A stretch of DNA of 64,000 bases from a virus: the IMG/VR virus record IMGVR_UViG_3300007517_000005, positions 1 through 64,000 of that record; one strand, given 5' to 3'. Positions 1 through 64,000 of this stretch are shown piece after piece. A model generated the notes under the pieces. It made no database searches and was not told where the DNA came from. It saw nothing but the letters and a program-made list of their open reading frames with translations. How positions within the stretch are numbered: position 1 is the first letter of the stretch; each line of letters starts with the position of its first letter. The position numbers were made by a program, and so were the translations under genes.

Positions 1-588
1 ATTCCTCAAGTGCTGTAATAGGCGAGCCCTTAAAGCATTATCACTCTCCCTATCCACACCACCTTCTATAGCTCCTACTACACTGTCAATAGATGTATTC
101 CTATACCTACCTACAGTGAATGTTATTGATGGGTAGAATGACGATGTCAGGCGTGTACCAGATGGTAGGTCACTACCTGTAGTACTAGTTGTGGCTTGCA
201 CGTACACTGGTATCTCTATCCCCACCCCTATGTATGCCCTCTGCTGCACCTCGTACTGGTACCTAGAAGTGGGGTCAGTTAATAATGCGCCCCCTAATAG
301 TAGTACTGCCTCACTAGACTTAACTAGTACCCATCCCTTAGCTCCCACCCCTGTTAATCTACTCAATCCATAATCACTAACCCTCTTATCTAAGTCAGTA
401 CCCGTTGCAGTACTTAAATGGAACCCAGATAATATACCCTCTATTAATGAGTCCTGCTCCGCTATTGCAATAGCTACAGCTCTATACAGTATGTATATGT
501 TTGAGTAAGGAGAGAAGTCATGTAAGGAGCCCCCTAATAAGGAGTCCCTCATTGATGTCAATATCTGTGCTACTGTACGTGCTGGCAT
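1..588 (-). CDS. Baseplate J / gp47-like protein (5' part; runs off window start)
   Basis: Manual translation from ATG at 588: MPARTVAQILTSMRDSLLGG...FHLSTATGTDLDKRVSDYGLSR; the STATGxDLD...GLxR motif is typical of baseplate J. Confidence 0.8.
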   Translation of the reverse strand, partial: MPARTVAQILTSMRDSLLGGSLHDFSPYSNIYILYRAVAIAIAEQDSLIEGILSGFHLSTATGTDLDKRVSDYGLSRLTGVGAKGWVLVKSSEAVLLLGGALLTDPTSRYQYEVQQRAYIGVGIEIPVYVQATTSTTGSDLPSGTRLTSSFYPSITFTVGRYRNTSIDSVVGAIEGGVDRESDNALRARLLQHLRN

Positions 589-649
589 AGGTACTCTTAG
601 TTATTGGTATAGTAATAGATATACACGGCCTATTAAGGCACTAACTAGG

Positions 650-1018
650 ATGTCACACATGATTAGACCACAACCACCCATACAGAGTCTTGTATATGAT
701 GAAGAAGGAGTGCCTATGACTGTAGTGGGCATCAGTGCTGATGGTACATATACCCTGATGTATGAGGCGGGTAGTGATAGGGGATTCTATCGCCTTATGG
801 GGGGAGAGGAACTCTACCTATTTCTATGTAAACCATACCCTCTCGGTACTTATGATGTAGTGATAGAGATATTAGCTACTAAGACCGTGCGCGTTACCTC
901 TGATAGATTGGCAGACCTGAAGAGGGATATGGTGCCCGGTACTGACACACCCCCTATACCCTTGGGGGACTTCATGGTTATGTCTATGCGGCCTATACAT
1001 ATCGTACCTGTGAGTTAA
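650..1018 (+). CDS. Hypothetical protein, opposite strand to the virion module
   Basis: 122-aa ORF fills the gap between two minus-strand genes. Confidence 0.6.
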   Translation: MSHMIRPQPPIQSLVYDEEGVPMTVVGISADGTYTLMYEAGSDRGFYRLMGGEELYLFLCKPYPLGTYDVVIEILATKTVRVTSDRLADLKRDMVPGTDTPPIPLGDFMVMSMRPIHIVPVS

Positions 1019-1428
1019 GGTAATGGTACCTCAAATACTAACTCCTCTGTATCACCTAAATGATTGTATATGATACGTATAGATACAGCATTCATAGGGC
1101 CCTCTGCTGCCGATAGTAATGATATACCTATATCCTCTATTACTACCCCTAATGGGGCATATGTGAGTGCTCGTTCTATATGCTTACGTGCACGGCTAAG
1201 GAAATCATAGGTGAACGGCTCCCCTAACTCCCTATAGATACCATCGCCATACTGTGCATCAACGTACCTACACTCTCCTTCTTCTAGTACAGGGCGAGAT
1301 AAGTACCCCAAGGGTGTAAGTATTGCCCTTCTAACGAGGTGCCTTATTATGTCCCCTGTACTAGTCAATATTGCTAAGTCTGATCCCTGTGTGAGAAGAT
1401 CCCCATCCCTTAACTGTAAGTCCGCCAT
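1015..1428 (-). CDS. Baseplate wedge protein (gp25/gp46-like)
   Basis: MADLQLRDGDL..DLA...RRAILTPLG...YG pattern, size, position next to baseplate J. Confidence 0.7.
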   Translation of the reverse strand: MADLQLRDGDLLTQGSDLAILTSTGDIIRHLVRRAILTPLGYLSRPVLEEGECRYVDAQYGDGIYRELGEPFTYDFLSRARKHIERALTYAPLGVVIEDIGISLLSAAEGPMNAVSIRIIYNHLGDTEELVFEVPLP

Positions 1429-1516
1429 ACCTTATGTAATGCCCTAATGATTAATGTATATGTATTACCACTAAACCTATATAGGGTAAGGGTAATCTTA
1501 TATCATGCTCATGTAA

Positions 1517-1909
1517 CTACGATAACTCTATAGGCTCATATATTGAGTATGGTAAGCCTATGACTATCGGCCCCTCTTCAGCTATACCTACTACCATAGA
1601 CCCTCTCTTAGTGGCTGTGCCCCTCTCCGCTACTGCATCTATGTGTAAATAGCAGGGCCTCGGTATATCAATATCTAATATGATTAATGTAGATGGTACG
1701 ACTAACCTATACTCAAACCGTGCCTTCTTAGGCTTACACTCTATCCCTTCTACTACTGCCCTCATTGGATTAACTAACCCACACCCTAATGTTAAGCTTA
1801 AGGTTGCGCCACCCCACCCTTCAGGGGTCACTATCACAATACCTATACCCTCTATAGTTGTTGCATCTATAGGTTCTATTAGACTCTGTTCCATACCGTT
1901 AAGTAGCAC
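1517..1909 (-). CDS. Hypothetical virion-module protein
   Basis: ORF in operon order, overlaps upstream gene. Confidence 0.55.
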   Translation of the reverse strand: MLLNGMEQSLIEPIDATTIEGIGIVIVTPEGWGGATLSLTLGCGLVNPMRAVVEGIECKPKKARFEYRLVVPSTLIILDIDIPRPCYLHIDAVAERGTATKRGSMVVGIAEEGPIVIGLPYSIYEPIELS

Positions 1910-2394
1910 TCCTCTATTACGGGCATTAACTTACTACCTATATCTGATAAGGGGAACTCGTACACTGAACCTGCCCTATCTTCAAGGTACAACATACCCC
2001 TGGGGCCATATATTAGTGCCTCATTGGGCGCGTATATTGACGCTATCCACACACATGGGCAGTACCTATCCTCAGTCTGGTACGGGGTTAATGCCTCCAT
2101 CCTCCCCCTGTCATATATACGGTTCCATTGTCTCACCACTATACTCATCACACCATTTAATACAGGCCCTTGTAAGTATGAATGGTGGAAGTACACAATA
2201 CCCCCCGGTAATATCCTATCCACTACTAAGTCGGCTTCCATTACCGTTAATGGTTTATCGCACCCCGTTAATGTAATAGGTGGTATACCCCTACTATCCT
2301 CGCATAAGGTAGAGGTATATGCTATCTGTAGTATCCGGGGGTAATACTCTACTACCCTCGCCGTGTGCACATTATTACTATCTACATCTGACAT
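1879..2394 (-). CDS. Hypothetical virion-module protein
   Basis: 171-aa ORF preceded by AGGAG RBS. Confidence 0.65.
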   Translation of the reverse strand: MSDVDSNNVHTARVVEYYPRILQIAYTSTLCEDSRGIPPITLTGCDKPLTVMEADLVVDRILPGGIVYFHHSYLQGPVLNGVMSIVVRQWNRIYDRGRMEALTPYQTEDRYCPCVWIASIYAPNEALIYGPRGMLYLEDRAGSVYEFPLSDIGSKLMPVIEECYLTVWNRV

Positions 2395-2434
2395 ATCTGT
2401 CTCCTACTATTAAGCCGTACCCAATCGCTGCGCT

Positions 2435-5005
2435 CTAAGCGGTGGTAGCACCATCAGATAAGGTGCCTTTATAACCACCCTGTCCCTGCTCTACACCATC
2501 CCATAGTATAGGCCCCTTCTTCCCCTTACCACATAGTGACCAATCCTTGAGGAAGTCTAGGTCTAATCCCGGTAATACTATCTTCCCTATCTTACCAGTA
2601 ATAGAATCTAATGCTATATCAGGTAACTTCAATATAGCCTTTACATTAATCCACGACTTAGCACACGCTACTAAGTCATTCAAGAGGTTAGTTAGTGGCG
2701 TACCCATACCTATTACCTTCAATAACCTATCCACCTTCTTGATAGGGTCTAAGTCCCCTAAGAACGATGCCGCTTTATCTAAGGCCTTATCTAACGACTT
2801 ATCTACATCAATAGATACTACATCACCTTTAACAGTTAACATACCCTCCGGTAACTTTAACCCCACCTTATCCATAGCTATACCTAGTAGTTCTGCAGAC
2901 TCTAAGGTACCATCCTTACCTACTGCCTTCCCCAACCCTAGATCTTGCATGGCTTGCTGCAATGATATAGTCTCCCCTTTGACACCTGGTATCTGCCCTA
3001 GGACGGACTCAAGTACATCCCCTACCGCCATACTCTTCCCTCCACTGATAAGGGCTATGACATCCACTAGTGAGGATGGTGCACTAGTATTAGCTATACC
3101 ACCTACACCTAACTGCTCCGCCTTAGTAGAAGGAAGATTACTACTATCCATATACTGTGTAAGAGCTATACCCTTAGCAAACCCCAGTGAGGTCGCCTCT
3201 GCCTTCGATATATTACCACTAGCGTAATCCGCTAATGTAGCTATTACATCCTTAGATGCACCACCAGCTTTGAGGGCCGCATCCACCCACCCTTCACCTG
3301 TCGTAGCACCCTTACTTATAGGGCCGGTACTGCCAGGTTCGCTACGCTCGTTGCTAGCTGACACTGTGGATGTTGGCTTAGGTAATCCCTTGAGCTCAAG
3401 TGCGCGTGTCTTATATACCATGAGTGCGGCTCCGAATGTGGCAGTCAGAGCCGTTGATGATGTCTGTTTCTTATCCCCATCATTACCGTTTACACCCACC
3501 TGATCTACTGCAACCTTACCCGATATACCTACTATATTTAGGGCATCCTCTAACCATATAGGGTACTTCTCTGTGTGCACCCCCTCACTATGTGCATCAT
3601 CACTACCCTCACGCCCCCCCGCCTTCGGGGGCTTCTTCATAGAACTAGTATTCAGAGGGGCATCAGTTGGGGGCATGCAATTGATCTGTGGTACACGCGG
3701 TAATGCTATCGTCGGTAGTTTAGGTAGTTCGGGGAACTCCATACACCCTACAACCTCACTTATTACCTTATTGATTATCTCACCCATCCACCCCGTCATT
3801 GATAACGAGAACTTCTTAGTCAGCATTGTTAGTACACCACCAGCCACACCCTCTAACTTAATACCCTTCGATACATCCGCTAATAGCTTATTGGCTATAT
3901 TGATAGCCTCACCATGCACTACCATCCTCGCCATGCCTGTGACATTGGTAGTCTTACTACCTACTAATGTCGTAGAGGCTGGGGATACTAAGTTAGTACC
4001 ATCTGGTTTCAATGTGTATACGGTGCCGGGTGTAGGATTACCTACTAACCCACCTAATGCCCCTAATAAACCGCTACCACCACCTATCTTACTCAGGCCT
4101 ATACCTATTATCTTCTGCCCTAGTGAGGCCCCTAATGATGCACCTATACCTGCCATGAAGAATGATGGCGCCTCACCCTTAGCAGTGCCCTGCCCAGCAG
4201 TAAACGTTATACCTGTACCAGACGCCAATGTCTGCGTCTCTATGGCACGGGATGTGATATTCGTACCCTTCTCCTCAATGTCAGATGCCTGTATGGTGTG
4301 TAATTTAGTGGTAGTACTCACCTTATATGCGGCATCAGTACTCACCTCATTGAAGTACGTGCGGTTAGATATACCACTCTTCGAGTCCGTACCCACTAAT
4401 GTATTCCTTATCTCGTAGTTGTGGTGCACAAACTTCACATTCTCTGTAGATAGTTCGTGCCAGCTATGTGCACATTTACTAGTGTTACTTTGGCTATTGA
4501 ATGCTATCTGACTATGGGCCCCACCCATTGACACATTATCGCCCTGTATGCGCGTCAGTGGGGCCTCGAATAGAGCGTGTGAATCACTGACAAACCTTAA
4601 CCCATTAGGCTTATCATGGTGCTTCTTTGATGCCTTCATACTGTCACATAAGGCCTTCAACATCATCTCCACTTCCCCCAACATATCATCGGGTGCCTCA
4701 TGCTCATGATCGTGGAGGTGTGGCTTAGTCTTCTCTATCGTCTCCTTATGGCTAGCGAGTATTGTCTTAATAGTCTCCGCAGTAGTGGCAGCGGCCTGTA
4801 AGTATGAACCACTGCCCCCTGTAGCGGATGCTATCTCTGACATGGGCTGTAACGATACCTTTGGTGGTTCCGATATCGTATTGGGACTATCACCTTTCTT
4901 CGATGTACTAGCGGCATCCTTCGTAGATGACACCACCGCATCCTTCGCCCCATCCATTAGGGATGCTATTGCACCTGTTAACCATAAAGGACTATCTGCC
5001 ATCAT
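2435..5005 (-). CDS. Large baseplate/tail-tip-associated protein (function uncertain)
   Basis: 856-aa ORF in the baseplate cluster; S/T-rich beta-like segment and Gly-rich hydrophobic segments. Confidence 0.55.
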   Translation of the reverse strand: MMADSPLWLTGAIASLMDGAKDAVVSSTKDAASTSKKGDSPNTISEPPKVSLQPMSEIASATGGSGSYLQAAATTAETIKTILASHKETIEKTKPHLHDHEHEAPDDMLGEVEMMLKALCDSMKASKKHHDKPNGLRFVSDSHALFEAPLTRIQGDNVSMGGAHSQIAFNSQSNTSKCAHSWHELSTENVKFVHHNYEIRNTLVGTDSKSGISNRTYFNEVSTDAAYKVSTTTKLHTIQASDIEEKGTNITSRAIETQTLASGTGITFTAGQGTAKGEAPSFFMAGIGASLGASLGQKIIGIGLSKIGGGSGLLGALGGLVGNPTPGTVYTLKPDGTNLVSPASTTLVGSKTTNVTGMARMVVHGEAINIANKLLADVSKGIKLEGVAGGVLTMLTKKFSLSMTGWMGEIINKVISEVVGCMEFPELPKLPTIALPRVPQINCMPPTDAPLNTSSMKKPPKAGGREGSDDAHSEGVHTEKYPIWLEDALNIVGISGKVAVDQVGVNGNDGDKKQTSSTALTATFGAALMVYKTRALELKGLPKPTSTVSASNERSEPGSTGPISKGATTGEGWVDAALKAGGASKDVIATLADYASGNISKAEATSLGFAKGIALTQYMDSSNLPSTKAEQLGVGGIANTSAPSSLVDVIALISGGKSMAVGDVLESVLGQIPGVKGETISLQQAMQDLGLGKAVGKDGTLESAELLGIAMDKVGLKLPEGMLTVKGDVVSIDVDKSLDKALDKAASFLGDLDPIKKVDRLLKVIGMGTPLTNLLNDLVACAKSWINVKAILKLPDIALDSITGKIGKIVLPGLDLDFLKDWSLCGKGKKGPILWDGVEQGQGGYKGTLSDGATTA

Positions 5006-6044
5006 TTAACTCCTGTACTATTGCCCCTAACCTCTGCAAGCATGGGGCGTGTGCATCTCTCAGGTACTCCGCTGCCTTACTTATATCTACAGATCTCTCA
5101 TATGGGTCACTGTACGCTCTGATGTACGCATCATTAAGTACCTGTGCTGCCTGCACTACTAACAATAAATCCCACCCCCCAGGTCTACAGATACCCAATA
5201 TGTATGACATGGCCATGCGTAACCCCTGTGGGTCAGATAATACAGAGATCGACATCAGTGGTAATAGTAACTTCTCTACCACTGTTCCCGTTGATGTAGA
5301 TGGTACCCATTCACTAGCTCGCCTTATATATATCAACTCCTCATATAGGGCCCGCCATTGTGGGGGTAGTGTCAGGTGCAGTACATCCTTACCCATTAGT
5401 GGGCATAGCCCTGACCGTAACCATGCAAGTGATAAGGCAGTGATAGTAGTGCATGCCTTCTCTTCCATATCCCCTACGGGGTTGTAACCCTCACCTCGCT
5501 CTAAGTACCAATCCACTGCCTTGGGGAACTCAGTCCCCATTACCTGTACGTTATTCAGTACTTGCTGTATGGGCTCTAAATAACTATCTAAGGTGTTATG
5601 TACCTTATAGTAATCACTACATACTCTGACCATACGCGAGGGGTGCATGTACGTCGTGGGGTGCATGTACATCCCATACCCTAGACTCCCATAAGGGAAG
5701 CCCCACACAGACTCGTGATTAGTTAGCCTATCCATTAGGTAGGTACTAGGTAACTCCTTTCTCAATCCATTGATCTGTACGTAGTATGAGTAGTGCTTAG
5801 TCCTCTCAGGGACATTGATTACTGATACCCCTAGTAATGTTCATAGTAAGGATAGCAAAGTACCATCCACACCACTCTCTATGGACATTAGGTCTACTAA
5901 CCTACCCTGACTGTGGATGGTATTATATACCGTAGCTAACTCCCTCTGGTACTTATCCATAGCACTAGGGGATTCATGGGATAGGGCCGCTGTATCACCA
6001 TCCATCACCATGTAATCATCCGCTCTATACATACCCCACCTCAA
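4992..6044 (-). CDS. Hypothetical structural protein; one 350-codon frame interrupted by a single in-frame TGA at 5841-5843
   Basis: ORFs 5841..6044 and 4992..5765 share a frame and 5840-5766 is open (TLLGVSVINVPERTKHYSYYVQING). Confidence 0.6.
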
Positions 6045-6592
6045 TTATAAGTATTCTCTATTACTACATTGTGCACTAATACCCCCGCCGTACTACTATA
6101 CCCTAGCTCCCTTGTGAGGTACTGTAAACACAATGACCTATCATCTGTATCCGCTACCTCCTTGTACGTTGACCACTCCTGTGTACCCATCAGAGAGTTG
6201 ATATCCAGTAACCTTACATCACGCTCCGTCACCCCCTGTGATACCAGTGACAGCATGTACGGGGATAGTTGCACCCCATCTACTGCATTCAACATTGATA
6301 CTATCTCAAAGGGTGGTAGTGGGTCATCTAATACCCCCGCGGTAGTTGTATACGACCTCTCCCATTGGTAACTATCCCATGCCCCCAGGATACGCATGAG
6401 AGGTGATGTTACTAATAGGAACATCTGCCCCGCTCTCCTATCGCGGTACTGTGGCCCGTACGTGTACCCCATTAAGTACGTGAATATAGCTTCATGTGTG
6501 GCATTACCCCCTTCCCCTGCTATCAATTGACGTAAGGTGAGTAATGCCTCATGCCCCTCATACGCACATGAATTGTCTGTGTAGTAACCCAT
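6041..6592 (-). CDS. Hypothetical protein
   Basis: 183-aa ORF coupled to both neighbours. Confidence 0.65.
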   Translation of the reverse strand: MGYYTDNSCAYEGHEALLTLRQLIAGEGGNATHEAIFTYLMGYTYGPQYRDRRAGQMFLLVTSPLMRILGAWDSYQWERSYTTTAGVLDDPLPPFEIVSMLNAVDGVQLSPYMLSLVSQGVTERDVRLLDINSLMGTQEWSTYKEVADTDDRSLCLQYLTRELGYSSTAGVLVHNVVIENTYN

Positions 6593-7948
6593 CTAACACT
6601 CCATAACTGAACATGGATCTATACGCTGATTATTATTATCGTACACTTCCAAATGTAAGTGGGGGCCGGTACCTCTGCCAGTATTACCCGTATAACCAAT
6701 AAGTTGCCCTGCCTTTACAGAGGTGCCATCTGCTAAGCCTGCATACCTATCCATGTGTGCGTAGAATGTTTCCCCTATACTACTGCCTGGGTGTTTAACA
6801 GATAACCAATTACCATAACCCGCTTCTACCCCTTTCTCTCCTATCACACCATCTGCAGGCGCATATATTGGGGTACCAATTGGTGTACCGAAGTCTACTC
6901 CTTGGTGCATCCTACCCCAACGCATACCCATTGGTGATGTTAATGGGAATCCCTTGACTGGGTTATTCAGACTGCCTGCCTTTGGGGGTGTTGTATTGCC
7001 TCCCATACTCGGCTTAGAACTACCTGTGTTAGAACTACCTGTGACAGTCGCCACAGTGGTCTTCGTACTCATTGAGCCATACATAGGCGTAGTAGATTGA
7101 CCACCCTCTATTCCTAATGTAGTGACCTTTAATGTACACCCCCTATATATCTTACCCATCTGCATCGTCCAATCCCAGGGCGCAGTCTTCGTACAATCTC
7201 TTGTGTACGTCCCTATGATTACTGAGTTATTATTGGTACCGAGAGAGGCTGGAGCACTACCTCCACCAGGTGATGTACCACTCTTGTCTAGGGTAGTAAA
7301 CCCCTTATCGCCACCTATTGCTGGAGGTGGTAAACCTGATAGAGAACCATTAGTGGGTATACCTATCTTCTGCATAGCATTTACTATCTCATCCATCCTC
7401 CTCTTCTGATCTTCAGAGTGCTTCTCCATATTCGCCCATAACTCGGGGTGCGATACGCCTGTTGGATTAAATCCATCTACACCGACCCCTGCATCCCCTG
7501 CATATATTCGTGCTTGTAATAATGTATCTGGAGTTATACCATTCTTAGCTAAGTAAGGTAGGGTAGGAATAAACCCCTCCCTTGCCATCTTTGGTGATTG
7601 ATTCCATATATCTAGATAACTAGACATCAATAAGGTGTTAGTTGGGTCTAATCCAGCACTACGCATTAGAGGTGCCACCCTCTCCGCCTCCGCTTTTAAT
7701 ATAGGGTGGTACATGCGATCGGCCTCCTCTGGACTTGAACCTTTATAGTAAGCCCCATTGACTGAGTAATTACCTACATTCCAGGCACCATTGCCGGGGT
7801 CTCTATGCCCATCGTAGGGCCTAGTACCATCAGACAGTACTGTAAATCCCCCATCAGCAGTCCTATTACCTTCTGCCATACCAATAATCCTACCTATAGG
7901 ACTATTGATAGCTCCCCCTGCAAATAGTTTATCTATCCCTTCATCCAT
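6593..7948 (-). CDS. Virion-associated lysin: N-terminal lysozyme-like domain plus C-terminal M23 peptidase
   Basis: M23 motifs HQGVD, YAHM, TGRGTGPHLHLEV; N-terminal AEGNRT..GHxDPGNG domain. Confidence 0.85.
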   Translation of the reverse strand: MDEGIDKLFAGGAINSPIGRIIGMAEGNRTADGGFTVLSDGTRPYDGHRDPGNGAWNVGNYSVNGAYYKGSSPEEADRMYHPILKAEAERVAPLMRSAGLDPTNTLLMSSYLDIWNQSPKMAREGFIPTLPYLAKNGITPDTLLQARIYAGDAGVGVDGFNPTGVSHPELWANMEKHSEDQKRRMDEIVNAMQKIGIPTNGSLSGLPPPAIGGDKGFTTLDKSGTSPGGGSAPASLGTNNNSVIIGTYTRDCTKTAPWDWTMQMGKIYRGCTLKVTTLGIEGGQSTTPMYGSMSTKTTVATVTGSSNTGSSKPSMGGNTTPPKAGSLNNPVKGFPLTSPMGMRWGRMHQGVDFGTPIGTPIYAPADGVIGEKGVEAGYGNWLSVKHPGSSIGETFYAHMDRYAGLADGTSVKAGQLIGYTGNTGRGTGPHLHLEVYDNNNQRIDPCSVMEC

Positions 7949-8523
7949 TACATAGCCCTTATGTTGCGTATAGCTGTTGCAATAGCCTCTGCCCTACGTG
8001 TCTGGTCAGCTACATGACCTTTCATATCAGTCCATAGACTAGCGTGTGCATAGCCTGTAGGGTTGAAGCCGGGACCTACCCCCTCATCTCCTGCATATAC
8101 CCGTACCATTAAGACTGTCTCCTCCGTGATGCCATTATCTACTAGGTACGGCAATGCACATAAGAACCCATCAATTGCCATCAATGGTGATTGATTCCAC
8201 ACATCTAAATAGTTAGCCATTAATAGGGCATTAGAGCTATCCAACCCCATTGCTTCTATAACAGGGGCAACTCTTATTGCCTCCCCTTGGAGGATCTTAT
8301 GGTACATACTATCTGCATATTCTGGACTACTGCAGCTATAGTACTCACCATTGACTGAGTAATTACCTACATTCCAGGCACCGTTGCCTGGGTCTGTATG
8401 CCCATAATAACTATCAGTTACGCCCCCATCAGCGGTTCGATTACCTTCAGCTAATCCTATGATTAAACCTATGGTGCTATTGAGGGCACCACCCGTGAAT
8501 AATGATTCTACATTATGTGTCAT
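7948..8523 (-). CDS. Putative lysozyme-like protein, paralog of the N-terminal domain of 6593..7948
   Basis: Shared AEGNRTADGG, GHxDPGNGAWNVGNYSVNG and YLDxWNQSP blocks. Confidence 0.7.
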   Translation of the reverse strand: MTHNVESLFTGGALNSTIGLIIGLAEGNRTADGGVTDSYYGHTDPGNGAWNVGNYSVNGEYYSCSSPEYADSMYHKILQGEAIRVAPVIEAMGLDSSNALLMANYLDVWNQSPLMAIDGFLCALPYLVDNGITEETVLMVRVYAGDEGVGPGFNPTGYAHASLWTDMKGHVADQTRRAEAIATAIRNIRAM

Positions 8524-8544
8524 GTTTTACTACTAATAAACTTA

Positions 8545-9069
8545 CTACTGAACACCTACCCCAAAGTATATCTCTTTCTGTGGCTCCCACTTATTTACAT
8601 CCCTCCACAACCTATCCATATCTACTAAACATGGATCTCTCTCAGTAACTTCAGGGTCTAGTACCTCATCATGCAATACCACCTGTGCCCTCTCTATACC
8701 CATCTGAGATATCAAGTATGACAGCGAGTAATATATCTCTACTGTGTACGGCATAGGCCCTTCTAAACATATAGAGTATGCGAACGGGTCTACACTACCA
8801 TTAACTGATTCCCCTAAGTATGATGATGGGCCGCATGCTGACGCTTTAACGTACGCAGGTACTAGGTACACTATCTCCCCATCCCTACGTATTACGGTAT
8901 GGTAACTGGCCTTAAACCTATCATCTAATGACCATGATAAGGCACCCTCCGCAGGCCCATTAGAGTCATGTAATACTACTATCGGTACGCAAAGGCCCGT
9001 GGATATAGCACTCCCTGGCAGTCGCAGCCCTGCGGCACCTCCCCTAGGGTCGTGACCTACAGCACTCAT
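8545..9069 (-). CDS. N-acetylmuramoyl-L-alanine amidase (Amidase_2-like)
   Basis: IVVLHD, ASYHTVIRRDG, SICLEG, VVLHDE and RDP motifs; two 9-aa micro-element insertions at the N-terminus. Confidence 0.75.
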   Translation of the reverse strand: MSAVGHDPRGGAAGLRLPGSAISTGLCVPIVVLHDSNGPAEGALSWSLDDRFKASYHTVIRRDGEIVYLVPAYVKASACGPSSYLGESVNGSVDPFAYSICLEGPMPYTVEIYYSLSYLISQMGIERAQVVLHDEVLDPEVTERDPCLVDMDRLWRDVNKWEPQKEIYFGVGVQ

Positions 9070-11063
9070 ATAGCTTTAACCTCTACATTCTGTAAGGTAG
9101 TAGGTAATGTTAACTCCTGCTCGGGTGTACTATTGCTAGGGCCGCCCATCTTACCTAGGTTACGTATCTGACTAATGGCCTCCCTTATAGAAGCATCTGA
9201 TACTGCATCCCCTTGCGGCTTGGTACCATCGACACCTCCCTTACCCGTAGTCACTATATACCTACTACCGTCTACCTTAATTACCGCACTATTGGAAGCA
9301 GATGTGGATGTACCTCCTACCTTATTATATTCAACTGACACACCATCTACAGTCCTATTACCATTGAAAGGGGTCTCTGACTTACCCAGTGACTCCCTGA
9401 TAACTATCTGCATAGGGCCCTTGTACTCTATCAAATTACCCATGGCCTTAGTCACATCATTGGTACTACTTCTATTACTCCCCTGGGCTGCCACATTAGG
9501 TGTGTTCAGGTAATTACTTAATGTTGTATTCTCATACCCACGTGCCTTTAACAAGTTACCTATAGCTGCATTTGGGGCGGTAGCGGTACCCTCTCCAGCC
9601 ATCGCCTTCACAAGGGCATTAGTTGCTGTATTATTACTATCCTTTAACATCATCCCCACTAATTGCTGCGGGGTGTATGACTTCCCTAGCATACCCTCTT
9701 CACCCTCCCCTATAGTATCCTTAGTCACTGTAATAGATGCTGGTAAGTCCTTAGATTGTGTCACTAGGTCGGCCACCTGTAACTTAATAGTAGAGGCCAT
9801 TGGTATCGGCTTATCACCACCCTCACTCCATGTATCCCCACCTACCTTACTAATGGTCATAGCATCGGGCGCCTTATCCCCTAGCTTCTCCATTAACTCA
9901 TCTACCTCTATAGCATTCCTGCTACTCTGTGGTGGTTTACCTGTAGTAGACTCCTTGGGTATTGACGTATTCATCTTCTTTTTATCCTTACCCTGATTAG
10001 GTGCCTTATCCTTACCAGGTGTAGTACTGAAAGGCTGTGTTACCTTCTTCTCAGTACTAGCTATACCTGCACTGAGGGCCGCAGATGATGAATTACATGC
10101 CGCACTAGCCTTCCTATAATCCTGTGCTAACTTATATAGTTCATCTAGGTGGTACTTCACACCCATGGGCTCACCCCAATCAAGGGATGTCCTATCTAAC
10201 TGTGATAAGTCTTTAGTGTACCCTACTGGTTTACCCGTATTCCAATTAGACATCACACCCTTATCATCTTTATCAGGGGCCGCTTGTAATGCCTCCTTCA
10301 ATGCCTCGTACCTACTTGCGTAATACTCTGCCTGTTGCGCTAGTGCAGTGCACTTGGTCTCATTCCCTGATAGCGCTAATAGTACTATCTGCCTATCCGC
10401 ATACACAGAGAAGGTATTCTTTGTGTAGTAGACTATATCCCCCCCTAGGGTTCGTATCTCTACAGACCCAGGCTGCGGCCTCTCCTTAGCCTTATCACTC
10501 AACTCCTGCTTATACTCGGAACGACCATACCCTGATATTAAGTTATCCATGGGCGTAATACGTACGTAGTCCTCGGGGCGGGCTACTACATAAGGGAAGC
10601 TAGGGCCTGGGTTACCTACCCTCTCCCCCTGGAACCCTTTATCTACATTGAAGGGCTTCGGTACTCTCCCCTTGAGCATGAAGTTATCATAATCCCCCGA
10701 TAACCTCACACACCCTATAATATACCCCTGATCGAATACACCATCCTTACATAGGACTAGTACTGGTGTACCATCCATTAATGGTTCACGTACACCTGAG
10801 TAATCTAAGCCTGCATTCGGTAGTACCTGGGAACAGTTATGGATTACTACCTCTCCGCCCCCCTCATCGTGCATATCCGTTAAGGATACATTGTATGTGG
10901 AGGTTATATGGTGTGACTCCATGTGTGGGTACCCTATTACCTTCCCCATTAAGAGGCGGGTATAACCACCCCCTACTACTCCCTGCCCATGCCCATACTC
11001 CTGTAACCCATTCATGTTAGGGGGTAGTTCACCGAAGTAGTCCGCTACATTAGCCATATACAT
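9066..11063 (-). CDS. Baseplate spike/gp5-like protein with C-terminal serine beta-lactamase/PBP-fold domain
   Basis: N-terminal OB-fold-like GTPVLVLC..G..DQGYIIG; C-terminal ASTIK (SxxK), SNN (SxN), KVG (KTG-like). Confidence 0.7.
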   Translation of the reverse strand: MYMANVADYFGELPPNMNGLQEYGHGQGVVGGGYTRLLMGKVIGYPHMESHHITSTYNVSLTDMHDEGGGEVVIHNCSQVLPNAGLDYSGVREPLMDGTPVLVLCKDGVFDQGYIIGCVRLSGDYDNFMLKGRVPKPFNVDKGFQGERVGNPGPSFPYVVARPEDYVRITPMDNLISGYGRSEYKQELSDKAKERPQPGSVEIRTLGGDIVYYTKNTFSVYADRQIVLLALSGNETKCTALAQQAEYYASRYEALKEALQAAPDKDDKGVMSNWNTGKPVGYTKDLSQLDRTSLDWGEPMGVKYHLDELYKLAQDYRKASAACNSSSAALSAGIASTEKKVTQPFSTTPGKDKAPNQGKDKKKMNTSIPKESTTGKPPQSSRNAIEVDELMEKLGDKAPDAMTISKVGGDTWSEGGDKPIPMASTIKLQVADLVTQSKDLPASITVTKDTIGEGEEGMLGKSYTPQQLVGMMLKDSNNTATNALVKAMAGEGTATAPNAAIGNLLKARGYENTTLSNYLNTPNVAAQGSNRSSTNDVTKAMGNLIEYKGPMQIVIRESLGKSETPFNGNRTVDGVSVEYNKVGGTSTSASNSAVIKVDGSRYIVTTGKGGVDGTKPQGDAVSDASIREAISQIRNLGKMGGPSNSTPEQELTLPTTLQNVEVKAI

Positions 11064-11079
11064 TTACTCCCTATAGTTA

Positions 11080-12948
11080 TTAGTAATCAGCTACCGCCCT
11101 TATGCGCGTGGTGAACCCTTCATCACCACCTTGCGTAGATAATATATGTTGTACTAATCGTACCTTATATACAGGTAATACCCACGCAGATGGGTCACTA
11201 CCCTTATTAGTTGTAGGGCCTCTACCTGCGTCTACCTTCACTAGATCCTGTACCTTAAAGGGCTTCTTACCCTTATTGAACTCCATGTCCTCACCATAGG
11301 ACTGTGCTTTTAGTTGCTCCTTCTCTAACTCCTTCAATGACTTAGGGGAGCCGTCCATTATAGATGTACCTTCATCATGTAATACAGTACCCCATACCTT
11401 GATAGCCTCTGATGGGTACAGTGTGGGGTCACCTAGTACTGTTATCTCCACACCTTCTATATCCCTACCCCATAACCTAGCCGCTGATAGGGCCGTCACT
11501 ATTGCACCACCCACAGGGTTACCGTATGTAGATAAGGCCGCATCCTCTATTATCTGTGTGCGGCACGGGGGTGATATCTTCCTCCCCTCAGACCCGAAGC
11601 TAGAGAACTCCATCGTCAATTGTACAGAGTCTAGGAATGATCTATTACCGCCATTAGCCTCTGGATTAATGACCACTAACCTATTGAAGGTGGCTACTGA
11701 ACTACTAGATGAGCGTAGTGATAGTATCATCTGATTGGGTAATGGCTTCTCTATACAGTCCGGTACCGTGCGGAAGAAGTAAGTCCTATACATCCTATGC
11801 TCATCATCAAACCCACTAGTATCCAGTACCCTGGGCCCGAATACATAATCACCATTGATGTGTGAGGCGTAGAAGTCAGTCACTCTCTCCTCATGCGATG
11901 CGAGGTACTGTAGTACTTCTAGTGGGGATCTCTTATATACCTGGAATGTGGCAGCCATGTGTGACTTCTGCAACGGTGGTCTCTGCACCCACACATTCAA
12001 TCTGGGGCTAGCATCGGGTCTCATTATTGAGTGCGTACACTTCCTCAACCATAGCGCTGGATCCTCTTCAGGGGATATATCAGGCCCATCATCTGCATTC
12101 TTATTCTTCCACTCAGGTGCCCTCTTCGTCACATCCCCCGCCCCTACATATGCTGTATATAATAACCCCCCATCTTCTTCCTTACCATTAGCCTTCCTCC
12201 CATCCGTATATGCACCATATACCTTCTTCCAGCAACTAGATGCACCCTTATCATCACCCCCTGTCACGTATAATTGACTCGTGGTGGCACGGTATATGTC
12301 ATATATAATCTCATCCCTCCTACCAGTGGCACCACCTTTACTCCTTGTGTCCTGCTTGGAACCTATTAGTGATGGTATCGATAGTATCTTCGTATCCGCT
12401 AATACCCTCATCCTATCCCTACATTGCAGTATTAATTGCACCCCACCCTCGGCAGTACCTACACAATGTATCGTATCTATGAACCCCCAGAATATAGGGC
12501 AGAGAGGCTTATCAGGGTCGTGCTTCCATCCAGGGCTATCCTTACCAGGTATGAGATCCATCGCCCTCTCATCTAACATCTCAACGCATAGGGGCGTACT
12601 GTGTGAATCAATGTACCCAGCGTAGATGCGTATCTCATCATCCTTTGATAGGTATGGATAATTACCACCCCTATACTTCTTCAGGTTAGGTAGGGGCGGC
12701 AATGTATCTGTACGTGAGGGTATTGATGTAGTCAATGTTATCTGCGCCTGCGATATGTTCCAGTCCCTAACTGTAGTCACTCTCAGACCACGTATTACCC
12801 ACTTCAAGGGCACATCCTCACGTACTGTCTTATTGGTATCACTATACCCATATTGCGTAGTGAATAACACCGGCTGTATATTATTAGCCATAGTTGCAGC
12901 CGTTATCATGGCCGCTGGCACAGGCTGTTGAGTACTGAATGTCTTCAT
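11080..12948 (-). CDS. Baseplate hub (gp27/gpD-like)
   Basis: IFWGFID, QCRDRMRVL, ITVLGDPTL and YKVRLVQHILS..GFTT pattern; position. Confidence 0.7.
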   Translation of the reverse strand: MKTFSTQQPVPAAMITAATMANNIQPVLFTTQYGYSDTNKTVREDVPLKWVIRGLRVTTVRDWNISQAQITLTTSIPSRTDTLPPLPNLKKYRGGNYPYLSKDDEIRIYAGYIDSHSTPLCVEMLDERAMDLIPGKDSPGWKHDPDKPLCPIFWGFIDTIHCVGTAEGGVQLILQCRDRMRVLADTKILSIPSLIGSKQDTRSKGGATGRRDEIIYDIYRATTSQLYVTGGDDKGASSCWKKVYGAYTDGRKANGKEEDGGLLYTAYVGAGDVTKRAPEWKNKNADDGPDISPEEDPALWLRKCTHSIMRPDASPRLNVWVQRPPLQKSHMAATFQVYKRSPLEVLQYLASHEERVTDFYASHINGDYVFGPRVLDTSGFDDEHRMYRTYFFRTVPDCIEKPLPNQMILSLRSSSSSVATFNRLVVINPEANGGNRSFLDSVQLTMEFSSFGSEGRKISPPCRTQIIEDAALSTYGNPVGGAIVTALSAARLWGRDIEGVEITVLGDPTLYPSEAIKVWGTVLHDEGTSIMDGSPKSLKELEKEQLKAQSYGEDMEFNKGKKPFKVQDLVKVDAGRGPTTNKGSDPSAWVLPVYKVRLVQHILSTQGGDEGFTTRIRAVADY

Positions 12949-12970
12949 TTAATCACTATAGGAGTACAAC

Positions 12971-13468
12971 ATGAGAGTCATTACTGGTAACTTACTAGAT
13001 ATAACAGAAGGTACAATAGCACACCAGACTAATTGTATAGGCTTAGCCGGGCCCGTACTCGCTAGATCTATTGCTATTAAGTACCCGGAGTGGGAGGCAG
13101 TATATAAAGCTGTATGTCGTCGCTATACAGTAGATAAACTTATAGGGCAATTACATCTATACCATGCGGCACCTCCCCAAGGGTCGTGGCCCACGGCACT
13201 CCTTGGCAGTCGCAGCCATGCGGCACCTACACTAACCATAGCATCACTGTTCGCACAGAAGGTACCAGGCAGGGGTTTGATGACCGACTATAAAGCACTA
13301 GATTATGCCCTCACCCAACTCAATATGAAATCCTCCCCCACTAATCCCATATACCTACCATATGGGGTAGGGTGTGGGAATGCGGGAGGGGATTGGGGTA
13401 CGGTACAGCAACTCATAGAAGTTAACTGCCCCGATGCTATACTAGTTAAATTACCGTCTAGTACTTGA
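12971..13468 (+). CDS. Macrodomain (ADP-ribose processing; TARG1/DarG-like class)
   Basis: GNLL..IAHQTNC.G, IYLPYGVGCGNAGGDW; carries an 18-aa double micro-element insertion. Confidence 0.85.
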   Translation: MRVITGNLLDITEGTIAHQTNCIGLAGPVLARSIAIKYPEWEAVYKAVCRRYTVDKLIGQLHLYHAAPPQGSWPTALLGSRSHAAPTLTIASLFAQKVPGRGLMTDYKALDYALTQLNMKSSPTNPIYLPYGVGCGNAGGDWGTVQQLIEVNCPDAILVKLPSST

Positions 13469-13534
13469 TGAAAGAAGAGTGCCGTAGGCCACGACCCCTA
13501 GGGAGTGCTGTATGGCTACAACCCTTCTTGAGTA

Positions 13535-14344
13535 CTATAGAAGTACATTGGTAGAGCGTTGTACTTGACCTGTACCACCATTAGTTACGAAACCACCACC
13601 AGTAGCGCCGTACTCTTCAAAGCGTCTAGTCTTAAAGTCTTGAATGGTCACATCACGGTAGCCTATACCTTCGGCCACACCTTCCCAGCGGTATGCGACA
13701 ACCCTTCTACCAGGCATGGCGCCCATAGACCAGTTATCCACCTTCGCACGGAAGATGGTCATCATACCTTTAGACTTAGGCCCAAAGTCCCCTGCACGTT
13801 GCGCGTACTGGTTCTTACCGAAGTTTGTGAACTCATCAGACCCATACCTGTAGAAGCTCTGCGACCCTACATTCTTAGCAGTCTGTTTAGCTAGATCTGG
13901 GGACCATGATGGGTCAGTCTGGTGGTTCCTATCAAACGTACCATCTCCTGTCTGCTTATTGGCGTACGTTAACTCAGGGGCATTGACATCATAACTGATC
14001 TGGAACCTAGGGCCCCTTGTTATGAACGAATCACGACGTAGCATGGCCACCCCGAAGGTACGCTCAATGACATTCCAGTCAACAGCTCCCTGTTCTAGTA
14101 CCCACGCTATCTGAATCTCTCCATCTAAGTGGATGGGGATACGTTGTCCTAACTCTAGATATGTCTCTGTAGCATTACGTACTGATACCGTCAATGATTG
14201 GAACTTACCGAACCATGCGACTAATCCCGTACATACATCCTGTACCCATAACTCTACATCGAAACCCTGTAGGGGGTCATAGCCTGTGTTATTGACTGGG
14301 CTACAGTACAGACTATTCTGTAAGTTATACGCGCTATCTGGCAT
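13535..14344 (-). CDS. Tail tube protein (putative)
   Basis: Directly downstream of sheath; beta-rich 269 aa. Confidence 0.65.
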   Translation of the reverse strand: MPDSAYNLQNSLYCSPVNNTGYDPLQGFDVELWVQDVCTGLVAWFGKFQSLTVSVRNATETYLELGQRIPIHLDGEIQIAWVLEQGAVDWNVIERTFGVAMLRRDSFITRGPRFQISYDVNAPELTYANKQTGDGTFDRNHQTDPSWSPDLAKQTAKNVGSQSFYRYGSDEFTNFGKNQYAQRAGDFGPKSKGMMTIFRAKVDNWSMGAMPGRRVVAYRWEGVAEGIGYRDVTIQDFKTRRFEEYGATGGGFVTNGGTGQVQRSTNVLL

Positions 14345-14466
14345 ACATTATACTCTCCTTATAATAATCCCTTACCCATGCTGGAGCATAAGTAAGGGCG
14401 GTATGTGTACTATTCAGTACATCAGAGATGCTGGACATCTCTGATGCAGTACGTTGTAGCCTATAA

Positions 14467-17289
14467 CTAAGAGGTAGGGCGCACTATCTGAAAGTTATCC
14501 ACCATGTACACGTCAATGTAATCGGCAGCACCAATAGGTAATACAGATATACGTATCTCTATCTGGAAGGGGCCAGGTGACATTACCTGTGGGGCGCTAT
14601 AGTTCTGGATGACACCCAACCTATTAAGGTCAGAGAAGTACGCCTCTAAAGCAGTAGATATCTGCCTCACTAACTTAGAGGTCAGGGGCTCACTCTTATA
14701 CCCCTGTAGCATCTGCCATACATCCATACGTACTGAGTCATATGTCCTCCGCTTCACTACTATATCCCCATCTAACGTCTGCCCCGTTAGGAAGAAGTAT
14801 GTATTAAAGCTCTTATCCATGTGTATGACCTCTAACTGTGCATCAGCTAATGGCTGTAACTGTTGCTTAGTAGATATGGGGCGGGTATCTACCTCAGTTA
14901 CACCTATGACGGGGCCACTGCTAGTACGTGCATGTGGTCCTACATAGAATGGGATAAGGGATAACTTACCTGCATAGAATGCGTCAGGTGAGGCGGAGAA
15001 CCTAGGAGCATTAGGTTGCCCTGCATAGGTACACCATCCAGCTACCATTACCCCACGCTTTGATCTATAGCCTTCCGTTACCGCTCGTGCAGCCTCTGGG
15101 CGCACCCTCGGTGGTGCATTCAAGATAGCAATACGTAACCCCTCATACTCAGTTGCTCTCTCTGCCTGCGCTAATAGAGCCATCTTAATGGCATCACTAT
15201 CCCAGATGCCAGGTGTCAGTGTAATGTGCACAGGCTCACCATCCGCTAAGGATATGGCGCGCGTGTAATCTTCTTCCTCTGGTATAGGGCCATCGTAGCC
15301 ATCTTCTAACGATACATTCTGTAAGTATTCAGGGCCCGCTGCTGTTGGGTTCCTGGGATCTTGTGTGCCAGAGTACCTCTCATCAGGTGGCGCTAACCTC
15401 ATAGGGGAACGGTACAAGAGGTTCACGTTGTAGCTATCAGGGTTGAATAGCTTAGGTAAGAATAACCCAGCCACGTGATTAGACCCTACTAGATCCAATA
15501 GATTACCACTAGCATCACTATTTATTAGTGATACATTGAATACCTCGTCCCTAAGAGGGGGGTTGTAGTTATCTTTATTGAGGTCACGCACTGTCACCCT
15601 AAACTTAGTTGTAGTAATTGGGTACACAGTTACACGGAGAGAATTACCCCACGCACCCTCAGACGTAGCATATAGCCTGAATAATGGTGTGCCTGATAGA
15701 TCGTAGAAGTCTCTGTACGCACGTCTAGGCCCATCATAACCACCTGTCATGTACGTCATGTTGTACCAAGTATTATTGGTGAATGACATACCCAATTGAT
15801 TAGCGAACCTAAATATACCTAGGGAATCAAATGTACTAGAGATAGGCTTATCTAACCATACCTCCGCCAGGTTACCCCATAAGGGTACCTCTACCTTCAC
15901 TACCTTTGTACCCGGTTGCAAGAATGTGGGGCTGGGCTCAGGGCCCGATGGATCTTGTGGGTTGGAGAAGTGTAACTGCCCATAGAGGCCACCGCCTTCT
16001 ATCTTCTCGACCCTAGACCCTATCTTAATGTATGTGGCATACTCTACAGGTACGTGGATATACTTCTCCCCTGCGTAGAAGGCTGCCTCCACTATCACCT
16101 CACCATCTGGGTCTACTGCCTCCATCCAGTACCCGAACCTATTACCTAGTGCTCCTTCTAACTCCTCATCCAGGTAGAACATGAAGCCATCATCAGTCTC
16201 TAATCTCTCTACCCTATTCAAGGGATTCTTACCTTGGAGGGCGGCCTCCATATAAGTCACTACTTGGTTGGGGGCTACTCCCTCGGGGACATCTATCTCA
16301 AAGCGTGAGGCATTCAATCTCACAGACCACGCATCACCCACCTCTAAGTTGATCTTCTGATTGGGGCCCAGTGCACCGAAGGTAATGAATACCCCTGCGT
16401 GTACACCAATGGGGCGACCCGCATCAGTGAAGATATTCACAATGAACTCTTCCTGCGCCGGTAACCTATACCATAAGTTAGTATCAATATACTCACCTAG
16501 AGGGTTCATGATCACCCCTAACTGATCAGATGCAGCACCAGATTGGAAGTAATTATACTGCCCCGGGGGTAGGTACCCTAGCGGATTGACATCTGGTAAT
16601 GGGTAAATAGGTACTGGTAATAGACGCGGGCAGATGCGTATCTTACCCGGTACTGCAGGGCCTGGGTAAGGGTCTAACTCTACCCCAGGAGTGGTTGTAT
16701 CTGGTACTGATAGATCATCGGGCACTACATCATACCCATCGGGTATAGTACCATTATCCTCAATCTCATAGCACTCTCCGTGCATCCAATTGATCTCATT
16801 GTAGACACCCTCGGGTACGAATAAGAACTTCACACGCGCGAACCCATCCTCATCTACATTCATTACACGGAACCATAGCCTACCTGAGCAATCACATGTA
16901 GGTACCCCTGAGAATGTAATAGCAGCCTGGCACTGTCTATCAGTTCTATTAACGAATACGCCTGTGTACCGTAAGTGGAGGATTAACTTATTGGGCTTGC
17001 TAGTGATACCATTGAAACGTATCTGCCCCCTCGCAGACTTACCATTACCTAATACCCGTATAAGAGCGAACTCTGATGCACCCTGGTTATAGGCTATTTG
17101 ATACGCCATACTACCGCGCTTGGTATTACTACCGTACGTGGTCGCGAAGTCATCAAACCCACCTATGTAGCGCAATGTGCGTGGCCCCCTGGAGAACTCA
17201 CCCACGATGAGGATGCGGTTCCTTACATTCTGCCCTATGGGTGTGAATGATTGGGTTATCTCTGTGATCTTGATCCGTGGTACTAACAT
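14467..17289 (-). CDS. Contractile tail sheath protein
   Basis: IVGEFSRGP...FATTYG, ATSEGAWGNSLRV, L.GGxDG, and C-terminal IRISVLPIGAADYI. Confidence 0.9.
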   Translation of the reverse strand: MLVPRIKITEITQSFTPIGQNVRNRILIVGEFSRGPRTLRYIGGFDDFATTYGSNTKRGSMAYQIAYNQGASEFALIRVLGNGKSARGQIRFNGITSKPNKLILHLRYTGVFVNRTDRQCQAAITFSGVPTCDCSGRLWFRVMNVDEDGFARVKFLFVPEGVYNEINWMHGECYEIEDNGTIPDGYDVVPDDLSVPDTTTPGVELDPYPGPAVPGKIRICPRLLPVPIYPLPDVNPLGYLPPGQYNYFQSGAASDQLGVIMNPLGEYIDTNLWYRLPAQEEFIVNIFTDAGRPIGVHAGVFITFGALGPNQKINLEVGDAWSVRLNASRFEIDVPEGVAPNQVVTYMEAALQGKNPLNRVERLETDDGFMFYLDEELEGALGNRFGYWMEAVDPDGEVIVEAAFYAGEKYIHVPVEYATYIKIGSRVEKIEGGGLYGQLHFSNPQDPSGPEPSPTFLQPGTKVVKVEVPLWGNLAEVWLDKPISSTFDSLGIFRFANQLGMSFTNNTWYNMTYMTGGYDGPRRAYRDFYDLSGTPLFRLYATSEGAWGNSLRVTVYPITTTKFRVTVRDLNKDNYNPPLRDEVFNVSLINSDASGNLLDLVGSNHVAGLFLPKLFNPDSYNVNLLYRSPMRLAPPDERYSGTQDPRNPTAAGPEYLQNVSLEDGYDGPIPEEEDYTRAISLADGEPVHITLTPGIWDSDAIKMALLAQAERATEYEGLRIAILNAPPRVRPEAARAVTEGYRSKRGVMVAGWCTYAGQPNAPRFSASPDAFYAGKLSLIPFYVGPHARTSSGPVIGVTEVDTRPISTKQQLQPLADAQLEVIHMDKSFNTYFFLTGQTLDGDIVVKRRTYDSVRMDVWQMLQGYKSEPLTSKLVRQISTALEAYFSDLNRLGVIQNYSAPQVMSPGPFQIEIRISVLPIGAADYIDVYMVDNFQIVRPTS

Positions 17290-17305
17290 CTACGATCCCT
17301 TACCC

Positions 17306-18061
17306 TTAGTTATCTTCTAACCATACCTTTATGGAGGAGGGCATACAGTTCCATCTATCCCTCCACCCTCTCGACACGTACGTAGTTATCTGTACTAACA
17401 TCTCTGACTCTTGGTACAGCATGTTAGTCTCCGCCTCCCATGGTTTATCCTTATGGTTCTCGTACATGACCTCTATATTGAATTCAGGCCCTGATACTGA
17501 ACCCTTTGCTATCGGGTCTAGTAAGGCTAATCGTATGAGGCCCATGTAATGACCTAGGAGATCCATAGAAGGGTTTGTCCATAACTCTACCTCACGGACT
17601 GCATCACTAGTGTGCAGCCATTCATTAGGGTGTAACGCTGCTTCCACGGGAACAGTCAGTAACTCCCTATTACTACTCTCATTGCCTAATACTAATTGCT
17701 TGTAATGTAACTTTATTGCCACTGAGTACGTCACTTCATCTGTATCTTCCCTACCCACACCATCCGGGACGTAGTACACACTGATAGATTGTGAGTCGGG
17801 TCTAGGCAATGCTTCTCTCTCATTGAGGTTCGCATGGCAGTATACTGAACACGTCAACCCCTCTCTCAACTCTATCCCGTTGTACATCCTCCACCTCGCT
17901 ATCTTCTCTAACCCACCGGGAGGACTAATTAGTAATGGGTGTCTCACTAGTAGTAAGAATATGTACCACTTGATGTACGTCATTGATGGGGCGGGGGGCC
18001 CTACATATCTGCCACCTGATGGCATACTGGGGTACTCAATACTACCAACCACATCTACCAC
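17306..18061 (-). CDS. Neck/tail completion protein (putative)
   Basis: Position between head and sheath genes. Confidence 0.5.
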   Translation of the reverse strand: MVDVVGSIEYPSMPSGGRYVGPPAPSMTYIKWYIFLLLVRHPLLISPPGGLEKIARWRMYNGIELREGLTCSVYCHANLNEREALPRPDSQSISVYYVPDGVGREDTDEVTYSVAIKLHYKQLVLGNESSNRELLTVPVEAALHPNEWLHTSDAVREVELWTNPSMDLLGHYMGLIRLALLDPIAKGSVSGPEFNIEVMYENHKDKPWEAETNMLYQESEMLVQITTYVSRGWRDRWNCMPSSIKVWLEDN

Positions 18062-19553
18062 CCCTTAACCTATTCAATCTATCTAATTGGTCATACACTG
18101 CCTGCATGCGAGGTGATGTCTGGAACTTCACACTGGCCGCTGCGTACACCCCCGTGGCCTCTTCCGCTAAGGTAGGCCTCCTTATTGACATATTACTGTT
18201 AGGGTTTATCGTCAGTGCTATAGGCCCATTCACATATGGGTATAGGGAGGCTAGTGATGTACCTACTGAACCAGTCACTCCCTGTGGTAATGAGGTAATC
18301 CCCACACCCACATTAGTACTCCCATTAGGTATTACCTGTATAGCATCCGGCCTTACTTGCGCTATCAGTGCATTACTACCTACTACACCTCTCAATGATT
18401 CAGCTACCTGCATACTAGTACTCCCACTCTCAGAGGATATCAGCACCTCACCAGTAACTGCCTGACCATTAATTGATACTGAGTACTCTATTAAACCATC
18501 AGCATCACCTTCTAAGTACAAGGTATCTACCACATCCTTCTTATCTGGTGCCTTGGCTATCACACCCTTCTCTACTTCCAATAATAGACTGTGGGGGCCA
18601 CTGGGATGTAACTCTTTATAATTACCTACTACCCCATATAGTAAGGAGGGGATACTAGTCTCTAGTACATGACCCCTCCAATTACTTATGGGTGCAGTAT
18701 CGGGTATTAAGTAGAAGTTGAGTATTGCTAGCTCCCTTGTTATTAGTGGGTCTAACCTACGTGGGGCTAATGTTACATAATCTAATCTAACTAAGGCACC
18801 ACCTGGTACACACTCTGGACTAGCTATAACATACCCCCCTCTATTAGGGGATGATAATATATTACCTCCTCCTTTTATTGATAGATTGTTTATAGCCTCA
18901 GATAGCACTAATACTAGTTCAGGTATTGTGTCAGGTACTTCCACAGCTACCTCTAAGGGTACTGGCTGGTACGTTGTCAGTGTATATACAGCCACGCCCC
19001 TGGTATCATTGGGTATGAATATATCATCACTAGATCTCCCATCTACTACTAATCCCGAGAAGTAGAATGTAGGGGTTGAAGGTATAGGTGTACTAGCCCC
19101 CTCAACTAGTAATGTATTTATGTGGTGTAATACTAATCCCCTCAATCTATCTAAATCCTCAATGGCCTGCTTCTCCATATGATCCCCTAGGGGGAGTAAT
19201 TGGATACTAGAGTTTAAGGGGGTGGACTTAATGAAGTAAGAGGCAGTAAGGGCAGCCGCTACACGGTGTATGTCATCCACGTATGGTTGACTTATAGCTA
19301 ACCTCTCCACCTCTTTGTACAACACCTCATACGTTATAGAGCCTGCAGGTATGATGCTATTACTATCCTTATCTACAGTCGTAGCTAGTATTAAAGCTAT
19401 GCGAGGGTAAGCTTGTGTTAGCGCCGCTCTCCTTATTACTTCATCTGTCAAGGATACATCCTTCAAGATGGTACAGGATAACCGCACTGCCTGCACAAAT
19501 GTCTGCCCTTGCACTACCTTCAATACTTCTGGGTGACTGGATAGGGACATCAT
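18042..19553 (-). CDS. Head-tail adaptor-like structural protein (putative)
   Basis: 503-aa ORF with helical N-terminus; position. Confidence 0.45.
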   Translation of the reverse strand: MMSLSSHPEVLKVVQGQTFVQAVRLSCTILKDVSLTDEVIRRAALTQAYPRIALILATTVDKDSNSIIPAGSITYEVLYKEVERLAISQPYVDDIHRVAAALTASYFIKSTPLNSSIQLLPLGDHMEKQAIEDLDRLRGLVLHHINTLLVEGASTPIPSTPTFYFSGLVVDGRSSDDIFIPNDTRGVAVYTLTTYQPVPLEVAVEVPDTIPELVLVLSEAINNLSIKGGGNILSSPNRGGYVIASPECVPGGALVRLDYVTLAPRRLDPLITRELAILNFYLIPDTAPISNWRGHVLETSIPSLLYGVVGNYKELHPSGPHSLLLEVEKGVIAKAPDKKDVVDTLYLEGDADGLIEYSVSINGQAVTGEVLISSESGSTSMQVAESLRGVVGSNALIAQVRPDAIQVIPNGSTNVGVGITSLPQGVTGSVGTSLASLYPYVNGPIALTINPNSNMSIRRPTLAEEATGVYAAASVKFQTSPRMQAVYDQLDRLNRLRGGRCGW

Positions 19554-19560
19554 ACTCTCC

Positions 19561-20283
19561 TTACTCTACTTCCAATATTGACTTGATGGCACTATCCTTA
19601 TCCTTATACTCCAATCCCAAGGTAGTAGTTAATGCCTTTAAGGCTGCAACCTTCATAGACCTTAACTCATCCTCGCGCATCTCTTTAGGGGTTGGTGTAT
19701 ATAACACTGTAGGTTGGAGGCCCTCAATTATCGCTACATCAGATGAAGTAGTTGACTCAGCTACTTCCCTGCCGGGAGTGCTAACGACCTCCGCATATAC
19801 AGGGTACTCTTCAGGTCCTGTGGGCTCTACTAATACATCTACATAACTTACATCCTCCATAACAGCACTGGTGGTGGGGGCATTACTTAACCCCGCCCTC
19901 GCTAATGTCTCCAGTATGTGTGGGTTCTCTGTAGGGTCTTCAGGGGGTAGTAGTGCATTGCTCCTAATGGGGGGGGCGGGGTCAGCCACTAGATCCTGGT
20001 AACCACTTCCATACGCATACGCCTCACCTCTATCTTCAGCAGTACCTACCGCCTTATGCCCCTCCATGTACATGAACTCCCTATAGGGGTTAGAGGTTGA
20101 ATCTAAGTATAGTATCTCCTCCCTATCCCTTATAGGGTCTAGAGAGTACCACTCCCCTGTAGTTACCCAATACGATTTATCCTTGTAGTTGTACTGGAAT
20201 GGGGCACGTATTAGTATACGTACCATACCCTTATATACACTACTTACAGCTACTGGCTTTGTTATGGGCCTAGTAGAACCCAT
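19561..20283 (-). CDS. Hypothetical protein with a short C-terminal helical (Rho-N/SAP-like) motif; probable start MGSTRP
   Basis: ELRSMKVAALKAL...GL..K.K...IKSIL; ATG at 20283 avoids overlap with the upstream gene. Confidence 0.55.
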   Translation of the reverse strand: MGSTRPITKPVAVSSVYKGMVRILIRAPFQYNYKDKSYWVTTGEWYSLDPIRDREEILYLDSTSNPYREFMYMEGHKAVGTAEDRGEAYAYGSGYQDLVADPAPPIRSNALLPPEDPTENPHILETLARAGLSNAPTTSAVMEDVSYVDVLVEPTGPEEYPVYAEVVSTPGREVAESTTSSDVAIIEGLQPTVLYTPTPKEMREDELRSMKVAALKALTTTLGLEYKDKDSAIKSILEVE

Positions 20284-20320
20284 ATTATTACCAGCAGGGT
20301 CTAACGTACTATGTTGCTGA

Positions 20321-21517
20321 TTATGTCCCGTCAAAGAAGAACTCATACCTTTCCTCGATAGTTGCTGGTACACCTGCTGCCATCCCACACACTCTCGCGA
20401 GTAAAGTAGGGCACGCATAATATGTCAATCTACCACGTTGTGGCATAGGTAGACAAATACGGGCAGGGCTGAAGGCAGGGGCTAGGTAGATTGGATTCAC
20501 ACGGCCTAGTGATTGGACCTGATCCTTTGTATACCATGAGATGATCTTATCCTGCACTCCCCACTGCCCTGGTGCTAGGTTAGTAGTAATGTAATACTCC
20601 CAGTACCTACCGAACACAGTAGTCCACCCTAGACCAGTCACATCATCACAGTCCACACATGGATCCATTGGGAGTGCTGGTACTAATGGCCGTGTGACGT
20701 AAGCATACGCCTCTCTCAACGTCAATGCAGATGGGAAGTTTACTGCATACCCATTCGTCATTGCAGTAGCATCTGCAGCCGTTGGGTACAGTACTAATGT
20801 TTTCACCTTCTCAATGGGGATAGGTGGGGGGAATGTGCCAGGGGCTGCAATAGTCACCGTATTAGGGCGCAGTACTGCTGATGTCAGACCCTGGCTTGCC
20901 ATGAGGAGGGCAATCTCAGGGCCAGTCATACCCGCTAGTGCATCACTCTGTGGTCTATTATCTTGATCTACTGACTCTGCTATTACAAAGTCTACACCCA
21001 CAATAGGTAGGGGATTACCCATCAATTGAGGGTTCTGCATATCTTGTAAAGCAGTAGTGTACTGGTCATACACCGCTCTCTCTACGGGTGTAGCCACACC
21101 ATTAGCCATACGCTCCCATATCTCATTAATACCACCCGCTGCTGCAACTGCAGCCTCTACTGCCGATGGGAAGAAGTAATCTGCGTATGTATCTCCACCC
21201 GAGGTATACGTGAAGTAATTAGCACCCGCAGCCTCCGCAGCCGCCCTAGATGGGAACTCCGCATAGCGTGGTACAGCGTAGATGTTATAGCATGCACCAT
21301 CCCTTAACATCGCTGGGGGGATGCTGGCGAAGTTCAATGCGCCTCCTAATGGGAATGTGAATCCATCGAACTCTATCGCACCACCTGTGAATGTGACTGT
21401 ACTACCACCTAATGTGGCTACAGGGCGGCGCGTCACCCCTGCTAATACATATGGGACTGCTTGCCCCGGCCTACGCGCACCAGGCAGTACCTGATGTGAA
21501 TTCATTAATCCTGGCAT
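20321..21517 (-). CDS. Capsid-associated (decoration/cement) protein, putative
   Basis: Immediately downstream of the major capsid gene, with RBS. Confidence 0.5.
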   Translation of the reverse strand: MPGLMNSHQVLPGARRPGQAVPYVLAGVTRRPVATLGGSTVTFTGGAIEFDGFTFPLGGALNFASIPPAMLRDGACYNIYAVPRYAEFPSRAAAEAAGANYFTYTSGGDTYADYFFPSAVEAAVAAAGGINEIWERMANGVATPVERAVYDQYTTALQDMQNPQLMGNPLPIVGVDFVIAESVDQDNRPQSDALAGMTGPEIALLMASQGLTSAVLRPNTVTIAAPGTFPPPIPIEKVKTLVLYPTAADATAMTNGYAVNFPSALTLREAYAYVTRPLVPALPMDPCVDCDDVTGLGWTTVFGRYWEYYITTNLAPGQWGVQDKIISWYTKDQVQSLGRVNPIYLAPAFSPARICLPMPQRGRLTYYACPTLLARVCGMAAGVPATIEERYEFFFDGT

Positions 21518-21527
21518 AATCTATCTC

Positions 21528-22814
21528 CTAGTAAGGCATGAAGTTTAAGTCACCTTGTAGCGAGAGGCGATTATTGATGTCCCCTATAGATGCTACTGTC
21601 ATGTGTACCACACGGTATGGATACGTCAAGTAAGGCATACCTGCATTACCCATTTGTAGGTACATGCCAGGGGCCGCAGGTATATGCGTCTCCATATTAG
21701 TCCTAGACCATATGCCCGGCTTACCATCTGGACTCTCACCAATACAGAACTGTGTACGACCAGGTGCTTGTGCCTCACCCGATGGACTCTTCTCACTAAT
21801 GAACACTACCTTGTTCTTAGGCCAGATACGCTTATTGATGCCATCTACAGGGTCAATGAACTGTGTATCTACTTCACGAATCTGCAACCCTGCAATGGCC
21901 GTAATCATACCATCAGGGCCGAATTGAATGAACTGACTGTACTGACTGGTACCACCTTGTTCAATATTCAATCCACTGCCATTCTGGTACATCATCATCT
22001 GCCCAGTAGACCATCGAGAGATGTTACTAGTTGATAACACAGACCTTAACTCTGGTGACATATACATTGCCGTCAAGTCTGACTTATGTGTCATCTTGAA
22101 CCAGTGCTTGATGGCTTGGATAGTGTATACGTAATCACTGTATGGGTCAGCCCACGAGATACCTACATTCTGGGGGTTGATGGAGTTGGTGTCCTCGAAT
22201 GACCTGAATACACGGGCCTCATTCCTCCCCCCTATACCAGTAGTCACGTTATAACTGAATAGGTTATACGCAGGTATATTACTCGCTACATCTGTAAACA
22301 CTCCAGTCCTAGGGTCTGTATAGCGTATACCACCCAGTAACATACGTGCCCTGAACACATCCCATGTAAGGTTATGCTCCGCTACCATCGTGGCAATCAT
22401 CTTCTGGATCTGCTCACCAGTAGGGTATGGGTCATTACAATTCCTTACCCTGTTATTGATCTCCCCATAACATAGCGATGTACTCTGCCTAATGAATAGA
22501 GGCTGTACATAGAACATCCTCTCCCTACCATAGTTTGGGCCTACTAATACGTCGGGCTTACATGGGAGTACAATTGGGAAGATAGTGTGATTGGGCTCCA
22601 TTGATTGACGCACCACTACAGTCTGTGCTTCAATTGTCTCTACCGGGAATAGCTCCGTCAATGGAGTCACACCTAGCATGGGGATGTATGATTCCGCTAA
22701 CTCTGTGAATACACGCCCCCATTGCGCTTCTGTAGTGCCTGTCGTAACCCATGGAGAGATGTATGGTCCAAAGTTATAAGGCCCGTTAGGTTGTGTCTGT
22801 AATCCTTGTGGCAT
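21528..22814 (-). CDS. Major capsid protein (HK97 fold, gpE-like)
   Basis: 428 aa following the protease; LFP..T, ARMLLGGI.Y, IWPKNKVVF and GMPYL.YP pattern. Confidence 0.8.
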   Translation of the reverse strand: MPQGLQTQPNGPYNFGPYISPWVTTGTTEAQWGRVFTELAESYIPMLGVTPLTELFPVETIEAQTVVVRQSMEPNHTIFPIVLPCKPDVLVGPNYGRERMFYVQPLFIRQSTSLCYGEINNRVRNCNDPYPTGEQIQKMIATMVAEHNLTWDVFRARMLLGGIRYTDPRTGVFTDVASNIPAYNLFSYNVTTGIGGRNEARVFRSFEDTNSINPQNVGISWADPYSDYVYTIQAIKHWFKMTHKSDLTAMYMSPELRSVLSTSNISRWSTGQMMMYQNGSGLNIEQGGTSQYSQFIQFGPDGMITAIAGLQIREVDTQFIDPVDGINKRIWPKNKVVFISEKSPSGEAQAPGRTQFCIGESPDGKPGIWSRTNMETHIPAAPGMYLQMGNAGMPYLTYPYRVVHMTVASIGDINNRLSLQGDLNFMPY

Positions 22815-22846
22815 GTTTCCTTTACCTTATATATTGCGTATATTAG

Positions 22847-24088
22847 TTAGATAGATGTCCTAGTAGCCTTCTGGCGATTCTCAGCAGCTACCTTCTTCAA
22901 GTAACCCTCGACACCGCCTTCTTGCTCTGTGGGCATACCTGCTAGGCCTACCTGGTGTGTCACTACTGGTGTTTGTTGTAAGGCACCCACTAATAGGTCT
23001 CTGATACTATCCATTAACGATGTCTCTACTTCCACACCACCCTGAGATAACTTTACTACCTCACCCTTAGACTCCAATGCCTGCCTAATGGCTGCGTAAC
23101 GGTTCACAATTACAGCACTCGCACCCATACTCATTAATTGGTTGACCTCTGCCTCCTGCGCTGCACGTGACGCATGATTGCTATACATCGACGCATTGGT
23201 CTCCGCCTTAGCTAATCTGTCCCTCAACTCCACTAACTCCGCCTTAGCTAATGCACTAACCCTCTCTGTCTCTGCATCCACTACCGCCTTAGCACGAGCT
23301 TCTTCTTCTTTCACACGCTCCTGGTCAGCCTTTACCTTCGCTAAGATAGCTGTTGTGATGGCCTCTACATCCACACCAGGGTGTAAAGTAGATGCCGCTG
23401 ATGCTACTGCTTGGGGGATGTTTGTACTCGGTGTAATCGCATTAATCACTGGTGCTAATTCCACAGGGATTGCCACTTGGGGAATTGCCTCTGGGATACT
23501 TGTCGCTGCACCAGTTGTGGGTGATGCTTGCTCAGGGATAGATTGTCCTGTCATATTGATCTCTCCTTGTATATTCGTGGATAATCTCATCACACTAGTT
23601 ATAACCTCCACAGGGGCGTCACCTTGTGATAGTAACTGGACCTTCTCATCTACACCCCATGGGAGGTATGGTGTATTAGTTAAGGCCACACGACTAATCG
23701 CCATGCCCCTACGCTCACCATTACCCTTATCTAATAGGTTCCTGATGAACTCACCAGATGAGTACTCATACCCCCCTTCTGCCACTATATTGGCTGTGCC
23801 AGGGGCCACATTGAAGTAACCATCTAAGTTATCCCCATTTACCATCAAGTACTTCAAATCACCCCTCTTACGGGCTGAGTCTGTACTATTAGGCTCTTCA
23901 TCTAAATGACCGAAGGTTAAGTGAGTCTCAAATCCCAGCGCCCTTTCATTGAAGTTCGTTATCGCATCAGTGAAGTCCTGGGCAGTGAATGCTACCGTAC
24001 CGTACGTATCATGTTTCCACGATCCTACCTTCGCGATAGGTACCTTCAGTATGTTATGGGAGTTTAACTCCCCCATTGCTTCTACCAT
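22847..24088 (-). CDS. Prohead protease/scaffold (Mu gpI-like)
   Basis: GSWKH..YG, FGH, YEYSSGEF, VALTNTPYL; C-terminal coiled-coil scaffold. Confidence 0.85.
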   Translation of the reverse strand: MVEAMGELNSHNILKVPIAKVGSWKHDTYGTVAFTAQDFTDAITNFNERALGFETHLTFGHLDEEPNSTDSARKRGDLKYLMVNGDNLDGYFNVAPGTANIVAEGGYEYSSGEFIRNLLDKGNGERRGMAISRVALTNTPYLPWGVDEKVQLLSQGDAPVEVITSVMRLSTNIQGEINMTGQSIPEQASPTTGAATSIPEAIPQVAIPVELAPVINAITPSTNIPQAVASAASTLHPGVDVEAITTAILAKVKADQERVKEEEARAKAVVDAETERVSALAKAELVELRDRLAKAETNASMYSNHASRAAQEAEVNQLMSMGASAVIVNRYAAIRQALESKGEVVKLSQGGVEVETSLMDSIRDLLVGALQQTPVVTHQVGLAGMPTEQEGGVEGYLKKVAAENRQKATRTSI

Positions 24089-24259
24089 TGTACTCTCCGT
24101 ACATTACACTCCCCTAGGGTCGCAGCCATGCGGCACTCCTTTGCACGGCACTACATTAGAGTATCACGTGCCCTCTATTTATCTCTCTTACCACACGCTA
24201 AATGCTCTATGTATGTATAATGTGTGGATTGTGCACATATTTATAACTATCAAACAAAC

Positions 24260-24649
24260 ATGAGACAATTACATTGGTACGCTGTCCAATACCACATACT
24301 GCAGAAGGCTATGGCTGGTGTAGTAATAGATGTCCTTGTAGAGCATGCCCCCACCATTGCCTACCGCAAAGCTAAGGGTAAACAACAAATCATCTCACTA
24401 CCACCAGATGATGATATATACCTCTACGTATACAGCAGCATGATAATGGAAGGGTACATCTTAGTGCCCTCCCCAGATAATACAGTACATCTATGCAGTG
24501 GTGGTTCTGCTATATATAATGTCACTGACTCTACCTGCACGTGTCCCGCCTATACCTATAAGGGGATGGCCTGTAAACATATGCAGATGCTTAAAGGTTA
24601 TTCAGTTTATAGGCTTAGAGCTATGGCATTACGTTCTAAAGCTATGTAA
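24260..24649 (+). CDS. SWIM zinc-finger protein
   Basis: Y.V..STCTCPAYTYKGMACKH (CxC-xn-CxH). Confidence 0.75.
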   Translation: MRQLHWYAVQYHILQKAMAGVVIDVLVEHAPTIAYRKAKGKQQIISLPPDDDIYLYVYSSMIMEGYILVPSPDNTVHLCSGGSAIYNVTDSTCTCPAYTYKGMACKHMQMLKGYSVYRLRAMALRSKAM

Positions 24650-25748
24650 TGCCCCTATATAATCTACAATCATACACAGAACTATTTAGTACCCTGACCT
24701 CTATACAGTTTAATCCAGGCACTACACCCTTACTCATACCCTGTGGGAACTTGTACTCTGGCGAGTAACTGATATCTACACCTAAGCCAGCCTGTAAGTA
24801 TAAGTAGAATATCATACCAGGGTCTGCACCAGTAATAGTCCCTAACTCACCATCACTCTGGTACGTGTGTAGCTGCATCGTACCATCGAAGGCTATAGGA
24901 TACCATACTGCTGTAGCCCCCGTATTCTTTACTTCATAGTCTACTAATTGTACCGATAACTTACTACTCAATGTTAAAGAGGTACCACTTACAGGGCCCG
25001 TGAATGTAGCACCACTTAATGCAGCTAAGCCCGGCGCTTCTAATAGTACTGTATCCCCTGTCGTCGATAACCTTAATGTGGGGCCGGTGGTAATAGTTCT
25101 ATACTGCAGGATCGTGCCTACCTTCCCATTATATATACCTACACCTACCCCTACATTCACACCACTATTACTCTCTCCAGGGGGTGTACTAGTAATGCCC
25201 ATCACCCTTCCTTTCGTATCAATGGATAGTGTAGGGTTTGTATACGTACCCGCTAACACTCCTGTGGGCTTTAGTAATGGGTTAGGGTATCCTCCTATTA
25301 AATCTCCACCAGCTAACCCTGAAGGGGGCATAGATGTTGGATAATCAGGTATAGATATACCAGGGGTGTGAGTGTGTGAGTCTGGTATTACTGATGGGGA
25401 AGGGTACTGCCCCGATAGATCACCACCTGCTGTACCACGTGGGGGTGCACTATCCCCTTCCATAGAGAACCTCACCCACGTTGGTGCTGTGTCTAGTAAT
25501 ACGAACACCTCGTCTGTGTCTACTTGTCTACACAATTTACCTACATCTGTATTGGTAGAGGTCACCGCCAATCTAGCTAACTTATTAGGGAACACCCACG
25601 CAAATGGGGCATGTACTTCCTTCGGTGGTAAATCCCTATGATTTAATACATCAACACCCTGCGGTAATTCATTAGTAGGGATAGATACCTGTACATCCCT
25701 TACCTCACCCGTAGGTAATGTTACCTTAATAGTTCCTTCTATGATCAT
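24642..25748 (-). CDS. Fibre/appendage-like structural protein
   Basis: Repeated P.G.AGGDL.G.YP.P; GV.AGTYTNPT.++D.KGRV motif common in fibres. Confidence 0.6.
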   Translation of the reverse strand: MIIEGTIKVTLPTGEVRDVQVSIPTNELPQGVDVLNHRDLPPKEVHAPFAWVFPNKLARLAVTSTNTDVGKLCRQVDTDEVFVLLDTAPTWVRFSMEGDSAPPRGTAGGDLSGQYPSPSVIPDSHTHTPGISIPDYPTSMPPSGLAGGDLIGGYPNPLLKPTGVLAGTYTNPTLSIDTKGRVMGITSTPPGESNSGVNVGVGVGIYNGKVGTILQYRTITTGPTLRLSTTGDTVLLEAPGLAALSGATFTGPVSGTSLTLSSKLSVQLVDYEVKNTGATAVWYPIAFDGTMQLHTYQSDGELGTITGADPGMIFYLYLQAGLGVDISYSPEYKFPQGMSKGVVPGLNCIEVRVLNSSVYDCRLYRGIT

Positions 25749-25796
25749 TTGATAGCCCTCTTAATAGACTGTGTTTGACTTAGGTTTAGATCTCTT

Positions 25797-27227
25797 TTAT
25801 GAGCCTATACTAGGCTTTGTACTATCTACAGTCGGTACCGCTGCTGCTTGTTTACTACGCTTCTTACTCCTGGGGAATGAGAGTAGGTCACGTACATGAT
25901 TATTATCTATATCATCTGAAGAGTCTATGTACCCTTTATCGGTCATCATGGCTATTGCATCTACTAATACCTTAGTCTCACTCCACCTTATTGGTAACTG
26001 CGGTAAGTCCCCGTAATCGTACGCTGCAGGAACAACCCTAGGATCGAAGTTGTACTGTATTAACTGCGCTACTACTGATGATAGGAAGTCCTGCGTAACC
26101 CTCTGATATATGCTCGTTATGAAGTGGTGGTACATCTCCACCTGCCTCTCCGATGACTGCCCTGAACCTAACCCACTATTAGTATCTCTCATTATTAAGT
26201 TGGGTATGTTCAATCCCGTCATCATCTGCAGGTCGCACATATTGATGGCATCCGTAAAGGCAGATGCAAAGTTACTACCGGTAGTCAATGCCTCTAACTT
26301 CACGGGCTGGTCTACACTTAACTGTGTCAACACTAACCCCACTTCACTCCTCATCTCCGATAGTTCCCTCGCTACTACCTCATGGTAGAACATAGGCCTA
26401 TCCTCTGTAGGGTGCTGCTCATCTGATTGCTGTATTGGTACTATCGCATATACTATCGGGGTGCCATACCTATCCAATGCCACCATCATTAGATCTAATA
26501 TAGACCTCTTGAATAAGTGGTACTCAAATACTGCTGTCAACATGGACTCACCCTCTGGGTTATTGCCCATCCCCTCGTGCACTGTGTGGCAGAACTTGCC
26601 CTTATTTAATCTAACCCATCCCCCTACTGTAGATGTATCCATGGGCTTGGGTACCCATATACCTGTCTGATTGAAGTCCATACCTACTGATGTAGTATTA
26701 GGTACTTTCTCCCCATGCGTTAACATACCATTAGCATTTACTACATACCTGACTTCTGTCGGGTGGTACGTTACTACATCAGTTAACCAAGTCTGTGCCT
26801 CAGATCTAGGTCCTATTTTACCACACCATATGGCTTCCCCTAACCCATCCCCCGCCCATAGACTTTGATACGTTAGATCCTTCAACCACTTCTTCACACC
26901 CCCCTTTAAATTAGCTGCTACAAACTCCTCAATCATAGGGTGTGAGTGTGCGAAGGGGCCCGCCATTGCCGCTACAGAAGAAGCAATCATATTCAATGCC
27001 TCTTTAAAGACTGGCTCATTGATCCTAGCGTAATCGTATGCCGCTAATAAACCAGGGTCTCTGCGCCTCCTCGTCTGGAATGTCTCCCCTGTAGATATTA
27101 AAGGGGTCGCGCGCCCCAACATACCCATCTTTCTTGGTTGTCTCCTTATTAGAGCACTAGTCCCCACGGGGGGTAATGTACTCAACCCTGATTCCTTACC
27201 GCCCGTCGGGTGCTGATCCATTATCAC
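25797..27227 (-). CDS. Portal protein (DUF935 / Mu gp29-like)
   Basis: NNPEGESML...FK....M..ALDRYGTP; LIQYNF. Confidence 0.85.
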   Translation of the reverse strand: MIMDQHPTGGKESGLSTLPPVGTSALIRRQPRKMGMLGRATPLISTGETFQTRRRRDPGLLAAYDYARINEPVFKEALNMIASSVAAMAGPFAHSHPMIEEFVAANLKGGVKKWLKDLTYQSLWAGDGLGEAIWCGKIGPRSEAQTWLTDVVTYHPTEVRYVVNANGMLTHGEKVPNTTSVGMDFNQTGIWVPKPMDTSTVGGWVRLNKGKFCHTVHEGMGNNPEGESMLTAVFEYHLFKRSILDLMMVALDRYGTPIVYAIVPIQQSDEQHPTEDRPMFYHEVVARELSEMRSEVGLVLTQLSVDQPVKLEALTTGSNFASAFTDAINMCDLQMMTGLNIPNLIMRDTNSGLGSGQSSERQVEMYHHFITSIYQRVTQDFLSSVVAQLIQYNFDPRVVPAAYDYGDLPQLPIRWSETKVLVDAIAMMTDKGYIDSSDDIDNNHVRDLLSFPRSKKRSKQAAAVPTVDSTKPSIGS

Positions 27228-27306
27228 TCCATATAAACGCCCCCTGTAAAGGCTAGGTTCGCTATGCTACCCCCCAAGGGTCGTAGCCATACGGCACTCA
27301 GCCCTG

Positions 27307-28190
27307 CTACATCTTTGGTAATGCTATGTCGTGGAATAGACTCCTCTGTGGTGTCCTATCTTCCATAGCTTGCTTGATCTCATTAGTCTTCTCCTGCGTC
27401 TTCTTCTCACGCTCGGAGATAAACCCATTCACGGCCTTGACTACCGCCTTTCTATCGAAGAACCCTAACTCTAACCAACTTTTACCTAGTGGCAGTGATG
27501 TCGCATTGGCTATCGCTACCCAGTTATCTAACTCTAATCTCTTAACCGTATCCTCTACGGTGTAGATTATGTGAGCCTCCCATATATTGGGGATCTCTGG
27601 GTCGTACTCTGCTACTAGATTACAAAACCTACGCGGTATGAGTCTACTACGGGAAGCATACCCTGCCTGCGGATCCTTTAAGTGTAATGGTAATGCTACA
27701 CGGCCCTCACTATAACCTAGTGGGGCCGCTGCCCTTGCATACCATGCCGTAGCATCTCTTAAGGTGTGCCACCAGGGGCCTTCGCAGGAGACCTTCTCCC
27801 ACCAGATGCTGGGGGAGTGGCCATCGATGCCATGAGCTTTTTTGCCTGCTCTTGCGCCTGCGCCCTTAACTTATCGTCAATGAATGCAATCGTCATGAAT
27901 AACTCAAGGAAGTACTGTACCTCCTTCGGGTCCCACTCCATAAACAATTGGATTGGGTCTCTCCCAAACTCTACTTGCTGACCCATCTCATCTACTACAC
28001 GCTGCCCATCTACTTCTACAATAGATGCCGCTGCCATTAACTCCTCTAATGTATAACCCTGCTCCCTTGGATTATTACCCGCATACGATTGATACTGCTT
28101 TGCCAGATACACACGATCCTCGAATGTGAACTGCCGTACCTTGACCTCACGGCCCGATGGTAATACTACTGGGTATAATACTGAATCCAT
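27307..28190 (-). CDS. Tail assembly chaperone -1 frameshift fusion (gpGT-like, about 294 aa)
   Basis: The -1 frame is open for 177 codons from the slippery site (27840) to TAG at 27309-27307 with no usable upstream start. Confidence 0.8.
27759..28190 (-). CDS. Tail assembly chaperone (gpG-like)
   Basis: V.LPSGREVKVR..T..D N-terminus; slippery A AAA AAG at 27843-27837. Confidence 0.75.
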   Translation of the reverse strand: MDSVLYPVVLPSGREVKVRQFTFEDRVYLAKQYQSYAGNNPREQGYTLEELMAAASIVEVDGQRVVDEMGQQVEFGRDPIQLFMEWDPKEVQYFLELFMTIAFIDDKLRAQAQEQAKKLMASMATPPASGGRRSPAKAPGGTP

Positions 28191-28339
28191 TTTGCTCTTA
28201 CCTACTATTGGTTATTACTTACTACATCTATTCCTATACGCCGATATGTTACACATAGTGGGCATTTATAAGATGAGTACACGCACGGTGTGTGCCCCCT
28301 CTGATGTAAGTCGCTACGCTCCAGGTGTGCGATACTACC

Positions 28340-31300
28340 TTATCCTACCACGTTTACTTCCCAATCATCCCCTTCTGAGTAATCACTCTCACCACTTGGG
28401 TATGCACTGAAGTCCGTAGTGGGATTATCCATCACATACGATACCTCTATAGCCGCTCTCATAGGGTCTCCATCATCATCCATTACCGTACCCTCACCCA
28501 CTTGCGCTAATCTCTCCCCTATCATATCCTGCCTCTTTGATTCTGTTTCTGACATACTCCTCACGAAGCTCTCTACAATGCCTAGTGATGGTATTAAGTT
28601 AGTGCCATGCACTGCTACCTCCCCCCCTATTACGGATGTGAGCATCCCTAGTACAGATGATAGTACTGCACCTCCTAATGTATTGGAGGCCGCCTTCCAC
28701 CCCTTGTACCTATCTACATCCATAGGTCTATCTACACGTAAGGGGCTAAACTTAGATAGTATCCTCTCCGCACCACCCATAATGGCAGGGGCTATTACCG
28801 CTGCACCCATAAAGAACCCTACCTCTCTACCAACCCATCTCCTTACCCACTCCCCCTCATCCTGTGAACCCTTAGACTCCGCATGTGCCATCCTCGCTCT
28901 AAATGATTGCCCTAGTACTGACGCCACACCTGGTCTACCCATTTGCGAGTACCCTAACATCGATACCGTCCCACCCACTACCTGCCCTATTGTATTCTCG
29001 TTGATAGAGCCGGTCGCCATTAGTGAACCTAAGAGTGTGAGCCCTGCACCCAATACCATGTCATTCATGTCGTGCATCCTACCTACGGCATCGTGCATCT
29101 CCTGACTATGCCTTGCATGACTAGCCGCCTGAGCTCCTGGATTCATGCCCGTTAGTACTGCCCTAGGGGGATTTGATGTTACTGCCTGTGCCCTCAAGGC
29201 AGCACTAATTATAGGCGTAGACGCATCGCCCATCTCTCTACCCCGTATCTCTCTGGTCTCCGCCTGGTGCAGTGGATCTCTTGCCTCTACTATGGCCTCT
29301 TGTGACGCCTGCTGCGCTGTCATACCCTTGGATACCTTCTGCTCGGATAGTCTCCGGATGGTCGCTGATAATACTTCAGCTTCTGGTAATGATGCCCCTA
29401 ACGCACTACTGATTGTGCCAGCCCATGATTGATCTGAGTGCATGGTCTGACTATTGAACGCATCCCCTATATTATCTAGTAATCGTCTCCTCTGTCCTGT
29501 TGATGTAGCCTCTAATGCTACATCCAAGAACCCCATGGGGGAGCTATGCTCACCTATCACCTCCCCCGCGCTATTCCTTACATTGAACTTCCTATAACTC
29601 TCCCCCTCCCCTAATGGGTCATCATGGTACCCTACACGTATACCCCCATCCTTCTTATTGATGACCCTTACGCCTACACCACTCACACTATTCAACTCAA
29701 GGAAGCTCCTACCACCTTGAGTCTGACCTAGTACCTGCTCCATACCTGTACTATCGCCCATGAAGTCCTTCATCACGGTCATGTAATGTGAGGCAGCCTC
29801 TGGGTCTATGCCATTCATACTACTATTCATTAGGGCTATCGTTATATCTGTATCCGCTAACTCCGTTGATATGCCTGACATTGTCTGAGACCTACCGCCC
29901 CCTAACTTCCCTGCCTTCTTCCTCAATGTCTCTAATGTGACGAACTGATTCAATCCCTCCCCTACACTACCGAAGATAGGGTCTGTCTGTTTCCTCCCTT
30001 CATCTACTAACGCCAGCATTAAGGCCTTGTTCTTGCTCGAAGCTTCATCCCACCACTCATTCGCATCCTTTGATAGGGCCGCCCCTATGTCAGCCTTCAA
30101 TGAGGGGTCGGATATGAACTTCCTATCCATAGCCTCATCCCGATCCACATCCTCCCCAACCCCTAAGAAGCCACGTATGCCACTCCATATTGTATCTAGG
30201 AATGGTTGATTGTCTTTTGACCCTAGTTCGTAGCGGAAGGCAGTAATCGTAGCTCTCATGTCCCTCGCTACTTTGTACCTGACTACATCCCCAATAGTCC
30301 CATCTGATACATCCACACCCCTATCGCGCATCTCACTACTCAAGCGCGTCATCTCCTCATTAGATGAGATCTTGTACTCCTTACTCAAAAATGCTATAGA
30401 ACTATCATCTATGCCTGTCAGGGGCTTACCATATACATTATTACTTGATGTCTCTATCAGGGTACTTAACTGCATGTATGACCGTAATCCAGGGCCAGGG
30501 CCTAACTTACCCGCCATCTCACTCAAGACTGCCCTCGCACTCGCATCATCCCCCTGGTCAATGTACTTCTGGTACTCCCCATGTGTCTTCTGTAAATCAC
30601 CTAATACATCCGTGTCCCCCTTGAATTTGATACTATCCCTTAGTAGCTGCTGTGCACTCTTCATGAATGCCTGCAATGACTCCGCTCTCTTCGCCTCTAT
30701 ATGTACCTGATTGAATGTCCCCTCTACATCATCTGCCATAGTGGTACCAGCATAGTACTCCTTCATACTATCCATCACGGTACTGCCACCCTCACCGCCT
30801 AGTACATGCGATAGAGCTATTAAGGGACTATCGCGGAATAAGGTACCCACTAGGGCATTGTATGACTTACCTAATATGTCACCGCCCGCTACCCCTAATG
30901 TCTTCGTTAACATGTCATATACTGTGGGGCTCATTGATGCACCACTACCCATACCCATATACTTACTGTAATTGGATACTGCTACCTCTGATGATGATAG
31001 TTGGGCCGCACCCTCCATTAGGCTACTACTTACATCCTGCTCAGGCTTAGCTAAGATAGACTCCATCATCTTAGTTATTACGTCTGCTCTCAATGATGGG
31101 TTGTTTGTTAATAGCTCCCTGAAGTGATTATCAGACACATCCTTCAACATCACTGACGTATCTATATTGGAGGTAGATAATGCCTCACTTATTGATGCAC
31201 CCTGCTTGAGTGATGATAATGCACTTCTGAAGTCCTCTGTTGCATGTATAGACTCCATCGTCGCATGTAACGCCATGATGTTATTATCGTGCGCTACCCC

Positions 31301-41264: not shown

Positions 41265-41609
41265 TTAACGACTCTGTGCCTTACTAATAATGGGGGCTAG
41301 GTAATCCTCTAACATCTTATACGGTAATGTGTTTAATGATGCCTTTACTGTAGCAGGGTGTACTACCCTCCTTATTAAAGATAAACCTACACCGTCTGGA
41401 TCGTAATGTACTAGCACTAGCTCCACCTGCCTTATGTGCGGTGGTACTGTGAATGAGTTAAATACTAATCCCTCTCTAGCTGGTACTACCTCTGAATGTA
41501 ATACTGTATCCCCCGCTAGTACACAGTATGATAACTGGTGCCCCTCTAGTAAGTGGGGCGGCTCTTTATTAGCGACCGCCCCACACACTGCACATGCTTG
41601 TACTACCAT
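41265..41609 (-). CDS. Hypothetical protein
   Basis: Part of a coupled minus-strand run. Confidence 0.55.
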   Translation of the reverse strand: MVVQACAVCGAVANKEPPHLLEGHQLSYCVLAGDTVLHSEVVPAREGLVFNSFTVPPHIRQVELVLVHYDPDGVGLSLIRRVVHPATVKASLNTLPYKMLEDYLAPIISKAQSR

Positions 41610-41875
41610 TGCACTACCCCCCCTTCCTTGCCCATGTAGTGTATAGAGAAACTATATATCTCCATACTCATACATAACATCGTGATGGCGCATGCCGCAT
41701 CCTGTACATCCACTACATCATCGTAATAGATACCTAGTAAGTACCTATCATCACATTCCTCCATGATTGATATATCTACTGTGGATATATCTTCTAGTAA
41801 GGCCTCTATTACACCCGGTAAGTACCCTGTATCATCTAAGTCCCTTACCTCTAAACTAGCCTGCTGCTTCAACAT
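41603..41875 (-). CDS. Hypothetical acidic protein
   Basis: ORF with AGGAG RBS. Confidence 0.6.
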   Translation of the reverse strand: MLKQQASLEVRDLDDTGYLPGVIEALLEDISTVDISIMEECDDRYLLGIYYDDVVDVQDAACAITMLCMSMEIYSFSIHYMGKEGGVVQW

Positions 41876-41893
41876 CTACTACTCCTATACCTA

Positions 41894-42142
41894 TCACGCT
41901 TCACCTACTCTACTCAATAATTGACCTAGTACATAGTACAGTACCTTGTACTCCCTCAACATCCCTCTATCTATACCACGACCCCACCTACTTACTAATC
42001 TCTCCCTTGTACTACGCACATGTTCCTCCTTCTCTAGGGTGTACATTCCTACTGAGTACTGCCCCGCCCTTAATAGACTTAGCCCCTCCTGTCGCTGTAC
42101 TAACTCTACTAACTCAGTACCCCTGCGTGGTATTACACCCAT
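41894..42142 (-). CDS. Hypothetical protein
   Basis: Overlaps upstream gene in operon. Confidence 0.55.
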   Translation of the reverse strand: MGVIPRRGTELVELVQRQEGLSLLRAGQYSVGMYTLEKEEHVRSTRERLVSRWGRGIDRGMLREYKVLYYVLGQLLSRVGEA

Positions 42143-42879
42143 CCCTTACCTCTCCCTACTAATCCCTTCATCATTACCTTCTCCCGCGTGGGGTCATTGG
42201 GGAAGTCAGTAGGTACGTCATAACCGGGGGGCGTGCCTATACCCGTAGCCTGTATTAGTACATCATCATCTTCATCCTTACCTCGGGGGCCGGGGCTATG
42301 ACTTACCTCTAGCACCACCTCCCCATATAACCGCACCTCTAAACTCTCCCCATACCCTAATGTGAATGTTAACTCCCGCTCCTGTACTACTTCCCTATCA
42401 GGGCCCCATGCTATTGCACTACCAGTACTCAACTTATGACTACTACCTATATCTACTAATGCGGGGGGTTTGGGTAACTCAATACCCCCCTTATCGTATA
42501 ACGTAGGTGGGTCTATCTCCTCTCGCGTAGGCCTATATAACTTATAGGTAGATGACACCTCTTTACTTCTCAACTCCGTGACCCTCACGTAATCTCTACT
42601 ACGTGCCCACCTCGTCAGTGGGTCATATGAACATAGGTTAATCATAGGGATTAATGTACGTACCCGGTACACCTCCCCTAAGTGTGGGACATTAATCTCA
42701 TCTACCTCTGAATCCTCTGCCTCATCTAATTGGGGGATTGAGTACTTCCTCATGAAGACCTTAGTGCCCTGCAGTAATTGCTGCCCCACCTCCCATAACC
42801 CTAGGCATGGATACTCCTTCTGGATACTCCCATGCTCTATATCACTCATGTCTGGTATCACGCCTGCTATGCCTTCCAT
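42133..42879 (-). CDS. Hypothetical protein
   Basis: 248-aa ORF directly after PAAR. Confidence 0.65.
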   Translation of the reverse strand: MEGIAGVIPDMSDIEHGSIQKEYPCLGLWEVGQQLLQGTKVFMRKYSIPQLDEAEDSEVDEINVPHLGEVYRVRTLIPMINLCSYDPLTRWARSRDYVRVTELRSKEVSSTYKLYRPTREEIDPPTLYDKGGIELPKPPALVDIGSSHKLSTGSAIAWGPDREVVQERELTFTLGYGESLEVRLYGEVVLEVSHSPGPRGKDEDDDVLIQATGIGTPPGYDVPTDFPNDPTREKVMMKGLVGRGKGWV

Positions 42880-42881
42880 TA

Positions 42882-43139
42882 CTACTCCATTAAGTACTCC
42901 ATACTCGCTGTCACTATATTCCCGCCACAGCCTGTCTTATCCCCTAACCTAGCTATAGGCCGCCCATCTAACATATGTACTGGGGAACCTGATACTATCG
43001 GCCCGCATGTCGTCATATCCCCTATACGGGCTATAGGACGGCCATCTAATAAGTGGTCTAGACTACCCGTTAATATGACCCCTACCTTCTTGCATAGATG
43101 GCATGTGACCTTATCACCTACACGCGCTACACCCCTCAA
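42882..43139 (-). CDS. PAAR-domain spike tip protein
   Basis: Three repeats (VARVGD, PIARIGD, PIARLGD) with Cys/His metal ligands. Confidence 0.92.
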   Translation of the reverse strand: MRGVARVGDKVTCHLCKKVGVILTGSLDHLLDGRPIARIGDMTTCGPIVSGSPVHMLDGRPIARLGDKTGCGGNIVTASMEYLME

Positions 43140-43597
43140 TACAGTACCGTTGGTGTCTCTACCAATGGCATAGGCTCGACCTCTGCAGGTACTTCTACTC
43201 CCGTATCCATAGCTCCCACTAACTTACCTTTCAAGTATCTCAGTGATAGATTCTGCCCTGGCATGGGCGTCACCTCAATCACTGTAGGTTGTACACTCAT
43301 CTTTGTATGGCCTACGCCTTCCTCTACCTTTGCCTTCAGTACATGGCCATTCTTCTTCTTACCACTGATGGAAGATGGTTCACAGTACAGGGTCAGTACC
43401 GGCATCGCTGACACATCCTTCTCCCCTATTAGATCTCTCGCCACACGCGGTGATAAGTACTTCATCACCTCAAACCTATCTATAGTACCTAGGGAGATAG
43501 TCACATCCTCACCCTCTACCACTACACCCAATGCCTTACCTAGTAACACATTACCCCTGTACATCGTGATGCCCATTGTCGTCGATCTCTTAATCAT
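43136..43597 (-). CDS. Hypothetical protein
   Basis: Coupled to PAAR. Confidence 0.6.
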   Translation of the reverse strand: MIKRSTTMGITMYRGNVLLGKALGVVVEGEDVTISLGTIDRFEVMKYLSPRVARDLIGEKDVSAMPVLTLYCEPSSISGKKKNGHVLKAKVEEGVGHTKMSVQPTVIEVTPMPGQNLSLRYLKGKLVGAMDTGVEVPAEVEPMPLVETPTVLY

Positions 43598-43699
43598 CTA
43601 ATTACCCCTATACACTTGCTTCCATTAGTATAGCCCTTATATAGCTATCTTGTTATCATCACAGCATTCAACCCATAACCACATAAGAAGTAGGCACAC

Positions 43700-44948
43700 A
43701 TGAAAAGAGCACTCGTTGAGAGACATACTGTACTCCTCGCTACAGTCGGCAGTATCGCATATGGTCTGACATTATCTACCTCCGATAAGGATATCAAAGG
43801 CATCTGCATCGCACCCGCTGAATATTACTACGGTCTCAAACAGTTCGAGCAGAAGGATAAAGGCTGGGATGATACAACAGATCTCTCAAGTGGTCTATTC
43901 CCAGTCCTTGATGGTATTAAAGACTGCACTATATATGAGCTCAAGAAGTTCCTCCGCCTGGCCATGAATAATAACCCCATAGTACTGGAGATGTTATGGC
44001 TCAACGATTATGAGTACTTATCTACAATAGGGCGTGCACTTGTTCGTAGTAGACATCTATTCCTATCCAAGAAGGTCAAGCATACCTTCCCAAGGGTCGT
44101 AGCCTACGGCACCTACATAGGCTACGCATACGCACAACTGAAGAAAGTATCTACACATAAGTCATGGTTACTCAACCCCCCTACTGCTAAGCCTCAAGCT
44201 AATGACTATGGCTTAGATGATGCACACCTCCCTGTCGGGAGTGCTAACGACCTCCCTGTCGGGAGTGCTAGCAACGCTGTGAGCGTAGCGACTAACGACC
44301 TCCCCTTAACTAAGAGTCAGATGGGCTCATTCCTAGAGTACATACTAGTGCTCACTAAAGATAGTATTGAATTCATGGAACCCGTGGCTGAACTCAAGAA
44401 GCTACTACTCGAAGATATAGACCTTACCGCTATCGTTAAACAGAGACCACTAACTACTGATGTTATACCCTATGTGCAGGCATTGACACGTGGTAGTACA
44501 AACTTCATGCAATTACTACAAGCTAGTCAGGCTTATAGGAAGGCTATCTCTGAGTGGGATAACTACCAACAATGGAAGACTAATAGGAACCCAAAGAGGG
44601 CCGCACTTGAAGCACATTGTGGGTTTGACTCTAAACATGCTGTGCATAGTGCCGCATGGCTGCGACTGCCAAGGAGTGTACGTCTATTACGTCAAGGTCT
44701 TGAGGTGTTACTACATGGTACCCTCACTGTTGATAGGCGTGGTTGATAGGCGTGACGCGGGTGATGCACCGCAGTTACTCGCTATACGTAATGGTGAGTA
44801 TACCTATGAGCAAGTCATTGAGATAACTGATGCCCTATTCCTAGAAGTAGATGAGGCTTATAAACTATCCACTCTACCTCATGGGGTGCATCAGGAACAT
44901 ATAGATATACTGTGCACACAGTGGGTGCGAGATAGTCTGAGTAATTAA
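43700..44948 (+). pseudogene. DNA pol beta-superfamily nucleotidyltransferase (RlaP/Nuc-transf-like), frameshifted near the 3' end by a 13-bp tandem duplication
   Basis: GSIAYGL...SDKDIKG, NNPIVLE, KHAVH..RLL, LLAIRNGEY; gttgataggcgtg x2 at 44729-44754. Confidence 0.85.
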
Positions 44949-45282
44949 CACTACGTTTGACCTACCTTTCTGATGTAGAGCACATACCATTACATAATAG
45001 ATACAATGTCACATTGGCCGCAGACCCTAATATTGATTACGTTATGTGGAATGAGTGAGGCCCTGTAGAACATACATGCGGTGTCCCTATACAGATTAGA
45101 GTAGTAGGAGATGACGCACCTGTATTATTAACTGCCTCCACTCATCGTTAAACCCAGTACATCATAGATGTCCAGCATCTTTGATGCAGTAGCTATTAAA
45201 GCATTAGCATACACTATCCATAGTTGTGGTAGTGATTCTGTACCACCACACCTCATTGAAGAGTTTAGAGGGGTGGTACATA

Positions 45283-45768
45283 TTACAATCCCTGACCCGT
45301 CGGTTTTATGATAGCTGCCCCATTAACAGAGGCTAGTAATATAACCGTATCGGGTGCTGCATTGGGGTGTATTATAGTTGTACTAATCCCCCTACCAGCA
45401 GCCACATTACCCGCCTTAGTCAATGTCTCGCACACACTCACACCATCTATCATGGGCGTTATTAACCACCTACCATACTTATCCTTACCGTGTAATAAGA
45501 ACTTGATCTCTGTATCTATAGGGAGGGCCGCACTTAATCTACCCCTAGCCTCTACGCCAGCTACTGTCCCCATCTCCGCTGCATAGAACTTCCATAGTCT
45601 GCACCTTACCTTCTTCAAGGTTAGCATCCCATCCCCCTGAATGTAGTAATCAGGTGGTAAGATAGATATACAGGGCATCACTATGGGCGTTAGGTTTATA
45701 TCTAAGATTAATGTATCCCCGTCCACTATGCGCTTGACTATCCCTGCGTGAGCTACTATCTGTTTCAT
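45283..45768 (-). CDS. Thermonuclease (SNase-like)
   Basis: RIVDGDTL, RCRL...AAE, DKYGRWL. Confidence 0.85.
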   Translation of the reverse strand: MKQIVAHAGIVKRIVDGDTLILDINLTPIVMPCISILPPDYYIQGDGMLTLKKVRCRLWKFYAAEMGTVAGVEARGRLSAALPIDTEIKFLLHGKDKYGRWLITPMIDGVSVCETLTKAGNVAAGRGISTTIIHPNAAPDTVILLASVNGAAIIKPTGQGL

Positions 45769-45787
45769 ACCCTATACCCTTAAGAAC

Positions 45788-47185
45788 ATGACTGATCTGA
45801 TGACTATGACCGCACTGGCCTCGGACTGTACCCCACAACAGTTGGCACTAGATTTCATTACCTATAAGGGTTCGCAGTGGGTGCCCATTACTCGTATATA
45901 CCGCAACACAAACTATTACTACAATAATCAGAAGTACCTATCACAACATGGGCAATCCCTTACCCTCACAGGTGTTGAACTACTAGAGTATAAGAACTTA
46001 TACCATGCACAGGTAGGGTATAAGTTGAAAGGGCCTCAACTTACTATCGTAGATACCGCTAAGGCAACAGCTTACTTACATCTACTCAATCTTAAATCAC
46101 ACACCCCTTTAGGGACCGTGAACGACACTTGTGGGCAATCGTGGTTACATGACACTGCTACAGTAACTGATATCACCTCTACCTTAGAGGCATTATTAGA
46201 ACAGCCAGTAGACTCGCTACGCTACCCAGCGTTGCTAGGCTGTCACAATACTATCCTTGCTGACTTGATGCGTATTACACAGGATAAGGGATTGCATTGG
46301 ACTCCCTATGTTAATGGCATATACTTACCTATGGTCGAGGCATCACTCGCTAAAGGTATGGAGAAAGATGATTACTCTTCCAATAGCTGGGGCCCTAAAT
46401 TACCTGGCACCTCTTACCTACTCAAAGGGGATTACTTACGTACCTTCAAAGATAACTACATTCGTGAGCATGGGTCGTGGCCTTACCCGCGTACCCGCTC
46501 CCTCTGTATAGGGGATTGGGAGCATGCCTATGGTTACTTAGTGCAAGGGAAGAGTACCACTGCTAATGCCTTCCAATCAATGGGCGCTAATAGCATACAG
46601 CAAATAGTTACTATAGCCCCACCCTGTCCTGAGACGTGGGCCTCTGAAGAGACATTGGTGGATCGTGTGTTTAAGTTGATGGAACTATCCCCCATCAGTA
46701 TGCAGCGTGAGGCTTGCTTCAGTAACTCACTCGCTAATACACCCACTACTAGACGTGTAGATGCCATTGAACATGTGCACTCCCCTGATGGTATTAATCG
46801 TGTACATGTATATGAGTTCAAGAAGACTAGGATTACAGGGGCCGATGTCTACGATACCGTAGCTGGTAAAGGGTACCTACATCTAGTAAAGGAACAGTAC
46901 CCTACCTCTAAAGTGTGCCTATTCATGGTCGGTAATGCTATCGATCCCATGGCACAGCGATTACTTGAGTGCATGTCAGGTGTTGTCTACTTACCACTGA
47001 GTACACTACTCAATCGTATACTCGCCTCCATCATTAACTCCTGGCCGCAGGAAGGGCATTACCAATTACGTAAGCACTACCTCAGTCAGTTCAGTGACAT
47101 ACTCCCGCAGGAGATGCTATCCGGCCCAGTGCAACACCCACAGATAATAGCTACGTACATTAAACCTCGTACCATAACAACATGA
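45788..47185 (+). CDS. Protein with C-terminal PD-(D/E)xK nuclease-like domain
   Basis: RRVDAIE...VYEFKK; N-terminal duplicated DNA-binding-like segments. Confidence 0.55.
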   Translation: MTDLMTMTALASDCTPQQLALDFITYKGSQWVPITRIYRNTNYYYNNQKYLSQHGQSLTLTGVELLEYKNLYHAQVGYKLKGPQLTIVDTAKATAYLHLLNLKSHTPLGTVNDTCGQSWLHDTATVTDITSTLEALLEQPVDSLRYPALLGCHNTILADLMRITQDKGLHWTPYVNGIYLPMVEASLAKGMEKDDYSSNSWGPKLPGTSYLLKGDYLRTFKDNYIREHGSWPYPRTRSLCIGDWEHAYGYLVQGKSTTANAFQSMGANSIQQIVTIAPPCPETWASEETLVDRVFKLMELSPISMQREACFSNSLANTPTTRRVDAIEHVHSPDGINRVHVYEFKKTRITGADVYDTVAGKGYLHLVKEQYPTSKVCLFMVGNAIDPMAQRLLECMSGVVYLPLSTLLNRILASIINSWPQEGHYQLRKHYLSQFSDILPQEMLSGPVQHPQIIATYIKPRTITT

Positions 47186-47208
47186 CAGTTACACCTCACA
47201 ATAGAGAG

Positions 47209-47415
47209 ATGATCCTGAAACTATGGCTTGTACAGCGTACAGATGGCGTAGAAGAAGATGAAATAGATTCTATGGTCATCGCTTCTCCCACTAGTGAAGA
47301 TGCTATACGACTGTTCTACAAGGCCTGTGCACATAATATATGGTCCCGTCAAAGGGATCTACTCACTACCTGTATTGGTACGAGTAACGATGATAAGCCC
47401 TGTATAATACTCTAA
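47209..47415 (+). CDS. Small hypothetical protein (KLWLVxRTD family)
   Basis: Paralogous to the N-terminus of 55225..55746. Confidence 0.55.
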   Translation: MILKLWLVQRTDGVEEDEIDSMVIASPTSEDAIRLFYKACAHNIWSRQRDLLTTCIGTSNDDKPCIIL

Positions 47416-47418
47416 GGT

Positions 47419-48150
47419 ATGACAGATATGCAACATTGGCAGAAGGAACATCCACTATACGCATTGAGCGTACGTAACCCTAAACCTAATAGGAAGTTAC
47501 TATATGAAGGGGAAGACTTTGTAGTTAGATGGTCTAAGTATTATATAAAGACGTATGCACGCTGGGATGATGAATTACGTAATGGTAGTAATACCTTTCA
47601 TGTTCACACTGATGTCTATCATGCTAATTCTGATGATAAATCAGAATGTGTATTCCTATCTGATGTACCTGAGCAAGTGGCACGTATACCTCAACATGTA
47701 CGTGCCCTTCAGAAGTGGAATGGGTGCCATTCTATAGGCCCCTGGTACTACTTAGAGAATACCGTGTATCTAGCTGGTAATAGAGACTATAATGGATTAC
47801 TTGAAGGGGAAGTTAGACAGTTACGTAATGGGAAGACTGGTCAGCTAGTATGGCAACTCTCAGTCCTAGATGATAAGGGCAATGAGGTACCACGTCATAC
47901 CCTCCAATCTATTAACCCAGAAGGTGATACCTGCCCGACTACTGAATATAAACTAGTGTGGCGGCCATGGAATCAGATAGGTAAAGGTAAAGAGAGACAG
48001 TTAAATGCTGCTAGAGAGGTCGCTATATGGCCTGATGCTACTGATGAACAATTGATGTCTGATGACCTGAGACAATTGCTGATTGATAGACACCCTGCCC
48101 TAATACAAGAGTTCCATGGTGTGATAGTGGGGCTGGGGTTCACTTGGTAA
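47419..48150 (+). CDS. Hypothetical phage protein
   Basis: 243-aa ORF. Confidence 0.7.
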   Translation: MTDMQHWQKEHPLYALSVRNPKPNRKLLYEGEDFVVRWSKYYIKTYARWDDELRNGSNTFHVHTDVYHANSDDKSECVFLSDVPEQVARIPQHVRALQKWNGCHSIGPWYYLENTVYLAGNRDYNGLLEGEVRQLRNGKTGQLVWQLSVLDDKGNEVPRHTLQSINPEGDTCPTTEYKLVWRPWNQIGKGKERQLNAAREVAIWPDATDEQLMSDDLRQLLIDRHPALIQEFHGVIVGLGFTW

Positions 48151-48195
48151 TATTACACGATACTAATTAGGGGCACTGCACCCTAGGAGAAAGCT

Positions 48196-50235
48196 ATGAC
48201 TACATATGACTTCAAAGCCTTTGCTACCGCTATCAATGATCACTTCAAGTTGATGGCTAACTATAACCTATATACCACTACTGCTTCTAAAGATGATCTA
48301 TACGACGCATACCTACAAGCATACCCTGATGGTACTAACCCTATATACGTGAATCGTACAGAGTATGATTGCTCTACCTGTAAGGAATTCATACGTAACA
48401 TTGGGGGTGCGGTTGCTATCGTAGATGGGGCAATAGTACCTGTGTGGGATGTGCCGGGGCTTGAGTACCCATACAATGTGGTTGCTGAGACTATGTCCGC
48501 TTACGTTACATCACACCCTATTAGCTCTGTCTTCTGCCTTAAAGAACTATCCTATGGTGCACCACATAGTAAACAGTTATTACAGGGTGGGGATATACGC
48601 ACCTGGTACCACTTCTATGCGCGTGTAGATGCTAAGTACCATTCCAATACCCCGGCACAAGTTATAGGGGACTCTATTACTGCTATGCAAGTCCTACGTA
48701 GAGGATTGAGTGAGTTAACCCTGGACTCTATCACTACTGTACTAGAACTCATAGATACTAACTCTATCTATAGAGGGGCTGAACATAGGGCCGCTCTCGT
48801 AGCCTTTAAGACACTTAAGGAGTCGTATGACACTACACCCGCAGAACAACAGGAACTACTGCTATGGCTTAATGTGACACACCATAATGCACGGTTCCGT
48901 AATACTGTCATCGGTACATTAGTACAAGACCTATCAGATGGTGTGGAACTAGAGAAGGCAGTACACTCCTTCGAGACTAAGGTTGCACCTACTAACTATA
49001 AGAGGACTAAGTCCCTTATTACACCCGGTATGCGCGATGGTGCCCTGAAGACCGTGCGGGAGTTGGGGCTTGAACCCTCCCTCAGTCGTAGACATGCACG
49101 TGTATCTGATGTCTCCATTAATGATGTCCTGTGGGTTGATAATGCAGTACGGGGGCTTATGAAGGAAGGCGGTATAGCTGCACTACTGCAGACACAAGTT
49201 AAGGTTAAACCCCCTAACTTAGATAGTGCTACCCCTATCAGTATTGAAGACTTCATGTCCTCTGTACTCCCACAGACTACTACGCTGCAGGTATTACTGG
49301 AGAGTAGATTACTAGGTAACCTAATGAGCCTCACTGCACCTTGTGATGTGAGCTCCCCGCGTATCTTTAAGTGGGGTAATAACTTCGGGTGGTCATACCG
49401 TGATAATGTGGCCGATAGTATTATCAAGCAGAGAGTTAAAGGGGCGGGGGGTAATGTTACCGCCCCCTTTAGGGTTAGCCTCGCATGGTTTAACTATGAT
49501 GACCTAGACATATACGTTTATGTACCTGGGGGCGGGTGGCCTATATGCTTCATGAATAGGACTGTGGGCACAGGTACATTGGATGTAGATGCAAATGCAG
49601 GTCGTCGTCGCAGTAGAACACCCGTCGAGAATGTATGTTGGACCGCTCCGATAAATGGCACCTATCAGGTACACGTTAAGAACTTCAGTAAGAGAGAGTC
49701 TATTGATGTAGGCTTTACCTTAGAAGTAGAATCCATGGGGATTATCTCTACATACCATTACGACCGCCCTGTAGGTGATCGCTGTATTGTACATTGCCTA
49801 ACCATTACCGTCAGGGGTGGACAGGTAACTGATATCACAGCCGCCCCCAATGTAGAAGGTAATTCATCTTCCACGACTGAGTGGGGCCTCATGACACAGA
49901 CACTCGTGAAGGTAGATACCGTAATCCTCAGCCCTAATTACTGGGGGGATAATCATAGTGGTAATAAGCACTGGTTCTTTATCCTACATGAGTGCCTCAA
50001 CCCTGAGCCTACTAGGGGTATCTATAATGAGTTCCTGCGCCATGAACTAGAATCACATAAAAAGGTGTTTGAGGTGCTCGGTGATCTTACTAAAGTACCG
50101 CCTGTGCCTGAACAACTATCAGGCCTAGGGTTTTCGTCTACACGTAACGATAAGCTTAAAGTCATAGCTACTGGCATCAAAGCTAACAGCGCCGTGAGCA
50201 TATCGACTAAAGCCTATGAGATTAACTTCTCGTAA
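48196..50235 (+). CDS. Phage protein with C-terminal YfaP/DUF2135-like domain
   Basis: SLAWFNYDDLDIYV...LDVDANAG...PVEN; strong AGGAG RBS. Confidence 0.75.
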   Translation: MTTYDFKAFATAINDHFKLMANYNLYTTTASKDDLYDAYLQAYPDGTNPIYVNRTEYDCSTCKEFIRNIGGAVAIVDGAIVPVWDVPGLEYPYNVVAETMSAYVTSHPISSVFCLKELSYGAPHSKQLLQGGDIRTWYHFYARVDAKYHSNTPAQVIGDSITAMQVLRRGLSELTLDSITTVLELIDTNSIYRGAEHRAALVAFKTLKESYDTTPAEQQELLLWLNVTHHNARFRNTVIGTLVQDLSDGVELEKAVHSFETKVAPTNYKRTKSLITPGMRDGALKTVRELGLEPSLSRRHARVSDVSINDVLWVDNAVRGLMKEGGIAALLQTQVKVKPPNLDSATPISIEDFMSSVLPQTTTLQVLLESRLLGNLMSLTAPCDVSSPRIFKWGNNFGWSYRDNVADSIIKQRVKGAGGNVTAPFRVSLAWFNYDDLDIYVYVPGGGWPICFMNRTVGTGTLDVDANAGRRRSRTPVENVCWTAPINGTYQVHVKNFSKRESIDVGFTLEVESMGIISTYHYDRPVGDRCIVHCLTITVRGGQVTDITAAPNVEGNSSSTTEWGLMTQTLVKVDTVILSPNYWGDNHSGNKHWFFILHECLNPEPTRGIYNEFLRHELESHKKVFEVLGDLTKVPPVPEQLSGLGFSSTRNDKLKVIATGIKANSAVSISTKAYEINFS

Positions 50236-50295
50236 GATTATACGTGGGGTATGTCTATCCCCACTACCACACACATAGCTATGGAGACACACAAT

Positions 50296-50590
50296 GTCAG
50301 GAACTCAAGGCGAAAGCCACTGAGCTTGTAAGACGCAAGTTGAAGCAAGCTATTCTGACCAGCCTAAGTCGTTACGCTCTTAGCGTTGCTAAGTCTTAAC
50401 TGACTACGTTATTTGAGTCACGACACCCTGGGATCTTGCTAGTCCTCTGCCCTGTCGCTAGTGGTTAAACAGTTCTAAAGTCACTGGAACAGTGCTACTA
50501 GCCTAGCTACGCTCCCAGCGTAGCGACCTAACAAACTCTTATAACATTGGCGAAGCAAACATTACCTAAGAAATTAGAGGCCCCACAAGG
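50296..50590 (+). ncRNA. HEARO / IscB omegaRNA scaffold (interrupted by two 25-nt micro-elements)
   Basis: Conserved HEARO-like sequence blocks once the inserts at 50367-50391 and 50506-50530 are removed. Confidence 0.75.
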
Positions 50591-50806
50591 GCAACCGTTA
50601 TGCGTACAGGGTTGTGAGATTTGAGATGGTAATTGTCCCATCGAAAGTGCCGTAGGCTACGACCCTTGGGGAGTACACTACAAAAGTACACCTAGTCAAA
50701 CAGCCCCAAGGCGGTAATGGATAGATTCACGGTGGTTCAAACCACCCGCGTTGTTTCCCTCTCAGGGCTAAGGCCACTGAGTTTCCCACTTACCGAGGTT
50801 TTCTAT
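50296..50806 (+). mobile_element. Non-autonomous IS200/IS605-family IscB element (HEARO/omegaRNA retained, iscB deleted)
   Basis: 5' GTCAGGAAC hairpin end; GACCAGCCTAAGTC..GACTACGTT..GACACC..GTTAAACA..AACATTGGCGAAG..ACATTAC; 3' hairpin; inserted within ATGA. Confidence 0.8.
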
Positions 50807-51236
50807 GACCACTACAGATATCAATGACATCTTCTTCTACGCCGCTGTTCATAAGTTACGTTACCCCTCCTGCACGGGTATGCTCACTACTGAGCAATTG
50901 CTAGACTTACCCCTTGTGTATAGTGGGTCGGGTGCACCACGCCCTAACTTAGATGATACCGCTAAGGCTATCAATATCGAACTCCGTGGCTATGCTGAAG
51001 AGTCCTTCGTGCGTAAGGGTGTCAATCGACAGGAAGCAGAACTGAGAGCAGCCCTTGAGATAGTTAAGTACATCATCGCTTACAAGCAGGATGAGGATAA
51101 GAAGAAGGCTGATAAGGTAAGTAAGGCTTCTAAGAGAGCTACATTATTGGAGGCCTTTGAAGCTAAACAGAAGGCTGAGTTAGGCGCTATGTCAACAGAG
51201 GATTTACTTAAGCAGTTGGCTGCCTTGGAGGATTAA
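50805..51236 (+). CDS. Phage coiled-coil protein
   Basis: KLRYPS..G.LTTEQL.DLPL...LD..AK; EESFV. Confidence 0.75.
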   Translation: MTTTDINDIFFYAAVHKLRYPSCTGMLTTEQLLDLPLVYSGSGAPRPNLDDTAKAINIELRGYAEESFVRKGVNRQEAELRAALEIVKYIIAYKQDEDKKKADKVSKASKRATLLEAFEAKQKAELGAMSTEDLLKQLAALED

Positions 51237-51366
51237 TGAAGTTCTATTACTGCGTAAGGTAGAACAAGAAGATTACTGTATCAGAGATGCTGGACATCTC
51301 TGATGTACTGGCTTAGCAGTCTCACGTTACCCTCAATAATGAGACATATGCTGGTGGCACATCGAA

Positions 51367-51480
51367 CGCTTGGTATTTAAGCCTGACCACAAGCTAGTCC
51401 CTCAAACTGAGGACGGTGGAATTGATTGGGGTCGAGTGGCACGAGTTAGTATTTTCTGGATAGGAGATTATCATGACTGA
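51367..51480 (+). pseudogene. higB: C-terminal remnant of a HigB-type toxin
   Basis: RLVFKPDHKLVPQTEDGGIDWGRVARVSIFWIGDYHD*, overlapping the higA start; no in-frame start codon. Confidence 0.7.
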
Positions 51481-51778
51481 AGTTTTACAGCCTTTTACCC
51501 CGGATTGGATCTCGCCGCCAGGGGAGACGATAGCTGATTTAATTGAAGAACGGGGCTGGAGTCAGGTTGATTTAGCAAAACGCCTGGGCTACACCTCGAA
51601 GCACATAAGCTTGTTGATCAATGGTAAAGCGTCGATCACAGAAGAAATAGCACTCAAATTAGAAGATGTATTGGGCAGTAGTACAAGCTTTTGGTTGAGC
51701 AGGGAAGCACAGTATCGCGCAAAGCTGGCTCAACAGGGAGCCGGCGCTCTTACGTACAAGGAGAACATTGGCTCATGA
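51473..51778 (+). CDS. higA: HigA-family antitoxin HTH (truncated, no ImmA/IrrE domain)
   Basis: FTPDWISPPGETI..LIEERGWSQ.DLAKRLG...ISLLINGKA.IT.E.ALKLE..LGSS.SFWL. Confidence 0.85.
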   Translation: MTEVLQPFTPDWISPPGETIADLIEERGWSQVDLAKRLGYTSKHISLLINGKASITEEIALKLEDVLGSSTSFWLSREAQYRAKLAQQGAGALTYKENIGS

Positions 51779-52164
51779 TGACTGTTAATACTGCTGGCCC
51801 ATTATCGTGTCACGCACAACTAGCTGGTGGTAAACTACTGCACCTCCATAAGTGTACCGATGATACCTCCCTGCTGCGACAAGACTATTGGGTCTATGGT
51901 ATTACATTGCCTTCAATAGGTGAGACCTATACTGAGATGTGTGAAGAACATCGAGCATATTTAGAGTCTCCAGAAGTTATTAATTGGATACTCAACACCT
52001 ACCACCTGAAAGAAGATGTCTTCAATAAAGAGTATACTTACCATAACTTTACCTTTGAATGTTTGGATATTGACCATAGAGCTACATGGGTTTTCATTAA
52101 TGAGGCAGCCTATATTTATGAGTTCACACTTGATTGCGATACTCTCTACTTCTGCAGTCCCTGA
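51775..52164 (+). CDS. Hypothetical protein (start MMTVN after AAGGAG)
   Basis: RBS; truncated paralog begins at 52231. Confidence 0.6.
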   Translation: MMTVNTAGPLSCHAQLAGGKLLHLHKCTDDTSLLRQDYWVYGITLPSIGETYTEMCEEHRAYLESPEVINWILNTYHLKEDVFNKEYTYHNFTFECLDIDHRATWVFINEAAYIYEFTLDCDTLYFCSP

Positions 52165-52423
52165 AGTTTGATACACATAAGGGGGCAGTAATATACCCGC
52201 CCTCCCTACATACAAGGAGAACATTGACTCATGACTAATAACTCACTACAGTATAACGTACGCTATGGCTTCTTAGATGGCGGTGAGCTACTACACCTCC
52301 ATAAGTGTGTGCGTACAATGAGGCGTTAAGCATATAGTTATGGGCCGGCCTATTGTCACACAGAGAAGTAAGTTGATGTCAGTTATTTAATGAGGCAAGA
52401 GCTATAAAAGAGAGAGGATAACT

Positions 52424-52756
52424 ATGAGATGTATATACACTGTCCACACTGGCATATACGAGGAAAGAGACGATAATCTGTGGCCTACACCGAGACCCCC
52501 TATGTTAGATTACGTGTACAAGTGCACGGTGAACTACTCCTGCAAACTACCACCATCTATTAATGCCTCCGTGTGGGAATTGGTAAAGCCCCTTGGTATG
52601 CCAAGCATGTGGTGGGCTACTGATGTATTGACACCCCCTTCTATAGGCTGGGATGTGGATGTACCTGGTCATACCACAGAAGTCAGGATCATAGGTATGA
52701 AACAGTATAAGCATCATCTAGTAGCTTCTTGTAAGGTTCTACATGAACAGAGTTAG
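52424..52756 (+). CDS. Hypothetical protein
   Basis: ORF with GAGG RBS. Confidence 0.6.
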   Translation: MRCIYTVHTGIYEERDDNLWPTPRPPMLDYVYKCTVNYSCKLPPSINASVWELVKPLGMPSMWWATDVLTPPSIGWDVDVPGHTTEVRIIGMKQYKHHLVASCKVLHEQS

Positions 52757-52838
52757 ATATGCCCCCCTTGTAAAGGTGGAGTCAATGAAGGGAATTACCG
52801 GGTTCTAAGTTAACTTAGATAGTTTATTAAGCGTCACT

Positions 52839-53154
52839 ATGAACTACATAGACATTCACGATAAGATCATTGGTACCACGCACAGTCTAGAATTATTACC
52901 GCCTTCTATTTTGGAGGATGTACTGAATACCTAGCAACGCTGGGAGCGTAGCGACCTACTGTACATTCAATTATGTCAGAGATATGCAGCACCCGTCTAT
53001 CAAGGTAAATATACATGCTGCTATGGATACGGGTATGGGTACTTACCGCACTGTGTGCACTGTATTGATTGATAATCTACCTAGCATACTCTTCTTAGTG
53101 AATACTGATCGTGAAGAATATGAGTACTCCTATGAAGAGCTGCAACTTAGTTGA
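52839..53154 (+). pseudogene. 96-aa ORF disrupted by a 25-nt micro-element at 52934-52958
   Basis: Removing the element restores an uninterrupted frame MNYIDIHD...EELQLS*. Confidence 0.65.
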
Positions 53155-53180
53155 CATATGAGTGTACAATGTCGTATTAT
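53151..53180 (+). promoter_or_regulatory. Sigma70-like promoter
   Basis: TTGACA-N18-TATTAT. Confidence 0.5.
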
Positions 53181-53635
53181 ACATGTAACGAGTTGAGGGC
53201 AGGATTATAAATTATGTTACCCCTGAAGAAGCAGCACAGCACTTAGGTGTTACTTAACCCATAACTATAAGGTTATACTTCTGCTTACCTTTGAGACTTC
53301 CAACATGGTGGCCAAGGTAAAGAGAAGGATTGGGTCTAAGACTGCCAGGGTCATGTTAACGAGGTTCAAGCAGACATTAAAGCATCAAGCTGAACTTTGC
53401 TCCCGTGAGGTAGTAGAAGTGTCTGAAGCCTACACCAGTAAGACTTGTACCAAGTGCGGACAAGTACATACAAAGCTAGGTCGCTACGCTCCCAGCGTTG
53501 CTAGGCAGTTCCAAGATCTTTAGGTGCCCTTGGCATTATGCTAAGGGCTTTGAGGGATATCTCCACTACATTAAGTAGTGCTATCATTGACCCCTGAGTA
53601 GTGATATTCAGGAATGTTCAGTGTAAATATATCAG
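53151..53635 (+). mobile_element. tnpB: Internally deleted IS607-family element (tnpA N-terminus plus tnpB C-terminal relics)
   Basis: NYVTPEEAAQHLGVT (IS607 TnpA HTH start); FETSNMV...SKTAR.ML, EAYTSKTCTKCG zinc ribbon, GIMLRALRD; ends approximate. Confidence 0.8.
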
Positions 53636-53764
53636 CTAGGTGGTACACGTATGTTGTACGGTAAGGCATACATCTATGAGCGCAGAGTCAGTGGCTATGT
53701 CGAGAACACAGAAGGGTTAGGGGTTTTACTAGACCGTAGATAAACCCTACACACACAATAAAAA

Positions 53765-53792
53765 GGGGAGTGCTATCAGATAGACACTCCCC
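53765..53792. terminator. Hairpin, probable terminator
   Basis: ggggagtg-ctatc-a-gatag-a-cactcccc with an upstream A-tract. Confidence 0.5.
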
Positions 53793-53842
53793 CGTTTGCG
53801 TGGTACACTATAAATATCAACCTAAATAGGGGACCCCGCAAT

Positions 53843-54604
53843 ATGTTTAATATATCACTGACCACCGCTACATACAACCCGACGGCAGCTACAGGCATCA
53901 AGAGAGCCATCTACACCTACTCTCAAGATAATAGGGTTATTAAGTCATCCTCCAAGAAGAGAGTCCTTAAGCTGCGTGGGAAGAGGGTTGCTAATGGCCC
54001 CCTATATAATAATGAATCCCTACGCGCACCATTAGATGAGATATCTACTTCTATACTCACGATAGTCGGTGTACTGTATATGGGTGCAGAGAGGAAGTCT
54101 ACAGTGCCTGTACAGTGGGTGCAAGATAGACGTGGTAACTGGAGACGGGCTATCACACAGAAGGCATTCAGAGCTCTTCCACAGTACATGCAGCAGATCG
54201 CTATAGATAAAGGCGTGGATGTTAGAGGGAGTGTTACCTTCTCACGCTGCGTAATGGCGTGGGCTGGTATTACTGTCAGTGGTCTCGATGTACACCACGT
54301 CAATATGGATACTACAGATGACCGTCTCGGGAACTTACAGGCATTAACTAAGGCTGAACATGCTGCCGCACATGCTGATAAGGATGACCTCCTATGGGAT
54401 GCTGATTGGTACGAGTACAACTCATACTGTGAAGGACTGCTGCGTATTAATCAGACCTTCTTATTGAGTGATGAGGATATCGCAGTAGCTATAGCGGCTG
54501 CATTAGAGCCTCCTACACACGAGATAGAAGAACTATCTGATGCTGATCGGTGGGACCTGGCATGGGCTGCAATGTGGGCTGACGAAGAGATAGAGATAAT
54601 GTAA
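53843..54604 (+). CDS. HNH endonuclease with acidic C-terminus
   Basis: DVHHVNMDTTDDRLGNLQALTKAEHAAAH. Confidence 0.85.
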   Translation: MFNISLTTATYNPTAATGIKRAIYTYSQDNRVIKSSSKKRVLKLRGKRVANGPLYNNESLRAPLDEISTSILTIVGVLYMGAERKSTVPVQWVQDRRGNWRRAITQKAFRALPQYMQQIAIDKGVDVRGSVTFSRCVMAWAGITVSGLDVHHVNMDTTDDRLGNLQALTKAEHAAAHADKDDLLWDADWYEYNSYCEGLLRINQTFLLSDEDIAVAIAAALEPPTHEIEELSDADRWDLAWAAMWADEEIEIM

Positions 54605-54621
54605 CTACTACAAAGAGAGAT

Positions 54622-55212
54622 ATGAATATAACTGGACGATGGGATGCTGTGAGCCTGACGGGAGAAGGGACCGGCCCTTACATTACTGTCACTGGTGAGA
54701 CACTCACGACTACTATTACCATAGATAATGATAGGCAAGTTAGTATTAATATCATTGATCTGTCCAGCCCATTAGGTGTTGGGGTAGATGTAGATACAGC
54801 GTATGAGGCAGTGATTGGCCTTGAGGCGCAGCTAACTCAAGTCTTCAGTGTATGGTCGATAGAGCAGTACCTCAAGGATAAACTACTATCACAAGTATCA
54901 TTGGTAGGCTGGGGTGGCCGTAACTGGCTACTACAGTGTAATGATGAAGGACTATATTGGCAGCTATTACTTAAACCTGGTAGACGAGCTAATATAACCG
55001 TCACAGTCTACCTAGACATAGATCTAGATGCTTACTTAAATCTTCATGAGCGTACTGTAACTAGACGATATATATGCCTTGAAGCTAGAGATATCCATGG
55101 GGTAGTGGCAGAGATACACGCAATAGATATCCCCAAAGATGTACTGATTATAGATGATCAATTAGTTAGGGACTACTTACCCCAGGATTATATAGCGGTT
55201 AAAGATGTCTGA
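54622..55212 (+). CDS. Hypothetical protein
   Basis: 196-aa ORF. Confidence 0.65.
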   Translation: MNITGRWDAVSLTGEGTGPYITVTGETLTTTITIDNDRQVSINIIDLSSPLGVGVDVDTAYEAVIGLEAQLTQVFSVWSIEQYLKDKLLSQVSLVGWGGRNWLLQCNDEGLYWQLLLKPGRRANITVTVYLDIDLDAYLNLHERTVTRRYICLEARDIHGVVAEIHAIDIPKDVLIIDDQLVRDYLPQDYIAVKDV

Positions 55213-55224
55213 TAGGTAATAGAT

Positions 55225-55746
55225 ATGGCAAAGCTATGGTTGGTAGGGCGTACAGATACCACGAGGAATGAGTACCTTGAGATGGTTGTATCTGCAGGTA
55301 CGAGAGAGCAGGTACTGAGTATTAATCCCAACAATGGGAAGGTTATAGAGTTATATAAGGATGGTAGTGGTTACTACTGTGCGGGGTGGACTGATCCCGA
55401 ACACCTAACTATAGAATGTATTGGTGCCTCAGTACATACAAGTAACCGCCTCATACTAACATCATGGAATGAAGGGGAGAATGGCACACCCTCACCACCA
55501 TATACTAAGGGGGGAGTACAAGATACTATCACTAACTTATACCTAGTAGATAGGGGGTTCTGTATCTATTACTCCTTTAATAAGGTACTCATTGCTTGTG
55601 ATAGTTTAGAGAGTACAACTGCTACATCATTACTAAATGAGATGTTGGGTATCAACTGGTACCAGGAACGGTTCGCATATATAGAGTGCGTTGGTACGAC
55701 CAATATACACGGCATAGTATTAGCATCTTACGGGGCTGGCTCATGA
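55225..55746 (+). CDS. Hypothetical protein with two copies of the (K/N)L(W/Y)LV..R domain
   Basis: Internal repeat ending IEC(I/V)G; paralog at 47209. Confidence 0.65.
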   Translation: MAKLWLVGRTDTTRNEYLEMVVSAGTREQVLSINPNNGKVIELYKDGSGYYCAGWTDPEHLTIECIGASVHTSNRLILTSWNEGENGTPSPPYTKGGVQDTITNLYLVDRGFCIYYSFNKVLIACDSLESTTATSLLNEMLGINWYQERFAYIECVGTTNIHGIVLASYGAGS

Positions 55747-56126
55747 ACATAACTAAGCTCAAAGAGATAATCTACTGGAGTCTTGAGGGTGTACAGGTGC
55801 CGCGAGCCACGCCCCTTCTTGAGGTATTGACACACATCAAGTGCCATACTACAGCGCCCCTATTAAGGAGTCCTAGAAAGCCACGCCTACGTGAGCACTA
55901 CTCTGTAAATCCCACAGTATCTATATATATTAAGGGGGTTAATAATGCCATTGACTCAACCATCGTATACAAGAGTAATGGCTACGTAGATATAGAATCA
56001 TTAATGCCTGATATACAGTTATGGATAGAGGAGAACCATAGCATTAGTAATTGGGAGAGAGAGTCGCGGGAGTATGATAGGGTCACCAACTACCACCTAA
56101 ATGGTATCGATTACCCCAACATATAA
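55743..56126 (+). CDS. Hypothetical protein
   Basis: ATGA overlap with the upstream stop; carries a family-A-like insert. Confidence 0.55.
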   Translation: MNITKLKEIIYWSLEGVQVPRATPLLEVLTHIKCHTTAPLLRSPRKPRLREHYSVNPTVSIYIKGVNNAIDSTIVYKSNGYVDIESLMPDIQLWIEENHSISNWERESREYDRVTNYHLNGIDYPNI

Positions 56127-56372
56127 CAACCCCTTACTTATCTCTCAAGGAGACTACGGGGGTACCGATACGTAGTGAACTACCAGCAACAATAGTAGAT
56201 ATCAAGGTATGTAAGCTAGGGGGTAGTATCCATATATACTATGGGGATAATGAGTGGAACTATAACATAGAGTTCCCAATAACAGTGCAGCGGATACTGG
56301 AAGCCATCCACACTAACTATAAAGGGGCTAGAGACGTACCCTCTATATTCTAAAGGTATAACAGGGAGAGAT

Positions 56373-57167
56373 ATGTCTGATTACTCTGGGGATGCCACAT
56401 TAGAGGATTGGTTGAGTAAGGAAGTATTCAATAGCCCGGTACCTAAAGAAGTAGTAGATAAGTTCAAGGGGTACCGCACGGGTATAGAGAATGATGTAGG
56501 GGCCTGGATAAGTCAATCATATGATGAATGGCACATAGGTTGGAGGAGTTGGGGTAGGGGGTACAATACAGTGGACGAGGAGTTTGAGGTAATAGTACAA
56601 TCATGTATCGCACAAGTAACTAAGTACAAACTATCACAGGTAGACATGGCTAGATATACAGGCAAGGCTACATTAGAGGATTGGTTATCTATAGAGGTAT
56701 TTAAATGCCCCATCCCTAAAGAAGTAGTAGATAGATTCGAGGTGTACCGCACACGTGTAGAGGATGATGTACAAGCTTGGATAGATCAGAGTACAACCCA
56801 CCGTCAAGGATGGAACTTATGGGGCAGGGGGCGCGATGACTTAGATCACTCGTTCTATGAGTTAGTAGAAGTATGCACCCCTTATGTTGAGGCGTATATA
56901 GAGTTCCATGGATTACCTAGACATGATTGTACTATGAGCCTGTACATAGTATTAGGTACACCAGGAGTAGTATCAGAAGCAATGCTTGTAATGGCAGATA
57001 CATTGGAGCAGGCATTAGATTATAGTTGCCACATGACAGGCAATGATAGGGCTAGTGCTAAGGGGTACTTAATGTGCGATGTCAATGGTGAGGCGCAGCA
57101 CCTATACGGTAATGTATCTAAGGCTTTGCAAGAGTATGTACAGATCCATAATGCAGGATTATTATGA
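56373..57167 (+). CDS. Hypothetical protein with a tandem duplicated ~90-aa domain
   Basis: YSGDATLEDWLSKEVF..PKEVVD / YTGKATLEDWLSIEVF..PKEVVD. Confidence 0.7.
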   Translation: MSDYSGDATLEDWLSKEVFNSPVPKEVVDKFKGYRTGIENDVGAWISQSYDEWHIGWRSWGRGYNTVDEEFEVIVQSCIAQVTKYKLSQVDMARYTGKATLEDWLSIEVFKCPIPKEVVDRFEVYRTRVEDDVQAWIDQSTTHRQGWNLWGRGRDDLDHSFYELVEVCTPYVEAYIEFHGLPRHDCTMSLYIVLGTPGVVSEAMLVMADTLEQALDYSCHMTGNDRASAKGYLMCDVNGEAQHLYGNVSKALQEYVQIHNAGLL

Positions 57168-57331
57168 TAGATAGTATACCGGGTACATTAGAAGTAGAGT
57201 GGTGTATCTCAATGTACATAGTAACAATACACACATGACTCTAGCCGGTATCAAGGTACCAGAAGGCGTGATATCCAATCAGACCATAAAGGACTTCATG
57301 ATATCAGATGAATACGTACAGTACATAGTAA

Positions 57332-57631
57332 ATGACCAATGAGGTAATAGACATGCAGATAGTTGTAATGATAGCGATAGTAGCAGCGGTGTGGGCAGCC
57401 CTCGCCCCAGGTAAGGCCCCACGTAAGAAATCAGGTGTACCGTCTAGTATGGCAAGGATACGCAAGCTAGAAGGGTTAAGGAATAGGGGGGCCTTAGTTA
57501 TGAAACTAGGGCGAGGTACTAATAGTGTGGAGGTAATAACCAGAGATAGTAGGAAGATATTAGATGAGCTAATAGAACAGGAGAAGGATGGCCTGATTAA
57601 TATATTCAAGGGGGAGGAATACAATGATTAA
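57332..57631 (+). CDS. Small membrane-anchored protein
   Basis: N-terminal hydrophobic helix IVVMIAIVAAVWAAL. Confidence 0.6.
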   Translation: MTNEVIDMQIVVMIAIVAAVWAALAPGKAPRKKSGVPSSMARIRKLEGLRNRGALVMKLGRGTNSVEVITRDSRKILDELIEQEKDGLINIFKGEEYND

Positions 57632-57935
57632 TGACATCAGGCAGTGGGTACAGGAGAATGACCACTTATCATTAATGTGGTGTAATGGAGATGAATTACA
57701 GTTCAAAGATGGCATACATTATTACCGCATCTTGCACGATGCAATAGATGTAGCAATAATAGAAGGATTCTGTAGATGGGGGCCCGATACCAAATACTAC
57801 ATGATGTACACGCCTTACTCTAAAGAAGAGCTAGTACGACTAACTAAAGTATGTAGGTACTTAACACAGCATGTAGTGAACACACAAAGTACTGAGATAG
57901 ACTTAGCAGATCTAATGGATATAATCAACCAATAA
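57624..57935 (+). CDS. Hypothetical protein
   Basis: GGAGG RBS, coupled. Confidence 0.6.
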   Translation: MINDIRQWVQENDHLSLMWCNGDELQFKDGIHYYRILHDAIDVAIIEGFCRWGPDTKYYMMYTPYSKEELVRLTKVCRYLTQHVVNTQSTEIDLADLMDIINQ

Positions 57936-57947
57936 AAAGAGAGAGCC

Positions 57948-58529
57948 ATGAGTAATCAACAGACCGGTACTACTACAGAACTACCAGTATATGCACCTTC
58001 ATCATGGAAGTTAAATGCAAGTACGTCATTAGAGAGTACACCTGCGCTATCACCAGGGCGGCAATTAATAGCCTTAGTGGGTAAGAAGAATACGGGTAAG
58101 CACACGTACTTAACGGACTACTACAAGAGTCTTAGTAATGGGGTGTACGAGTATTTAGCATATGAGAGATCTCTTGAGGAGAATGGCATACACCCCCATG
58201 AGCAAGTAGAGTACGTCAATCAATTAAGAGTGAGTGGGGAGTATACGCCAACGCACGATGTATTACCAGACCCTTACATGTTCGTGACGTACAGCCCTTA
58301 TATACTGGATGGCATAGGGTGGGATGAGGCACACAATGTAATCTTCTTCCACAGATGTGGGAAGGGTAGATTCTACCGTGGGTCATTACTATGTAACCCC
58401 ACATTCATGAGTAGCTTAACGAGGATGAGGAGTGTACTAACCCTCGGCCAGTTCTGGTACACACAGGGTGAGGCATGGTTAGAGGAGTGTGGCGAGGATG
58501 TAACAGACATAGGTTTAGTACTACCATAG
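57948..58529 (+). CDS. Reduced ABC/AAA-ATPase-like protein
   Basis: LVGKKNTGK (Walker A-like), ENGIHPHEQ, VTYSPYILD. Confidence 0.55.
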   Translation: MSNQQTGTTTELPVYAPSSWKLNASTSLESTPALSPGRQLIALVGKKNTGKHTYLTDYYKSLSNGVYEYLAYERSLEENGIHPHEQVEYVNQLRVSGEYTPTHDVLPDPYMFVTYSPYILDGIGWDEAHNVIFFHRCGKGRFYRGSLLCNPTFMSSLTRMRSVLTLGQFWYTQGEAWLEECGEDVTDIGLVLP

Positions 58530-58811
58530 GACATTGTAAGACCAGTATGCCGCCTGTAGTTTATTCTTATAGGCGGGCTTACCATCTTTAGTCTTAATAG
58601 CCGCATGCCTAGAGCGATAATTAGCCCTACGTTTAGGGTCGCGGTGAAGGGTGTAATCACTCATCGTGCTATCGCCGAAGTGTAGTAATCGGCAGTTATC
58701 ACCTATGCAGGCAAATACTGCCTTCTTCTTACCAGTACGACAACTCTTGACGGGGGTATTGGGTGTCATGCGCCTCTTCGTACCAGGGATTAATGGTGGT
58801 GTACGTTTCAT
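58521..58811 (-). CDS. Small basic phage protein
   Basis: HFGD..MSDYT.H.DPKRR.NYRSRH...AAYWS..VLW pattern. Confidence 0.7.
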   Translation of the reverse strand: MKRTPPLIPGTKRRMTPNTPVKSCRTGKKKAVFACIGDNCRLLHFGDSTMSDYTLHRDPKRRANYRSRHAAIKTKDGKPAYKNKLQAAYWSYNVLW

Positions 58812-58862
58812 GTAAACAATCTATATAGTAATACACAATGCAAGCAGTAATGGAGGGGTGAT

Positions 58863-59231
58863 ATGCAAGCAAGTAATAAAGGGGCCGGCCCCCATAATAT
58901 AAGAGATAACAATAGGTCGTTAGCACTCCCGACAGGGAGGTATAGCTGTAATAGCCAAGAAGTGCCGTGCCGCGACCTGGAGACGGTACCTATTGCGGAT
59001 AGTGATTACCTTGAGGATATATTAAAGGGTGCAGATGAAGAGACACTAGCAAGTATATTAGAATGTACTGTAGAGGAGTTATATGAGCTCCTAGCGGGTG
59101 ATAAGGAACTAACCATGGAACACATAGATAATCTATCTGATAGTTATGACAGTACGCTAGGGAGTGTATTCAGGGTGGCATGTCAGCTAGCTAATGCAAT
59201 CAATAATCATACGTCAGGAACCTCAGCCTAA
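58863..59231 (+). CDS. XRE-like HTH protein (start uncertain)
   Basis: ETLASILECTVEELYELLAGDKELT. Confidence 0.5.
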   Translation: MQASNKGAGPHNIRDNNRSLALPTGRYSCNSQEVPCRDLETVPIADSDYLEDILKGADEETLASILECTVEELYELLAGDKELTMEHIDNLSDSYDSTLGSVFRVACQLANAINNHTSGTSA

Positions 59232-59303
59232 AGGTATGAGGCTTGAAAGAGTAATCTAACAAGCCGTCCTATAAGGACGGGGTTTCTACCCAATTAACAA
59301 TAT
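59213..59303 (+). mobile_element. Minimal IS200/IS605-IscB relic (left and right ends fused)
   Basis: GTCAGGAAC hairpin end as at 50296, then CCGTCCTATAAGGACGG hairpin, ending at ATGA. Confidence 0.6.
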
Positions 59304-59646
59304 GACGTGGGGTCTATTCTGGCACATGAATAAGGGATATAAAGACATGAGAGATAGCCGCATAAGTAGAGATGATCTGCATAGGTTACATAATCTGAAT
59401 GTACTATTTAGCACGGTGCTAGATGTAATAGATGATTGGGATAGGGTAAACCCAGACGCTACTAAAGAAGATAGGGAGGCTTATAGAGATCATACGTTCA
59501 GTATAACGTGGGATCTATTCTGGCACATAAATAGTAGTATCACGGTATCTGTTGATTATTATGACCCAGACACCACCTGCGAAGAAGACATGAGAGCTAG
59601 GTTAGATACATACAATAGTGCAAGTCAATCACGGGCATATAATTAG
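59302..59646 (+). CDS. Hypothetical protein
   Basis: 114-aa ORF; TWxLFWHxN occurs twice. Confidence 0.6.
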   Translation: MTWGLFWHMNKGYKDMRDSRISRDDLHRLHNLNVLFSTVLDVIDDWDRVNPDATKEDREAYRDHTFSITWDLFWHINSSITVSVDYYDPDTTCEEDMRARLDTYNSASQSRAYN

Positions 59647-59765
59647 AACTTGCCCAGATAGTGTGCTATAGTCATCATTAGTATGATGTGTGGGAGTACT
59701 AGCTTGTAGTGTATATCCTTCTCCCTGGAGAGGGTGTACACTAAGGCATGGGCTCAACCCACTAA

Positions 59766-59837
59766 TGCTGGGTAGCACAGTGGCAGTGCGCTTGATTGTT
59801 ACTCAAGATGTCGTAGGTTCAATCCCTACCCCAGCAG
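59766..59837 (+). tRNA. trnN: tRNA-Asn (GTT)
   Basis: Acceptor TGCTGGG/CCCAGCA, D stem GCAC/GTGC, anticodon stem CTTGA/TCAAG with GTT, T arm GTAGG-TTCAATC-CCTAC; CCA not encoded. Confidence 0.92.
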
Positions 59838-59840
59838 TTA

Positions 59841-59876
59841 TATAAAGCCGGCCTTTAATGTGGGGCCGGCTTTATA
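59841..59876 (+). terminator. Hairpin after the tRNA
   Basis: tataaagccggcc-N10-ggccggctttata, 13-bp stem. Confidence 0.65.
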
Positions 59877-60107
59877 GTGCCGTGACTACGCCCCTTCAAG
59901 ATAGTAATGGAGAACTCTGATGCAATTATCTGATGAAGAAGAGCAGTTAATATAAAGGTAATACAGCCATGAGTAATAGATGGAAGACACCTATACATTT
60001 AGCAACGCTGTGAGTGTAGCGATTTAGAGTACTGGAATAACTTTATCCCATACGAGGATAAGGTAGCTGTACTCAATAGTAATACCAAGCAGGATCTAAT
60101 AAGAGCT

Positions 60108-60524
60108 ATGGTAGATTACCAGTACAATACATTCTGCAGGGCCATGGAGAGGCAGATACCAGTGAGTCAACCCAGCGGTAAGGTAATACCCTACATAGGT
60201 TCATTCTGGAGGGATATAGAGTGGAGTAGTAGTCGTCAGACTGTGCGTGACGGTAGTAGCACTAATATACACATAGGAAGAATAGTAGAAGATGGTAATG
60301 AGCCTCCTGAACAAGGGTCGCCCTTCATAGGCTTCATGGCCAATAATAAGTGGGGGTACCCTGAACGTACACTCACTGCTGAGGAGAGGGCACATGTCAT
60401 CTCCCTATTATATACAGCCATGCTCTCTGATAATAAGGTTGTCAAGGCAGGTACACTACAACACTTATGGGAGTACATGCAGACGTTGAGTGTAGAGTAT
60501 GAGAAAGGGTACGGGCCCCAGTGA
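60108..60524 (+). CDS. Hypothetical protein
   Basis: 138-aa ORF. Confidence 0.6.
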   Translation: MVDYQYNTFCRAMERQIPVSQPSGKVIPYIGSFWRDIEWSSSRQTVRDGSSTNIHIGRIVEDGNEPPEQGSPFIGFMANNKWGYPERTLTAEERAHVISLLYTAMLSDNKVVKAGTLQHLWEYMQTLSVEYEKGYGPQ

Positions 60525-60536
60525 GACGGCTAGGTT

Positions 60537-60719
60537 CTACTTCTTCTTCATACCCATGAGGACGAAGTAGAACCTAGCCTGCTGCCCCCTCAATCCTTTA
60601 TCCCCCCTATGTTTCTGTGCGTACTCTGCAACAGACATACCCGCTCCTTTAGCAGCCTTTGTGAGGGCACCGGGCCTCTTTACAGAATCCTTTATCGATA
60701 ACTTCTTCTTCTTAACCAT
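60537..60719 (-). CDS. Small very basic protein (KRPGALT type)
   Basis: MVKKKKLSIKDSVKRPGALTKAAK...QQARF. Confidence 0.6.
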   Translation of the reverse strand: MVKKKKLSIKDSVKRPGALTKAAKGAGMSVAEYAQKHRGDKGLRGQQARFYFVLMGMKKK

Positions 60720-60759
60720 GATCACATCCCCTATCACAAATGAGTACATACAGACTTAC

Positions 60760-61182
60760 ATGAGTGCCAACCCCTTATATGTACTAGAGACAGATTGCTG
60801 TCATGTAAGCACAGGCATTGGGGGCTGGCCCTCCGTTACCGCAACCAAAGAGAGGATATGTATACTACCACCTGAGCATACCTGGTTACTAGATATACAG
60901 GAAATGGGAATGTGCTGGGACTTCAAGGTACATATATTCCATTACGTTAATACAGCCGCAGGTGAGTCTATAACGGACTTACAGGTTCGTGATAACCCCC
61001 ATAGGTTCTACATCAATCACCACCATACCAGTCCCAATACACTCTATACAGTACTACCTATATTATTGTTTAATAGAGTAGAAGTGTTAAGTGCACACAA
61101 CCCTGCTGATATAATAATAATGAGCCGCACAAGTACATATAAACTACCACCCCTATTAGATATGAGTGACTCCCCATGGTAA
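60760..61182 (+). CDS. Hypothetical protein, paralog of 61197..61523
   Basis: ICILPP...WLLD...IFHYV...GE...FYI shared with the next gene. Confidence 0.6.
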   Translation: MSANPLYVLETDCCHVSTGIGGWPSVTATKERICILPPEHTWLLDIQEMGMCWDFKVHIFHYVNTAAGESITDLQVRDNPHRFYINHHHTSPNTLYTVLPILLFNRVEVLSAHNPADIIIMSRTSTYKLPPLLDMSDSPW

Positions 61183-61196
61183 GTATAAGTAACACA

Positions 61197-61523
61197 ATGA
61201 ATAATACAGCGGCCCTACAGACCCCATCTGACCTATACGTAATAGATATCCAATATAAGTATGTGGGAGACGATAAGGTATACAGCGGTAAGATAGCAGT
61301 ACTACCACCTGCATATAGATGGTTACTAGATGCCGATACACGGGTACACCCCATACCAGAACAATGGTCTACCTTTGATAAGACCATATACCATTACGTG
61401 GATGTGGCATTGGGTGAGAACCTCATGCAATTAATACACATGAATAACGCACATGGATTCTACATCGTGGGTAATGCACGGGCCCATATCTTAACAACAT
61501 ACATAAAGGAGATGAGTATATGA
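61197..61523 (+). CDS. Hypothetical protein, paralog of 60760..61182
   Basis: IAVLPP...WLLD...IYHYV...GE...FYI. Confidence 0.6.
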   Translation: MNNTAALQTPSDLYVIDIQYKYVGDDKVYSGKIAVLPPAYRWLLDADTRVHPIPEQWSTFDKTIYHYVDVALGENLMQLIHMNNAHGFYIVGNARAHILTTYIKEMSI

Positions 61524-61762
61524 GTACAGGTGCACGGCACGTCCCTGATGCAGGTAATGACATAGAGTATGCAGTACATAATGTACTAGGTAGGGTGCGG
61601 CATAAGGCACTTGAGCTAGTGCTACACAAACATGATAATAATCCAGAGATAACTATAGACGAGGTAGAACGAGAAGCTGAGGAGATAGTAGAGTTATGGG
61701 TAAGGGATAATATGGTGGTGAGGGTGAATCCCATCAACAATACACCTAAAGAGGTTACATGA
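61520..61762 (+). CDS. Hypothetical protein
   Basis: ATGA-coupled, AAGGAG RBS. Confidence 0.6.
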   Translation: MSTGARHVPDAGNDIEYAVHNVLGRVRHKALELVLHKHDNNPEITIDEVEREAEEIVELWVRDNMVVRVNPINNTPKEVT

Positions 61763-62034
61763 GTGATTCAGAACATCTAAGAGATATATTCGCACGTATA
61801 CGGGGTAAGGCGTATTATACCGCTTTACTTAAGACGATGAACAGATACACCGGGCCGTTAACTCCTGAGTTAGGAGATATCATAGTAGAGGAAGCGACAG
61901 CCTTAATTGATAAGTGGGAGCGTAAGGGAGTGTTCAAGGATAACATTACGGTCAGTGTAAGTAAAGAGTCGGGCCCCAAACACATAGATATAAGCATAGG
62001 GATATCAAATATAACAATACCGACTGACCGTTAA
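61759..62034 (+). CDS. Hypothetical protein
   Basis: ATGA-coupled; weak similarity to the previous gene. Confidence 0.6.
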   Translation: MSDSEHLRDIFARIRGKAYYTALLKTMNRYTGPLTPELGDIIVEEATALIDKWERKGVFKDNITVSVSKESGPKHIDISIGISNITIPTDR

Positions 62035-62189
62035 ACGTAAGGTCAGTGGATAATATACAGGTACTCCCTGAGCTTAGCTAAATCGTGGTATATGCCACCT
62101 ACCTCTGAGGGATATATATACATGTAGGTACCCCCCCCCCCCCTGCTGTATGTAGGCCACGCTGGTATATCATCCCACTGAGGTAGTAT

Positions 62190-62570
62190 ATGAATCTAGA
62201 CAGAGTAATCAGTACGTTGAAGAGGTTCATTGGTGATGCCAATGAGTCTACCTACACACAGGTAGGCAGCATATGGTTATCGCACCACGATCGTTGTCAC
62301 TTAGAAGTGGCCGCCCTCCCTGCCTTACCCATGGGCGGAGTGATGGTCACTGGTATTGCAGGTGTCTGCGTACCAGAGTTTGGTAATCAAGAGTGTACTC
62401 CCAAGTACAGTGGTCTGTACGATGAGTGCAGAGTGGCTATTCATCAGGCATTGGTGTATCCATCCCCATGTGGATACCTTCGACTATTTAAATGGTACCT
62501 CTGGATGATGTCCAGAGGTATCAATCCTATCAGTACTGTAATGGTACACAAAGGAATGTTATGTTCATAA
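62190..62570 (+). CDS. Hypothetical protein
   Basis: GAGG RBS. Confidence 0.55.
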   Translation: MNLDRVISTLKRFIGDANESTYTQVGSIWLSHHDRCHLEVAALPALPMGGVMVTGIAGVCVPEFGNQECTPKYSGLYDECRVAIHQALVYPSPCGYLRLFKWYLWMMSRGINPISTVMVHKGMLCS

Positions 62571-62757
62571 TCAAGAGTGTAGGCTTAGTTATAGGAGTAT
62601 GTGTTGGTTTGTACCTCACATACTCCTTGAAAGTATATCTGGGTATCAATCTAGATATAGCAGGGGATGAGCACTTCCCTTCAGTCATTGAGAGGAAGTC
62701 TCACGGAGTGATTAAATGTAGATGGTTCCCCAACCATCACCATTGTAAGTAGTAATA

Positions 62758-63474
62758 TAGTAGGCCCTACCCATGGGCCTATTATTGTACTCTATCAATT
62801 TAGTCCCATGTTAGTATTAGCTCTGTCTGTTGTCTCCGTGGTATGTGTGGTATCTATTGTATCAGTCGTGTATTTGTACCAACAAGTACAGTCGATGAAA
62901 GCTCAATTGGTGGCAGCACACACCAATACCTCGTTCGATTGTCTCACTCGCACTGGTGTGCGGGTCACGTGGAAGGGCGGTCGGCAGGGATTGATCTTTA
63001 TGGATCTAGATCACATGCACGGCTTGAATAGCCTCCTAGGTTATGCACAAGTAGATGCACTGATCCACCGCGCCCTTGCTACCTTGCGTAGCACCGATGC
63101 AGTATCATCGATCGGGCAATGGATGAGTGGTGATGAGTTCATCATCACCTGCTTTGCAGGTGAGGAAGTGGGTCTCGCCACGCGGCTGCGTGGTGTCATG
63201 AGTGATATCACTCAAGAGTTACGGATGGATTCATCCATCCAAGCTAAGCATGCAGAGTTACTGGCTACGGATGCTCGGTATGGCATGTCAGCACCTACGT
63301 TTGCAGCCACCTATGGCTGTGTCACCACAGTGACAGGTGCATCACTAGAAACAGAGGTGAACCGCGCCTCTTTTAAGGTACAGGCTGCAAAGGCCGCCAA
63401 TGATCGTGGAACTGTAAACTAGGCTCTGTATATTTATCTAGTAGTAGGCCCTACCCATGGGCCTATTATTGTAC
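62758..63474 (+). promoter_or_regulatory. Identical 33-bp hairpin-containing intergenic repeat upstream of two consecutive genes
   Basis: TAGTAGGCCCTACCCATGGGCCTATTATTGTAC at 62758-62790 and 63442-63474. Confidence 0.6.
62808..63422 (+). CDS. Membrane-anchored GGDEF-domain (diguanylate cyclase-like) protein
   Basis: N-terminal TM; DCLT, IFMDLDHMHGLN..LGY..VD, SGDEF. Confidence 0.8.
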   Translation: MLVLALSVVSVVCVVSIVSVVYLYQQVQSMKAQLVAAHTNTSFDCLTRTGVRVTWKGGRQGLIFMDLDHMHGLNSLLGYAQVDALIHRALATLRSTDAVSSIGQWMSGDEFIITCFAGEEVGLATRLRGVMSDITQELRMDSSIQAKHAELLATDARYGMSAPTFAATYGCVTTVTGASLETEVNRASFKVQAAKAANDRGTVN

Positions 63475-63494
63475 ATACTCAAAGGATAAAGATC

Positions 63495-64000
63495 ATGACT
63501 AACTCTAACTTCGATTACGTAAACAACTACACTCCCGAAGTGGGTGTAGCAATGGACTACTACGCAGCGTCACTGGGTGAGATGTTTGCAGCAGAAGAAG
63601 CATTAAATGTCGCCAAAGAAGCAGAAGAAACAGCATTAGCAGAAGCTGATGCAGCCTCACTACTCAATCACACACAAGAAGAATATCAGTACTACCACCG
63701 TACAGTGGTAGCATTGTGTGCAGCAGAAGATGCAACCTCTGCCGCCCGTACAAACTACGATGCTGCGTGTGCAGCATGTCTAATTCAATTAGACAATCTC
63801 TTAGCCGCAGAGGCAGCAGTATTGTACAACTTATACTGGGACGCCCAGTTAACGGTGTACGCTGCTGAAGAAGCAGAAGAAGCTGCATTAGCAGAAGCTG
63901 ATGCAGCGTCCTTACTAGATCACACGCGCGAAGAGTATCAGTATTATCAACAGACAGTAGTAAAACTACGCACTGCGGAGGAGGCTGTGATAGCAGCCTG
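63495..64000 (+). CDS. Acidic Ala/Glu-rich repeat protein (runs off window end; absent from the ORF track)
   Basis: Manual translation MTNSNFDYVNN...; EAEE.ALAEADAASLL.HT.EEYQYY..TVV.L..AE occurs twice. Confidence 0.75.
   Translation, partial: MTNSNFDYVNNYTPEVGVAMDYYAASLGEMFAAEEALNVAKEAEETALAEADAASLLNHTQEEYQYYHRTVVALCAAEDATSAARTNYDAACAACLIQLDNLLAAEAAVLYNLYWDAQLTVYAAEEAEEAALAEADAASLLDHTREEYQYYQQTVVKLRTAEEAVIAA

Follow-up and report, generated by a model that had tools for sequence, protein, structure and literature searches.

Very small repeats, probably mobile, in a lineage of large Microcoleus-type cyanophages

Introduction

The mobility of DNA units of about 25 nt, too short for coding or for the normal binding ends of a transposase, has been an open question since 2008, when Elhai and colleagues reportedly described SDR1-8, very small dispersed repeats of Nostoc punctiforme and other Nostocaceae. 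These SDRs form several families with units of 21-27 nt, insert precisely at short specific targets (SDR5 inside HIP1), nest within one another and occur as filled and empty sites in relatives (PMC5861425, PMC4390886); none was found outside the Nostocaceae (PMC5861425). The cyanophage repeats that we describe here are alike in these respects, with units of 24, 25, 26 and 27 nt (32 nt in one family), precise insertion, nesting, and filled and empty sites. They differ in their carrier, a lytic phage lineage rather than a chromosome, and apparently in sequence: the phage units were not found in Nostoc or the other cyanobacteria searched, and the phage has no HIP1 site (0 GCGATCGC in 85.5 kb). 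Present-day phage populations, moreover, contain both filled and empty alleles. Any link to the Nostocaceae SDRs would thus be one of behavior.

Other systems share some of these features. Like the phage units, REP/REPIN-RAYT and IS200/IS605 elements are short and palindromic, with family-specific 3-5-nt cleavage or target motifs and precise loss, and IS200/IS605 relics (TnpB, IscB-type omega RNA) are present in the phage genome. However, we found no RAYT or TnpA gene in phage contigs G000-G003 (genomes incomplete), and whereas REP/REPINs are extragenic inverted doublets, 14 of the 34 phage copies are intragenic, the majority are single and their flanks co-vary with the target. Miniatures derived from IS200/IS605 (PATE) have separate left- and right-end hairpins and insert 3′ of a tetra- or pentanucleotide with no duplication. 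Set against these features, the phage units have specific 2-5-nt targets, a single short hairpin each and flanks that co-vary as a duplication would. Ogata et al. are said to have described, in 2000, Rickettsia palindromic elements (RPEs), selfish DNA that lies in frame in genes and is translated as extra peptides. RPEs resemble the phage units as palindromic selfish DNA inserted in frame, but are 100-150 nt long, chromosomal and old, while the phage units of 21-27 nt are polymorphic. Mobile G+C clusters of yeast mitochondria are ~30-40-nt hairpins with AG/TAG-type flanking repeats, population polymorphism and occasional in-frame copies (PMC4478555); these and the double-hairpin elements of fungal mtDNA are similar in hairpin, flank and polymorphism, but reside in an organelle, differ in sequence and have no comparable hierarchical nesting. 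MITEs shared by prokaryotes and their viruses are 50-800 nt long with terminal inverted repeats (PMC11602168). They too are non-autonomous elements in viral genomes, but are shared with hosts, whereas the phage units are 24-32 nt long, mostly without terminal inverted repeats (families A and C have none) and not found in host genomes. MITEs as a class also have a target duplication of fixed length and a matching parent IS; no parent IS was found for the phage units, which do not fit this class.

Results

The DNA that we analyzed, a window of 64,000 nt (positions 1 to 64,000 of IMG/VR record IMGVR_UViG_3300007517_000005), is part of a fragment of about 85 kb (85.5 kb) from a large Microcoleus-type cyanophage. 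A first-pass annotation had reported about 35 copies of short repeats in four families. We count ~34, including nested, partial and profile-only copies, and divide family A into two sub-families, giving A1/A2, B, C and D. Matches with up to six substitutions numbered 30 (B 10, C 5, A1 5, A2 7, D 3), compared to a mean of 0.00-0.01 per family in 100 first-order Markov simulations, and nhmmer profile hits added further copies. Each element consists of a body of 18-27 nt and a single copy of a short family-specific target. As the annotation had it, the targets are AC(T/C) for A1/A2 (unit 26 or 27 nt), TA(G/A) with flank (C)TA(G/A) for B (25 nt), ACCT for C (24 nt), and TACTG, or CAGTA on the other strand, for D (32 nt, a 27-nt hairpin between CAGTA repeats). 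The core shared by A, B and C is also present, but its correct form is GGTCG(C/T) rather than GTCG(C/T), read on the reverse strand for C.

Since the target motif is recreated at the far end of each element and is also present within other elements, head-to-tail arrays and nests up to three deep arise. Flanking repeats co-vary with the target variant (TAA..TAA or TAG..TAG; ACC..ACC or ACT..ACT), and 11 of the 14 A copies agree in this way. A clearly stable hairpin is seen in D alone (z = -5; -11.3 kcal/mol, z = -5.0 for the copy at 14415), and the D loop is found in both orientations, suggesting hairpin extrusion. In A, B and C, folding is weak (z -1.2 to -2.0); B carries 8-nt inverted arms, while terminal inverted repeats are missing from A and C. 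Further families and three-deep nests, among them A1[B[further element]] at 78672-78752, lie beyond the window at 76-82 kb. Across the 85 kb, the same four or five full-length, sharp-ended units are used >50 times, and tandem A1-A2 arrays exist in two phases. The elements are discrete units with specific targets and lie nested and in either orientation; those inside genes are read in frame.

Empty sites came from five independent sources: homologs of the RlaP protein, contigs from four other metagenomes, five copies of a HEARO module, the Rfam HEARO consensus and two relatives with no copy at all. These relatives are Microcoleus phage My-WqHQDG, whose major head protein is 83% identical, and IMG/VR contig G003, which is syntenic at 65-79% nucleotide identity. 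In the metagenome contigs, six element-bearing stretches were missing or replaced in addition to the exact omissions of 27 and 24 nt described below, and filled and empty alleles occur side by side in sequenced present-day populations. Had relatives carried the same peptides with no empty-site alleles, the idea of mobile units would have been undermined; instead, homologs, metagenome contigs, HEARO paralogs and both related phages have empty sites, a presence/absence pattern that in itself fits insertion or precise deletion between flanking repeats equally.

Five elements are inserted in one nucleotidyltransferase gene, RlaP (43700-44746). A 27-nt variant of A1 at 44086-44112(+) reads FPRVVAYGT, and a 27-nt A2 at 44649-44676(-) reads AAWLRLPRS. 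As had been proposed, excision restores the family motifs KHT[FPRVVAYGT]YIGYA and KHAVHS[AAWLRLPRS]VRLL, and both peptides are missing in 11 of 11 aligned homologs. The first C (44226-44253(+)) reads LPVGSAND; the second (44250-44301(+)) is interrupted at its CTA by a nested 24-nt variant of B (44268-44292(-)). The closest homolog, P0002, has a single C copy instead of C+C[B], and the other homologs have no C. Exactly 27 nt were left out at 44084 in contigs of metagenome runs X4 and X5. Exactly 24 nt were left out at 44268 in one run X5 contig, which accounts for 436 of 970 summed depth, so both nested-B alleles occur in that sample.

A HEARO (IscB omega-RNA type) module of ~510 nt at 50296-50804(+) (Rfam RF02033, 123.7 bits), which ends at the ATG of ORF 50805, hosts three elements. 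A 25-nt B inside a HEARO hairpin (50368-50392(+)), an insert relative to the Rfam consensus, is an old insertion, as all four module copies spanning the site contain it. A palindromic 25-nt variant of B (50503-50527(-)) is found in this phage only, with a 25-nt gap in four other module copies, and a 26-nt A1 in the leader behind the HEARO (50647-50673(-)) is matched by a gap of exactly 26 nt in three of the five copies. Exact gaps of 25, 25 and 26 nt distinguish the five aligned copies, and relative to the Rfam HEARO consensus two inserts of 25 nt are evident. Nuclease-free HEARO modules occur at four or more loci of the element-bearing lineage and are absent from My-WqHQDG and G003. A C-terminal TnpB remnant, a relic of the IS200/IS605 family (53227-53578(+); PF07282, 39 bits), contains a 25-nt B (53480-53504(+)) that shifts the TnpB frame by +1; a perfect 29-nt inverted pair that encloses the remnant has a second 25-nt B (52931-52955(-)) as its left arm. 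My-WqHQDG encodes an intact 561-aa TnpB homolog.

Other genes contain further in-frame copies. The amidase gene 8545-9069(-) has a 54-nt in-frame insert after codon 2, consisting of a 27-nt A2 (9011-9038(+)) and a 27-nt variant of A1 (9039-9065(+)). The sequence MS[AVGHDPRGGAAGLRLPGS]AISTG, which the first-pass annotation had singled out, is the N terminus of this amidase, and the 18 inserted residues are missing from the My-WqHQDG ortholog. In ORF 12971-13468(+), a 27-nt variant of A1 (13173-13199(+)) in tandem with a 27-nt A2 (13199-13226(+)) accounts for the 18 residues HAAPPQGSWPTALLGSRS, which are missing in the My-WqHQDG ortholog WOL31300.1. A shortened B (3339-3357(+); ~21 nt, loop missing), detected by nhmmer profile in ORF 2435-5005(-), reads ASNERSE in a Ser/Thr/Pro-rich linker that is variable here in tblastn comparison to My-WqHQDG. 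A C copy (24-nt unit plus ACCT) at 19763-19790(+) reads VVSTPGRE in a variable linker of ORF 19561-20418(-), and another at 32470-32497(+) is in frame in the 3897-aa ORF 28340-40033(-), in a stretch of ~165 aa missing from G003. A 27-nt variant of B at 46214-46238(+) reads SLRYPALLG in ORF 45788-47185 at a gap in the G003 ortholog. Lastly, a C at 58914-58941(-) reads RSLALPTGR, in frame in ORF 58863-59231; in run X5, 58918-58989 are replaced by 27 other letters.

The remaining copies lie outside supported genes or at gene ends. A canonical 26-nt A1 (13479-13505(-)) is intergenic and adjoins a decayed A2-like copy (13505-13540(-)) at or just beyond the end of gene 13535-14344(-). Two A2 copies (24109-24136(+) and 27270-27297(+)) are intergenic, the first missing at the aligned site in G003 and My-WqHQDG. 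The 5′ half of a B (28310-28322(+)) is also intergenic. The stretch 40034-41264, which has no supported gene, contains an A2 (40118-40145(-)), a 25-nt B (40448-40472(+)), a partial or decayed B (40475-40503(+)), a 28-nt form of A2 (40711-40738(-)), a C (40793-40820(-)) and a 25-nt intergenic B (41210-41234(+)). In run X2, 17 other letters replace 40438-40504, and CTGCT replaces 41199-41241. A 25-nt intergenic B (59999-60023(-)) sits between TAA repeats. As for D, the intergenic copy at 14415-14451(+) has its loop inverted relative to the others, with other sequence at this site in G003 and My-WqHQDG; the intergenic copy at 45151-45191(-) falls in a segment that run X5 lacks (45056-45330); and the third (51274-51310(+)) directly follows the stop codon of ORF 50805-51236, with a different 30-nt hairpin at the 51279 site in runs X3 and X4.

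Much as first annotated, copies in intact genes measure 21, 24, 27 or 54 (27+27) nt. The 25-nt B, 26-nt A1 and 32-nt D copies are intergenic or fall in the RNA leader or the broken TnpB gene. The suggested comparison of length modulo three with coding status gave a clear result: intact genes contain no copy of non-3n canonical length (6 against 9, Fisher p = 2e-4), and in them families with a usual unit of 25 or 26 nt are present only as 21-, 24- or 27-nt variants. This rule is partly automatic, since an open frame tolerates only inserts that are multiples of three. Its informative part is the absence of canonical 25/26-nt forms from intact genes, together with the depletion of genes, which hold 14 of 34 copies although 86% of the sequence is coding (p = 2e-9). 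Insertion may occur wherever the target motif stands, with selection then purging frame-breaking copies from genes; the survivors would be the 21-, 24- and 27-nt versions, which add 7-9 residues in linkers and loops.

The families were found only in this phage lineage, in three IMG/VR contigs and two more metagenome contigs. There were no copies in five cyanobacteria, including Nostoc punctiforme NIES-2108, Oscillatoria PCC 10802 and Kamptonema, nor in 401 Cyanobacteriota, 251 Cyanobacteriales and 144 genomes of Kamptonema's family, and the B core had zero exact matches among 185,579 species genomes. The comparison to SDRs made at the outset is one of behavior. We also looked for the co-occurring reverse transcriptase, HUH or recombinase gene that had been suggested. 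No Y1 transposase (PF01797; six frames, E <= 0.1), IscB (PF14239), reverse transcriptase or integrase was found in G000, G001, G002 and G003, genomes that are incomplete but together span most of the relative's genome map. Of the proposal that one mobilizer serves A, B and C, what stands is the shared GGTCGY core; a mobilizer gene was not found in these contigs.

Discussion

The repeats are discrete and target-specific, occur as filled and empty alleles, are depleted in genes and are restricted to this lineage. We put the probability at roughly 80% that the ~34 copies are ultra-small, non-autonomous mobile DNA elements, recently active in one lineage of large Microcoleus-type cyanomyoviruses; the interpretation in the first-pass annotation is supported. 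Such elements would be among the smallest mobile DNA known and a compact natural case for study, carried by a phage fragment of ~85 kb instead of a 9-Mb chromosome. The families are confined to one lineage with close relatives that have no copy, and the sequences give a direct view of insertion, of nesting order and of selection. They also represent a route by which phage proteins could gain loop insertions of 7-9 residues.

For the mechanism, our best guess is tentative: single-strand mobilization in trans by an HUH/Y1 enzyme like those of the IS200/IS605-RAYT group. The enzyme would come from the host or be encoded in a still unsequenced stretch of the phage genome, and the element's own short hairpin and ends would define the cleavage site. 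We lean toward this reading because each family has its own target of 2-5 nt, as IS200/IS605 elements do, because absent alleles are precise, because the D loop is found in both orientations and because IS200/IS605-family relics (the TnpB remnant and the HEARO modules) occur in the element-bearing lineage. Several observations count against it. Y1 transposition makes no target duplication, whereas the co-variation of flank and target resembles a true one. If a host enzyme were the mover, copies would be expected in host chromosomes, and there were none in the genome sets searched. No Y1 transposase was found in G000-G003. Families A, B and C have only weak hairpins, and a single 24-nt hairpin is, to our knowledge, far below any substrate shown for TnpA or RAYT.

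A more doubtful candidate is a phage-endemic class in which the 18-27-nt bodies would hold all the information for their own choice of a 2-5-nt target. The mover would then be something other than a known transposase, such as a phage replication or repair protein or a HEARO (omega-RNA)-linked activity, and this lineage would be the first system for working out the mechanism of very small mobile repeats.

It is unlikely that the units are extreme miniature MITEs moved by a DDE-type transposase with a staggered cut and a 2-5-nt target duplication. The flanks that co-vary with the target variant and the 8-nt inverted arms of B would fit, and for B the enzyme would be IS630/Tc1-like, a group that targets CTAG or TA. 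Yet ~230 kb of lineage sequence yielded no transposase gene, A and C have no terminal inverted repeats, and each family has its own length of duplication (2-3, 3, 4 and 5 nt), which would require several enzymes. Bodies of 18-27 nt are also very short; we know of no transposase-binding end pair of this size.

We give similarly little credence to a process with no dedicated enzyme, in which a polymerase, during phage replication or break repair, would copy units by double template switching at flanking microhomologies and slippage would delete them. Direct repeats with a palindrome are the classic slippage substrate; a direct repeat bounds every unit and most contain a palindrome. That no mobilizer was found, that genes for a family A polymerase, RecA and a PD-(D/E)XK nuclease are present in a related phage, and that the tandem A1-A2 arrays occur in two phases are also consistent with such a process. 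However, microhomology of 2-5 nt would be expected to yield random fragments and leaves the >50-fold reuse of sharp-ended units unexplained, and My-WqHQDG and G003, which have the same replication genes, carry no copies.

Acquisition from the cyanobacterial host of shared SDR-type repeats, spread by host machinery, is very improbable. Microcoleus is the predicted host of the phage clade (bioRxiv 10.1101/2023.04.12.536658), and size, nesting and in-frame behavior recall the Nostocaceae SDRs (PMC5861425, PMC4390886), but the cyanobacterial genomes and the 185,579 species genomes searched gave the zero counts above, and the reported absence of SDRs outside the Nostocaceae argues in the same direction. 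Finally, although each of the three D copies, with its strong hairpin, directly follows the end of a gene and other strains hold a different hairpin at the 51279 site, immobile phage signals kept by selection (terminators, protein-binding or packaging sites) are a scarcely credible reading overall, one contradicted for A, B and C by their placement in both orientations within coding sequence, an RNA gene and each other and by their absence from close relatives with the same genes. Besides their probable mobility, the repeats seem to cause deletions and rearrangements between one copy and another.

Five families of short repeat units

The first-pass annotation had described a genome-wide set of short repeats, and these proved real. 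Allowing up to six substitutions, we counted 10 copies of family B, five of C, five of A1, seven of A2, and three of D in the window, against a mean of about zero in Markov simulations (n = 100), which ruled out a chance origin. With a nested C and with copies that are partial or shortened, all from profile searches, the window reaches ~34, and more than 20 additional copies are found further along, at 76-85 kb of the 85,511-bp contig whose bases 1-64000 make up the window. The same units recur in assemblies made independently from seven or more samples, ruling out an assembly artefact. The two 343-aa ORFs that border the repeat-rich 76-82 kb are not paralogues of each other.

In A1 (unit of 26 nt), AC(T) stands on both sides of CCCCAAGGGTCGTAGCCTACGGC; in A2 (27 nt), ACT on both sides of CC..GGGTCGCAGCCATGCGGC; in B (25 nt), TAG on both sides of GTCGCTACGCTCCCAGCGTTGC; in C (24 nt), ACCT on both sides of CCCTGTCGGGAGTGCTAACG; and in D (32 nt), TACTG on both sides of a 27-nt perfect hairpin. 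As the annotation had proposed, A, B, and C share a core, GGTCG(C/T), which C carries on its reverse strand; the sequence CTCCC is likewise common to A, B, and, on that strand, C. Folding is strong for D alone (z = -5.0) and weak for A, B, and C. Relative to its flanks, the D loop reads TCCAG in one copy (14415-14451) and CTGGA in the others (45151-45191 and 51274-51310, and the copies in G001 and G002, the two other element-bearing IMG/VR contigs of the lineage), as would be expected if the hairpin were extruded and copied. A1 and A2 also join into a 54-nt heterodimer, in the order A2-A1 at 9008-9067 and, circularly permuted, A1-A2 at 13162-13234, and a longer A1/A2 array is present at 2745-2883 of L192, a further metagenome contig (Ga0105045_10000393).

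Units are precisely present or absent at their sites

The annotation had argued that excision of the units restores conserved protein motifs. Empty-site alleles exist, as revealed by five independent lines: RlaP homologues, contigs from other samples, HEARO copies, an Rfam model, and element-free relatives. These are discrete units added at family-specific motifs of 2-5 nt, with the motif on both sides afterwards, and they can be precisely absent. We infer from the outgroups whether each event was an insertion or a deletion.

The RlaP-family nucleotidyltransferase gene (PF10127; 43700-44746) contains A1, C, a C with B nested in it, and A2, which together add 42 residues. The peptides FPRVVAYGT and AAWLRLPRS are in none of the 11 aligned homologues, and the closest homologue (93% identity over aligned columns) has one LPVGSAND where the window reads LPVGSAND-LPVGSA[SNAVSVAT]ND.

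Near-identical DNA is present in freshwater, aquatic, glacier, and ice metagenomes, from which we took Logan contigs of four (runs X2-X5) and aligned them to 40030-60029; they show which alleles exist rather than allele frequencies, and parts of the window that contigs of X2-X4 do not cover are uninformative either way. Exactly 27 nt are left out at 44084 in X4 and X5. At 44268, exactly 24 nt are left out in one X5 contig; since this contig makes up 436 of 970 in summed depth, both alleles are present in the X5 sample. Contigs from other samples also lack, or carry a substitute for, the stretches of B at 40448 and 41210, D at 45160 and 51279, and C at 58914, while X3 has an additional nested unit within the B at 53480.

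Alignment of the five copies of the HEARO RNA module revealed clean gaps of 25 nt, at two different B insertions, and of 26 nt, at an A1; a third B is found in every one of the four copies extending over its site. Against the Rfam HEARO covariance model (123.7 bits), the match is full-length except that the same two B copies stand out as inserts of 25 nt. Lastly, neither the IMG/VR contig G003, which is syntenic with 14.3-46.8 kb of the window at 65-79% nucleotide identity, nor the 163-kb record of the related Microcoleus phage My-WqHQDG contains any copy of any family. The 18-residue inserts of the amidase and of ORF 12971-13468, and the 9-residue insert of ORF 45788-47185, are missing from the G003/My-WqHQDG orthologues.

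Copies are depleted from genes

Supported genes hold 14 of the 34 copies, compared to ~86% coding sequence in the window (p = 2e-9); gene calls are ORF-based, with homologue support where stated. The in-gene copies are located in variable linkers or termini. The reported rule that they are multiples of 3 is automatic in open frames; more telling is that in intact genes B, canonically 25 nt, is only 21, 24, or 27 nt, and A1, canonically 26 nt, only 27 nt. Each of the nine non-genic copies that could be measured has its family's canonical length (Fisher p = 2e-4). The lone canonical 25-nt B in coding sequence lies in a TnpB gene that was already truncated, and shifts its frame.

A separate tandem duplication of 13 nt (44729-44754, GTTGATAGGCGTG twice) puts RlaP itself out of frame 60 codons from its end. 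As the conserved RlaP C-terminus is still readable in the next frame, the break appears to be very recent, or else a variant of this one assembly.

The units are confined to one phage lineage

Among the gene products of the window are a tail sheath, a portal, and a major head protein, and its first 36 kb are syntenic with My-WqHQDG, a jumbo phage assigned to Microcoleus from CRISPR spacers (bioRxiv 10.1101/2023.04.12.536658). The My-WqHQDG GenBank record is partial, such that absence of a gene from it is uninformative. The window's major head protein shares 83% identity with the one of My-WqHQDG and ~42% with counterparts in the Ma-LMM01 group of Microcystis myoviruses. When 40-60 kb was compared with isolated phages by Megablast, a single match of 388 nt was recovered.

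Among 2.9 million IMG/VR records, the A1, A2, B, and D cores, exact or degenerate, were found on only two other contigs, G001 (51 kb) and G002 (62 kb), and the exact C core on no other contig. Synteny of G001 and G002 with other portions of My-WqHQDG places them in the same phage clade. JGI metagenomes held B only on these contigs and on two more from the same two samples. RlaP alone as query found no related loci in viral contigs, and an RlaP alignment found 80, none with elements.

None of the bacterial genome sets searched held copies. The B core had no exact match in 185,579 species genomes; A1, at up to three mismatches, was absent from 401 Cyanobacteriota and from five named filamentous strains, one of them Nostoc punctiforme; and a query of 731 nt spanning A2, B, and C copies found none in 251 Cyanobacteriales or in all 144 genomes of Kamptonema's family. 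Of these searches, the BLAST-type ones would pick up near-perfect copies of 25-28 nt, as the method did in G001 and G002, but diverged ones could escape.

Relics of IS200/IS605 elements, and no mobiliser detected

The annotation had suggested looking for a co-occurring reverse transcriptase, HUH, or recombinase gene, and none was found in the sequences searched; every genome compared is incomplete. A Pfam scan of 71 ORFs matched 12 families, among them one HNH endonuclease gene (53843-54604), kinases, lysis enzymes, and a TnpB zinc-ribbon fragment; that fragment aside, it detected no transposase, integrase, or reverse transcriptase. Six-frame searches of four contigs (the one holding the window, G001, G002, and G003) gave no match to Y1 transposase (PF01797). 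The IscB N-terminal domain (PF14239) was likewise undetected in these contigs and in My-WqHQDG, a weak negative given that the control matched no genome.

IS200/IS605-family relics are present in the lineage as a TnpB remnant and nuclease-free HEARO modules. The remnant, the C-terminal part of TnpB (53227-53578), has an intact 561-aa homologue in My-WqHQDG. A 25-nt B splits it, inverted B copies forming a perfect 29-nt pair (52930-52958 and 53477-53505) stand around it, and in X2 the DNA between this pair is missing.

HEARO (the IscB omega-RNA scaffold, RF02033) is full-length and lacks an IscB gene. Modules lie at 50296-50804 of the window, 7570-8064 and 18932-19417 of G001, 61851-62168 of G002 (at the contig end), and 4629-5087 of L192. 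Similarity over the ~510-nt module runs from HEARO position 1 up to an ATG, which belongs to a different ORF at every locus. The modules precede four different genes, where the My-WqHQDG spacers are merely 16-66 nt, and they are not found in My-WqHQDG or G003. The module may represent an OMEGA-derived leader, either domesticated or non-autonomous. Across 50702-51368, which includes a small ORF (50805-51236, phrog_2018), summed contig depth in X3 and X4 is 30-100 times that of neighbouring bins; therefore, many other genomes in these samples apparently carry this gene or its leader.

Possible mechanisms of mobilisation

The most likely mechanism, tentative at a probability of roughly 0.3, is that an HUH/Y1-type enzyme would mobilise the units in trans as single-stranded DNA. 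This reading is favoured by targets that are short and specific to each family, by small palindromes, by how precisely units are lost, by the inverted loop of one D copy, and by the IS200/IS605 relics in the lineage. Against it, no such enzyme was found, no copies were seen in the candidate host genomes searched, and the flanks co-vary, as TAA..TAA or TAG..TAG and, in 11 of 14 A copies, as ACC..ACC or ACT..ACT. This co-variation looks like true duplication. A duplication-making transposase fits no better than the HUH-type enzyme; nor does enzyme-free template switching.

An origin as host-derived small dispersed repeats (SDRs) fares no better. The units resemble Nostocaceae SDRs in size, in forming several families, in precise targets, and in nesting. 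However, the carrier here is a phage, and the sequences were not found in Nostocaceae or any other cyanobacterial genome searched, so that the likeness drawn by the annotation stands for behaviour and not for membership. Insertion linked to HIP1, as for SDR5, was rejected, as there are zero HIP1 sites. The units are also like Rickettsia palindromic elements in their effect on proteins and like mitochondrial G+C clusters in size and polymorphism. That the repeats are functional signals likewise fits no better than mobilisation by an HUH-type enzyme.

Other features of the contig

Two ORFs are giant, encoding 3897 aa (window 28340-40033, minus strand) and 3253 aa (contig 64794-74555, plus strand); the former holds a stretch of ~165 aa, with a C element, that is missing from G003. 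Neighbouring genes at 6593-7948 and 7948-8523 are paralogous (60% identity over 195 aa) and also form DNA repeat D2. A tRNA-Asn (GTT) gene (59766-59837) lies 160 nt upstream of a B copy. A 33-nt hairpin motif outside the mobile families, TAGTAGGCCCTACCCATGGGCCTATTATTGTAC, occurs between genes of the rightward operon at window 62758-62790 and 63442-63474 and at contig 64767-64799 and 74631-74646, and is probably a transcription signal.

Follow-up and report, generated by a model that had tools for sequence, protein, structure and literature searches.

The question raised by this locus is what a phage does with a single protein of 3,897 residues encoded beside its portal gene, and whether that protein is, as the original prediction proposed, a single-chain two-barrel RNA polymerase carried in the virion. 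The window analysed here is a 64,000-nucleotide stretch of an IMG/VR virus record (IMGVR_UViG_3300007517_000005; 85.5 kb, 51% complete). A nucleotide search of a phage collection with the window gave no match; the evidence supports a phage with a contractile tail, related to those of Microcoleus and Microcystis, in keeping with the cyanomyovirus that had been thought probable. The giant open reading frame occupies 28340–40033 of the minus strand, the strand of all protein features given below, and is open from a GTG at 40033 to a stop at 28340–28342; an ATG two codons in, at 40027, is an equally likely start. The reading frame, its length and all six motifs named in the prediction are found where it placed them. 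From its N-terminus the protein consists of a very basic tail (aa 1–45, 39899–40033; 19 K/R against 1 D/E in the first 60 residues), a two-HKD PLD domain, a putative polymerase core, a long helical region, three hydrophobic glycine-rich segments (aa 3659–3678, 3734–3759 and 3784–3809; 28607–29059; Kyte-Doolittle peaks 1.5–1.7) and an acidic tail (28343–28522; 15 D/E against 2 K/R in the last 60 residues). A second giant open reading frame on the contig was considered as a paralogue and rejected, having no BLASTP similarity and 36 cysteines.

By its sequence, the window protein is a member of the Ma-LMM01 gp080 family, with collinear, full-length and significant similarity. It matches phrog_31006 at E 3.9e-92, and BLASTP against gp080 (YP_851094, 3,562 aa) gives collinear segments at 9e-92, 1e-30 and 1e-5, the two proteins being collinear over aa 160–3880 at 24% identity. 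They have in common the PLD head, the hydrophobic C-terminus, an aspartate loop (DFDGD in gp080), a portal neighbour and a small frameshift cassette, and differ in the DYDGD spelling of that loop in the window protein and in ~250–380 extra residues of the latter (aa 2227–2604). The BLASTP segments are interrupted at aa 2227 and 2604, and a lineage-variable insertion at aa ~2250–2600 (32234–33286), much of it absent from gp080, has an occupancy of 0.05–0.5 in the family alignment. DYDGD is a minority spelling in the family, whose consensus is DFDGD. The family comprises ~45 giant proteins of 3,000–5,400 aa, gp080 among them. To our knowledge no annotation has called gp080 a polymerase, and the literature searched yielded no paper describing gp080-type giant proteins as a polymerase family. 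The PHROG 31006 label reads 'PLD phosphodiesterase domain-containing protein' in the PHROG listing, the name that gp080 also bears in BFVD/UniProt. Clustering at 50% gives 38 representatives. Conservation was counted over 37 divergent representatives, in alignments whose mean column identity is only 16–29%. G3669, G3675, G3687, Y3695 and E3737 of the C-terminal hydrophobic region are conserved among these 37 members.

The PLD-superfamily domain (aa ~205–640, 38114–39421) scores 32.7 bits against PF13091 (PLDc_2, E 7.4e-8), above the cut-off of 27 bits. Two HxK(x)4D...GSxN halves assign it to the PLD (HKD) superfamily at the level of motifs, the first with H309, K311 and N325 (39059–39109) and the second with H581, K583 and S613–N615 (38189–38293). 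Both are conserved across the family, each HxK...N set being kept in 30–33 of the 37 members, and the homologues likewise carry PF13091. No description of a PLD-polymerase fusion was found in the literature searched.

Further along the chain, the first half of the putative core (aa ~1137–1824, 34562–36625) has a predicted fold resembling that of the second-largest RNA polymerase subunit. An AF2 model of aa 1000–2199 (mean pLDDT 68.2, pTM 0.55) is beta-rich over its core at aa 1359–1589. In a Foldseek search of the PDB with this model, the top 50 matches are all second-largest RNAP subunits, covering Pol I–V, bacterial, cyanobacterial and archaeal enzymes and phage AR9, at E 5e-3 to 4e-2, with probabilities up to 0.99 and 256–540 columns; model confidence and Foldseek scores are both modest. 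An unbiased VIA-align search of 48,161 chains is also led by RNAP second subunits (NRPD2 8.4, A135 8.3, plastid beta 7.4, Pol III 7.4, Xanthomonas beta 7.2 with 341 aligned, AR9 7.0, vaccinia 6.9, ASFV 6.6, phiKZ 6.4), with a designed DPBB, 7dww, at 5.8; the remaining matches are only helical hairpins of 65–85 residues and two short barrel-like matches. In BFVD, gp080 itself comes first, and most of the matches that follow with probability >0.3 are viral RNAP second subunits. The model thus supports a predicted DPBB-containing fold like that of the second-largest subunit.

The conserved residues of this half map onto the predicted barrel strands. GMYSDY (aa 1369–1374, 35912–35929; compare GYNFED) lies within GMYSDYFYANP (aa 1369–1379, 35897–35929), between model strands E362–367 and E375–378, and would form the first conserved loop of the predicted beta-like barrel; G1369, D1373, N1378 and P1379 are conserved, the first two in 34 of the 37 divergent representatives each. 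R1536 (35/37) and K1545, the FKG lysine (36/37), are located in GSRVDSGTSLFKGVAV (aa 1534–1549, 35387–35434; GGSRVDSGTSLFKGVAV, aa 1533–1549, 35387–35437, when extended by one residue), together with L1543 (36/37). Alignment A6 shows no exception for either basic residue; the two sit on model strands E537–540 and E547–551, and are candidates for the basic residue pair of a beta-type barrel. DIFGLVNP (aa 1579–1586), extended to DIFGLVNPSNLKSFSLEHG (aa 1579–1597, 35243–35299; compare DIVLNPLGVPSRMN), retains G1582, N1588, K1590, S1591, H1596 and G1597. Closer to the N-terminus, a K-x2-Q-x2-QR-x-KN-x2-G motif (aa 1211–1226, 36356–36403) keeps K1211, Q1214, Q1217, R1218, K1220, N1221 and G1224 in 33–36 of the 37, is invariant in alignment A6 and is possibly equivalent to the fork loop. 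Taken with this conservation, the model describes a beta-type barrel/hybrid-binding module with conserved basic residues.

The beta-prime-type barrel that would complete the active site is suggested by motifs and is not confirmed by the model. Its candidate second half (aa 2714–2790, 31664–31894) contains FRSAPFG, N2742, R2757 and a catalytic-type loop. VFRSAP is at aa 2716–2721 (31871–31888), and R2718, P2721 and G2723 are present in 36, 35 and 36 of the 37 divergent representatives, respectively. The loop itself, DYDGD (aa 2776–2780, 31694–31708), is a putative Mg-binding aspartate triad: a G-D-[FYWVL]-D-G-D sequence occurs in 43/43 full-length relatives and is missing only from two short fragments, and D2776, D2778, G2779 and D2780 are each found in 37/37 divergent representatives, so that the NADFDGD-type DxDGD loop is invariant. 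A candidate first half (aa 2137–2182, 33488–33625) includes RLRG (aa 2145–2148, 33590–33601); R2182 is conserved, and so is G2148, found in 35/37 and without exception in alignments A2 and A7. In our own reading this segment may resemble a 20-residue stretch of beta-prime, and the assignment is weak, as it needs an insertion of 340–530 residues. K1545, R1536, G1369/D1373, R2718/P2721/G2723 and G2148 are retained in 13/13 loci. The DxDGD strand is followed directly by a long helical hairpin (aa 2783–2876, 31406–31687; model helices H684–720 and H726–777), whose fold matches generic coiled coils only. Downstream lie three invariant family motifs, QQSRGLFGG (aa 2899–2909), LGxAGGxILGKxYN...DSP (aa 3043–3070) and QLLRDSIKxK (aa 3129–3138), within 30620–31339; these may be equivalents of the bridge helix or trigger loop.

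Structure prediction fares differently in the two halves. The model of aa 2100–3299 has a mean pLDDT of 58.7, with every putative barrel segment below 50, and Foldseek against the PDB, a wide VIA search and a second VIA look returned coiled-coil noise; that no polymerase came up is owed to the unfolded barrel segments. The check suggested with the original prediction, AlphaFold followed by Foldseek, therefore succeeds for the beta region, which matches RNAP beta/Rpb2, and not for the rest. That prediction had staked itself on double-psi barrels in a predicted structure and on conservation of DYDGD and the FKG lysine. A DPBB-containing beta-type fold is predicted, DxDGD and the lysine are conserved, and the motif order, beta then beta-prime, is borne out by the invariant DxDGD that follows the beta-like fold. 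What stands of the single-chain two-barrel polymerase is the predicted beta-like fold and the conserved motifs; the beta-prime barrel was not recovered (pLDDT <50), and no sequence-profile link was found.

Sequence searches against polymerases bear on whether the resemblance is real. Pfam returned nothing for the whole protein, the T7-like polymerase family included, and PLDc_2 only for six pieces. Up to E 10, PF00623 (RNA_pol_Rpb1_2) and PF00562 (RNA_pol_Rpb2_6) have no match in the viral record, a search in which 14/14 control genomes match. The RdRP family PF05183, a two-barrel family, matches weakly in 1/13 members (E 0.0046). Searches with phmmer of the whole protein against PDB sequences, and of the beta and beta-prime region profiles, gave keratin/coiled-coil noise or nothing. 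With hhalign and proteobacterial profiles built from 59 rpoBC loci, nothing was found for the beta region against beta or for aa 2137–2182 against beta-prime; around the DxDGD loop, a stretch of 32 columns is matched to beta-prime at E 1.1e-3 with a probability of 21% (NPxS..GDFDGDxxTxIF against HPLVC..NADFDGDQMAVHV). The failure of all profile searches against RNAP families and the unconfirmed second barrel would suit a protein unrelated to RNA polymerases, with the beta-like match an artefact of a medium-confidence model and DxDGD the metal-binding loop of some other enzyme. We consider this highly improbable: three independent searches, Foldseek PDB, unbiased VIA-align and BFVD, agree on the same subunit over 220–340 residues, in its bacterial, archaeal, eukaryotic and plastid forms and in those of six virus groups, with long matches to no other protein class. 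The mapping of conserved residues onto predicted strands, the order of the motifs and the beta-prime-like flanks around DxDGD also stand against it.

Known giant and single-chain polymerases offer several points of comparison. N4 gp50 (~3,500 aa) has a T7-like single-subunit right-hand fold that is unrelated to the two-barrel enzymes. It is a capsid-packaged giant polymerase, ejected with the DNA for early transcription, and is analogous to the window protein in size and presumed role; an N4-type (T7-like) polymerase was rejected here, with that family undetected and the fold evidence pointing elsewhere. Phage phi14:2 gp66 (PDB 6VR4) and Neurospora QDE-1 are single-chain two-barrel polymerases, the former virion-packaged and transcribing early genes. 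The likeness to crAss gp66 drawn in the original prediction proves a poor fit, as does QDE-1, because the window motifs are far apart (1,230 residues from K1545 to D2776, against a connector of ~140 residues between the barrels of gp66 and QDE-1) and the best structural matches are to multisubunit-type beta/Rpb2, those of AR9 and phiKZ included, not to gp66 or QDE-1. In addition, gp66 spells its loop DFDID and belongs to a podovirus. The AR9 and phiKZ non-virion RNAPs (PDB 7S00, 7OGP) and the cellular RNAPs are built from two to five polypeptides, whereas the window protein is one chain, fused to PLD and membrane segments, with undetectable sequence similarity to them.

The virion RNA polymerase of P23-45, gp96, has two barrels and is fused to a tape measure protein; it was recognised by its conserved DFDGD, the one RNAP similarity of this giant structural protein (PMC10770324). 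The window protein likewise has giant size and a DFDGD-type loop that is almost the sole sequence clue. It can also be likened to gp96 in being a single chain with both barrels (the beta-prime barrel of the window protein being putative), with transmembrane segments, a possible tape-measure link and zero cysteine, although the portal and capsid proteins of P23-45 also lack cysteine. The differences are that the gp96 polymerase is the compact (aa 327–1124) N-terminal 1,200 residues, that its phage is a siphovirus, that a metallopeptidase takes the place of the PLD domain and that its gene lies in the tail module. hhalign of the family profiles with gp96 aligned only a 17-residue DFDGD stretch, and gp96 is not among the structural matches listed for the beta-like model.

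We place the probability at about 0.62 that the giant protein is a multidomain protein, packaged and ejected with the DNA, that combines a single-chain two-barrel RNA polymerase core with a PLD hydrolase. From gene context we infer packaging. The portal gene (25797–27227, minus strand; phrog_113) neighbours the giant gene across the family and adjoins it in 5/5 loci checked, in either orientation, being divergent from it in loci L008, L013, L017 and L021. The structural module of the window phage lies on the same strand as the giant gene, whereas in Ma-LMM01-type genomes, gp080 included, the giant gene and the structural genes are transcribed in divergent directions. Ejection would fit two further traits: the C-terminal hydrophobic segments are conserved, and cysteine is absent from all 164,535 residues of 45 family members, in which the window protein is included. 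Nearly all other virion proteins of the window phage have 2–8, and the absence would be compatible with a protein that crosses the oxidising periplasm in an extended state. Expression of gp080 has zero reads before 3 h post infection (the first two time points) and appears later (PMC5780444 supplement), in a 'middle' subclass shared with the portal gene and replication genes (PMC5780444); an early-acting enzyme would hence have to arrive with the particle.

Much of the same evidence could describe a two-barrel polymerase that acts inside the infected cell, where it might transcribe certain middle or late genes as a non-virion RNAP, work as a primase-like enzyme or produce regulatory RNA, with its portal neighbour incidental. 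This reading draws equally on the fold and motifs, and is favoured by the 'middle' expression of gp080 with replication genes and by the divergent gene in Ma-LMM01-type genomes. We regard it as distinctly unlikely in view of portal adjacency in both orientations, the lack of cysteine, a conserved hydrophobic C-terminus and basic N-terminus without obvious cytoplasmic use, and a 430-kDa size typical of the packaged N4 gp50, crAss gp66 and P23-45 gp96. Transcription by the host is argued for, and a phage polymerase against, by the sigma-70-like promoters reported for all three Ma-LMM01 temporal classes, with no phage RNAP (PMC5780444, PMC9927357). In the window phage, neither a sigma factor nor a second polymerase was found in the 85.5-kb record, itself only 51% complete.

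A possible tape-measure role has to be weighed alongside packaging. Between the tube gene (13535–14344) and a hub-like gene (11080–12948) there is no chaperone or tape-measure gene; a 622-aa protein between tube and baseplate was rejected as the tape measure, with 8 cysteines and the look of a mixed-fold hub. Next to the giant gene, a 143-aa open reading frame (phrog_32670) with an open −1 frame of 178 codons (27310–28190, minus strand) has a slippery site, A AAA AAG, at 27837–27843. Ma-LMM01 (gp081, gp082) shares this heptamer and also has a long −1 frame, the −1 product is conserved in locus L005, and the cassette may resemble a G/GT chaperone serving the giant protein. These observations, with the largely helical last 1,100 residues and their terminal hydrophobic segments, and with a beta-prime barrel that failed to fold in the model, favour a mainly structural or ejection protein (tape measure or internal 'ejectosome') with a PLD head, whose polymerase-like module is a relic or grips and threads DNA. 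Such a protein seems unlikely to us. Against a tape measure stands the position of the gene next to that of the portal. PHROG and Pfam searches of the giant C-terminal part and of the small frameshift reading frame found no tape-measure or chaperone family, and in Ma-LMM01 and MaMV-DH01 another protein, of 1,359 aa, is listed as 'putative tail protein'; at ~1.5 Å per residue it would by our estimate suit a ~200 nm tail. Moreover, the three aspartates and the beta-type basic residues are invariant among members at ~20% identity, which would argue for retained catalysis. A tape-measure role and an active polymerase coexist in P23-45, so the structural reading overlaps with that of a packaged polymerase.

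Given the predicted beta-like fold and the invariant DxDGD, this phage group probably carries and injects its own RNA polymerase, and the giant proteins are likely to form a new family of virion RNA polymerases with two barrels in one chain. In the packaged polymerase, the core would be built like a fused beta/beta-prime pair, with a beta-type module (aa ~1140–1830) supplying R1536 and K1545 and a beta-prime-type segment ~1,200 residues on supplying the metal-binding loop with D2776, D2778 and D2780. Made middle-to-late, the protein would be loaded into the particle near the portal or, less likely, lie in the tail lumen as a tape measure. At infection it would exit through the tail, its hydrophobic C-terminus would anchor it in the membrane, the polymerase would transcribe the first phage genes with no need of host RNA polymerase, and the PLD domain would have nucleic acid or phospholipid of the host as its substrate. 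What we infer here is the beta-prime barrel, the catalytic activity, packaging, ejection and the identity of the transcribed genes. A bolder version makes the one chain an 'infection machine': a tape measure or tail-lumen protein with a frameshifted chaperone as loader, ejected unfolded, its C-terminus in the cytoplasmic membrane, its PLD domain cutting host nucleic acid or lipid, and its fused beta/beta-prime polymerase, independently derived from multisubunit-type RNAPs and not of QDE-1/crAss type, both transcribing the first genes and pulling the genome in. We hold this version to be doubtful, though with some chance of being right; if true, it would be the phage enzyme that reads the palindromic early promoters described as 'sigma-70-like' in Ma-LMM01.

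For bloom-forming Microcystis, Ma-LMM01 and its relatives serve as the model phages, and Ma-LMM01-type phages are published as encoding no RNA polymerase and depending wholly on the host enzyme (PMC5780444, PMC9927357). If true, a packaged polymerase would overturn these conclusions and alter the view of the early programme and of the unusually 'silent' takeover of the host; as cultured phage-host pairs exist, the idea is directly testable. It would also extend injected single-chain two-barrel polymerases to ordinary contractile-tailed phages, add a polymerase fusion to a PLD enzyme and define a third architecturally separate lineage, with a predicted fold nearer to multisubunit beta/Rpb2, that bears on the repeated viral simplification of cellular-type polymerases. 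The complete lack of cysteine across the family is a clean signature that could aid the search for other ejected proteins.

The giant ORF lies on the minus strand and is open from a GTG at 40033 to a stop at 28340–28342, a run of 3,897 codons. An ATG two codons downstream of this GTG (window 40027–40033) is an equally plausible start and the homologue consensus begins M-S-I-Y-K-K-L-R, so that the true start may lie within a few codons of the listed GTG. The six motifs from which the original prediction had derived a single-chain, two-barrel RNA polymerase are all present in the translation, at the positions originally given: GMYSDY (aa 1369–1374), GSRVDSGTSLFKGVAV (aa 1534–1549) and DIFGLVNP (aa 1579–1586) in the β-like part, followed by RLRG (aa 2145–2148), VFRSAP (aa 2716–2721) and DYDGD (aa 2776–2780, window 31694–31708) in the β′-like part. 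The protein matches phrog_31006 of PHROGs (E 3.9e-92), a 3,562-position profile listed with function unknown that is the family of gp080 of the Microcystis phage Ma-LMM01. The giant protein and gp080 are collinear over aa 160–3880 at ~24% identity, except for an insertion at aa 2227–2604. A word-based search returned seven close relatives of 2,622–3,810 aa, six of which carry PF13091, while HMMER with aa 2100–3299 against 1.84 billion representatives returned 38 clusters, nearly all of 3,000–5,400 aa; 18 related loci were taken from IMG/VR.

The polymerase-like motifs are conserved within this family. The sequence G-D-[FYWVL]-D-G-D is present in all 43 full-length members and missing from two short fragments only. 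Among 37 divergent representatives, D2776, D2778, G2779 and D2780 of the catalytic-type loop are each invariant (37/37), as compared with R2718 (36/37), P2721 (35/37), G2723 (36/37) and G2148 (35/37) elsewhere in the β′-like part. In the second half of the β-like part, K1545 and L1543 are kept in 36, R1536 and K1590 in 35, and H1596 in 34 of the 37, and in its first half G1369 and D1373 are kept in 34 each. The DYDGD aspartates and the FKG lysine (K1545), on which the original prediction hinged, are thus conserved. A candidate fork loop, K1211-x2-Q-x2-QR-x-KN-x2-G, is retained in 33–36 of 37 representatives, and GLFGG, LGKxYN and QLLRDSIKxK are conserved downstream of the catalytic-type loop. 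The same motif residues are kept in 13 of 13 loci. As mean column identity in the family alignments is only 16–29%, these positions are under strong selection.

The predicted fold of the β-like part points to the same enzyme class. An AlphaFold2 model of aa 1000–2199 built from 22 sequences (mean pLDDT 68.2, pTM 0.55) has a β-rich core at aa 1359–1589, with the conserved loops placed between or on predicted strands. In a Foldseek search of the PDB with this model, all of the top 50 matches listed are second-largest RNA polymerase subunits (E 5e-3 to 4e-2, probability up to 0.99, 256–540 columns), from plant Pol IV/V, yeast and human Pol I/II/III and phage AR9 as well as the E. coli, Thermus, Bacillus, Mycobacterium, cyanobacterial and archaeal enzymes. 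An unbiased VIA-align search of 48,161 chains likewise ranked RNA polymerase second subunits first, with scores of 8.4 for NRPD2, 8.3 for A135, 7.4 each for plastid β and Pol III, 7.2 for Xanthomonas β (over 341 residues), 7.0 for AR9, 6.9 for vaccinia, 6.6 for ASFV and 6.4 for phiKZ. In BFVD, the top-ranking entry is a fragment of Ma-LMM01 gp080 that carries no name beyond 'PLD phosphodiesterase domain-containing protein'; below it, the matches with probability >0.3 are mostly second subunits of viral RNA polymerases (pithovirus, mimivirus, poxvirus, baculovirus, ascovirus, iridovirus and phiKZ-like phage). The individual scores of these model-based searches are modest. Since all three converge on one subunit with no competing long match, a β-type module is the sole reasonable reading of the predicted structure.

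While the proposed structural comparison bore out the β-like part, it did not extend to the β′-like part. In an AlphaFold2 model of aa 2100–3299 (23 sequences, mean pLDDT 58.7), the candidate barrel segments at aa 2123–2178, 2706–2737 and 2757–2788 all fall below pLDDT 50, and fold searches with this model yielded nothing but coiled-coil matches to the long helical hairpin after DxDGD; the model thus speaks neither for nor against the β′ barrel. No sequence-profile test (Pfam, PF00623/PF00562, PDB sequences or hhalign) reaches an RNA polymerase family. Pfam assigns PLDc_2 alone to the giant protein; PF00623 and PF00562 match nothing in the viral record at E 10, whereas 14 of 14 control genomes match; and PDB sequence searches with the whole protein and two family profiles were empty or returned noise. 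In hhalign, the motif alone was aligned with P23-45 gp96, and against a proteobacterial β′ profile NPxS..LGDFDGDxYTxIF of the family was aligned with HPLVC..NADFDGDQMAVHV (32 columns, E 1.1e-3, probability 21%). One of 13 members weakly matched the QDE-1-type Pfam family RdRP (E 0.0046). That the core is homologous to two-barrel polymerases has, in our estimate, a probability of about 0.8.

Among described systems, the nearest are P23-45 gp96, crAss gp66 together with QDE-1, YonO and the split polymerases of jumbo phages, with N4 gp50 comparable by analogy only. The outcome of the sequence-profile tests parallels the case of P23-45 gp96, which was discovered through DFDGD alone (PMC10770324). 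The gp080 family differs from these systems in residing in non-jumbo, contractile-tailed cyanophages, in being fused to a PLD enzyme, and in having its catalytic motifs 1,230 residues apart. Unlike the compact QDE-1 type, its β-like module is predicted to be of the multisubunit, β/Rpb2-like type. In the literature searched we found no description of the family.

The window covers the first 64 kb of a viral contig in IMG/VR, which is 85.5 kb long and has an estimated completeness of 51%. The nearest isolate is Microcoleus phage My-WqHQDG, with 83% identity in the head protein and 61% in the giant protein; the Microcystis phages Ma-LMM01, MaMV-DC and MaMV-DH01 are farther off (42% for the head protein). 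From this relatedness the proposed assignment to a probable cyanomyovirus is sound. The plus-strand non-structural arm encodes an RlaP-type nucleotidyltransferase (43700–44746, E 3.3e-14), an HNH endonuclease ORF (53843–54604) and an ORF with a weak GGDEF-like match (62808–63422; 22.9 bits against a cut-off of 23.8). Beyond the window, in the rest of the contig (L104), a small plus-strand ORF resembling protein kinases (contig 64109–64762, L104:109–762; Kdo/WaaP family E 4.5e-7, Pkinase 2.7e-6) lies just upstream of a second giant plus-strand ORF of 3,253 aa (contig 64794–74555, L104:794–10555). The latter is unrelated to the first by BLASTP, matches no Pfam family and contains 36 cysteines; its N-terminus is rich in Ala and Lys and has hydrophobic segments. 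At aa 1022 it has a metalloprotease-type HELMH motif, with a weak phrog_87 match, and at ~aa 2775 the stretch AAGNNGDSDGD.

The giant gene heads a structural module on its own strand, comprising a small ORF (27759–28190), portal (25797–27227), major head protein (21528–22814), sheath (14467–17289), tube-like gene (13535–14344), baseplate proteins (9066–12948) and an M23 peptidase (6593–7948). A further possibility is that the giant protein doubles as the tape measure, in a fusion like that of P23-45. Neither a chaperone nor a tape-measure gene separates the tube-like gene from a hub-like 622-aa gene (11080–12948); the gap holds only an opposite-strand ORF (12971–13468, +; phrog_335 'phosphatase', E 1.2e-19). 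The 143-aa ORF adjoining the giant gene (phrog_32670) contains A AAA AAG at 27837–27843 and an open −1 frame of 178 codons extending as far as the portal gene (cassette 27310–28190, −). Ma-LMM01 gp081 shares this heptamer and likewise has a long −1 frame, in which gp082 lies. In a related locus (L005) the −1 product is conserved but the heptamer is not. From sequence, the cassette looks like a G/GT-type chaperone pair in an unusual place. However, PHROG and Pfam searches link neither the giant protein nor the small ORF to a tape-measure or chaperone family, and the order of the genes is unorthodox. In addition, relatives encode a 'putative tail protein' of 1,359 aa as a separate product that, at our own estimate of ~1.5 Å per residue, would suit a ~200 nm tail; its counterpart in the window phage would lie beyond the contig end. 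We consider a tape-measure role unlikely.

Evidence for packaging of the giant protein is indirect and comes from portal linkage, from the PLD domain, termini and cysteine content, and from expression timing. The portal adjoins the giant gene in the window lineage and in all four distant loci checked (L008, L013, L017 and L021), so the linkage is conserved across the family, with the two genes divergent in those four and co-directional, among the loci checked, only in the window's own lineage. Residues ~205–640 form a PLD-superfamily domain (PF13091, 32.7 bits, above cut-off) with both HKD halves kept family-wide. The first 60 residues include 19 K/R, the last 60 include 15 D/E, and aa 3659–3809 hold three Gly-rich hydrophobic segments. 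The giant protein has no cysteine, nor do 164,535 residues of 45 family members, as against ~109 cysteine codons expected in the gene from base composition alone and 2–8 cysteines in 10 of 11 other virion-module proteins checked; Ma-LMM01 gp080 has one. P23-45 gp96 is cysteine-free, but so are the P23-45 portal and capsid proteins. The lack of cysteine in the gp080 family may reflect selection on a protein that has to cross the tail and the oxidising periplasm in an extended state.

In Ma-LMM01, reads for gp080 are absent from the first two time points; the gene is expressed afterwards and falls in subclass B5 with the portal gene gp083 (PMC5780444 supplement). A polymerase made this late could act on early genes only if the particle brings it. 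Against a packaged polymerase, sigma-70-like promoters are reported for all three Ma-LMM01 expression classes (PMC5780444) and the MaMV-DH01 genome is said to lack RNA polymerase (PMC9927357). The early-promoter logo, however, derives from four sequences and is described as two palindromic hexamers 16–18 bp apart (PMC5780444), which leaves room for a phage enzyme. On balance, we think it somewhat probable that the giant protein arrives with the virion and transcribes early genes. Genes gp037–041 of Ma-LMM01 form a separate five-gene cluster with its own expression class (PMC5780444), and either this cluster or the palindromic-hexamer early promoters could mark templates of a phage polymerase.
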